From: a bacterium
Lineage (GTDB): Bacteria; UBP15; UBA6099; JAJRTR01
Assembly (NCBI GenBank): GCA_024278215.1
Contig: JAJRTR010000191.1
Coordinates: 1 to 39,713 of the forward strand
Reading direction: 5' to 3'
DNA: 39,713 bases
Of this stretch, positions 1-39,713 are shown piece by piece. The position numbers were made by a program, and so were the translations under genes. Position 1 is the stretch's first letter. Every line of letters starts with the position of its first letter. Below the pieces are notes generated by a model. The model worked only from the letters and a program-made list of their open reading frames with translations, ran no database searches and was not told where the DNA came from.

Positions 1-108
1 GTGAAAAAACAAATAGCAAATTATAAGCAATTCAAAAAACTTACCGGCGAATGGATCGACCTATCCGTCGAACTCGCCAAGCTTCGCAAATCAGTAAAAA
101 AGGGGTAA
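1..108 (+). CDS. 3' fragment of a small basic protein truncated by the window edge (resembles the C-terminus of DUF6788-like proteins)
   Basis: Frame 1 is open from base 1 to TAA at 106-108 (VKKQIANYKQFKKLTGEWIDLSVELAKLRKSVKKG*). The family resemblance is recalled, not searched. Confidence 0.35.
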   Translation: MKKQIANYKQFKKLTGEWIDLSVELAKLRKSVKKG

Positions 109-162
109 AGTATTATCCAGAACTTGGTACTGTCCAGTTATTGCCTGCGGAGCAATAAAAAA

Positions 163-459
163 CTATATCGGACGCGGCTCACTGCATGTGCAGGGTGTCG
201 CGCCGCATTTCGGGCAGCCGTGTGCATATTTCTTAGCGGCCGCCTCCATATCCACGCCGCAGATGCTCGCAAGGCTCACCAGCCACGCGAAGACGTCGGA
301 GAATTCTTCGTTCATTTCCGCGCGACCGCCGCGCCGCACGGCTCGCGACAGTTCGCCCACTTCCTCCACAAACCACATGAACGTCCCTTCCACTCCCCTG
401 CCGTTGTCTTTCTCGAAATATATTTTCTCGATCTTCCGCTGGAATTCTCTTACCGTCAT
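163..459 (-). CDS. MazG-like nucleotide pyrophosphohydrolase with C-terminal Cys cluster
   Basis: 98 aa. EEVGEL...EEFSDVFAWL all-alpha NTP-PPase motif; C-terminal CPKC..PCTC. Confidence 0.85.
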   Translation of the reverse strand: MTVREFQRKIEKIYFEKDNGRGVEGTFMWFVEEVGELSRAVRRGGRAEMNEEFSDVFAWLVSLASICGVDMEAAAKKYAHGCPKCGATPCTCSEPRPI

Positions 460-546
460 CTCCTGGTCCTTTCGTGATGAAACTCATTGATTCCCGCAGC
501 TCGGACTTCTCACGATTCCGGCCCGCACTGGTGAAAATATGCTGCT

Positions 547-1839
547 TCAGTTTACTTTCAATGTCCCGGTCGCCGCAAACGAACCCCGCTCCGTTTGTTT
601 CGCCATGCTTTTCAAATCGATATTTTCAAACCCGGAAAGTTTTGCAATGTCGATAATAAGAGACGACTCGAGTTTTTCATCGAAACCGCTGTCCGCGAGC
701 GCCCTGTTGTATCGACTGAATAATCGGCGTACGTTTTCCATCGCGCTCACACTTCTATTGTATTGCGTTTTGCGTTTGGCTTCCGTGACAAGATATTGCA
801 GGAGCCGCCCACTGTCGTAGTCGAGGTTCTTCATTTCTCTTCCGGCGAAATGCGCGTCCACAGTTTTTTCGGGCAGTGCGGCGTCTGCTTCGGGATCGCC
901 CCGCAGCGCGGTGGCAAGCACTTTATCGCCATCACCTGAAACCTGTTCGATAAGTGTCAGGAACAGCTTTTCGGTGTTTCGAGTTCTTCTTTTTTCGTTG
1001 GTTCCTGCAACAGCCGCTTCAGCGGCGATAGTATACACAAGGTCGGAGAAGGCGATAAATAAAGGCCGCCGCCAGATGCTCATGTCGCTGAACTCTTCAT
1101 CGTCAAGCAGCATAAGCAATACGAGGCATTTGCGCATATCTTCACGCTCGCGCGAGGGCTCGGCGGCGAATCCGAGCGCGGCCCATTCCACCGCCGGCTC
1201 AATATCCCGCACATTTAACTTCGACCATATTTCGAGCATTCGCCGGAAAGTCCGGGCGCGTTCCCGCAGCAGATCGTGATCTTGCGGCACTATCAATGAT
1301 GAGATGTCCACATCGTTGAAATTCCTGAAAAAGAAACCGAGCGGTTGCGCCGGAGTTTTCTTTTCTTTTAGAACTTCCGTCACATTGTCGGCGATAAAAG
1401 TGGTTGCTTCATCGAGTTTGCCTGTGTTGTTGAACCTGTCGCCGATATTCCAGACGAGTTTCCTCCGCAGCGTCACGTCACGGAACTCGACGATAAAACC
1501 TTTCTTTTTCAAAACGTAGAAGTTGATATTGTCACACAGAAAAAAGCCGTTTTTGAAATCGGTCGTCGTCGCGAGCGGCTGCGACAACATGCCTGTCTTT
1601 TCGATCACCCTGACCGCCGCGACCGACCCGGGTGTTACGAGCTTTTTGTCGACAACACCGGCGACGGAAACCGTTTGACGGCGGAATTCGTCTTTCGCAG
1701 GCGCTGTTTTGCCGCTTCCACTGCCGCCGCCGCAGCCGGAAACTACCACGAACGCGGCAATCATGATCGTGGCCACTGTGTAACACAGCATCGTCCGCGC
1801 ATGGGAAAAAACAGTGCGGTCGCGCCGTGCTTTCGTCAT
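547..1839 (-). CDS. Hypothetical lipoprotein (~430 aa)
   Basis: Long ORF (track 547..1893). Hydrophobic stretch ending in lipobox VVVSG-C followed by a Gly/Ser linker. ATG at 1839 has GAGG upstream; the start is uncertain. Confidence 0.65.
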   Translation of the reverse strand: MTKARRDRTVFSHARTMLCYTVATIMIAAFVVVSGCGGGSGSGKTAPAKDEFRRQTVSVAGVVDKKLVTPGSVAAVRVIEKTGMLSQPLATTTDFKNGFFLCDNINFYVLKKKGFIVEFRDVTLRRKLVWNIGDRFNNTGKLDEATTFIADNVTEVLKEKKTPAQPLGFFFRNFNDVDISSLIVPQDHDLLRERARTFRRMLEIWSKLNVRDIEPAVEWAALGFAAEPSREREDMRKCLVLLMLLDDEEFSDMSIWRRPLFIAFSDLVYTIAAEAAVAGTNEKRRTRNTEKLFLTLIEQVSGDGDKVLATALRGDPEADAALPEKTVDAHFAGREMKNLDYDSGRLLQYLVTEAKRKTQYNRSVSAMENVRRLFSRYNRALADSGFDEKLESSLIIDIAKLSGFENIDLKSMAKQTERGSFAATGTLKVN

Positions 1840-1889
1840 TGTGTTCCTCATAAAAACTCGCTTCTCCCGCTGATCGCGATACGGCGGTA

Positions 1890-4800
1890 TCACTTTCTGC
1901 CGTAAGATTGCTTGACCGGGTACAGTGTGCCGATGCCGAGTTTGTACGACCAGTCATAGTTGAACTGCGATATTTTCAGCATGATGATATTGGCACCGCT
2001 TTTCAATCTTCCGGTGAACTCGTCGGGCTCCGCGTTGAGCGATCTCGAACCGTTCGCCGTGAATATCTTTTCGCCGTTGACCCATACTTCCGCGCCATCG
2101 TCACTGTTGAGTTTGAACCCGGCGGGCTGGTCCTTTTGGGAAAGAACGAATGTAACGGCATAGGCGACCGAGTTGTCGCGCCCGATATAGAAATGTTTTT
2201 GAAGATCAACAAGGCCCGCTTCGCCCGCGGAGGCGCGGCGCCAGTGTACCTTCTCTCCGGATTTACCATCATACACCGCGCCGAGGTCGAGTTTATCCTT
2301 TTCCGGTCCATAATTCTGAACTTCGATCTTTTTCACGCGGCTGAAGTCGAACGGACCGATGATGTTCCATTTTGTAAGATAGTTCTGACGGCTGTCGATC
2401 TCTTTTTCGATCGAGAATTTGTGACCGCCGACGGAGAAATCGACTATAAGCACTCTTGACGTGCGCACTCCGTAGCCGCCACTTTTCTTCAGCGGCGGCA
2501 ACGCCGGTATCGCGAGCGGCCCGGCGGCCTCCACAAACATCTCGCCTGCGGCAGCCGCCTGCGTCTCAGTGCCGTACCTGTCTTCGATTCGATAGCTGAA
2601 AGTGTCGCCGTCGACACTACCCGGGCGGCAGTAGAAGTAGGCTTGCCGCCGACCATTTTTATACAGATACAACCTTTCATCCTTCACGAATATACCTGTA
2701 CCTGCTACAGCGAGCAGCATGTCCATTTCCTTTTCGTCAATATCATCCGTCTCGGCGTATGCGGCGATCCGGCCCGCGACCGGAGCCACCGCCGCGGAAC
2801 CGCCCAGGATACCGCCTGCGCGCCGTCGCGCCGCTACGCCGACTATGGCCGCCTGTTCCGTCTCCGCCGCCTTGATCTCGACCTCGATCCTCTCTGTAAT
2901 CGGCATGACGCCGGTTCTGATGATATTCATGTTCCGGTCGGCGTCATATTCAACATCGGCGGCTTTGCCGTTTACAGTTGCGACCGACGCTATATCGGTA
3001 TTGGCGAACTGAAAGGCGTAAGCGCGTTCTTTCAATTGCCCGTCATACACCCCATCGACCGGGCTCACCGCGAGTTTCATCCTGTCGCCGTCACGAAAAT
3101 AGGAGAGCCCTGTTTCGGCGAATTCGCCGCGCATATACGCATTCGTAACACCGTCATCCTCATAAAGAGTGTAGCTGCCGCCCGTGCCGTCCGCGCCGGG
3201 ATAAACGCGGACGACAAGTTCGGCGAGTGGGGTGGTCGACATGCGCTGCGTGTAGGGCTGCATCGGGACAGGAGTGCCACCGCGCGCGTATAGCGGGAAC
3301 TCGTTGATGTCCGCCGCGACAAGCGCTTCCGCGTCGCCTTCGAACCGTTCGCCGGTGAACCAGTTGTACCACACGCCTTCCGGGAACCACACGACCTGGG
3401 CGGCCACCTTCCCTTTACCGACGCCCGCCGACACGATGGGTGCCGCGAGGAATGCGTCGCCGAAAAAGTACTGCTGCGGGTTTTTATATGAGCGTTCATC
3501 TTCAGGATACAACAGGTACATCGGTCTGTTGAGGGGCATAGTAAATGTGTGACCCTGCCGGGCGGTGCTGTAGATGTAGGGAAACAATTCCGAGCGCAGG
3601 TGGAAAGAGACGCGCATGGAGTTTTCCGCGTATTTCGGATACTTCCAGGGGCGGCGGTCCTGTTCGGGCGAGCGGGTCGAGTGTGAGCGGAGGGCGGCGG
3701 TCGTCGCGCCGAACTGGCACCAGCGCGTGTATGTCTCGGGCATGCGCGGTCCCATGTGTCCGCCGATGTCGTGCGACCAGAAGAACGCGCCCATATTGCC
3801 GGCGGTCGACGTGAACGGCACGATGAAGGCGAGCATCGGCCAGCCTGTGTGCGAGTCGCCGGAGAAGTGGATCGGGTAGCGATGGTCGCCCCATCCCGCC
3901 CAGCGGCTGAACGAAAGTCCGCGTTTACCTCCCTGGCCCGTGTGCTGATAGAAATAGTAATTGAGCAAGCGCAGATTCGTCAGTTCGGGGATGCTGCGTG
4001 TGTAGGGATACTGTTGCCAGTCGAGCCACCAGAAGTCCACACCCTCTTTCTCCAGCGGCGAGATCACATCCTTAAAAAGAGTGTCGAGATACTTTTTGTT
4101 TCCGGCGTCGAACTTTACCCACTCCTTCTTTGCCGGATCACGGTCGAGGTCACGCATGAAGTCGGCGTACATGTCCTCGTGCGGGCCCACGCCGTCCGCG
4201 GGATGGAGGTTCAGCGTGACGAACAGGTCCTTTTCGTGGAACCACTTCAGGAGCCGCTCCGCGTCCGGTAGCAGTTTTCGGTTCCACGACCAGCCGGTCC
4301 AGCCGTCCTTGTGCCAGTCCATGTCCAGCACCATCACGTCGAGCGGGAAATCGTGTTTCGCATATTCTTTGACGATCTTCCGGTAGTCGTCCTGCGAGTA
4401 AGGCCAGTAGCGCGAGTACCACGCGCCTAGCGCGTACCTGCGCGGCAGCGGCACAGCGCCGCCGACAGCGGTGAGCGCGCGCAGAGCGCCTATGTAGTCG
4501 TTGCCGTAGCCGAAAAGAAACCAGTCGGTACCCGAGTCCGCCGGTCTTGCGGCTACCCAGTCGTCGGTGAAAATGTGGCGGCGCGAATCGTCGATGAGGT
4601 ACCAGCCGTCGCGGCTGAGGATGCCTTCACCCAGGTCCACAGGGCCGATGACACCGTCGACCGTGCGGATAGTGCCGCCGAGGTTTCCTCTGTTGGCCAT
4701 GCCGGGCCGCCATTCGACAGTGCCGTCGCCTTTGCGTATTTCCGCCCGCAGGTTCGACCTGCTGAACGGCTTTCCGTCTGGTGTGTAAAACAACTTTATG

Positions 4801-5102
4801 CGGCCCGTGTCGATTATCGTCGTGCCGCCGTCTTCGCTTATCGTGAAGCCACGGTAATCGTAGTCGCGATTGACTGCGAACATCGAAGGCGCGTCGACGA
4901 ACTCGCCCGCAGCCGAGTATTCCAGCCTGACGCACTCGGCTCCGGCCACCGAAAACCGCGCGGTATCTCCCACAATAATTACCGGGTTGTCGGCTTCCCG
5001 ACGTGCACACGCCGGCTTCTGCGCGGCAACAGTAACGACGCACAGCAGTAAAGCGCATATTGCAATCCTGAAGTAATTGCTGTCGAGCAATAATATATTC
5101 AT
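1890..5102 (-). CDS. Secreted glycoside hydrolase family 31 (GH31_u1-like alpha-glucosidase) with DUF5110 and a C-terminal beta-sandwich domain
   Basis: Signal peptide; WYSRYWPY, PLDVMVLDMDWH, nucleophile motif FWWLDWQQ, HRYPIHFSGD, WSHDIGGH and YTLYEDDG. ATG at 5102 has a GAGG RBS. Confidence 0.9.
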   Translation of the reverse strand: MNILLLDSNYFRIAICALLLCVVTVAAQKPACARREADNPVIIVGDTARFSVAGAECVRLEYSAAGEFVDAPSMFAVNRDYDYRGFTISEDGGTTIIDTGRIKLFYTPDGKPFSRSNLRAEIRKGDGTVEWRPGMANRGNLGGTIRTVDGVIGPVDLGEGILSRDGWYLIDDSRRHIFTDDWVAARPADSGTDWFLFGYGNDYIGALRALTAVGGAVPLPRRYALGAWYSRYWPYSQDDYRKIVKEYAKHDFPLDVMVLDMDWHKDGWTGWSWNRKLLPDAERLLKWFHEKDLFVTLNLHPADGVGPHEDMYADFMRDLDRDPAKKEWVKFDAGNKKYLDTLFKDVISPLEKEGVDFWWLDWQQYPYTRSIPELTNLRLLNYYFYQHTGQGGKRGLSFSRWAGWGDHRYPIHFSGDSHTGWPMLAFIVPFTSTAGNMGAFFWSHDIGGHMGPRMPETYTRWCQFGATTAALRSHSTRSPEQDRRPWKYPKYAENSMRVSFHLRSELFPYIYSTARQGHTFTMPLNRPMYLLYPEDERSYKNPQQYFFGDAFLAAPIVSAGVGKGKVAAQVVWFPEGVWYNWFTGERFEGDAEALVAADINEFPLYARGGTPVPMQPYTQRMSTTPLAELVVRVYPGADGTGGSYTLYEDDGVTNAYMRGEFAETGLSYFRDGDRMKLAVSPVDGVYDGQLKERAYAFQFANTDIASVATVNGKAADVEYDADRNMNIIRTGVMPITERIEVEIKAAETEQAAIVGVAARRRAGGILGGSAAVAPVAGRIAAYAETDDIDEKEMDMLLAVAGTGIFVKDERLYLYKNGRRQAYFYCRPGSVDGDTFSYRIEDRYGTETQAAAAGEMFVEAAGPLAIPALPPLKKSGGYGVRTSRVLIVDFSVGGHKFSIEKEIDSRQNYLTKWNIIGPFDFSRVKKIEVQNYGPEKDKLDLGAVYDGKSGEKVHWRRASAGEAGLVDLQKHFYIGRDNSVAYAVTFVLSQKDQPAGFKLNSDDGAEVWVNGEKIFTANGSRSLNAEPDEFTGRLKSGANIIMLKISQFNYDWSYKLGIGTLYPVKQSYGRK

Positions 5103-5155
5103 TTCAAGTTTCCTCTCTGTGTTTGTTTTAACACTACAACGCAATTTTCGATTGT

Positions 5156-5178
5156 CACAGGCGAGACGCCTGTGCTAC
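5156..5178 (-). repeat. REP-like palindrome (GTAG-type)
   Basis: Minus strand reads GTAG-CACAGGCG-TCT-CGCCTGTG: a GTAG tetranucleotide plus a perfect 8-bp hairpin, intergenic. Related copies lie at 25956-26026. Confidence 0.65.
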
Positions 5179-5264
5179 ATTACATAAAAACATCTTTTCA
5201 GCAACACAGCCATTTCGCATGTGCAGCTCTCTGTCCGTTGTCACTAAAATCTTGCGTTGTAGCA

Positions 5265-5693
5265 CTAAAAATCGTCGGTGTCTGCTTTTCTGAGGTATGC
5301 GATTCTGGTAGTGCATGAAAATCCATTTTGCCGGAACAGATTTATCGAGGCGTCGTTGTCGGAATATATAGTAGCGGCGAAGACTTTTCTGCCGCGCGCG
5401 CGCAGGGCTTCTTCGAGTTTATGAAGCAATGCCGCCGCGATTCCTTTCCGCCGCTGACGCGGGGCGACAGCCAGCCGGTTTATCCAGCCTTTGCGGCCGT
5501 CGTCGCTTCCGATTGCCGCTCCCACAAGCGTGTCGCCTGCAAAAGCCCCCAGGCAGATATCCGCGTTGCCGGCGAAATACTCTTTCAGGTTTTCGACACT
5601 GTCGCGGCCGACGGGCCTGTACTCGAGCCCGGCGCTTTCCCACAGTTCGATCACCGCGCCGACTTCTTCTGTTCCAATTGGTCGGATATCCAT
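5265..5693 (-). CDS. GNAT family N-acetyltransferase
   Basis: 142 aa. DGRKGWINRLAVAPRQRRKGIA (motif A) and NDASINLFRQNGF (motif B). Confidence 0.9.
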   Translation of the reverse strand: MDIRPIGTEEVGAVIELWESAGLEYRPVGRDSVENLKEYFAGNADICLGAFAGDTLVGAAIGSDDGRKGWINRLAVAPRQRRKGIAAALLHKLEEALRARGRKVFAATIYSDNDASINLFRQNGFSCTTRIAYLRKADTDDF

Positions 5694-5778
5694 GTTTACT
5701 CAATACACCGATTGGTTTCCATAATTACATAAATGCCTGTAATTGAGTCGAAACACCGCACTGAAACGCATAAGCATG

Positions 5779-6276
5779 TTATTTTTTCAGATGTTCCCGT
5801 ATCTTAGCAGCCCAGTTGCGGGTGTTTTCTTCAGAACGCGAGACGGCGATAAAAGATGTGAGAATCATGTCCCGATATTGCCAGTTTATATGGAGCATGG
5901 GCAACCTGCCGGTTTTCGCCCTGCCCGACGGCCCCACATCAATGCCTGTTATGTATCGATATGGAATATATAGCGGGTCTGTCGTCGCGTATCGCAGGAA
6001 GTACAGCCCCGAAGCGCCCATATAGAAAACACCGTTTCCTCGCACCATAAAACCCCATCCGAGAAACCGGCGCCTGTTGGGAAAGTCTGTTTCGAGATAA
6101 TAGCTGTTCGGCACCTTTTCGAGCGCTGTTTCCGGAGTTTCACTCCCGCTGAGTTCGGCGGGTCGGTCGCCGTAGCGCCTGGCGGCGTATTTCAATATAG
6201 TCAGCACGAGGCCCCAGATAGTAAGATTAAGAGCGACGATCAGCCCGACAAGTTGTAAAGGACTCACATTATACAT
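5779..6276 (-). CDS. Hypothetical membrane-anchored protein (N-terminal TM, possible PH-like beta domain)
   Basis: 165 aa. N-terminal hydrophobic helix followed by RGNGVFYMG..GLYFLR...IPYRYITGI. Co-oriented with its neighbours. Confidence 0.7.
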   Translation of the reverse strand: MYNVSPLQLVGLIVALNLTIWGLVLTILKYAARRYGDRPAELSGSETPETALEKVPNSYYLETDFPNRRRFLGWGFMVRGNGVFYMGASGLYFLRYATTDPLYIPYRYITGIDVGPSGRAKTGRLPMLHINWQYRDMILTSFIAVSRSEENTRNWAAKIREHLKK

Positions 6277-6348
6277 AGCAAATTATTTTTTAAATAACGG
6301 CAATACTGCGATCAACAGACCGGGATCACCGGCTGCACGGCGAACCTG

Positions 6349-7173
6349 TCAGCACCAGGTGATGCGCGCATCTTTTCGCGGCGGTATGCGTCTGTATTTC
6401 ATATTGTTCCAGCCCATGAGCATAGCGCCGAAACTCTGGTGTCCGTCGGGAAGAGCAATTGCCTGCTGCATCGGCGGGAAAACCGCGGTGGCGGCATGGA
6501 CGAACCCGCCCCATGTCGCGCCCACGCCCAGCGAACAGGCCGCCAGTTCGAGATGCGCGAGCGCGATGGTGCATGCACCCTGCGCCGTCATATTCGTCCT
6601 GTCGCCGTGCGCTATCACAATATGCTGCGCGCCGCGCAGAATCTTGTCGACACCACGGTCCCATTCCTTGACGACGAGTTCCAGGTGCATCATCTCCGCC
6701 ATTGCGGGCATCGACTCGATTACCATGCGCATCCAGTCCGCCACGATACCAGCGAGGCGTTTCGCTTCATCCGTGTCGTGGATCACGAGCCAGTGTACCG
6801 GCTGAAAATTGTGTCCGGAAGGCGCATAACGCGCAATGTCGATGCACTTTTCTATCAATTCTTTCGGCACCGGTTCGCTCTTGAAATCACGCACAGAGCG
6901 GCGAGTCTTCATGAAGTGGGCTATCTGTTCTCCAGTCGGCAACAGGTCTTTTTTCACAGGTTCGCAGTCTTCGGGGGCAAGCCCTTTGAGAGTAATCGCG
7001 TCGTGCGGACACACCGCGATGCAGTGGCCGCAATCTATACAAAGTTCTTCCGCCCGCGAAACCAGCCTGGGAAACGATTCCCTGTCAGGCATCGCTATTA
7101 TTTTCATCGGGCACTCCCTGACGCAAAACCCGTCTCGTTTGCATCTTTCTTCATTGAATTCGATGAAACTCAT
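6349..7173 (-). CDS. Nitroreductase family protein with N-terminal ferredoxin (4Fe-4S) domain
   Basis: CKRDGFCVRECP and CIDCGHCIAVCP; RRSVRDF, ARYAPSGHNFQP and LGVGATWGG nitroreductase motifs. Confidence 0.92.
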   Translation of the reverse strand: MSFIEFNEERCKRDGFCVRECPMKIIAMPDRESFPRLVSRAEELCIDCGHCIAVCPHDAITLKGLAPEDCEPVKKDLLPTGEQIAHFMKTRRSVRDFKSEPVPKELIEKCIDIARYAPSGHNFQPVHWLVIHDTDEAKRLAGIVADWMRMVIESMPAMAEMMHLELVVKEWDRGVDKILRGAQHIVIAHGDRTNMTAQGACTIALAHLELAACSLGVGATWGGFVHAATAVFPPMQQAIALPDGHQSFGAMLMGWNNMKYRRIPPRKDARITWC

Positions 7174-7350
7174 CTGGTGTCTCTCCCGTTCGATTCGTTT
7201 TTGTCGTTTTTTTCACACAGTCCGAATGCCACATTACGGTGCAACCGCAAGTTGATTAAAAAGTATACATATTTTTTTGCGATATAAAAGAAGGAATGTG
7301 CATAAAGAACATTCAGCAGAGGTAATCCTGATCGGTCGCGCCGGTGCCGG

Positions 7351-8370
7351 TCAGGCGAAATGACATGCGGCGAAATGGTTCGAAACGACCTCCCTGAGAG
7401 GTGGATCATCTGTTTCGCAACGGCGCTCTCTTCTCGGACATCTGGATGCGAAGTTGCACCCTGCGATCTCGGTATCCGGGCTCGGCAGGTCGCCGCTGAG
7501 CAGGATGCGGCGGCGTTTTTCCTCGACATTCGGATCGGGTATCGGCACTGCGGAGAGCAGCGCCCCGGTGTATGGATGCAGCGGAGTCGAGTAGAGTTCT
7601 CCAGCTTCCGCGAGTTCTACGATTTTCCCCAGGTACATAACTGCAACACGGTCGCTGATGTGAATGACAACACTCAGGTCGTGGGCGATAAAAAGGTATG
7701 AAAACCCGAACTTGGACTGGAGTTCCTCCAGCAGGTTGATGATCTGCGACCTGATGGAAACGTCGAGAGCGCTCACGGGTTCGTCGGCAATGATCAGCGA
7801 GGGGTTCACAGAGAGTGCTCGAGCGATGCCGATGCGCTGGCGTTGTCCGCCGCTGAACTCGTGAGGATAGCGGTTTTTGTAGCGTGGATCGAGTCCGACT
7901 GTTTCCAGCAGTTCTTCCACCCGTTTCTGCCGTCTGCTTCCCGTCAGGAGCCTGAAACTGTTTATCGGCTCGGCTATGATGTCGCCGACAGTCATGCGCG
8001 GGTCCAGCGAGGCATACGGGTCCTGGTAGATAATCTGAAGTTCCCGGTATACCGCGCGAAGATCGTTGCCTTTGAGTTCGGCAAGGTCGCGCCCCTCGAA
8101 GATCACGCTGCCGGAGGTCGGCCGGTATAATTGCAGGATTGCCCGCGCCGTAGTGCTCTTTCCGCATCCGCTTTCACCGACAAGGCCCAGCGTTTCGCCG
8201 CGTCCGATGTCGAATGTCACTCCGTTTACGGCGCGTATGTTGCCTATTGTTTTTCGTACGACAAAACCACTTGTGATCGGAAAATAAACTTTGAGGTCGC
8301 GCACTTCAAGCAGTTTCCCGTCTTCGGCGGCAGTGCCGCCTTCCGGTCTTTCTTTCATTTCCGTCTGCAT
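7351..8370 (-). CDS. oppF: Oligopeptide/dipeptide ABC transporter ATP-binding protein (OppF/DppF-like)
   Basis: GESGCGKST, YPHEFSGGQRQR, IIADEP, FIAHDL and a C-terminal HPYT...CNFASRC...C...AACH domain. ATG at 8370 has an AGGTG RBS. Confidence 0.88.
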   Translation of the reverse strand: MQTEMKERPEGGTAAEDGKLLEVRDLKVYFPITSGFVVRKTIGNIRAVNGVTFDIGRGETLGLVGESGCGKSTTARAILQLYRPTSGSVIFEGRDLAELKGNDLRAVYRELQIIYQDPYASLDPRMTVGDIIAEPINSFRLLTGSRRQKRVEELLETVGLDPRYKNRYPHEFSGGQRQRIGIARALSVNPSLIIADEPVSALDVSIRSQIINLLEELQSKFGFSYLFIAHDLSVVIHISDRVAVMYLGKIVELAEAGELYSTPLHPYTGALLSAVPIPDPNVEEKRRRILLSGDLPSPDTEIAGCNFASRCPRRERRCETDDPPLREVVSNHFAACHFA

Positions 8371-8524
8371 ATACACCTGTCTGTTGCGTTGTGTCCCGGC
8401 GTCCCTGGTTGCGGTGCAACCATTGTTGTGAACTATTGTCATCTTACAGTATAGTATCCACAGGGAGCGTACTGCAATTACATTCTTCGGGAAACTACGC
8501 AATAAACATATTTTGCAATTGGCT

Positions 8525-9565
8525 CTACGGTTTGCTGTTTTTTCCGGCCCTGACGATGCCGGTGGAGATATCCTGGAACGGCTGGCGACGGACTCTGTGC
8601 GGCAGGGCCAGTTCAGCGGCCAGGTCTATGTCTTCACTTTCCACGGCGCTTCGCCCTTCATACGCGGCGATGGTTTTTGCTGTTTTCAGTGTGATGATGT
8701 CGCCCCTGTGTCCATCCACGCCTACTTCGATACAATAATTAGCTATTTCCAGCATCAGTTTTCTATCGACAGCAACCTCCGGGAACAGCGCGATCGCCTT
8801 TTTGATCTTTCCGACGACAGCTTCCGATTCTTCTTTCCAACGTTCTATGAAGTCCCGCGGATTATCGTCGAAAGAGGCCCGCCGCTCCATGACCCGGACG
8901 CGCTTTTCGGGGTCGAGAATACCTTCTATGTTCACGCAGAGGCCGAAACGGTCGAGCAACTGGGGCCTTAGTTCGCCCTCCTCGGGATTCATGGTGCCGA
9001 CCAGCGTGAAGCGCGCAGGGTGCGTGAAGGAGACACCTTCACGCTCGACAGTGTTGACCCCCATGGCGGCGGAATCGAGAAGCACGTCGACGACATGATC
9101 GTCCAGCAGATTCACTTCATCGACATAGAGGATGCCCCTGTGCGCGGCGGCGAGGATGCCGGGTTCGATGCGCTTTTCACCTTTTTTCAGGGCGTGCTCG
9201 ATGTCCATGGTTCCCACGACGCGGTCTTCGGTTGCGCCCACGGGCAGTTCCACGACACGCACTTTCCGCCGCTCGACGGGCGGCGCCTGTTTCTGTTCGA
9301 CAGCGGCCCGGCAGTCCGGGTTCACACACTCGGCGCAGATGTCTCCGCCGTGCGGTTTTCGCAATTGATAGGGACAGTTTTTCACGACGTCGATCTGCGG
9401 CAGGATGTCCGCCAGAGCGCGCACCGCCGTGGATTTCGCGGTTCCCTTTTCGCCACGGATGAGAACACCGGATATGGTTGGGTTGATGATGTTGAGGACA
9501 AGCGCGAGTTTCATTTTTTCCTGGCCGACGATGGCCGCGAACGGATAAATATGTTTTGTCTGCAT
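8525..9565 (-). CDS. chlI: ChlI/BchI-like AAA+ chelatase ATPase subunit
   Basis: [63 protein letters not shown] and DGHRGD. Start overlaps the upstream stop (TAATG). Confidence 0.92.
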
Positions 9566-11577
9566 TATGTAACGCTCATTACGATGTCAATGAGTTCTCT
9601 GGTTTTAAGTTCTTCGATTTTGAAGTAGTCGGCGCCCAGCGCCGCGGCGAGGCGGGCGGCGAGTCCGAAATGAGTGAACGACGATGTTTCTGTGTCTACG
9701 ACAATATATTTAATGCGCGGCTCGAGGAGCATATTTCCGGCGATGCGCATGATTTCGTCCTGTGGTTTGCCGTCGCCGAGCGCCACGTTGGATTTACCGT
9801 CCGTTATTATGATACAGATGGGCCCGGCAGCAGGCTCCTTGAGCAAGTGCACTTTCATGAGCCGGAATGCTTTCTGAAGCCCGCTGGAAAGCGGTGTGCG
9901 GCCCCCCACGGGAAGCTCGCGCAGCATCTTCGCGGCCAGTTCGATAGAACTTGTTGGTTGCAGCACCACCTCCGCCTCCTGTTTCCGGAAGACCACCATA
10001 GCCACGCGATCCCGCTTCTGATATGCGTCCATAAGCAATGAGAGGATAGCGCCTTTGCTTGCCACCATGCGCGAGCGCGCACCCATCGAGCCGCTGCCGT
10101 CCACGAGAAACACCAGGAAGTTGCCGACACGTTTTTCCCGGATTTTGCCCCTTATGTCCGCTTCGTGGATGACTACGGACATGCCGTTGGCCTCGCGGTA
10201 TTTCTGGAACGGAGCGGCGGCGCGCAGCGTGGCGTCCAGCGCGATATCTCCCGACGGATTCTTCAGGCTGCTCTTAACATAACGGCCCTGTTTCCGGCTT
10301 GTGCGGGTGCGCGACCTGCGTCCCGACCCGCGCCGCACCCTGCGGTCTTTCTCATGACTGAACGGCTTGACTTTGAACGTATCACCGACATCGAAAACTT
10401 TTTCCGATGCGCAGTCCGGCGGCGCGGGCGTTTGCGTATCGCCGGATTCAGCTTCTCCGGGTTCCGGCTGCCGTGTTCCCTGTTCTTCCGGGCTGGGATC
10501 CGGAGCATTCTGTTCCCCGGGGTCGGTTTGTTGCCGTTCGTCGTGTTCATGCTCATCGTGTTCATGCTTATGCTCGTGTTCATGGTCGGGAGGCGGTGGC
10601 GGCGGAGGCGCTTCCCTGCGCCTGTGCAGAAGCGCCATGGGGGCAATTTCGAGAATATCTTCCGTGGCAACATCCGAACGTCCGTTATACGCGGCCAGTG
10701 CGCACGCGGCGCGTTCCATCACAACGTCGGCGCGATGACCGGCCACATTGTTTGCCAGGCAGATTTCCGCAATAAACTTACGGGCGGTTTCGGAAAGTGC
10801 GACACTGCCGATAAGATTGCGGGCTGCCTCGATCCTGTCGATGATTTTTTTATCCTCATCGGCAAACAGGTTCCTGAACCGTTCCGGGTCGATGTCGAAC
10901 CGTTCACGCAGTTCCATAAGCTTCACGCGGTCCCGGGGGTTCTCTTCTCCGACAACAGGAACGGCCAGTCCGAAGCGGTCCAGCAACTGCGGCCTTAGTT
11001 CGCCTTCTTCGGGATTCATGGTTCCAACGAGGATGAATTGCGACGGGTGGCGCACGGAAATGCCTTCCCGCTCGACCACAATTACCCCGTTCGACGCCGC
11101 GTCGAGGATTATGTCCACGATATGATCATCGAGCAGGTTGACCTCATCCACATAGACGATGCCGCGATGCGCCCGTGCAAGCAGGCCGGGGCGGAAGCGG
11201 CGCACACCGCTTGTTACGGCAAGGCTGAAATCCATGCTGCCGAGCACCATGTCTTCCGTGGCGTTCAGCGGCAGGTCCACCACCGCCACTTTTCTTTTCG
11301 AGGTGGGCGGAGACCCGGTGTTTTCCCCGCATAATTCACACAAACCGGCCTCGTTGCCTGGTTCGCAGGAAAAAGCACAACCCCGGACGATGTCGATCTC
11401 CGGAAGCAGGGAAGCGAGCGCGCGGACTGTCGTGGACTTGGCGGTCCCCTTTTCGCCGCGCACCAGCACGCCTCCGATGTGTGGATCGACGGCGTTAAGA
11501 ACGAGCGCCAGCTTCATGGCTTCCTGGCCGACGACGGCGCTGAATGGATAATTGATCCGACCTGCTCTCTTTAACAT
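9565..11577 (-). CDS. chlD: ChlD/BchD-like chelatase subunit (AAA+ / Pro-His linker / VWA), putative cobaltochelatase-associated
   Basis: N-terminal AAA domain as in Chl[23 protein letters not shown] linker; VWA MIDAS DGSGS, GGRTPL and ITDG. Confidence 0.9.
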
Positions 11578-11586
11578 AAAGGAACC

Positions 11587-12486
11587 TCATAGATAATTCT
11601 TCGCGAAACTGTACAGCGGACGTAATGAAGACGAATAATACAGCCCGTGAAAATATAAGAGATAGATCACTTTGGCGGAAACCACGGAAACGATGATTAA
11701 AACCATGATCAGAGCCGCCGCCGTCTCCGGCATATTCAGCGATTTCGGCTTTTGAACGACGCGGGAGACCGAAGGAGAGAAACCGCGGCATTCCACGGAC
11801 AGTGCCAGGAAGCCGGATTTCCTCACAAGGTTCGCAAGGAGCGGATTCATGATGTACACGGCTGTGCGGACAGGATGGATAATACCGTATTTCAGGGCCC
11901 GGAATCCTTTTATCCGCATAGCGATGAGAATGGAGTTGACCTCTTCGAGCAGGATAGGAATGAACCGGAAAGACGTAATCAGCATAAAGGCCTGGGCATA
12001 AGGAACTCTCAAGCGGAGCATGCCCGCAAGCATGTCCCGGGGTTCGGTGGTCCACACGACAAGCATGCCGAGAGTTGTCATAACGAGAAAACGCAATCCC
12101 TGGACGATTCCATATATGAAACCCTCTTTAAAGATAAACACGCCGCCGGTCAACCGACCGGGCACGTCGGTAGCGGATGGAATGATAGTAAGAATTGCCG
12201 TTCTGGGGGTTCCGGCATAGAAGACAGCCTGGCTGAACACTGTGCCCCAGAGCGCGACGGAGAGAAGGATAAAAAGCACTTTCAGCTTCCGGGTTTCGGT
12301 TCTCGCGGCGGCGTGCAGAAGCAGCGCCAGAACGGAAAATGATCCGAGAGTAACCGGCGAGTCGATGATAACAACGAGAATGGATACACAGAACAGGCCC
12401 AGCAATTTCACACGCGCGTCGAGCCGTTTCACCGGCGACGGCGCTGTGTTGACACCAAGCAATGATTTATTCATGCGCCGCTCCAT
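11587..12486 (-). CDS. ecfT: ECF transporter transmembrane component T (EcfT/CbiQ family)
   Basis: LDARVKL, TTEPRD.....LRLRVP, FRFIPILLEE, and coupling motifs MRIKG and ECRG. Confidence 0.88.
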   Translation of the reverse strand: MERRMNKSLLGVNTAPSPVKRLDARVKLLGLFCVSILVVIIDSPVTLGSFSVLALLLHAAARTETRKLKVLFILLSVALWGTVFSQAVFYAGTPRTAILTIIPSATDVPGRLTGGVFIFKEGFIYGIVQGLRFLVMTTLGMLVVWTTEPRDMLAGMLRLRVPYAQAFMLITSFRFIPILLEEVNSILIAMRIKGFRALKYGIIHPVRTAVYIMNPLLANLVRKSGFLALSVECRGFSPSVSRVVQKPKSLNMPETAAALIMVLIIVSVVSAKVIYLLYFHGLYYSSSLRPLYSFAKNYL

Positions 12487-14171
12487 ATCGAAATAAAATC
12501 ATTCACCGTGGCTACAGGCGCGTCCACCCCCATGTTCCAGGCGATTTTCATCACGTCGCAGGGAACCAGGGCGCATTCGGGGGTGAACAACGATGGAGTG
12601 AAATAGTTTTTCGGGGTGCCGTCATAATGAATACATCCTTTTTTCATAACCAGTAGCCGCGTGGCGTGGCAGACGGCGGTGGCGAGATCGTGCGTGGAAA
12701 ACAAGAGCGTTTTCCCCATGCGCTCGAAGTGGTCCATCATCTCGCTGATATTATTCCGGTCCTGCCCCATAGTGGGTTCATCCAGGAGAATGATGTCCGG
12801 GTCCGGAGTGAGAAGAGAGGCCACAGCCGTGCGCAAGCGCTGCCCCCGGCTCAGGGCGAAGCAATAGTCGTTTTTAAGAGGTTCGATCATCATGACATCC
12901 AGAGAGGACCGGACCATGACGTCCATTTTTTCCCGGGGAACACGGCTGTTGCGCAGCGGGAATCTCAGTTCCTCGATCACCGTTTCGCGGATCAACATCA
13001 GGTCTGGATTCTGGAGCAGGAATCCCGCCCGGCTTCCGAGAACGGCACCGGGTTTCGGGACGACGCCGTCATACAGCACCCGGCCGCGCCGCGGCTTCAG
13101 AAGCCCCGCGACAAGCAGCAGCAATGTGGTCTTGCCGCAGCCGTTCGCCCCCATGACGGCAACCCGTTCGCCGGGAAAGATGTCGAGACTCAGGTTTTCA
13201 AACAGTGGTTCCGTTTTGTTATAATAAAATGTAATATTCTCGATTCCGATTTTGGGTTTGTCGCGCGAGCCATGGCCGGTTGAATTGCCCGCGCACGGCT
13301 CTTTGTCCGCCGGAGGCGGCTTTATGTTTTTTACCCGCCCGTTCTCTCTGAGCAGCGGCAGGGCGTCCGAAACGTCGAGGGGTCTCTCCTTAAAACCCAT
13401 GCGGGCGAACAGTTCCGCGCTCTGAGGCACGTTGAGGCCGAGTCGATTATAAACGGACAGATCGTCGAACGCGCGGGCCGCGTCCATATCCAGAATGATC
13501 TCACCGTTTTCCATGATCACGACACGGTCCGCAAACCCGGCGACTTCGTGGACGCGGTGCTCCACCAGGATAATCGTCTTATTGTGGTCCCTCGCGAGCA
13601 GCCCGAGGGCGTCGCGCAACGCCGCCGCACCCCGTGGGTCCATCTGCGAGAAAGGCTCGTCCATGCACAGGATGTCGTGGCCCACAGCGAGCTGGCCCGC
13701 AATGACCACGCGCTGTTTCTGACCGCCGGACAACTCGTCCGTGCGCCTGTCCAGGGCTTCCGCAAGGCCCACGCTTGCAAGCGCTTCGGCGATCAGGGAT
13801 TCTGTCACGGACTCGGGCAAGCCCCTGTTTTCCGGCCCGAACGCGACTTCGTCGCGCACTATGGACGTAAATATTTGTTCGTCGGGGTTCTGAAACACGA
13901 GCCCCACTTTTTCGGTAATACTATGAATGTCCGCACGTCTTGTATCCTTCAGGTGCCCTATCTGAACACGCCCCGTCATCACGCCTCCGGATTCATGCGG
14001 GATGATCCCGCTGAGGCATTTCATGAGCGTGCTCTTTCCGCAACCTGTGGGGCCGGTAATGAGCATAACACTGCCGTCGGGCACATCCAGACTGACGTTT
14101 TTCAACGTGGGTTCCGAACGCCCGGGGTAGGTGTACGAAAGGTTTTCTATTTTCACAAAATGATGGCTCAC
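12471..14171 (-). CDS. ECF transporter duplicated ATPase (fused EcfA-A')
   Basis: Two NBDs: GPTGCGKST / FQNPDEQ / LSGGQKQR / MDEP and GANGCGKTT / LQNPD / LSRGQR / LDEP. Confidence 0.92.
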   Translation of the reverse strand: MSHHFVKIENLSYTYPGRSEPTLKNVSLDVPDGSVMLITGPTGCGKSTLMKCLSGIIPHESGGVMTGRVQIGHLKDTRRADIHSITEKVGLVFQNPDEQIFTSIVRDEVAFGPENRGLPESVTESLIAEALASVGLAEALDRRTDELSGGQKQRVVIAGQLAVGHDILCMDEPFSQMDPRGAAALRDALGLLARDHNKTIILVEHRVHEVAGFADRVVIMENGEIILDMDAARAFDDLSVYNRLGLNVPQSAELFARMGFKERPLDVSDALPLLRENGRVKNIKPPPADKEPCAGNSTGHGSRDKPKIGIENITFYYNKTEPLFENLSLDIFPGERVAVMGANGCGKTTLLLLVAGLLKPRRGRVLYDGVVPKPGAVLGSRAGFLLQNPDLMLIRETVIEELRFPLRNSRVPREKMDVMVRSSLDVMMIEPLKNDYCFALSRGQRLRTAVASLLTPDPDIILLDEPTMGQDRNNISEMMDHFERMGKTLLFSTHDLATAVCHATRLLVMKKGCIHYDGTPKNYFTPSLFTPECALVPCDVMKIAWNMGVDAPVATVNDFISIWSGA

Positions 14172-16030
14172 TCGACCACCATCCTCAGACGTTTTCCCAT
14201 GCTAAGCCCCAGAGCCGTGCCGATAACCGTGTAGAACACACCTCCGACGAGTATATTCAAAGCGATATACCAGTCCGCATAATACAGCCGGTAGAGGAAG
14301 ACCACGGACTCCATGTTGAAGAACGTAGCCACGGACTCGGACAGGGCGAACGCCACGAACAGTCCGGCGGCACCGACACCCCGCTCCGGCCCACTGCGTG
14401 TCGCACCCGCGCCCCACAACGCCGCTTCCGCCGTCAGTGCGTGCACGGCCATCCACAATATCGATACGAGCGATAGGTTCCCAAGCAGAACCCAGGACAG
14501 CAACAGCCTCACGGCCATGACGAGAGACATGGTTCCCGGTCGCGGCACGAGCATAATCAGTGAGGTCCACAATACATACTGCACCACGCCGAAAAACAGG
14601 CCCGAGGCAAGGAAACTGAACGGCCCCAGCAGAGCCCGGAACACGTCCATAAACAGTGTGCCCGGTACATTCACAAGCACGAAGCCCACGGCGCCGTACA
14701 ATGAGATCAATACAATCCAGCGGACTTTGAAACCGCTCATTATGCTCCTGAAGCGGATAAAGAAAACGAACAGAAAAGCGCCGGCGAGTACGGCCCCGGC
14801 CACGGTTGCGACAAACGGTACAATGGGATGCTTCTCCACGCGGAAATCATGTTCACAGGTGGAGAACGGCCTATCCGCTCCCATCTGCGTCAGGGACAGC
14901 AACAGCCTGTAATCCCCCTCGCGCACGGACACGGGTTCCACGTAGACCGGAAGAACGACCTTCGTCGACGCCTCCCTTTTCACGATCACTGTCGCAAAGA
15001 CTTCCCCGAGCGGATTCACGTGCGGGTCGGGAGTAAACGCTTCGACCCGCTCCCCGCTCTCCGCGTCGACGATACATGCCTTCAGCAGAACGACGGCATC
15101 TTCGCCGAGCGTGTTTTTCACAGTGACCTGGAAAAAACCGAATGGAAGTTGTCTGAAGTTCGTTTCCCGGTATTTCTCCCCGGTAAGAATGGCCCGCAGG
15201 CGTGTCACAGTCGACAGATGCAGCGTGTTTTTTGTCAGCCTTTCGTCCGGTTCTCCTTTATCGTTCGTGGGAAACGCGACTCGTGAGACACGGATGCTCT
15301 TTCCGAGAAATTCGGAGTTCACGACCCTGATCTGAATGTTGTCCGTGTGCAAAACAGCTCCGTTCTCTGAAACCGTCATACTTATATTACGGTATTCACG
15401 TGTCGGGTTCGCCGGACTTTTCACAGTCAGTGGAATGATCCTGGAGTCATACCGGTTCGCCAGGCGCAGAGCGAATGTGCATTCCACCCGCGCGCCGGCG
15501 TTCATCAGGCAACGCCCGTCTTTCCCATCGACTGGCGAAAAACCCGCCGGGAACATTATCCGGACTGATATATCTCTTGGACTGTCCATGCTGTTCGCCA
15601 CACGAACGCTCCCCGTTATTTCCGTATCGACCGGCACGGCCACCCGCTTTGTTTCCATGCCGAACGGGAATTGAAACGCATAATAATTCTCTTTCCCGTA
15701 AACAGGAGAAACGGTGTTGTACAGGATATTCCTTTCATCCGTGTGGAGGCTGATGTGATATTCAGTTTTTTCGTTCCATTCACAGTTCACTGTTATGTGG
15801 TCATTCCTGTAATCGTGCGGAAACACAGCTCTGCCCCGGCGGTTGCCCTGTTCGTCGATGATGTCGACAGACGATATGCGGGCGGCGCGGTTCAAAACGA
15901 TGTGGACCGCGCCGCGCGAAAACGACACTGACTCGATATCAGCCGTTTTTTTCGCGCACGACCCGAAACCGGCAACGATAAATGCCATAAGGAGAATAAA
16001 TGGTTTCGCCTTCCTACCCACCGGCAACAA
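14168..16030 (-). CDS. Large membrane protein: lipoprotein-like signal, ~375-aa extracytoplasmic domain and C-terminal ECF S-component-like membrane domain
   Basis: N-terminal K/R-hydrophobic-FGS-C; ~220-aa C-terminal region with about 7 hydrophobic helices including LVPRPG. Directly upstream of ecfA-A' and ecfT (ATGA overlap). Exact start uncertain. Confidence 0.7.
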   Translation of the reverse strand: MLPVGRKAKPFILLMAFIVAGFGSCAKKTADIESVSFSRGAVHIVLNRAARISSVDIIDEQGNRRGRAVFPHDYRNDHITVNCEWNEKTEYHISLHTDERNILYNTVSPVYGKENYYAFQFPFGMETKRVAVPVDTEITGSVRVANSMDSPRDISVRIMFPAGFSPVDGKDGRCLMNAGARVECTFALRLANRYDSRIIPLTVKSPANPTREYRNISMTVSENGAVLHTDNIQIRVVNSEFLGKSIRVSRVAFPTNDKGEPDERLTKNTLHLSTVTRLRAILTGEKYRETNFRQLPFGFFQVTVKNTLGEDAVVLLKACIVDAESGERVEAFTPDPHVNPLGEVFATVIVKREASTKVVLPVYVEPVSVREGDYRLLLSLTQMGADRPFSTCEHDFRVEKHPIVPFVATVAGAVLAGAFLFVFFIRFRSIMSGFKVRWIVLISLYGAVGFVLVNVPGTLFMDVFRALLGPFSFLASGLFFGVVQYVLWTSLIMLVPRPGTMSLVMAVRLLLSWVLLGNLSLVSILWMAVHALTAEAALWGAGATRSGPERGVGAAGLFVAFALSESVATFFNMESVVFLYRLYYADWYIALNILVGGVFYTVIGTALGLSMGKRLRMVVE

Positions 16031-17534
16031 ACTTCACAGGTATGATGTGCAGGTTATGCACGCCGGTGACGGTATCGTTTTCCAGCCTGATCGGCACCTC
16101 GATACCCGCGAAATAGGCTCCTTTCGGTGAGAAACGGCCCGTGACCGATATGCCCCTCAACTGGAAGTCGCCCAGCCGCGCAACCGGCTCCGTGTTTCCA
16201 GGCTGATACTTCAGGAAATAGAAACCGGACGCCTCGAGCGTATTCTCGATGTAATTGTGATTGACGAGAATTGCAGTCAGGCCCGATCCGGGAAGCGGCG
16301 ACAACCCATCGATAGCGCCGGGCGCTTTCCATTTCCAGAGTATGTCGCCGTTGCTGTTGAAGAGGAACGCCGAATTGCTGTCCGGGTGTTCCGTGGGTGG
16401 TTCCTGCGCCGCGTCGGCCACAGTTCTTTTCGCGTATGTATTCCCGGAAACCACAAACACGGCCCCATCGTCGAACACGGTACTGTATTTGCCGCCGGCG
16501 TAGATAGGGATGCCGCTTACAGTCATCAGGGTGGTTATGTCCCTGCGCCAGAGCAGCCGCAGCGCCGGGCCTTCATCGACTGCGAAAAGGTGAAGCCGCC
16601 CGTCATTTGTGGCCGCGGCCACGAACTTGCCGTTAGGAGACACGGACAGCCCGTACCACATACTCGTGTAATCCATTATCGTCGGTTCGATACGATAAGC
16701 GTCGCTCTGTTCTCCCGTGGCGGCATTAATAAGCCGGACGGTCCCGTTTTCATATTTCTCCACGGGCGCTCCTTTCCTGCGCCAGCTCGTGTTCGCCCCG
16801 ATGATGTGTTTCAGGGGCTTGGAATAGAGAGGAAACGGCATACGGGTGTCCATGGTTTCCGTTTCGGGGAATCGCCATAGTATCTTTCCGTTGCGCGGCT
16901 CAAAGGCGTAAAGCAGTGTTTTCGTCGGATAATGAACGATCCTGCCGCCATCCGGGAGTTCGAGCATGACCCGGTTCGAATGCGTGCCGACCGCGAACAG
17001 GGTGTCTTTAGACGCTGTCAGAGAATAGACGCACGCCTGGTGTGTCCAGCGGGCAGTCTCGATATTTTCCGGGCGGCCTACATCGTCGCCCACGGCATAG
17101 ACCCATTTCAGTTTCCCGGTATTCAAATCGATGGCGTAAATGTTGCCGTCCATGCTGCATTCACCGGCGTATACTGTTCTGGAGTCCGGGGATATGGCCA
17201 CGCTGCGCCCGTAACTTTCAGGAATGTTGAAAGTCCATCTCCGCTCACCGACGGCGCTGAAAAGTTTGATCGTTTCATCGAATCCGGCCACGGCAATCCA
17301 CTTCTCATCCGCAGATACGGCAAGCGCTTCGTAGTCTTTCTTGTTCCAGTCGGTGACCGAGGGAATATCCTTCAGGGCTCCCAGTCTCACTTCGATAGGC
17401 CTGTCGGGCAGCGCCGCATTTGTTTTTTGGGATGCAGCCCCCTCGCAGCCTGTGAGCACCAGCGTCGGCGCGGCTGTCAGGGCGATCAGCAACGCGGATA
17501 GAAGGAAACGCCTTGTTTTTTTATCTGTCGTCAT
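16014..17534 (-). CDS. PQQ/WD40-like beta-propeller lipoprotein
   Basis: Lipobox LTG-C after MTTDKKTRRFLL...; repeated blades (AVSADEKWIAV, AISPDSRTVY, IDLNTGKLKW, GKILWRF, VSPNGKFVA, NGDILWKW). ATG at 17534 has a GGGAG RBS. Confidence 0.85.
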   Translation of the reverse strand: MTTDKKTRRFLLSALLIALTAAPTLVLTGCEGAASQKTNAALPDRPIEVRLGALKDIPSVTDWNKKDYEALAVSADEKWIAVAGFDETIKLFSAVGERRWTFNIPESYGRSVAISPDSRTVYAGECSMDGNIYAIDLNTGKLKWVYAVGDDVGRPENIETARWTHQACVYSLTASKDTLFAVGTHSNRVMLELPDGGRIVHYPTKTLLYAFEPRNGKILWRFPETETMDTRMPFPLYSKPLKHIIGANTSWRRKGAPVEKYENGTVRLINAATGEQSDAYRIEPTIMDYTSMWYGLSVSPNGKFVAAATNDGRLHLFAVDEGPALRLLWRRDITTLMTVSGIPIYAGGKYSTVFDDGAVFVVSGNTYAKRTVADAAQEPPTEHPDSNSAFLFNSNGDILWKWKAPGAIDGLSPLPGSGLTAILVNHNYIENTLEASGFYFLKYQPGNTEPVARLGDFQLRGISVTGRFSPKGAYFAGIEVPIRLENDTVTGVHNLHIIPVKFVAGG

Positions 17535-17542
17535 ATTTGGAA

Positions 17543-18280
17543 TTACTCCCTTGCCCGCATGATGGACCTGACCGCGAACGGGAAAAGCACGGCGGCAAGG
17601 CCGAAAAGCAGCAGCAGTCGCCACATATCGAAAGGCTGCCCCAGAGCGGATGAACGAATTACAGCGGCGGCGTGCGTCAGGGGTATAACCGTCAGCATTT
17701 TCTGTACGATCCACGGCATCTTTTCCAGCGGAAAGAATGTACCGCTCAGGAACGCCATAGGAGTTATGATAAAACTGGTAAGCATACTCTGATCCGCATG
17801 AGACGAGATGGACATGGAAACCATGATCGCAATGCAGCAGAAAACCAGGGCGTTGCCGATAATCCCCAGCCAGAAAAACAACCCGGCATTCAAATATATC
17901 CCGAATGCAGCGCCGATGCCCAGGGTGATCAACACTCCGATGAGCGAACGGGTCAGTCCGTACATTATTTCGCCGATGGTGTAATTGAGCGCCGTGACCG
18001 GTGAACAGAGTATTTCGTCGAACACGCGCCAGTAGAACCGTGAAATATTTATATCCGCAGCGATGGCGTATGCGTATGTCATGCTGTTCATGGCCACGAT
18101 GCCGGGGATCAGGAACCGGATATAAGGCACTCCGTCCACTGTCATGGAACCGCCCACGCCGAACCCGAACGTGATCACATACAGGAGCGGCGACACGGAC
18201 ATAGTCAGCATCTGCTTGAACCAGCGATGTTTGAGGATGCGCATTTCACGCAAATAGACGGCAATTATCTGTTGCGACAT
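17543..18280 (-). CDS. ABC-2 type transporter permease
   Basis: 245 aa, about 6 TM. YIRFLIPGIVAM, PMAFLSGTFFPL and IPLTH motifs. Confidence 0.9.
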   Translation of the reverse strand: MSQQIIAVYLREMRILKHRWFKQMLTMSVSPLLYVITFGFGVGGSMTVDGVPYIRFLIPGIVAMNSMTYAYAIAADINISRFYWRVFDEILCSPVTALNYTIGEIMYGLTRSLIGVLITLGIGAAFGIYLNAGLFFWLGIIGNALVFCCIAIMVSMSISSHADQSMLTSFIITPMAFLSGTFFPLEKMPWIVQKMLTVIPLTHAAAVIRSSALGQPFDMWRLLLLFGLAAVLFPFAVRSIMRARE

Positions 18281-19203
18281 CAGTGCCCGTGTCCCCCCCT
18301 CTTTCTGCCGAGAGATCCGCGCGCGCGACGCTCGTGCGCCGCAGTGTCCTTCGCGCCCCGGTCGCGTTTCACTATGCCGTGGCCCGTCAGGTCGAGAAAT
18401 ACATCCTCGAGGTTTACCCGTCTCCTCGTCAGCGGACTGGGATGGGAGACGATGTGGCGGTCCGCCTCTTTCCGGGTCTTGAAAAACCGGCTTTTTATGG
18501 AGCCGTCCTCGAGATCATCGACCGCCCATTCTCCGAGAGTCGCCTTGAAGTTGTCCGGCGTATCTATACGGACGATCCTCCCTTTATCAATGAACGCCAC
18601 CCGCTCGCAAAGGAACTCGGCTTCCTCGATGTAATGCGTTGTGAGAAAAAGCGTTGTGCCGTGCGACTGGGCCGTTTTAATAAGACTCCAGACGCGGCGG
18701 CGGATAGCCGGATCGAGCCCTACCGTCGGTTCGTCGAGGAAAAGGAGTTCCGGCTCGTGGAGCAGCGCGCGACCGATCATGAGCCTACGCTTCATACCGC
18801 CGGAGTAATTCTTGATCTGCTCGTGAGCGCGGTCCGTGAGTTCGGCAAACTCGAGCATTTCGCCGATGCGACGCAGCCGCCTGTTTTTTCCCATACCGTA
18901 GAACCGCCCGTGGTTGTCAAGGTTTTCCCACGCCGTGAGATCGTTGTCCAGGTTGACATGCTGGTGCACTACGCCTATGCGGCGGCGCGTGGCCACGTCC
19001 CGGCGCAGCAGGTCGATTTCGTCGAGCTGCGCCCTGCCGCCGTCAGGAACAGCGAGCCCCGTTAGAACCTTGATGGCTGTGGTTTTTCCTGCGCCGTTGG
19101 GACCGAGAAAACCGAAAAGTTCCCCCTTGTCCACTTCGAGGCTCACGCCGTTGAGCGCCTGCGTTTTGCCGTAGGTTTTTGTCAGTCCCTCGATGCGCAG
19201 CAT
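18280..19203 (-). CDS. ABC transporter ATP-binding protein (DrrA/NodI-like exporter type)
   Basis: GPNGAGKTT, YSGGMKRRL, LFLDEPTVGLDP, TTHY and LEDVFL. Stop overlaps the permease start (TGATG). Confidence 0.9.
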   Translation of the reverse strand: MLRIEGLTKTYGKTQALNGVSLEVDKGELFGFLGPNGAGKTTAIKVLTGLAVPDGGRAQLDEIDLLRRDVATRRRIGVVHQHVNLDNDLTAWENLDNHGRFYGMGKNRRLRRIGEMLEFAELTDRAHEQIKNYSGGMKRRLMIGRALLHEPELLFLDEPTVGLDPAIRRRVWSLIKTAQSHGTTLFLTTHYIEEAEFLCERVAFIDKGRIVRIDTPDNFKATLGEWAVDDLEDGSIKSRFFKTRKEADRHIVSHPSPLTRRRVNLEDVFLDLTGHGIVKRDRGAKDTAAHERRARGSLGRKRGGHGH

Positions 19204-19230
19204 CAGTATCCACCTGCTCCTTTTCAATAT

Positions 19231-19264
19231 TGGAACCCGGACTCCTGAAGTGGTCCGGGCTCCA
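19231..19264 (-). other. Intercistronic stem-loop downstream of the TonB-dependent receptor
   Basis: Minus strand TGGAGCCCGGAC-N10-GTCCGGGTTCCA gives a 12-bp stem with one G-U pair and no U-tract. Confidence 0.55.
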
Positions 19265-19276
19265 TGCGCGTATATA

Positions 19277-21607
19277 TCAGAATTCCAATTTCATGCCCGC
19301 GGTGAATGTGCGGCCCGGGGCAAGGTAATACTCATAGTAATCCTCGTCGAACAGGTTATCGACGTTGATGAAAAACTCTTTATCCGAATGTAGTTTGTAT
19401 ACAAACGACACGTCCACGAGATCATATTCGTCGTACTCGCCGTACACGTGGCTGTGGTTGTCCGAGTTGTCTTCGTAAGTGTGGACTTTGTCACGATGAT
19501 TCCAGTTTATGCCGAGCGAGAAGCTGTCACCGCCCCGCAACGGCAATCCGTAATCGAACCCGAGGTTATACATGAGATTCGGGTTCTGCTCCATCTCGAG
19601 GCCGACGATAGCCGGGTCGGGCGCGCTTTTCACTTTCGACATCTGACTGGTCATGTTGAAATTCGCCGTGAGCCTGTTATTGAACTTGTAGTCCGTTTCC
19701 AGCTCGATGCCGCGAATCACGACCTTGCCGAAATTCTCCTTCTGCTTCACGGTCGGTCCCGTCGAAATCGTGATATTGGAAATCATGTCCTGAAGTGAGT
19801 TCCGGAAATATGTGGCACGCATGGAAAACTTCCTGTTGCCGGGGATGAAATCGAAACCGAGGTCCCACGCGGTGTTGACTTCCGGCTTCAGCGCAGGGTT
19901 GGAGCGGTACACGGTCCCCGACGACGTTGTCCAGGTGCCGAAGAGGTCATAAGTGCCCGGGGGATTGAACGCCTGGCCGAAATTGAAGCGCCAGTTCACG
20001 TCGCCGCCCGGCTTGAACAGGAGCCCTATCTTTGGGCTGACCCGCGATTTAGTGCGTGAAGGCATGGGATAGTTCGCCGGGTCCGCCGGCACCAGCGACG
20101 TGCCCGAAGCCGTGAGCGATTCGCCGTCATATACTTTCCAGTTGTCGTATCGCAAACCCGGCGTAATTATCCAGGAACCGCCGGACGTTATTTCATCCTG
20201 CAGAAATATCGAGCGGAACCGCACCTTGCCCGCCTGCAACCTGGTCCGCTGTCCTGACCGGTTCTCATCTTTCCAGAATGCCACCTTCCACGACCCGTTA
20301 TCCAGTTCGTTTTGCCGCCATTCGAGCCCGCCGGTGAGGATGTGGGCATCCAGGTAATAATTCCCTTCGGCACGGAAATCGAGATTATCTTCTTCCCTGT
20401 AATTATGGGTTGCGGACCCGCTTGTGGGCGTGGCCGACGATGGAATACCACTGTTGTACCAGCGTTTGATCGTGCGCGTATCGAGCGAGAATCTCAAATC
20501 CGTGTTCGAGCCCGTCCGCGTGTTGTAATAGAAAGAGTAGTCGTCCCGCGCCTCGCCGCCGGGTCCTTTGATCCAGTTGCCTGTTTTGTCCGCCGATGTG
20601 ATCTTATATACATTCGTATCGCCGGGGAAACTCACATATACCGTGCCGCTCGCGCTCGGATTGCCGTTCAGGTCCGTCAGCCAACTGTGGCCCGTTTCAT
20701 ACTCGTATTCCGAATCAGAGTAGTTGTAGCGCATACCCATCTCAGTTCCGGGTTTGAATTCGTAGCTCAGGTCCAGCCGTATGTTGTCGTCTTCATTATG
20801 TCGTGCGCCAACTTCCCCGATAAGCGCGCGCTCATAATTCCCTATGGGGTTGTAAACCGCGCCCGCCGTATCCGCCGGATTGGACGTGTCCACACTGATG
20901 GTTCTGTATTTGAACTGGCTGACATACCCGTCGGTTTCCAAGCGGTTGTAGCCCAGACGCAACCCCATGCCGGAATGGAATTTTTCCGAATAGGACAGAT
21001 TGTAATTGTTCGTATTATATGTACCGAAATCAGTGTCGAGAGAAATCTTCTGTTTGCCGGGCTTTTTCGTGATGATGTTGATCACGCCGCCCATGGCGTT
21101 CGCGCCGTAAATGGCGGAATTAGGACCGCGAATCACCTCGATTCGGTCCACATCATCCAGCGGCACATTGTCAAGGATCATGCCGCCGCTGTAACCGTCG
21201 TTGAGACGCACGCCGTCGAGTAGAATCAGCGTGTGCCCCTGGTTGTCGCCGAGACCGCGCAGCCCTAGCTTGGCCGTGGTGTCGCCGGGGAACGATTTCT
21301 TGATGTACACGCCCGCCAGCCTGTCCATCACATCCTGTAAACCCTGATTCCCGGACAATGTCGTTTCGTCCATGTTCACAACCGACGAATAAAAGGATAC
21401 GTCTTCGAGCATGCGCTCCGATTTTGTGCCGGTTACTATAATCTGACCAAGATCGAAAGGCTTGTCCCGGCCGTCTTCCTCAACCGGCTGTGCGACAACT
21501 ACTTCATTCTCGTCCCCGGCAATATCCTGCGCCGCCGCGCGCGTGCAACATGCGATGCCCCAGATAAACAGAAACAGAACCATCACCACCGTATTTCCGA
21601 ATTTCAT
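19277..21607 (-). CDS. TonB-dependent outer membrane receptor
   Basis: Signal peptide; TonB-box-like DLGQIIVTG; plug motifs LRGLG..TLILLDG and RIEVIRGPNSAIYGANAMGGVINIITKK; VDNLFDEDY...GRTFTAGMKLEF with terminal Phe. Confidence 0.95.
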   Translation of the reverse strand: MKFGNTVVMVLFLFIWGIACCTRAAAQDIAGDENEVVVAQPVEEDGRDKPFDLGQIIVTGTKSERMLEDVSFYSSVVNMDETTLSGNQGLQDVMDRLAGVYIKKSFPGDTTAKLGLRGLGDNQGHTLILLDGVRLNDGYSGGMILDNVPLDDVDRIEVIRGPNSAIYGANAMGGVINIITKKPGKQKISLDTDFGTYNTNNYNLSYSEKFHSGMGLRLGYNRLETDGYVSQFKYRTISVDTSNPADTAGAVYNPIGNYERALIGEVGARHNEDDNIRLDLSYEFKPGTEMGMRYNYSDSEYEYETGHSWLTDLNGNPSASGTVYVSFPGDTNVYKITSADKTGNWIKGPGGEARDDYSFYYNTRTGSNTDLRFSLDTRTIKRWYNSGIPSSATPTSGSATHNYREEDNLDFRAEGNYYLDAHILTGGLEWRQNELDNGSWKVAFWKDENRSGQRTRLQAGKVRFRSIFLQDEITSGGSWIITPGLRYDNWKVYDGESLTASGTSLVPADPANYPMPSRTKSRVSPKIGLLFKPGGDVNWRFNFGQAFNPPGTYDLFGTWTTSSGTVYRSNPALKPEVNTAWDLGFDFIPGNRKFSMRATYFRNSLQDMISNITISTGPTVKQKENFGKVVIRGIELETDYKFNNRLTANFNMTSQMSKVKSAPDPAIVGLEMEQNPNLMYNLGFDYGLPLRGGDSFSLGINWNHRDKVHTYEDNSDNHSHVYGEYDEYDLVDVSFVYKLHSDKEFFINVDNLFDEDYYEYYLAPGRTFTAGMKLEF

Positions 21608-21692
21608 TTCACAACCTCCATATCTTTCCGAATTTTCCTCCCTGGAGTCGCCGGCCCCGTTATCTGAAACCCGCCGCGAAACGGCGAGTCAT

Positions 21693-24600
21693 TCAAAGAT
21701 TGAGTTTCCCAAGTATCGAGTCCATTTTCCCTTTCCAGGCCTCCACGTCATCCGCCGTCATCACGTCTACCGAACCGCCCTGAAACTCACCGGCCACATC
21801 GCCGATGCGGTCTTCCATCCACGCCTCGACCTCAAGATAAGCGTCCTTGAGTTTTTCGAGCATTTCCGGGTCGGGCTTCCAGATACCCCGCCCGGCGGCT
21901 TCGAGCAATCGCCTGCCGATCTCCTCCAGCGCCCACGGGTTCACTTCCTCGAACCACTTTTTCATTTCCTCGTCCAGCACAAATGTTTCGGCTACCCTGT
22001 CGTAAATCCAGTTGTCCACCTTGCCCGTGGTAGCGCCGAATCCGTACACGCGCCCGATGCGTTTGTTTAAATCGCCCGCACCCTTGTAGCCATGCTTTTT
22101 CATGCCTTCAATGTATTTCGGGTTCAGTAGTTTGGCACGCACCACACGGCGCATTTCATCCGTGAAATCCGTGACGCGGATGTTCGCCGGGTCGCGTGTG
22201 TCGCCGTAGTAGGTTTTGGGTGCCCTGCCGGAAATGGTTTTCGCCGCCACCGTCATGCCGCCGTAGTTGCTGTAGAACCCGCAACAGTTGAGAAAATCGG
22301 ACTCGTCGGAGATGTGCTTGTCGAATGTGACTTCCACGCGGCGCAGGTTGTCCACAAGTTCCTGGTGGGCTTCCACTCCATAGTTGCTTTCGCCGCCATA
22401 GGCGTAACCGTTCCAGAATACGTACACGTCGGCCAGGTCTTTTTCCGTTTTCCATGCCGAGGCGTACACCGCGAGATTCACACCCGCCCGGTAGGTGCCG
22501 GGCCTGGCACAGAATATGCGGTAACTCAGCCGCCGCAGGCTTTCCCTGTCATCCAGGGGCAGGCCGCGCTCCGCCGCCTGGTTCACGATGTGTTTGCGCA
22601 CGAAATTCCGCTCGGGCGGCTCGGCAAGCATGGCCGCCGCCTGGATAGCGCGGTCCATGTACATAATGGAATCCGGGAAGCAATCGCGAGCGATGCCGGA
22701 CACGCGGATGTTCAGGTCGATACGGGGGCGTCCGAGCTCTTCAAGCGGGATCACGTCGAACTCATCAACCTGGCCGTTCGCTTTCCAGCGTGGCCGCAGA
22801 CCCAGCAGATGCAGCATCTGCGCTATCTGCTCGCCATCGGCGCGCATGATGTCCGACGCCAGCCACACCAGCCCAACGGTCTCCGGGAAACGCCCTTCCT
22901 CATCCATATATCTTTTAAGTAACGCTTCGGCCAGGCGGATGCCCACCCGGTGCGCCGCCCTGGTGGGTATGCGCGTTGGGTCCACGTTATAGAAGTTGCG
23001 GCCCGTGGGCAGAACGTCATACCGGCCCCGCGTGATAAGGCCGGAAGGCCCCGCTGGTATATATCCGCTGCCGAGACCGTTGAGAAGCGATTCTGTTTCA
23101 AGGGAATCATCGAGACGCATGCCGATGTCTTTTACAAGCGCGGCAAACGACGCGAACCGCCCGGCCTCACCGTTTGCGGGTGCGCGTTCGAAACACTGCT
23201 CGAACACCGCGGCGTTGTCGCCGCCTTCCAGTAATGCCGATATTATTTCAATAGCTTTTTCATCCGCGTCGAAAAGAATCTCGCCGTATGTTTTTCCGCA
23301 ATTGCCCCGTGCGCCCGGCTCCCTGAGAGCACGAAGAATGTCTTCGCCCCATATATCGAAAACCAGCCGCCGCGTGCTCAGAGGGTCGTTCGAATCGAAA
23401 CGCAGGATTGAGTTCACATATTCAGCGCGCTCATCGCCTTGCGGGCGGTCACCGAATACATGCATACCGTATCGCATCTGGCTGTTGCGCACCTCGGACA
23501 GCAGTTCATGGCACCGCGTGGCCACCTCGTCGAACGATTTCGTATTCGCGTCATTTATTTCGTCCCTGAAATTGCACTTGTCGATCTGCTCCTGCACCTG
23601 GTGTTCGATCTGGTGCGCCCGCGCCGGGTCCGTGTGTTTCGCTCGCTCGTAATCGTTGAGCAGGTCTTCGAGGTCTTTGAGATCGTCGTAAGTTCCCGAT
23701 GTGGTAATCACTGTCTGCATGTGGTCCACGAGGGTAGCGTAACTGCGCCGCTTGGCGATCACACCCTCGGCGGGGTTGTCCGAGTTGTAGATGTAAAGGT
23801 GCGGCAGATTGCCGATGCTGATATCCGGCCAGCACGATGCGCTCAGACCCGCGCCCTTCCCGGGCAGAAACTCGATGTTCCCATGCGTGCCGACATGTAT
23901 CACAACATCCGCGCCGAACACGCGCTCCATCCACATATACGTGGCGATGTACTGGTGCGGCGGGGGGATGTCGGGGTCGTGGAGAATCTTGCACACCGTG
24001 CCGTCGCAGCGTGGCCCCGCGCATCCGCGCTTTGGCTGCATCATTACCAGCACAGTCCCGAAATCCAGACCGGTTATAACGAGTTTGCCGTCGTGCACCA
24101 TGCTCGGCGGCACTCCGTTCATCTCGCACCCCGGGGGGGCGCCCCAGCTTTCCACCATGCGCACGCGCGCCTTCGGGGGCAGCTCTGCAAACCACTTCTC
24201 ATATATTTCGTTATCAAGCAGCGCCAGGTGCCCTTTCTTTGAAATGATTTCCTCGACCGTGGTCCAGCGGAATTCGGCAATGGCCTTCCGCTCCAGTATC
24301 TTCCGCATCAGGGCCTCGCCAGACTCCGGGATGGCCCGCACGCCATATCCCTCGTCGCCGAGACGGCGCATCAGGCGCACCACGCTCTCTCCCGAATCCA
24401 GACCGGCGGCCCCGCCAACGTTCGCCTCCAGACCCGCACACTCGTTCTTGTGAAATACAAACACCACTTTCCGTTCGCTCACTGGTTTGCGGCTCAAAAC
24501 AATCCACTTGTGTATGCGGTCGACAACGTGTTCCAGGCGCTCGGCTATAATGTCGCGCAACTCATAAACGGTACCTGTCTTTTCATCTTCATGCTTTTCG

Positions 24601-25577
24601 CTGCACGCTGCGATAATGGGTTCGATGCTGCCCTCGAACTCGGGCATTGCGACGCAGAAACTGATTTCCGTGGTCAGGCCCTGCTCATCCTCGTCCCATT
24701 CAGATACGGACTTGCTGTATGAAACCACAGGCTTGAACACCGGCACATTCAGTTGTTTGAAAAATTCGACTGTCTGCCCGGCGGCCGTAGTGTCGGACCT
24801 GTCGGCGCGTGCCTCCCGGCCGAGAAAGAAAAAATGCAGATTGATCAGCGCATGTATGCGCGGTTCGCCCGCGGCATTCAGGAAATACTTCTTCGCGGCG
24901 CCCAGCGCGCCCAGGGAGCCGGACTCCGCATCGGACGTACCGTGACTGAAAACAGGCAGCACGCCCAGCCCTCTGCGCTCCAGCGATTCAACGAACGCCT
25001 CCTCGAGCTGCATACTCTGGTTCACGTAATCATGACGGGAAAACAGCAGCCCCACGGTCAGACCGCTCTTTAATGGATAGCCGTTCATATATTCCCGGAC
25101 AGATTCGAACACCTCGCCGCCCGGAATACGCATCACGCCCTGCCACGGCATGGGCTCGGGGTCTTCAACGGGAATGGACGGATCGAACCGGGCCGCCAGG
25201 AAATCCAGCAGCCGCCTGTAATTGTCCAGACCGCCTTCGGACAGGTACGTATATGCCGCGGCGCATATCGCTGGTTCAACCGTGGCGCTCATCCCCCACA
25301 TCGCCGGATCGAAAGATGTGGAAACAACTGTCTTGTCCGCCGCCGACAGGAGATAATCGTCAACTTCATCCCAGAACGGATCATTGGTTCTGTAAAAAAA
25401 TAAAACGTCGGAAGTCTCCGCCACCTTCTTAAAATCTTCCAGAAGATTTTCATCCGATATGATCTCTTTGTGAGAAAACACGCTCAATTCAACGTGGCTG
25501 CATTCAGACACAGCCTTCACCATCAGCGGAACATAAGAAGACCAGACAATCGCGGCTATACGAACCTTTCTATCCAT
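21693..25577 (-). CDS. cobN: CobN/ChlH-family metal chelatase large subunit
   Basis: AMPEFEG, QPKRG, LHDPDIPPPHQY, HVGTHGNIEFLPGK, EGVIAKRR, LPTGRNFY, ELGRPRID, RVSGIARD and LLNPKYIEGM. ATG at 25577 has a GGAG RBS. Confidence 0.93.
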   Translation of the reverse strand: MDRKVRIAAIVWSSYVPLMVKAVSECSHVELSVFSHKEIISDENLLEDFKKVAETSDVLFFYRTNDPFWDEVDDYLLSAADKTVVSTSFDPAMWGMSATVEPAICAAAYTYLSEGGLDNYRRLLDFLAARFDPSIPVEDPEPMPWQGVMRIPGGEVFESVREYMNGYPLKSGLTVGLLFSRHDYVNQSMQLEEAFVESLERRGLGVLPVFSHGTSDAESGSLGALGAAKKYFLNAAGEPRIHALINLHFFFLGREARADRSDTTAAGQTVEFFKQLNVPVFKPVVSYSKSVSEWDEDEQGLTTEISFCVAMPEFEGSIEPIIAACSEKHEDEKTGTVYELRDIIAERLEHVVDRIHKWIVLSRKPVSERKVVFVFHKNECAGLEANVGGAAGLDSGESVVRLMRRLGDEGYGVRAIPESGEALMRKILERKAIAEFRWTTVEEIISKKGHLALLDNEIYEKWFAELPPKARVRMVESWGAPPGCEMNGVPPSMVHDGKLVITGLDFGTVLVMMQPKRGCAGPRCDGTVCKILHDPDIPPPHQYIATYMWMERVFGADVVIHVGTHGNIEFLPGKGAGLSASCWPDISIGNLPHLYIYNSDNPAEGVIAKRRSYATLVDHMQTVITTSGTYDDLKDLEDLLNDYERAKHTDPARAHQIEHQVQEQIDKCNFRDEINDANTKSFDEVATRCHELLSEVRNSQMRYGMHVFGDRPQGDERAEYVNSILRFDSNDPLSTRRLVFDIWGEDILRALREPGARGNCGKTYGEILFDADEKAIEIISALLEGGDNAAVFEQCFERAPANGEAGRFASFAALVKDIGMRLDDSLETESLLNGLGSGYIPAGPSGLITRGRYDVLPTGRNFYNVDPTRIPTRAAHRVGIRLAEALLKRYMDEEGRFPETVGLVWLASDIMRADGEQIAQMLHLLGLRPRWKANGQVDEFDVIPLEELGRPRIDLNIRVSGIARDCFPDSIMYMDRAIQAAAMLAEPPERNFVRKHIVNQAAERGLPLDDRESLRRLSYRIFCARPGTYRAGVNLAVYASAWKTEKDLADVYVFWNGYAYGGESNYGVEAHQELVDNLRRVEVTFDKHISDESDFLNCCGFYSNYGGMTVAAKTISGRAPKTYYGDTRDPANIRVTDFTDEMRRVVRAKLLNPKYIEGMKKHGYKGAGDLNKRIGRVYGFGATTGKVDNWIYDRVAETFVLDEEMKKWFEEVNPWALEEIGRRLLEAAGRGIWKPDPEMLEKLKDAYLEVEAWMEDRIGDVAGEFQGGSVDVMTADDVEAWKGKMDSILGKLNL

Positions 25578-25603
25578 GAGAAACTCCAGAGAAATGGAAT
25601 AAC

Positions 25604-25731
25604 TTTGCCGGTAAAGGAAGAGCCGGAGAGAATCCGAGCGAACGGCCTCTCCCCGACTCCAGGAAGGCATTTGCAGCAAAGTGTGAAATATCGGCGAGGG
25701 TTACGTTTTTGATATTCGTGTTACCGGCAAA
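25604..25731 (-). ncRNA. Putative structured leader RNA upstream of cobN (unassigned family)
   Basis: Perfect 11-bp inverted repeat TTTGCCGGTAA (25604-25614) / TTACCGGCAAA (25721-25731) enclosing internal hairpins (AATATC/GATATT; GGAGAG/CTCTCC). Confidence 0.35.
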
Positions 25732-25865
25732 ACAAAAAAAATTGGTATAATAAAAGGGCTTCATCGAGAGTGTCGTTAAATTCTCAATCAGTTCATCCGG
25801 AGTTCCCATTAAACCTGTTAAACCCCTTGCGCATCTCTAAAATAGTATTACTCCCGCCCGCCGTA

Positions 25866-25892
25866 GTGCTACGTTTATGATAATAGTAACAC
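25866..25892. promoter_or_regulatory. NikR-box-like operator GTGCTAC-N13-GTAACAC
   Basis: 6/7 inverted repeat with a 13-bp AT-rich spacer, just downstream of the predicted promoter. Matches, from memory, the GTGTTAC-N13-GTAACAC consensus predicted for deltaproteobacterial NikR. Confidence 0.6.
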
Positions 25893-25904
25893 ACCGTCAC
25901 AGAT

Positions 25905-25933
25905 AACATAAGAAAAAAAATCTAAAAAGTCAA
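25905..25933 (-). promoter_or_regulatory. Sigma70-like promoter of the cobN operon
   Basis: Minus strand TTGACT (25933-25928), 17 bp spacer, TATGTT (25910-25905). Confidence 0.6.
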
Positions 25934-25955
25934 TGGATTCAGCAAAGAAAGCTTT

Positions 25956-26026
25956 TACGACAGGCGATACGCCTGTCGTACTGCCGTGATACTATGAGAT
26001 ACGGTGGCACGGCGTCTCGCCTGTGC
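25956..26026. repeat. Pair of REP-like palindromes
   Basis: TACGACAGGCG-ATA-CGCCTGTCGTA (25956-25980) and GTGGCACGGCGTCTCGCCTGTGC (26004-26026). Both share the core of the 5156-5178 element. Confidence 0.6.
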
Positions 26027-26145
26027 TTAAGTTGTACGCAGCAGCCGTCGAGCATTGCGAGCTCTGCGAGTTCGGCGCGCGCGTCTTTGTCGATCGCTAT
26101 GTGTATCCGTCGCTCGGCGGCAGGCGGCTCACATGAATCACTGTA

Positions 26146-29100
26146 TCACAAGATATATACCTTGAGGTAAACGGCGACAGCGACAAGCACTATCAGTCCG
26201 ACGAGCCACGAGGGGATTATCCCTTTTATAAAATTGCCCTCAGGCAGTGCGTTGCGTTCGATGACGGTCGGTGAATAGAGTTTCCCGGTAGCCGCGACAT
26301 ACCATAACCGTTTCAAGTCGGTGAGGATCAGGAATGTGGCGGGCAGCCAGACCTGTGTAAAGAACGTGGCAACGAGCAGTCCGAAAGCTATCGAGCAGGC
26401 CATGGGAATCAGGAATTGAGCCTGTAGACTCTGCTCGAGCACAAGTGGCATGAGGCCGATACTCGTCGTGAAAGTGGTCAGCACGATAGGCCGGAACCTG
26501 CTGACAGCGCCCTGATACACAGCCCTGTCCAGAGTCATATTTCCCTTGCCGAGATTCCTCTTTATGGCATGTACCATCACAATCGAGTCGTTGATCACGA
26601 TGCCCGCGAGCGTAACAATGCCCGCTATGCTCAGGAATGTCAGGTCCATCCTGTCTATGCGCGCATTCATGTATGGAACCAGGAGGTGGCCCGCCAGCGC
26701 GCCGACAAACCCCAGTGGTATCAGCAACATGATCATGAACGAGTGCAGGTAGTTGCGGAATGTAAGAGCGATGATGATGAAGATGGCGACCAGCGCCACG
26801 AGGTACCATTTCCCCAGGCTCTTCATCATCTGCATCTGCGACCTGTTCTGCCCTTCGAAACTGTATGTGACGCCATGAACCCGCAAAAGCATCCCCGGCA
26901 TGGCCTTCCTCAATTCGGACTTTAGTTCCGCCGGAGTGATCGTGACACCGTCCGTCTTGCACTTGACGGTTATCTCCCTTTTTCGGTCGAATCTCGATAT
27001 CGAGCGCAGTTGTCTCGATGTGCTGAACCGGGCCACTTCGGGCAGCGGCACTTCAAACCCTTCGCGGGTGCGGATTTTTATCGCCTCGAAATCAGCGATG
27101 CTGTTGCGCTCACTTTCCGGGTATCGCACCCAGACTTTTATTTCCTCGCGGCCGCGCTGAACCCGGTGTATCTCCTGCCCGTAGAACCCGGACCTCACCT
27201 GTGAGATGAGGTCGGCCAGCGTTAGTCCGAGAGCCTTGCCGCGGTCCTTGAGTTCCATATTTATCTCGCGTTTGCCGAAATTGAGGTTGTCCTGCACTTC
27301 ATGGACGCCCGGATACTCGCGCATCTTCTTCTTCACCAGTGATGCCGCGCGCATAATCTCATTCATATCGTCGCCCCTGAGCTGCACTTCCACGTCCGAA
27401 ACACCCGGCGGCCCCATATTCGAGTTTATGTCCATCCTTAAAACGCCCGGCACTTCGCCGATAAGCTCACGCCAGCGCGCGGCGATCTTTTTCGAGCTGA
27501 TGCCCCTTGCTTCCCCGTCTATCATCTCGATATAGACCTGTCCTATCGACGAATTCGCGCCGCCTTTCGTCGTGCCGCCTTTTATAGTGACTTCATCCTT
27601 TATAATCGGCTGGTCGGCACCGACAGCGCCGTACATCTTCATGCCCCTGCGCGTTTTCATAAGTTCGCGGCGCTGCTGCGTGAATTCTTTATTCAACTGG
27701 TCGAGCGCCCCGGTGATCTGTGCGGCGACCGCGTCCTGCACCTTCATCGAACTGCCTGGCTCCAGCGTATAGACTATTGATATGTTGTCGCCGTCGACTT
27801 CCGGGAAAAACACGAATTTTATTATTCCTGATCTCACAACGCCTATGGAAATGATGAACATCGCGATGCCGAACGCGAATACGCCCCAGCGGAACCGTAT
27901 CGCCATCTTAATTACAGGATTGTATGTGCGCCTGATGACAGACTGGATTACATTATCGGTGCCGCGCCTGAGCGCGGCGAAAAGACCGCGCGCGTTTTTC
28001 TGTTCCTCTATCGGGCGCAGGCTGTGCGCAAGGTGGGCGGGCAATATGAAGAAACATTCGAACATCGAGACGAGTAATCCGAAAATACTGATCACCGGGA
28101 TCGGGAACAGGAACTTGCCCCACACGCCTTCGATAAAGAGAAACGGCGCAAAAGCCGCCATTGTAGTCAGCACCGAGGCCACTACCGCGGGCATCACCTC
28201 GACCGTGCCCTCGATTGCCGCCTCCACGGGATCGAGTCCCTTTTCGATATACTGCATTACATTCTCGGATACGACTATCGCGTCGTCGACCAGTATGCCC
28301 AGCACTGTAATAAAGGCGAACAGGCTTATCATATTGATCGTGACGTCCTGGGTCCGCATCAGGAGTATCGTGCCCATTACCGAGACCGGCAGGCCCGCCG
28401 CGACCCAGAAAGAAAGCTTGAAACTGAGAAAAACCATAAGAATAATGAAAATAAGGGCGATACCGTATTTTGCGTTTTTTACGAGGAGGCTTATGCGCTG
28501 ATTCAGGATTTTACTTAAGTCGCCCCAGTATTCAATCGTTATGCCGTCGGCCAGTTCAGGTTGTTTTTCCTTAACATATTTCTTTACCTGTTCGGCAATC
28601 CTGATAGCGTCGTCCTGCTCGGTCTTCATGACCATCAGTGCCGCGGCCGGCTTCCCGTTGTAGTCGAATTCGTAGTTTACATCCTCGAAGACCTCTTTCA
28701 CTTCCGCGACATCTCTGAGGTACACCTTCGTGCCGTCGGGAAGTGCGCGCAGGACGATTTCGGCAAGGTCTTCGGGCCGGTAGTTTTTGCCGTTCGCCCG
28801 CAGGTTGAGTTCTTCGACGTCCGTTTTGATCGTCCCGCCGCTCACATCTAAATCGTAACTCCTTACAGCTCGTGTCACTTCATCGAATGTTATACCATAG
28901 CGCTGCATGTTCTCTTCGGATAATTCAATGACCATCTCGCGGGGCAGCATCCCGTATTCCTCGACCTTGGATACGTCCGGCAGAAGCAGGAGTTCCTCCC
29001 GGACATCATCTGCAAGGGTCTTGAGCGCAAGCCGGTCCACATCCCCGTAAATCGCCACCGCCACTACTGAACTGGTGTGTTCCATAAGCTGGATATTCGG

Positions 29101-29481
29101 TTCTTCGGCATCGTCCGGGAACGTGAATATCTGATCTATTTTATCCTTGATGTCCTGAAAGACTTTCCGCGGGTCTCCGACATTCGTCTTCATATAGGCG
29201 GTTACCGAGCAGCCGCCTTCTCTCGAATTGCTGGTGATATAGTCGATGCCGGTAACGCTCTGGATGGCTTCCTCGATTTTTATCGTTACACCTTCTTCGA
29301 CTTCCTCCGCCGCCGCGCCGGGAAACACGACCGAGATATTCACGATGTCCAGCACCATGGTAGGGAATATCTCCCTGCGCGTTTGCATCGTAACCATCGC
29401 GCCCGCGATGATTATTCCGACGAAGATAATATTGACGACCATCGGGTTCCTGATCGAAGCTGATATCAGATTTCGCACCAT
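26146..29481 (-). CDS. RND efflux transporter permease (AcrB family)
   Basis: 1111 aa. FPGAAAEEVE, GILVDDAIVVSEN (TM4), FFPEVD, GIVINDSIV and RFRPIVLTTFTT. Confidence 0.95.
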   Translation of the reverse strand: MVRNLISASIRNPMVVNIIFVGIIIAGAMVTMQTRREIFPTMVLDIVNISVVFPGAAAEEVEEGVTIKIEEAIQSVTGIDYITSNSREGGCSVTAYMKTNVGDPRKVFQDIKDKIDQIFTFPDDAEEPNIQLMEHTSSVVAVAIYGDVDRLALKTLADDVREELLLLPDVSKVEEYGMLPREMVIELSEENMQRYGITFDEVTRAVRSYDLDVSGGTIKTDVEELNLRANGKNYRPEDLAEIVLRALPDGTKVYLRDVAEVKEVFEDVNYEFDYNGKPAAALMVMKTEQDDAIRIAEQVKKYVKEKQPELADGITIEYWGDLSKILNQRISLLVKNAKYGIALIFIILMVFLSFKLSFWVAAGLPVSVMGTILLMRTQDVTINMISLFAFITVLGILVDDAIVVSENVMQYIEKGLDPVEAAIEGTVEVMPAVVASVLTTMAAFAPFLFIEGVWGKFLFPIPVISIFGLLVSMFECFFILPAHLAHSLRPIEEQKNARGLFAALRRGTDNVIQSVIRRTYNPVIKMAIRFRWGVFAFGIAMFIISIGVVRSGIIKFVFFPEVDGDNISIVYTLEPGSSMKVQDAVAAQITGALDQLNKEFTQQRRELMKTRRGMKMYGAVGADQPIIKDEVTIKGGTTKGGANSSIGQVYIEMIDGEARGISSKKIAARWRELIGEVPGVLRMDINSNMGPPGVSDVEVQLRGDDMNEIMRAASLVKKKMREYPGVHEVQDNLNFGKREINMELKDRGKALGLTLADLISQVRSGFYGQEIHRVQRGREEIKVWVRYPESERNSIADFEAIKIRTREGFEVPLPEVARFSTSRQLRSISRFDRKREITVKCKTDGVTITPAELKSELRKAMPGMLLRVHGVTYSFEGQNRSQMQMMKSLGKWYLVALVAIFIIIALTFRNYLHSFMIMLLIPLGFVGALAGHLLVPYMNARIDRMDLTFLSIAGIVTLAGIVINDSIVMVHAIKRNLGKGNMTLDRAVYQGAVSRFRPIVLTTFTTSIGLMPLVLEQSLQAQFLIPMACSIAFGLLVATFFTQVWLPATFLILTDLKRLWYVAATGKLYSPTVIERNALPEGNFIKGIIPSWLVGLIVLVAVAVYLKVYIL

Positions 29482-29487
29482 AACTTT

Positions 29488-30912
29488 TCAATAACCTTTC
29501 GGTGTTGCGCCGTTTTCGATGGCAGGATGGGCATCTTCCGCCCGCGGCTCGCCGGACACTTTCTTTCCGTTCCTGCTTATCACGGCCACAGCCATACCCG
29601 GCACGGCTTCCTCCACCACTGAAGTAATCACCTGGTCGCCTGCTTCGAGCCCGCCCTTTATAACGACACGCTCGCCGCTTCTGCGCCACACATCGACATT
29701 TTTTATCTCGAGTTTGTTGTCCGGCCCGGCCAGGTAGACAGTGTCGTTCTCGCGCAGAGCCCTTCTCGGCACAGTCGTCACCCCCTCGAGCGTCTGACCC
29801 TTGAAAGTTACTTCGCAGAACATTCCAGGGCGCAGGAGCCGGTCGCCGTCGTCACGTACCTCCACCACAAGGTCCGCCATCCGCGTCTTCCGGTTAAGCG
29901 TCGAACTCATCCTCACAACTTTGCCCGGCCACACATAAGGCCGCCCCGCGTCGTTTTTCCATACAACCTCGACCGGCATCGGCGATGTCTCCAGGTCGCG
30001 CGAACCGATCCCCGGCGCCAGCGCGTGCCAGTCCGACAGCGACAGCGGCACAGGTATCTCATACACGGAAACATCCTGCACTCTGCACAGCGGCTGCCCC
30101 GCACCCACAAACTGTCCTTCTGTGATCCCACCGCACGACACGCGGCCTGTGAACGGCATCTTATATTCTGTTCTCGATAAACTCAGGTCCGCTTTCGCAA
30201 GCTGTGCGCGGGCGGACTCCAGTTGCGCCTCTATCCTTACGATGCCCGGATCAATCAGCTCGATATTGCTTTTGTATTGCTCTACAACCTGCTTCGCGCT
30301 CTGCTCGGACAGCAGCGTCCTGTTGAGTTCGGCTTCCGAGGCGGCCTTCTTCTCATAAAGCCTGCGGAGACGCTCGGATTCCTGGTTGCTTATCTCCCAC
30401 GTTTTTTTCGCCAGTGCGAGTTCCTTCCCCAGAGATGCTTTTCTATCTTTCTGGTAAGCGATCTCCGCTTCGGACGCCGCTATGCCCGCGAGAATCTGAT
30501 TCCTCGCTTCCACATAATCCGACTGCTCAATCCTGAACAGCACTTCGCCCCTGTCGACAAAGCCGCCTTCCCGGAATTCCGGATTCACATAAGTGAGCTT
30601 CCCGGAGACCTCCGGTATGATGTTGATTTCATTCTTCGCCGCCACGGTTCCATTACCTGTCACCGTCACCCGGTATTCGCCGACTGTGATGTCGGCCACC
30701 TGCACCTTGAGCATGCGCGGCACGACCGGCTTCCGCGGCGGCGGTTTTTTCATAGCCTCGAGCTTTATCATTATCACCACCCCGGTGACAATAATGACTG
30801 CCACAAGCACCACATTAAGTATTATCTGCAAAGCTTTCGCGCCACCGTCCTCGGTCGCCTTCCCGTCTTCCGCTTCCACGACTGTTGCAGTTTCTTTCGT
30901 ATCTTCACTCAT
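29488..30912 (-). CDS. RND periplasmic adaptor (membrane fusion protein)
   Basis: N-terminal TM; IIPEVSGK, long coiled coil, MPFTGRV, LRPGMF, VPRRAL and GLEAGDQVI. Confidence 0.93.
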   Translation of the reverse strand: MSEDTKETATVVEAEDGKATEDGGAKALQIILNVVLVAVIIVTGVVIMIKLEAMKKPPPRKPVVPRMLKVQVADITVGEYRVTVTGNGTVAAKNEINIIPEVSGKLTYVNPEFREGGFVDRGEVLFRIEQSDYVEARNQILAGIAASEAEIAYQKDRKASLGKELALAKKTWEISNQESERLRRLYEKKAASEAELNRTLLSEQSAKQVVEQYKSNIELIDPGIVRIEAQLESARAQLAKADLSLSRTEYKMPFTGRVSCGGITEGQFVGAGQPLCRVQDVSVYEIPVPLSLSDWHALAPGIGSRDLETSPMPVEVVWKNDAGRPYVWPGKVVRMSSTLNRKTRMADLVVEVRDDGDRLLRPGMFCEVTFKGQTLEGVTTVPRRALRENDTVYLAGPDNKLEIKNVDVWRRSGERVVIKGGLEAGDQVITSVVEEAVPGMAVAVISRNGKKVSGEPRAEDAHPAIENGATPKGY

Positions 30913-32192
30913 CAGTCCAGTTTGCCTCCAATCGCGAGTTCAAGTGCGTTTCTGTCAACGGCAAGGTCCGCTCGCGCTTTTATGAGATTGTGCCGCGCGC
31001 GGTTGAGACTGATCTCGGCATCCCGCACAGTGGTCACGATTATAAGTCCTTCTTTGTACCTTTCCGTCAAAATATCAAGGTTTCGTTCAGCGTCCGACAC
31101 GGTTTTCGCAAGTATCTCCATGCGTGTCGCGGCATTGCGAAGCTGGAAAAACGACGACCTGATATCCGAGCGCACCTGCCACTTGAAAACCTCGAATTTC
31201 GCCTCGGCGCCCAACTCCTGCGCTTCCGCCTGTGCTATCTTATGATTGCGCGCGCCGCCGTCCGACAGGCGCCAGTTCATCTGCCCTGTGAGAAGGCCGA
31301 TGTCCTTGTTGTGGTCGATATTCTTTATCGAACTTTCCTCGAGCCGGTACGTGTAACCGACTTGCAACGACGGCTTCTTAGAGCCCCTGGCCGCATCTGC
31401 GGATGCCCCCAGCGCTTCGACACGCACCCGCGATGCCAGCACATCGCGGCGCAGCGCCAGCGCCCGTTCATAGAGAGCGTCCAGGTCGACCTGCCCGATA
31501 TCCGCCGGGATATCCGGCATGTCGAGTTCCACGGTTTCGCCGACAGGCCTGTGCATAAGCCCTTCAAGCGCAAGCAGCGCTATGTCGAGCTGGAGCCTGT
31601 AGCCGGCTTTCGATATTCGCGCGCCGTCATAGGCATTTGCAAATGTGAGATAGTCGCTCTCCGGGATCAGGCCTTCCTCATACCTGACGCGGGCATCGCG
31701 CTTTAGTTGCGCGTAGTACTCCAGCGATGAAGTTTCCACTTCGAGAGCATTGCCCGCCACAAACGCCTGCAGAAAAGCCCTGTAGACCTGGTGGGCGAGA
31801 CTGCGACGGTAACGCGCAAGCTCGAACCTGCTCGCCTCCATATGCTTTCTCGACGCGTCGATCGAGGGTTGTCTCGCTGCATCGTAAAGACTGTAACTCA
31901 GGTTAAGTGTTTCCGTGAATTTGCTCGTAGCCGTACCCGGAATCAGCTTCTCGTCCAGATAGCGCGTGAGAGTAAGCTGGTTGTCGAGTGTGGGCATCCG
32001 GGCCGATTTCGCCTGTCCCAGAACCCGCTCGCTTTCCTGGATCGACGCCTGCAATTGCGCTATCGTCGGATTCTCCCGCAGCGCGGTATCCACCGCCTCA
32101 TCCAGAGTCAGCGAACTCCCCGGGGCCGCCCGCACCACAGACGATGCAAATACTAAAAAAAATATGGCCGCCGGCAAAAATTTCCTTTCCAT
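30912..32192 (-). CDS. TolC family outer membrane efflux protein
   Basis: Signal peptide; LTLDEAVDTALRENP, RYEEGL and ERYKEGL repeats. Lies in a TetR-OMF-MFP-RND operon. Confidence 0.9.
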   Translation of the reverse strand: MERKFLPAAIFFLVFASSVVRAAPGSSLTLDEAVDTALRENPTIAQLQASIQESERVLGQAKSARMPTLDNQLTLTRYLDEKLIPGTATSKFTETLNLSYSLYDAARQPSIDASRKHMEASRFELARYRRSLAHQVYRAFLQAFVAGNALEVETSSLEYYAQLKRDARVRYEEGLIPESDYLTFANAYDGARISKAGYRLQLDIALLALEGLMHRPVGETVELDMPDIPADIGQVDLDALYERALALRRDVLASRVRVEALGASADAARGSKKPSLQVGYTYRLEESSIKNIDHNKDIGLLTGQMNWRLSDGGARNHKIAQAEAQELGAEAKFEVFKWQVRSDIRSSFFQLRNAATRMEILAKTVSDAERNLDILTERYKEGLIIVTTVRDAEISLNRARHNLIKARADLAVDRNALELAIGGKLD

Positions 32193-32285
32193 TGTTCCCC
32201 CCCGCCTCATCTTCAAGTATTAGGCCCGTCCGTAACTTTGTTTCATTTGAGCCGATTGCAAAATTCCGGTTCCGCCGCCGCCGGC

Positions 32286-32903
32286 TTATTCCGTTTTCTT
32301 TCCGCGGATTCCGCCGCAAATAAATTTCCACGTGGATTTCCAGTTCTGCTTCCAGTCGAAATCAAGTTGCTCGAACGTGATAACCATCGAGGCTTTCTTC
32401 AGAGCCAGAAGCACGGCCGCAAGCTCCTGCGAATCGACATCGGCGCGGAATGCACCTTCCCGCTTGCCGGATTCGATCACTCCGACATACTTCGCCGTTA
32501 TCAGGGGAAAAACAGTCCGGAAGAACTTATCTCTTGTTTTTCGTGAAGACTCATTCTCCAGCAAAACAGGATGACTGCCCTTGAAAACATGATTCGTTCG
32601 CTCAAGGGTCGACTCGACATAGGAACAGAACATTTTATCAATCTTCTCCGGCGCGGGAATGTCCGAAGCGGCGATTTCATCCCATATCGCAATCCGTTCC
32701 CGCACATGGCGCAGCATCGCCTCCAGCAGAATCTCCTCTTTCGACTTGAAATGAAGATAAACCGCGCCCTTGGAAATCTCGGCATCCTCGGCAATCTCAT
32801 CTACTGTGGTTTTCTTGTAACCGAAGTACTCGAAGCGTTTAATCGCTGCTTCGAGAATCCGCTCCTTCTGGTCCCTGTGTTCATTATCCGCCAATGAATT
32901 CAC
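32286..32903 (-). CDS. TetR/AcrR family transcriptional regulator
   Basis: RILEAAIKRFEYFGYKKTTVDEIAEDAEISKGAVYLHFKSKEEI helix-turn-helix. GTG start. Confidence 0.93.
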   Translation of the reverse strand: MNSLADNEHRDQKERILEAAIKRFEYFGYKKTTVDEIAEDAEISKGAVYLHFKSKEEILLEAMLRHVRERIAIWDEIAASDIPAPEKIDKMFCSYVESTLERTNHVFKGSHPVLLENESSRKTRDKFFRTVFPLITAKYVGVIESGKREGAFRADVDSQELAAVLLALKKASMVITFEQLDFDWKQNWKSTWKFICGGIRGKKTE

Positions 32904-32916
32904 TTCCTAACGTGCC

Positions 32917-32991
32917 TGACTATTGACCGCTTGACAAAAATAGTCATTCGTAAACAGTCATTATTATGACGTCTCTATTCGTTCCTGTCAA
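32917..32991 (-). promoter_or_regulatory. Promoter and putative TetR operator(s) of the tetR-RND operon
   Basis: Minus strand TTGACA (32991-32986)-N17-CATAAT (32968-32963). Inverted repeats TGACTATT-N14-AATAGTCA (32917-32946) and TGAC-N7-GTCA (32932-32946). Confidence 0.6.
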
Positions 32992-33017
32992 TACACAAGT
33001 TTGAATAAAAACGGCAC

Positions 33018-33055
33018 GCATTGGGGTCAGCATTGGGGTCACAGCATTGGGGTCA
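33018..33055. repeat. Three near-tandem copies of GCATTGGGGTCA
   Basis: Exact 12-mers at 33018, 33030 and 33044. Confidence 0.8.
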
Positions 33056-33397
33056 GACCTAGAATTATGCACAGAGCGGAAGGGTAAGGGGCAGGGGCAG
33101 GACGTGAATTAAAATGCGTGCTATCAAGACTTCTTACGGGAATGGGGCGGAACAATGAACCGCAACGCACCGAGCGCGTCGGGATATTTCCGGTGCTTTT
33201 CGCGCGCCCGCATCGTCTCGTCGTTTCGTGCCCGCGCCGGTTCGTCCGGAGCGCAGGGCGTGGACGAGGTGCGGAAACTACTTTCGTACTTTCGGTCTCT
33301 GTGCTAATATATAGAGATTACAACTGTCTCAAGTTTTTGCAGCATTCATAACTCCAAATCCGAAATTTGGAAAAAGACCGGCGAGGAACTCCTACAA

Positions 33398-35548
33398 ATG
33401 GCGAACAAACCCAACAAAAAGATGGGCGAAAAAGTATCGCTCGGCTATGCGTGGTACGCACTGGGCGTACTGTTTTTCATTAATCTGGTCAATTATATAG
33501 ACAGACTTTCCATCGGGCCGGCGCTCGAACACATAAAACGTGATTTCCATATCTCCGACTCCCAGATAGGAATGATCGCCGGCTCGTTCATGCTCGTCTA
33601 CGCGATACTGTCGCTCCCCATGGGCTACCTTTCCGACAAGGGTAAACGCACACGTATCGTCGCTATCGGCGCTTTCGTCTGGAGCATCGCCACTACTTTG
33701 TCGGGATTCTGCCGGAGTTTCTGGGGCTTCTTTTTCGCGCGGGCGGCAGTGGGCAGCGGCGAAGGCATCTACGCGCCAAGCGGCACCGCCATTGTCGCGG
33801 ACTACTTTCCCAAACGGCTGCGCAACACCTCGATCGCCATTTTCATGTCCGCCATGATCCTGGGCGGCGCGCTGGCCTATATCGTCGCAGGCGTTATCCT
33901 CACAAAAACCGAAAGATTCAACATGCCGCGCGTCGCGCAGGTGCTTCTCGATGAGAATCAAACTGCCATCGACGGCTGGAAATTCATCGGCGACAGTGAA
34001 ACGGAAGACAGGTTCGCCCGATTTGATTTCGAAAACGAAGGCGGCGTGAAAGTGGCCGTTGTATTCAGCAGATTCAAGGAACCCAAAGAAGGCGAAAAAG
34101 ATACTGTCGAGTTTCGCAGTAAACTCTTCAACATCGACTATATCGTAAACGGAACCGACGATTTCGCGCAGGCGCCGGAAGCGGCGAAGGCGTTCGCACA
34201 GGCTCTGAACGCCCGGATACTCGAACGCGAGCCGCGCGGCCTTGAAAGAAGCGACGCCCCGCTTGCTGAGCTGCTGCACGCTTTCAGGCTCGGCAAAGAA
34301 GTCGGCGGCGAAAACGAATACGGGCGACCGGAATACCTGCTTGCCATGTCCGGCAAAACATCAAAGGCGAAAAAGGGGTCTTCCGCACGCCGGATGTGGA
34401 AAAACTTCATGGTGCTTCTTGGAAACAAGAAAAAAACTGTAAACAGCGCCGAAATGAACTCTGCGATTCTGGAAGAACAGAAAGCGATTCTCGCGCAATA
34501 TGGCGACAGACTGAGATATTATGAACATGAAGTCAAAGAGAACAAATCTAATTGGTTCACAAACTTCTTCCTGCATGGCGGGGACACGAAGGGGACGCTC
34601 GTCTTCTACGGCATCATGACTCACAAAGACAAACTAGCACTCGAGAAACTCACAGACAGCGAGCAGTTCTCCAAGAGTGTCGGTATTCTTGCCGCCGACT
34701 CGAAGTATTTCCATGTCAGGTCCGACAACTGGCGCTGGATATTCTGGATTCTGGGGCCTCCGGGGCTGTTGTTTGCGCTGTTTGCGTGGTTCCTCAAGGA
34801 GCCTCTCAAGGGAGGCAGCGAAGATTTCCTTTCGGAAGAAGAAGCCAAACGGGTCGAAGAAGCCGGAACGGTAAATTACTCGGTTCTGCTGAAAACCCCG
34901 TCCATAGTCTTCATGATATTATCCAACATACTCGCGACCTTCTGCGTCGGTGGTCTGAACACCTGGCTGTTTCCCTTCATCGAGCGCTACAAGGGGATAG
35001 ATTCCGCCGTGGCGGCGATGAAATTCGGCTGGATAGTCGTGATATTCGCCGTGCTCGGAGTCATATTCAGCGGCATCGCGGCCGATAAACTTCAGAAGAT
35101 AACGCCGCGCGGCAATAATATTATCATCGTCGCCGGGATACTTTTAAGCATAATCCCGATGTATGTGTTTCTCGATGCTGAAAATTACATTGTAATGGTC
35201 GGTGCTATATCGCTGACGATATTCTTCCTCACATGGATCAACGGCCCGATGAACGCGCTGCTGATGTCTCTTGTCGAGCCGCGCCTGCGTGCCATGCTCA
35301 ATGGCATCCACATCCTTCTTATTCACCTGCTGGGTGATGCGATTTCTCCGTTCATCATCGGCTACAACTCGGACAAAGTCAACCTGAAATACGCGCTCGC
35401 CATGCTACCGCTTTTCCTTGTGGTCGGCGCAGTCGGGTTCGCCATAGCCGCGATTTTTGTTCCAAAGGACTTGAAAGCCGTCGAAAAACGCATGAAGAAC
35501 ATCGCAGGCACCGGCGCAGGCTACATTACAACGCCCGCGGGACAATAG
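33398..35548 (+). CDS. MFS transporter (Spinster-like) with a large soluble insertion
   Basis: NYIDR, GYLSDKGKR (motif A), ARAAVGSGE, ADYFPKRLR, WRWIF and GIAADK; 716 aa. Confidence 0.9.
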   Translation: MANKPNKKMGEKVSLGYAWYALGVLFFINLVNYIDRLSIGPALEHIKRDFHISDSQIGMIAGSFMLVYAILSLPMGYLSDKGKRTRIVAIGAFVWSIATTLSGFCRSFWGFFFARAAVGSGEGIYAPSGTAIVADYFPKRLRNTSIAIFMSAMILGGALAYIVAGVILTKTERFNMPRVAQVLLDENQTAIDGWKFIGDSETEDRFARFDFENEGGVKVAVVFSRFKEPKEGEKDTVEFRSKLFNIDYIVNGTDDFAQAPEAAKAFAQALNARILEREPRGLERSDAPLAELLHAFRLGKEVGGENEYGRPEYLLAMSGKTSKAKKGSSARRMWKNFMVLLGNKKKTVNSAEMNSAILEEQKAILAQYGDRLRYYEHEVKENKSNWFTNFFLHGGDTKGTLVFYGIMTHKDKLALEKLTDSEQFSKSVGILAADSKYFHVRSDNWRWIFWILGPPGLLFALFAWFLKEPLKGGSEDFLSEEEAKRVEEAGTVNYSVLLKTPSIVFMILSNILATFCVGGLNTWLFPFIERYKGIDSAVAAMKFGWIVVIFAVLGVIFSGIAADKLQKITPRGNNIIIVAGILLSIIPMYVFLDAENYIVMVGAISLTIFFLTWINGPMNALLMSLVEPRLRAMLNGIHILLIHLLGDAISPFIIGYNSDKVNLKYALAMLPLFLVVGAVGFAIAAIFVPKDLKAVEKRMKNIAGTGAGYITTPAGQ

Positions 35549-35666
35549 GCCCTTACGACTGAAATGCTACACAGGATGGTAAAGAAATGCTGAAAATAGA
35601 TCGGTGAAAGCTGGATCTTCCAGTTACAGGCGTTTCCAAGGTAGACCTTTGTAACGATGAAACTCT

Positions 35667-35708
35667 GTGTGCCGTGCTCAAACTATAGACCGTGTGCCGT
35701 GCTCAAAC
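35667..35708. repeat. Two 17-bp direct repeats GTGTGCCGTGCTCAAAC
   Basis: Exact copies at 35667-35683 and 35692-35708. Confidence 0.8.
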
Positions 35709-35775
35709 CGCATTTGTTTGGGTACGAAAATGCGGCCTGTTTGGTTCCGGCTTTGCCGGATTAATGGAGAAAACC

Positions 35776-36654
35776 ATGCATCTCACAAAACTGCTCGAAT
35801 CAGAAGGCAAGGTATTATTCGACGGCGGCACCGGCACTCTGCTCGAAGAAATGGGCGCGCCCGCCGGGGGCGCCGCCTGCGTTGAAGCTCCCGATGCTGT
35901 CGAAAAAGTCGGGCGCATGTACGCCGATGCGGGCAGCAAGTGCATTGTCACCAACACGTTCTGCATGAACAGAATCTATATGGATAAACACTGCGCCGAA
36001 CTCGATGTAAAAGAAGTAAACACAAGAGGTGTTGAAATCGTGCGCAAGGCGGCCGGGGACAGGGCGGCGGTTCTGGGCGATATCGGTCCGACAGGTGAAA
36101 TGCTCAGTCCGCTCGGCACGGGCACCGAGGAGAGCTTCTACGCCGCGTTCCTCGAACAGGCCGCGACGCTCGCGGCGGCCGGCATCGATGGTTTCATCAT
36201 TGAAACGATGATCGATCTGAACGAAGCGCTGACGGCGGTGCGCGCATGCAGAGAGAATTTCGATCTGCCCGTTATCGCCACAATGACTTATGCGACCGAA
36301 ACAAAAGGCGGTCGCACCCAGATGGGTGATCGCGCGGCAGACTGCGCCGCCGCACTCGAAGCAGCGGGTTGCGCGGCAGTGGGCATGAACTGCGGTGACC
36401 TTACACCCGAGCAGATGGCTGTTGTCGTGGCCGAATATAAAGCGGCTTGCAGTATACCGATACTGGCCCAACCCAACGCCGGTATGCCCAGGCTCGACGG
36501 TGACAATACTGTTTTCGACATGTCGCCCGTCGACTTCGCGGCGGGAACGATCAAATGCGCCACTGCCGGCGCAAAGCTGCTCGGCGGCTGCTGCGGCACC
36601 ACTCCCGATCACATAAAAGCGCTGGGAGATGCTTTGCGAAGCTTGCAAAGCTGA
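35776..36654 (+). CDS. Homocysteine S-methyltransferase family protein (stand-alone MetH N-terminal domain)
   Basis: FDGGTGT, TNTF, GDIGPTG, IIETM, Zn ligands GMNC and GGCCGT, PNAGMP. ATG at 35776 has a GGAG RBS. Confidence 0.92.
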   Translation: MHLTKLLESEGKVLFDGGTGTLLEEMGAPAGGAACVEAPDAVEKVGRMYADAGSKCIVTNTFCMNRIYMDKHCAELDVKEVNTRGVEIVRKAAGDRAAVLGDIGPTGEMLSPLGTGTEESFYAAFLEQAATLAAAGIDGFIIETMIDLNEALTAVRACRENFDLPVIATMTYATETKGGRTQMGDRAADCAAALEAAGCAAVGMNCGDLTPEQMAVVVAEYKAACSIPILAQPNAGMPRLDGDNTVFDMSPVDFAAGTIKCATAGAKLLGGCCGTTPDHIKALGDALRSLQS

Positions 36655-36732
36655 ACCCGAACACAACGAGTCCCGACCCGCCGGTCCGCCGCCTTGTTGC
36701 AAATTATTGAAAAGTTAATTACGATAATTGTT

Positions 36733-37260
36733 ATGAAAAAACTTACATTTGTTCTATCAATTCTTTTTGTTGTAATAGTTGCCGGATGCACCGGCGCACG
36801 CAGACCAAGTGTGCCTCCGGGCACCGTGCGGACTGCCCCGGATGAAGTGGCGCAGCCCCCGGTGAAGGTCGCCGAATCACCCGCGGCGGCGGGCATAATC
36901 AAAGGCACTCTCCTCTTCGACGACTTCGCACGTGGCGGCGGCAATGTTTTCATCTATATCATCGACGAGATGAAAATGCCGCAGGAAATAAGTGTTATCG
37001 CTTCGACGATGATGCCGATGGAAGACATTAAAGCTAAAAATGTGCCGTTCACTCTCATGAATGTCCCGCCGGGCACATGGTCGGTAATCGCGATCTGGGA
37101 CATATCCCCCCCCTTCTGTATCGTGACGGAGGCATACTGCGAAGCCAGCGCGCGCGACGGCATAGGGCTTTCGGACCTTGTGAAAGTCGGTGCCGGCGAA
37201 ACTGTCGAACAGTATTCGATAGACGGTAGTAATCGACCTATCGTCATCCCCATATATTGA
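36733..37260 (+). CDS. Hypothetical lipoprotein
   Basis: MKKLTFVLSILFVVIVAG-C lipobox, Pro-rich linker and a beta-rich domain (NVPPGTWSVIAIWD). Confidence 0.75.
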   Translation: MKKLTFVLSILFVVIVAGCTGARRPSVPPGTVRTAPDEVAQPPVKVAESPAAAGIIKGTLLFDDFARGGGNVFIYIIDEMKMPQEISVIASTMMPMEDIKAKNVPFTLMNVPPGTWSVIAIWDISPPFCIVTEAYCEASARDGIGLSDLVKVGAGETVEQYSIDGSNRPIVIPIY

Positions 37261-37525
37261 AATTTTGCAACCATTCAAAGAAGGTCGAACAGGCAAAAAC
37301 AGCTTCAGTAACCTGTAGTTTTCTGCTTCTGTAGCATTTATTATTTTGCCCGGATTTCGCACAGAGAAATCCGGAAAATCGGGAGAAAACCCAAGGGCGA
37401 ATATCAAGGGGGAGTTCAGGTTTGACAGACCTGTAATCTATACACGAATATCTCTATGATTTTACAAGGAGATCATATAACAGCAGGAGATTTTCAGGCG
37501 GTGTAGACTTGTTTCGGCTTTCGCT

Positions 37526-37726
37526 TCACAGTTCTTCCGGTTCCGCACTTTCATCTTCGACCGGCGCTATCGGGTTTCCTTCATCGTCATATTCCACGAA
37601 ATCGGCATCCTCTTCGTTTCGATTTTTCTTGTCGAAGCGCCGCTGTCGTTTTTCTTCCTGTTTTCTTCTTCGTTTCTCTTCTTTCCTTCGTTTTTCGAAG
37701 GATTGTCTGTTCTTTTTACTTGCCAA
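37526..37726 (-). CDS. Small basic/acidic protein (66 aa) resembling the N-terminal extension of long cold-shock proteins
   Basis: TTG start with AGGAG RBS; SFEKRRKEEKRRRKQEEKRQRR followed by VEYDDEGNP. Confidence 0.7.
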   Translation of the reverse strand: MASKKNRQSFEKRRKEEKRRRKQEEKRQRRFDKKNRNEEDADFVEYDDEGNPIAPVEDESAEPEEL

Positions 37727-38116
37727 TAGTTTAACTCCTGCTACTTTTTTTATTGCTGCATCCTTTTACAATGGTCATTAACAAAATGTATCCGTATAAA
37801 ATGTACACGTAATATCATCTTATCAACAACCATTCCCTGAACTATATCACTCATAATGAGCCAATACAATAAAACTGCACAATTCATCGGTAGAATCCGG
37901 CGACACTGCGATACGGACTGTTTTTCGCGTATTTGTTATACGACTGGTGTCATGTCATGCCTGTAATATCGCAAGAAGGGCGCGGTCACCGTCCCGCGCC
38001 TGAGCATATTTCTCGCGAAAACGGTTTTGACAGGCACAAGTTGAGGCGGGCCGCGGTGCTCCCGAGGAGGAAGAAGCAGGTTTTATGTCGACAATAGACA
38101 CAGCCGGGGCCGAATC

Positions 38117-38125
38117 TGGTATAAT
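38117..38125 (+). promoter_or_regulatory. Extended -10 promoter element for the aminotransferase
   Basis: TGGTATAAT ends 26 bp upstream of the ATG at 38152; GGGAG RBS. Confidence 0.45.
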
Positions 38126-38151
38126 TCAGACAAAAATCAGGGAGTTCCATC

Positions 38152-39540
38152 ATGGCGAAAATAACATTGGGAAAAGTGCAGGAGTTGCTTGACAGCGAAA
38201 ATAAAAAGTTCGAGGAGATGCGACCGGAATCAAAGAAACTGTATGAATCTACCAGGGCGCATTTCGTGGGCGGTGTGCCCATGTCATGGATGCGGATATG
38301 GGCGGGCGGGTTCCCGATATTCGTCAGGAGCGTGAGTGGCACGAGAATCACGGATGTCGACGGGAACGAATATGTCGACTTCTGCCTCGGCGACACAGGC
38401 GCGCTGACGGGACACGGCCAGCCGGATATCGTTGCGGCTCTGTCGAAACAGATGAAAAACGGGTTTACTCACATGCTGCCCACCGAAGATTGTGTCTGGG
38501 TGGGCGAAGAGCTTGAACGCCGTTTCGGACTGCCGTTCTGGCAGGTGCTCATGACAGCGTCCGACGCGAACAGGATGGCGCTGAAAATCGCGCGCGAGGT
38601 GACCGGCAGGAGAAAGATTCTCGCCTTCAATTTCTGCTATCACGGGAGTGTTGACGAAACACTTTGTGTGGACCTGATGGGCAATATGATGCACGTACCC
38701 GGCCTGCCCGGCCCGATTGTGGACGATCCGTCGCAGACGACAAGGATGGTCGAGTTCAACGATGTACCCGCCCTCGAGAAAGCCCTCGAAAGCAAAGACA
38801 TCGCCTGTGTGATCACAGAGCCGGTGATGACCAACGTCGGTATCATTTACCCTGACCCCGGCTTCCTCGACACTCTGAGAAAACTGACGCGCGACACGGG
38901 TACACTGTTGCTGATCGACGAAACGCACTGTATATGTGGCGGCCCGGCGGGCATGACCGGCGAGTGGGGACTCGAACCCGACATTCTCGTGCTCGGCAAG
39001 CCTATCGCCGGTGGATACCCGGCGGCTGTGATGGGTTTCACAAACGACATCGCGGAAAAACTCGAAAAACGCGTGCCGTGGCACCTCTTCTTCGGCATCG
39101 GCGGCACTCTGTCGGGGAATGCGGCGGCTGTCGCCGGTATGAAAGCCGCGCTTTCGTATGTGCTCACACGCGAAAACTTCGACCGCATGATACCACTGGC
39201 CGAAAGAATGGAAAAGGGAATCGCTTCGCTAATCGCAGATTTTGATCTCGCCTGGTATGTCGCGCGAATCGGCTGCCGCGTGGAATTCCGCTTTATGCCC
39301 CGACCGCCGCGCAATGGGCTCGAGACACTGGCGGATGTTCCCTACAACGAAACAGATATTTTCAACGACGGCCTCACCGGTCCCATGGAGGCGCTGATCC
39401 ACGTTTATTGCGCTAACAGAGGTGTGATGCTTACGCCTGTGCATGAAATGGCGATCGTCGGCCCTACTACCACCGAAGAAGACATCAATCTTTACATCAA
39501 TGTCCTGCGGCAGCTTATTAAAGAACTGACAGCAGAGTAG
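38152..39540 (+). CDS. Class III PLP-dependent aminotransferase (GSA-aminomutase-like subgroup)
   Basis: GGVPMSWM, DVDGNEYVDFCLG, CYHG, LLIDETH, PDILVLGKPIAGG (PLP Lys) and GGTLSGN. Confidence 0.9.
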   Translation: MAKITLGKVQELLDSENKKFEEMRPESKKLYESTRAHFVGGVPMSWMRIWAGGFPIFVRSVSGTRITDVDGNEYVDFCLGDTGALTGHGQPDIVAALSKQMKNGFTHMLPTEDCVWVGEELERRFGLPFWQVLMTASDANRMALKIAREVTGRRKILAFNFCYHGSVDETLCVDLMGNMMHVPGLPGPIVDDPSQTTRMVEFNDVPALEKALESKDIACVITEPVMTNVGIIYPDPGFLDTLRKLTRDTGTLLLIDETHCICGGPAGMTGEWGLEPDILVLGKPIAGGYPAAVMGFTNDIAEKLEKRVPWHLFFGIGGTLSGNAAAVAGMKAALSYVLTRENFDRMIPLAERMEKGIASLIADFDLAWYVARIGCRVEFRFMPRPPRNGLETLADVPYNETDIFNDGLTGPMEALIHVYCANRGVMLTPVHEMAIVGPTTTEEDINLYINVLRQLIKELTAE

Positions 39541-39713
39541 TGTCGTATCAACGATGAAAAGACGTAAGAAAATAATGTTGTAGAAGAAACAGACAAAGGG
39601 CGGGATCACCGTATCCCGACTAAACCTATCTGTATTATAACAGGCAGTGTGCTGTTCGATATTGGGCAGTGCGATACAAAACTTCCGGAAACTGACCTCA
39701 ATCATTATTCTTA

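Follow-up and report, generated by a model that had tools for sequence, protein, structure and literature searches.

A ten-gene operon with a Cys-Cys CobN-like chelatase and a predicted ECF importer behind a NikR-type operator: a candidate system for nickel-chelate uptake

The open reading frames of the window, the whole 39,713-nt stretch of DNA that was analysed, were listed and positions 8525-25679 of the reverse strand were found to be filled by ten co-oriented ORFs. Families were assigned by Pfam and NCBIfam profile searches. The ten co-oriented genes and the family assignments of the original prediction were confirmed, as was its description of the genes as overlapping or near-abutting: running from CobN to the ChlI-like gene, and using refined starts, the gaps between neighbours are 85, 49, -1, 8, 25, -4, -16, 9 and -1 nt. 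The CobN start is most likely the ATG at 25577, preceded by GGAG, and the ORF end at 25679 was revised to this position. The features are as follows.

25905..25933, reverse strand: promoter-like site TTGACT-17-TATGTT (consensus scan, 9/12 matches)
25866..25892, reverse strand: NikR-type operator GTGTTAC-N13-GTAGCAC (1 mismatch to the published delta-proteobacterial consensus)
21693..25577 (ORF 21693-25679), reverse strand: CobN-like large class I chelatase subunit (PF02514, 1214 bits; NF004646)
19277..21607, reverse strand: TonB-dependent outer-membrane receptor, TBDR (Pfam plug and barrel)
18280..19227, reverse strand: ABC ATPase of the DrrA/NodI kind (Pfam/NCBIfam)
17543..18280, reverse strand: ABC-2 type permease (PF01061)
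16014..17534 (ORF 16014-17714), reverse strand: beta-propeller lipoprotein (Pfam; lipobox LTGC)
14168..15988 (ORF 14168-16030), reverse strand: P6, a 620-aa ORF matching no family (lipobox GFGSC; predicted ECF S-component fold)
12471..14171, reverse strand: fused EcfA-EcfA' ATPase with two ABC domains (TIGR04520 371.9, cut-off 315; TIGR04521 355.3, cut-off 330)
11587..12486, reverse strand: EcfT (CbiQ family) transmembrane coupling subunit (PF02361, 93.3 bits)
9565..11577, reverse strand: ChlD-like AAA+ plus VWA subunit (TIGR02442 789.9, cut-off 779.45; VWA_2 domain)
8525..9565, reverse strand: ChlI-like AAA+ motor subunit (Mg_chelatase and AAA_lid_2; TIGR02030 442.1, under the cut-off of 466.95)

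The three-subunit class I chelatase that had been predicted is thus represented in the Pfam and NCBIfam matches by CobN-like, ChlD-like and ChlI-like proteins. Where a single lipoprotein had been described there are two, the propeller and P6.

Scanning the upstream region for promoters gave 2 sites against a mean of 0.9 in shuffled sequence, and the operator starts 13 nt beyond the -10 hexamer of the TTGACT-17-TATGTT site. The consensus given for delta-proteobacterial NikR is GTGTTAC-N13/14-GTAACAC (PMC545781). Using this consensus, which may not be that of the host's sparsely sampled lineage, the operator was the single match in the window at one mismatch or fewer and none of 100 shuffles gave any. 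The 4.5-Mb genome contains 2 sites at this threshold, the operon's among them, and an iid model expects a one-mismatch box 1.4 times per orientation by chance. The genome, which is 95% complete, carries one copy of a NikR gene. Two-mismatch boxes precede a DUF4198-plus-porin pair by ~73 nt and an orphan CbiM-family gene by ~50 nt. No NiFe-hydrogenase large subunit was found in this genome, which, like the chance expectation for the box, counts against a nickel reading.

Recurrence of the operator was examined in 20 CobN loci taken from 301 genomes of the phylum of L004, which is not the phylum of the host. In 6 of these 20 genomes a related CobN cluster stands behind a perfect or one-mismatch operator; under the iid model the whole set would yield 0.19 such sites, and 0.004 if perfect sites alone are counted. 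Perfect boxes in the reversed form GTAACAC-N13-GTGTTAC, a form published for Desulfotalea nikMLKQO, lie directly upstream of CobN in L134, L135, L136 and L138, no more than ~40 nt from the start, and a one-mismatch box stands ahead of the cluster in both L140 and L137, the latter with the gene order TBDR-Prop-CobN-P6. The metagenome locus L017 (Prop-P6-EcfAA) has a two-mismatch box overlapping the promoter region. The remaining 14 phylum loci showed no box at one mismatch or fewer, upstream DNA being incomplete in some, and L004, the closest syntenic operon with upstream DNA, showed none at three or fewer; both observations weigh against nickel control. Since the four perfect-box loci come from closely related genomes in the tree, the occurrences in the window, L134-138, L140, L137 and L017 represent about five independent lineages, not nine. 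The NikR-like operator of the original prediction is real, similar operators recurring before related clusters in other lineages, and we infer that nickel is the operon's metal.

The window CobN scored 778.6 with TIGR02257, the profile for aerobic cobaltochelatases, below its cut-off of 822, and passed NF004646. By these profile scores it is a member of NF004646 and not one of the aerobic cobaltochelatases, a grouping that would have spoken against the original prediction. Its active-site stretch reads NCCGFYSNYGG, compared with DSDDYFQYHGG in the Mycobacterium tuberculosis CobN (7c6o), DSDDYYQFEGG in the CobN 9fpc and DVSHYFDSD in ChlH, so that Cys-Cys replaces the acidic DSDD motif of the cobaltochelatases. 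Of the best 120 homologues 115 contain the motif, and every one of these keeps the pair, as do 20/20 primary CobN genes of the phylum-sample loci; the second CobN copy of L145 has only one Cys at this place. The closest solved relative is 7c6o (E 2e-172, aligned over residues 131-1289), followed among the solved full-length subfamilies by ChlH at 2e-146 and HmuS at 7e-114. Like CobN-CobS-CobT (PDB 7c6o, 9uk9; bioRxiv 10.64898/2026.07.21.739949), the window system has a large substrate subunit, an AAA+ motor and a VWA adaptor, but its motor and adaptor belong to the ChlI/ChlD type, the DSDD position is taken by Cys-Cys and the genome searches turned up no corrin pathway.

Biosynthetic genes were sought in the window and in the genome. 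No cob, cbi or bch genes were seen among the 20 window ORFs compared with Pfam, a scan reaching to 33 kb, and over this range the absence noted in the original prediction held. Family searches of the 95%-complete genome did not find HemB, CbiK, CbiD, CbiC or CbiB, and this operon's CobN is the only PF02514 gene. The cell thus appears to make no tetrapyrroles, and the reliance of the genome on this CobN for corrin synthesis, which would also have told against the prediction, was not observed. The gene content supports an operon with no biosynthetic role in B12 or bacteriochlorophyll. No cobalamin riboswitch was detected at the operon, even at E values up to 1, while two occur elsewhere in the genome, one ahead of another TonB receptor. 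The operon therefore seems to lie outside the B12 regulon of what is probably a B12 auxotroph, given the riboswitches and the lack of CbiB.

P6 gave no sequence match in Pfam, NCBIfam or the PDB. The structural models indicate that it combines a periplasmic part, anchored by a lipid, with an ECF S-component: the lipobox signal is followed by three extramembrane domains of the Ig-like beta-sandwich type and then by a C-terminal domain of seven helices, which has the S-component fold. Block pLDDT for the ectodomain was mostly 80-90 over approximately residues 20-240 and lower beyond, and its fold search returned generic Ig-like matches only. The membrane domain was modelled with a pLDDT of 95.6 and a pTM of 0.90, and its best Foldseek matches were ECF S-components (5edl, CbiM, NikM, RibU and ThiT), the best E value of 2.9e-3 being borderline. 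Docking of P6 with EcfT scored 0.68 against 0.00 for the best control, though this may reflect likeness to solved ECF complexes. The complete ECF set of the original prediction can thus be retained with P6 as S-component, as suggested by the fold and docking predictions. EcfT is 71% identical to its counterpart in the syntenic locus L004. Among 83 P6-bearing loci EcfAA is present in 80, EcfT in 71 and the propeller in 66. The propeller profile matched only generic WD40/PQQ/BamB propellers in the PDB, and no obvious tetrapyrrole signature stands out among the residues conserved in P6 and in the propeller.

The arrangement resembles NikMNQO/CbiMNQO and the delta-proteobacterial NikR regulon in that an ECF-type importer stands under the same operator consensus (PMC545781; PDB 5x3x, 4m58). 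Foldseek places CbiM and NikM with the structures closest to the P6 membrane domain, yet in sequence they show no similarity to P6, which has no Pfam match; unlike them, P6 carries a lipid-anchored ectodomain of ~370 residues and an extra helix, has a propeller lipoprotein as partner and is coupled here to a class I chelatase. Cobalamin riboswitches precede distant relatives of the cassette in 3 of 33 scanned loci (L028, L067 and L068), whose P6 proteins are 25-35% identical to that of the window. The L068 cassette lies between cbiK and cbiD-cbiL-cbiG, and in L019 CbiZ stands beside CobN. With relatives behind B12 riboswitches or in cbi operons, the importer family has a link to cobalt or corrinoids in other settings. 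The cassette family, like the Nik/Cbi pair, would then comprise homologous systems for nickel (NikR) and cobalt (B12 riboswitch). That the cassette relatives point to cobalt or corrinoids and not to nickel counts against a nickel reading.

The TBDR reached no NCBIfam subfamily cut-off. Homologues of the ABC ATPase (45-51% identity) adjoin Cys-Cys CobN genes in other genomes and a homologue of the ABC-2 permease is present in 7 of 20 related CobN loci; from its family, the ABC-2 pair probably works as an exporter. The importer in relatives of the CobN cluster consists of TBDR, Peripla_BP_2, FecCD and ATPase, and in the window operon the P6/ECF/propeller cassette takes the place of the Peripla_BP_2/FecCD type.

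Given a receptor, an ECF importer and a Cys chelatase behind a nickel-repressor site in a cell apparently without tetrapyrrole synthesis, the most likely role of the operon is to obtain nickel from a nickel chelate that it imports. To the full proposal, that nickel starvation induces uptake of a chelate, probably tetrapyrrole-like, from which an ATP-driven machine frees nickel in the cytoplasm, we assign roughly an even chance. When nickel is sufficient, NikR would bind the operator just past the -10 hexamer and switch the operon off. When nickel is scarce, a two-membrane route for a nickel-bearing chelate would be made, in which the TBDR would move the chelate through the outer membrane, the propeller lipoprotein would capture it in the periplasm together with the Ig-like domains of P6, and the P6 S-component with EcfT and EcfAA' would bring it into the cytoplasm. 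There the soluble Cys-Cys CobN-like subunit, powered by the ChlI/ChlD AAA+ motor, would release the nickel, and the ABC-2 pair would probably clear the spent ligand. Computation shows the parts, the operator and its recurrence, the Cys-Cys signature, the fold of the S-component and the lack of a biosynthetic setting; the direction of de-chelation and the nature of the cargo we infer. The cargo is most likely tetrapyrrole-like because the only known substrates of the superfamily are tetrapyrroles and the cell apparently makes none; F430 is a possible candidate. De-chelation in the CobN/ChlH superfamily has been demonstrated for HmuS only, and the absence of a counterpart to HmuS His-1209 in the window CobN counts against the de-chelation reading.

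It is unlikely that the machine instead runs forward as a nickel chelatase or delivery system, in which the Cys-Cys CobN with ChlI and ChlD would use ATP to insert scarce nickel into a macrocycle that is brought in without a metal or with the wrong one, or into another acceptor, the transporters supplying ligand or metal. Thiolates suit nickel binding, which favours such insertion, and the subfamily occurs in methanogens, for example in Methanocella conradii (50% identity). The characterised class I enzymes, the Mg and Co chelatases, are described as inserting metal with ATP (bioRxiv 10.64898/2026.07.21.739949) and a role as nickel chelatases was suggested earlier for the class I homologues of methanogens (PMC3087415). 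However, the nickel chelatase known from F430 synthesis is the class II enzyme CfbA (PMC8179277). No endogenous macrocycle would be available, since HemB and corrin genes were absent from the genome searches, and a repressor shutting the system off at high nickel fits acquisition better than cofactor assembly. We know of no nickel-tetrapyrrole enzyme in such bacteria, which also counts against insertion.

Also improbable is the import of a non-tetrapyrrole nickel chelate, such as a nickelophore or nickel-peptide complex, with CobN/ChlID adapted to removing the metal from it. The signs of nickel control speak for this reading as they do for the preferred uptake of a tetrapyrrole-like chelate, the TBDR and Peripla_BP_2/FecCD importers of relatives are of a general metal-chelate kind, and the lack of an obvious tetrapyrrole signature in P6 and the propeller would be accommodated. 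On the other hand, all superfamily members with a known substrate act on tetrapyrroles according to PMC12583661, the macrocycle-cleft motif HxGTHG is kept as HVGTHG in the window CobN, and the cassette relatives are tied to B12, itself a tetrapyrrole.

Salvage of corrinoids or cobalt, with the NikR-like box fortuitous or reflecting nickel/cobalt cross-talk, appears distinctly doubtful. In its favour are the riboswitch-led and cbi-embedded cassettes, the CbiZ neighbour in L019 and the probable B12 auxotrophy. Operon-2 of Dehalobacter restrictus encodes transporters, two CbiZ, CobN and Mg-chelatase subunits, and its proteins rose 46-fold on average under corrinoid starvation (PMC4285132). Such B12-regulated clusters resemble the window in placing an importer with CobN and ChlI/ChlD outside a biosynthetic pathway, and those of L028, L067 and L068 share its P6-EcfAA-EcfT-propeller cassette family. 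They are marked, however, by a cobalamin riboswitch, cbi operon or CbiZ neighbour, and the CobN genes adjoining B12-context cassettes retain the acidic SSDD/NSDD, whereas the window has a NikR-like element and its CobN, with the whole clade, Cys-Cys. Neither of the two riboswitches detected in the genome lies at the operon, clade members in other genomes stand behind perfect NikR boxes, and cobinamide salvage would be incomplete because CbiB was not found.

The analogy with HmuS that had been drawn in the original prediction stood for function but not for the HmuS-specific features. HmuYRSTUV of Bacteroidota (HmuS PDB 9d26) likewise combines a TBDR, a CobN/ChlH-superfamily protein and AAA+/VWA proteins in one operon and would share the purpose proposed here, winning metal from an imported metallo-tetrapyrrole (PMC12583661), and both large subunits keep the motif HxG(T/A)HG. 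HmuYRSTUV is under iron control, however, and unlike it the window operon has an ECF importer that would deliver the cargo to the cytoplasm. HmuS has the motif LSLDHxxEFMGG where the window CobN has its Cys-Cys-bearing motif, a stretch in which the motif spacing in PMC12583661 places HmuS Asp-1208 and His-1209. HmuS also has a membrane anchor and a Met-rich insertion, whereas the window CobN is predicted to be soluble, with neither an N-terminal anchor (maximum hydropathy 1.44) nor a Met-rich stretch (no more than 5 Met per 40 residues). Haem-iron harvesting of the Hmu kind is thus very improbable: although the layout is similar, the best NCBIfam match of the receptor is the TonB-hemin subfamily (221.7, below the cut-off of 316.85) and the cell appears to make no haem precursors, HmuS ranks last in sequence similarity among the three solved full-length subfamilies, the anchor and Met-rich stretch are lacking, the His-1209 position is Gly by motif spacing and the operator is of the NikR type.

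The operon comprises ten minus-strand ORFs at 8525-25679, of which nine could be named by Pfam and NCBIfam. From the 5' end these encode a CobN/ChlH-superfamily protein, a TonB-dependent receptor (TBDR), a DrrA/NodI-like ABC ATPase, an ABC-2 permease and a beta-propeller; the remaining named genes encode a fused double ECF ATPase, an EcfT/CbiQ subunit, a ChlD-like AAA+/VWA protein and a ChlI-like AAA+ protein. With refined starts the intergenic gaps are, gene after gene, 85, 49, -1, 8, 25, -4, -16, 9 and -1 nt, confirming the original prediction of ten co-oriented, overlapping or near-abutting genes. The CobN start is most likely the ATG at 25577, judging by the GGAG in front of it. A single lipoprotein had been expected; lipoprotein signals were found opening both the propeller and P6, so that the presence of a lipoprotein stands and the number does not. 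Both halves of the ABC-2 pair have their domains (ABC2_membrane permease, DrrA/NodI-like ATPase), with the NCBIfam subfamily cut-offs not reached. The tenth gene and the promoter region are as follows.

14168-16030, minus strand, P6, the tenth gene, which matches no family
25905-25933, minus strand, promoter-like TTGACT-17-TATGTT from a consensus scan
25866-25892, minus strand, NikR-type box GTGTTAC-N13-GTAGCAC, 13 nt downstream of the promoter-like site

The NikR-type box has one mismatch to GTGTTAC-N13/14-GTAACAC, a consensus derived for delta-proteobacteria according to the available part of PMC545781, which may not be that of the host. It is the sole match in the window within one mismatch, and none of 100 shuffles gave any. 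In the whole genome two such sites were observed against 1.4 expected (iid model), thus the box by itself is suggestive and not decisive. One NikR gene is present in the genome, and the operator lies in the promoter region. There are also two weaker NikR-like sites with two mismatches, in the stretches C34:3477-4343 and C37:33609-34269 on other contigs of the genome (loci L007 and L012). One precedes a DUF4198 (NikK-like) gene and a porin-like gene by ~73 nt; the other, reversed, precedes an orphan CbiM-family gene by ~50 nt, with no CbiQ/CbiO nearby, and this gene is followed by one for a macroglobulin-like-domain protein. These sites and the NikR gene add weight to the case for the window box. 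A leader of ~290 nt (25577-25865, minus strand) separates the box from the CobN start and contains a second promoter-like site at 25776-25747.

Recurrence of the box was examined in a sample of 301 genomes from the phylum (Thermodesulfobacteriota by label) of L004, the closest syntenic operon with known upstream DNA. A CobN homologue at E <=1e-100 was present in 52 genomes, and up to ~20 kb was taken around the 20 best full-length CobN matches, 312 kb in total. Perfect reversed boxes, GTAACAC-N13-GTGTTAC, were found directly upstream of CobN, within ~40 nt of its start, at four loci (L134, L135, L136 and L138). A fifth, L140, has a reversed box with one mismatch ~245 nt upstream, and L137 has a forward box with one mismatch ahead of TBDR-propeller-CobN-P6. 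The iid expectation in 312 kb is 0.19 boxes when up to one mismatch is allowed and 0.004 when none is. The reversed orientation is the published form for Desulfotalea nikMLKQO. At L017, a metagenome locus reading propeller-P6-EcfAA, a box with two mismatches overlaps the promoter region. Since the genomes with the four perfect boxes are closely related in the tree, the independent lineages number about five, window and L017 included. No box within one mismatch was found at 14 of the 20 phylum-sample loci, nor any within three mismatches in the upstream DNA of L004. The predicted NikR-like operator is nevertheless borne out by the single mismatch to the consensus, the NikR gene and the boxes recurring at related clusters.

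The CobN-like protein belongs to the class I large-subunit superfamily (CobN/ChlH/HmuS), with a PF02514 score of 1214 bits and an alignment that covers profile positions 2-1089 of 1090. The HxG(T/A)HG motif of domain III, described as superfamily-wide in section 14 of PMC12583661, is kept as HVGTHG. The model NF004646 (PRK05989.2-4, 'cobaltochelatase subunit CobN') was passed with 1565.1 bits against a curated cut-off of 1468, a model also passed by 2 of 14 control genomes and whose family name is annotation only. Neither the aerobic cobaltochelatase model TIGR02257 (778.6, cut-off 822.05) nor the Mg-chelatase ChlH/BchH model TIGR02025 (746, cut-off 829) was reached. The nearest solved structures are M. 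tuberculosis CobN (2e-172), then ChlH (1.7e-146), then HmuS (7e-114). When domain V was aligned, M. tuberculosis CobN (7c6o) read DSDDYFQYHGG, CobN 9fpc DSDDYYQFEGG, ChlH DVSHYFDSD and the window protein NCCGFYSNYGG, with NCCGFY..GG occupying the DSDDY..GG place of aerobic CobN. The score below the TIGR02257 cut-off and the Cys-Cys for DSDD set the protein apart from the aerobic B12 cobaltochelatases, a grouping that would have spoken against the original prediction. Cys-Cys was present in all 115 motif-covering sequences among the 120 best homologues, whose sources include Desulfobacca, Desulfobacula, Desulforhabdus, Desulfocicer, Ammonifex, Desulfofundulus and Methanocella, and in 20 of 20 primary CobN genes of the phylum-sample loci. 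Two sub-motifs occur, DFLxCCG..NYGGM (the group of the window) and DLFGCCCYFGTHGG, and on these alignments Cys-Cys is a clade signature. A FastTree tree of 59 sequences, built without characterised outgroup sequences, placed the Cys-Cys clades apart from the CobN genes of B12-context cassettes with starred (100) support; SSDD/NSDD is retained in the latter genes, except for those of L019 and L145b, which have one Cys. At L145 (7938-18910) one ChlI-ChlD pair lies between two CobN paralogues; one paralogue has Cys-Cys, and the other resembles the L019 gene in having one Cys (SCTDYYNYYGG).

A complete ECF set had been predicted, and it was found: EcfA/A' and EcfT by family scores (TIGR04520 371.9, cut-off 315; TIGR04521 355.3, cut-off 330; PF02361 93.3, cut-off 25) and the S-component, P6, by prediction only, from fold and docking. 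A first P6 model from 11 sequences gave a membrane domain with pLDDT <50 and Foldseek matches to generic Ig-like proteins. A model from 140 sequences gave the C-terminal 221 residues a pLDDT of 95.6 and a pTM of 0.90, and the best Foldseek match of this membrane domain was 5edl, an ECF S-component (E 2.9e-3, TM 0.58/0.64), followed by CbiM, NikM, RibU and ThiT. Docked on EcfT, the membrane domain scored 0.68 with the best control at 0.00; contacts agreed to at least 90% between runs, and partner pLDDT was at least 78. Of 80 solved complexes 58 attain this docking mark, as do 2 of 110 mismatched pairs. Given that solved ECF complexes exist, this pass is likeness rather than proof. The P6 profile had no PDB sequence match, and the ectodomain models as three Ig-like sandwiches. 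P6 is thus predicted to be an S-component to which one extra helix and a lipid-anchored ectodomain have been added. The propeller profile matched generic WD40/PQQ/BamB propellers only in the PDB, BtuG being absent among the 60 matches listed; a BtuG-like role is a candidate for the propeller. The idea that the operon holds the only ECF module of the cell was dropped, given a second module (CbiQ and one ATPase) that neighbours thiamine genes on contig C206.

By a word-based search, no more than 11 close P6 relatives were found, one of them from Desulfobacca acetoxidans, and the P6 profile picked out 513 members among 1.84 billion cluster representatives. Desulfobacca acetoxidans has Cys-Cys CobN genes as well as its P6 homologue, and Desulfobacula phenolica and Desulforhabdus amnigena have the CobN. 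A metagenome scan gave 306 stretches, some in human-gut assemblies. Among 83 P6-bearing loci, many on contigs that are cut off, EcfAA was present at 80, EcfT at 71, the propeller at 66, and CobN and ChlD at 43 each. An operon-like order does recur in other genomes, as a synteny search found two such loci among species genomes; L004 reads TBDR-CobN-propeller-P6-EcfAA-EcfT-ChlD-ChlI, without the ABC-2 pair. The lineage of the window is sparsely sampled: of the 60 nearest genomes, one shares its family and eleven its order, the others being labelled no closer than 'same domain'. The same-family genome has propeller-P6-like-EcfT, with a P6 identity of just 27-31%. We know of no described ECF transporter having an ectodomain-fused S-component and a dedicated propeller, and the operon shows an unusual ECF subclass in which the predicted S-component is fused to a lipid-anchored ectodomain and joined by such a propeller.

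Among 20 Cys-Cys CobN loci, homologues of ChlI and of ChlD were found at 15 each, of the TonB receptor at 12, of the ABC-2 permease at 7 and of P6 with the propeller at one. At loci without the ECF cassette (P6, EcfAA, EcfT and propeller) the importer consists of Peripla_BP_2, FecCD and an ATPase, the kind used for metal chelates; the ECF cassette takes the place of a BtuFCD-like importer. The ABC-2 pair of the window has homologues of 35-51% identity at the related loci and is thus assigned to the chelatase module. No match to CbiK, CbiD, CbiC, CbiB or HemB/ALAD was found in the 95%-complete assembly, which has a single PF02514 gene, and there were no bch genes among the scanned window ORFs. 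Hence the chelatase has no evident endogenous tetrapyrrole or corrin pathway to serve, in keeping with the expectation that its role is not biosynthetic. The window brings a NikR-linked Cys-Cys CobN module and an ECF/propeller cassette together as a single operon, and its genome appears to lack tetrapyrrole synthesis. A NiFe-hydrogenase large subunit was not found in this genome.

The above results indicate that the finding is real and that the first reading of it is partly supported. The most economical account, to which we give an even chance, is a nickel-starvation operon for nickel-chelate import and cytoplasmic nickel release. Under nickel starvation the chelate would cross both membranes, and the Cys-Cys class I machine would process it in the cytoplasm and free the nickel. 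The NikR operator and the Cys-Cys site could also belong to a chelatase working forwards to insert nickel, which is unlikely in a cell where HemB and the Cbi genes were not found. The operator would also suit a nickelophore that is not a tetrapyrrole, and this too we consider doubtful; a tetrapyrrole-like cargo is favoured by analogy since the known substrates of the superfamily are tetrapyrroles only, the cleft motif HVGTHG is kept, and both importer types of the clade belong to B12- or chelate-tied kinds. For the nickel-release account, F430 is a candidate cargo that fits with the methanogen-associated relatives of CobN and P6. Syntrophobacterales and Desulfobacca are members of methanogenic communities. 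A tentative and rather improbable extension is that a bacterium lacking tetrapyrrole synthesis, living beside methanogens, mines F430, a breakdown product or another nickel porphyrinoid under nickel starvation, with a TonB receptor, a new ECF importer having its own capture domain and propeller partner, and the Cys-Cys class I enzyme acting as an ATP-driven nickel de-chelatase. If this were true, all NF004646 'CobN' proteins, in sulfate reducers as well as in clostridia and methanogens, would be nickel-tetrapyrrole enzymes.

Salvage of corrinoids or cobalt, which we hold improbable for the window operon, has its parallels in other loci carrying the cassette. A cobalamin riboswitch lies ahead of the cassette or its receptor at L028, L067 and L068 (3 of 33 further loci), the cassette of L068 sits between cbiK and cbiD-cbiL-cbiG, and at L019 CbiZ adjoins CobN. 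In the available part of PMC4285132, the proteins of a Dehalobacter restrictus operon of transporters, CbiZ, CobN and Mg-chelatase subunits are up 46-fold on average in corrinoid starvation. Such B12-regulated CobN/ChlID clusters are the cobalt counterpart of the window operon. No cobalamin riboswitch was found in the window, at L003 and L004 or at 30 of the 33 further loci; RF00174 gave no match in the window at gathering score and none in 25500-26200 at E up to 1, and no Rfam family matched the window at gathering score. The two cobalamin riboswitches of the genome are both on other contigs. B12 control exists in the cell and not at the operon, which speaks against corrinoid or cobalt salvage by the operon. 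One of the two riboswitches, in the stretch C194:12325-16677 (L151), is followed by a 663-aa protein without a Pfam family and a TonB-dependent receptor, which may be a B12 capture pair. From the riboswitch, cbi and CbiZ contexts on one side and the NikR-box contexts on the other, one branch of the importer family and the CobN/ChlID module is tied to cobalt or corrinoids and another branch to NikR, the same split as between CbiMNQO and NikMNQO.

In clusters of the human-gut type, CobN has a radical SAM neighbour of 343-365 aa, located between CobN and ChlI in L025 and before CobN in L019 (both confirmed by Pfam); its presence in L024 and L067 is deduced from ORFs that match in size and position, together with a tally of four radical SAM hits. 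Upstream in L025 (43-7017) are nitrogenase-like (Oxidored_nitro) and Peripla_BP_2 proteins. These neighbours suggest tetrapyrrole-modifying chemistry.

The parallel drawn originally with HmuS holds for function, as the Hmu system (in the available sections of PMC12583661) is the closest functional precedent for the proposed nickel release, and fails for the motif, anchor and insertion specific to HmuS. The stretch of the HmuS motif LSLDHxxEFMGG, with His-1209 and Glu-1212, carries the HmuS cation ligands (PMC12583661 section 14), and the position of His-1209 is Gly in the window, where the stretch placed by motif spacing reads SDFLNCCGFYSNYGG. The HmuS membrane anchor has no counterpart in the window CobN (maximum 19-residue hydropathy 1.44, no TM segment), nor does the Met-rich insertion (at most 5 Met per 40 residues, counted in the window protein alone). 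Lacking both, the window CobN is not an HmuS, and haem as the substrate is very improbable.

By analogy the operon may be a variant of chelatase-coupled metal-tetrapyrrole uptake systems with nickel as the proposed metal. Section 23 of PMC12583661 describes the CobN-like proteins found in anaerobes and methanogens as a large family of unknown function. Nickel gives this family a concrete hypothesis, which follows from the conserved NikR operator, the invariant Cys-Cys at the metal site and the chelate importers in cells without tetrapyrrole synthesis. Nickel chelation is ascribed to class II enzymes only, in those parts of the nickel-chelatase literature that were available, and nickel chelation by a class I enzyme would possibly be a first. 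If the cargo is a nickel tetrapyrrole, syntrophic or fermenting bacteria would draw nickel from methanogen cofactors. A literature search returned no published description of a NikR/CobN/TonB/ECF system or of F430-TonB uptake in the text available. Clusters of this kind may already figure among the NikR regulons of Rodionov et al. 2006 (J Bacteriol 188:317).

The surroundings of the operon contain the following features.

26146-32903, minus strand, complete TetR-OEP-HlyD-AcrB efflux operon, directly upstream on the same strand
25957-25979, minus strand, inverted repeat ACGACAGGCG-TAT-CGCCTGTCGT after the acrB-like gene
7351-8502, minus strand, Opp/Dpp/Nik-type ABC ATPase (ABC_tran + oligo_HPY), 22 nt past chlI with a TTG start
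6349-7173, minus strand, 4Fe-4S ferredoxin-nitroreductase fusion, next after the ABC ATPase

The spacer upstream of the operon is 466 nt long and adjoins the last gene of the same-strand RND efflux operon. The inverted repeat looks like the terminator of that operon and is absent from the terminator-scan output. No permease or binding protein was found near the Opp/Dpp/Nik-type ATPase. Either this ATPase or the ferredoxin-nitroreductase fusion could be a member of the operon, whether as its eleventh gene or to supply reductant.
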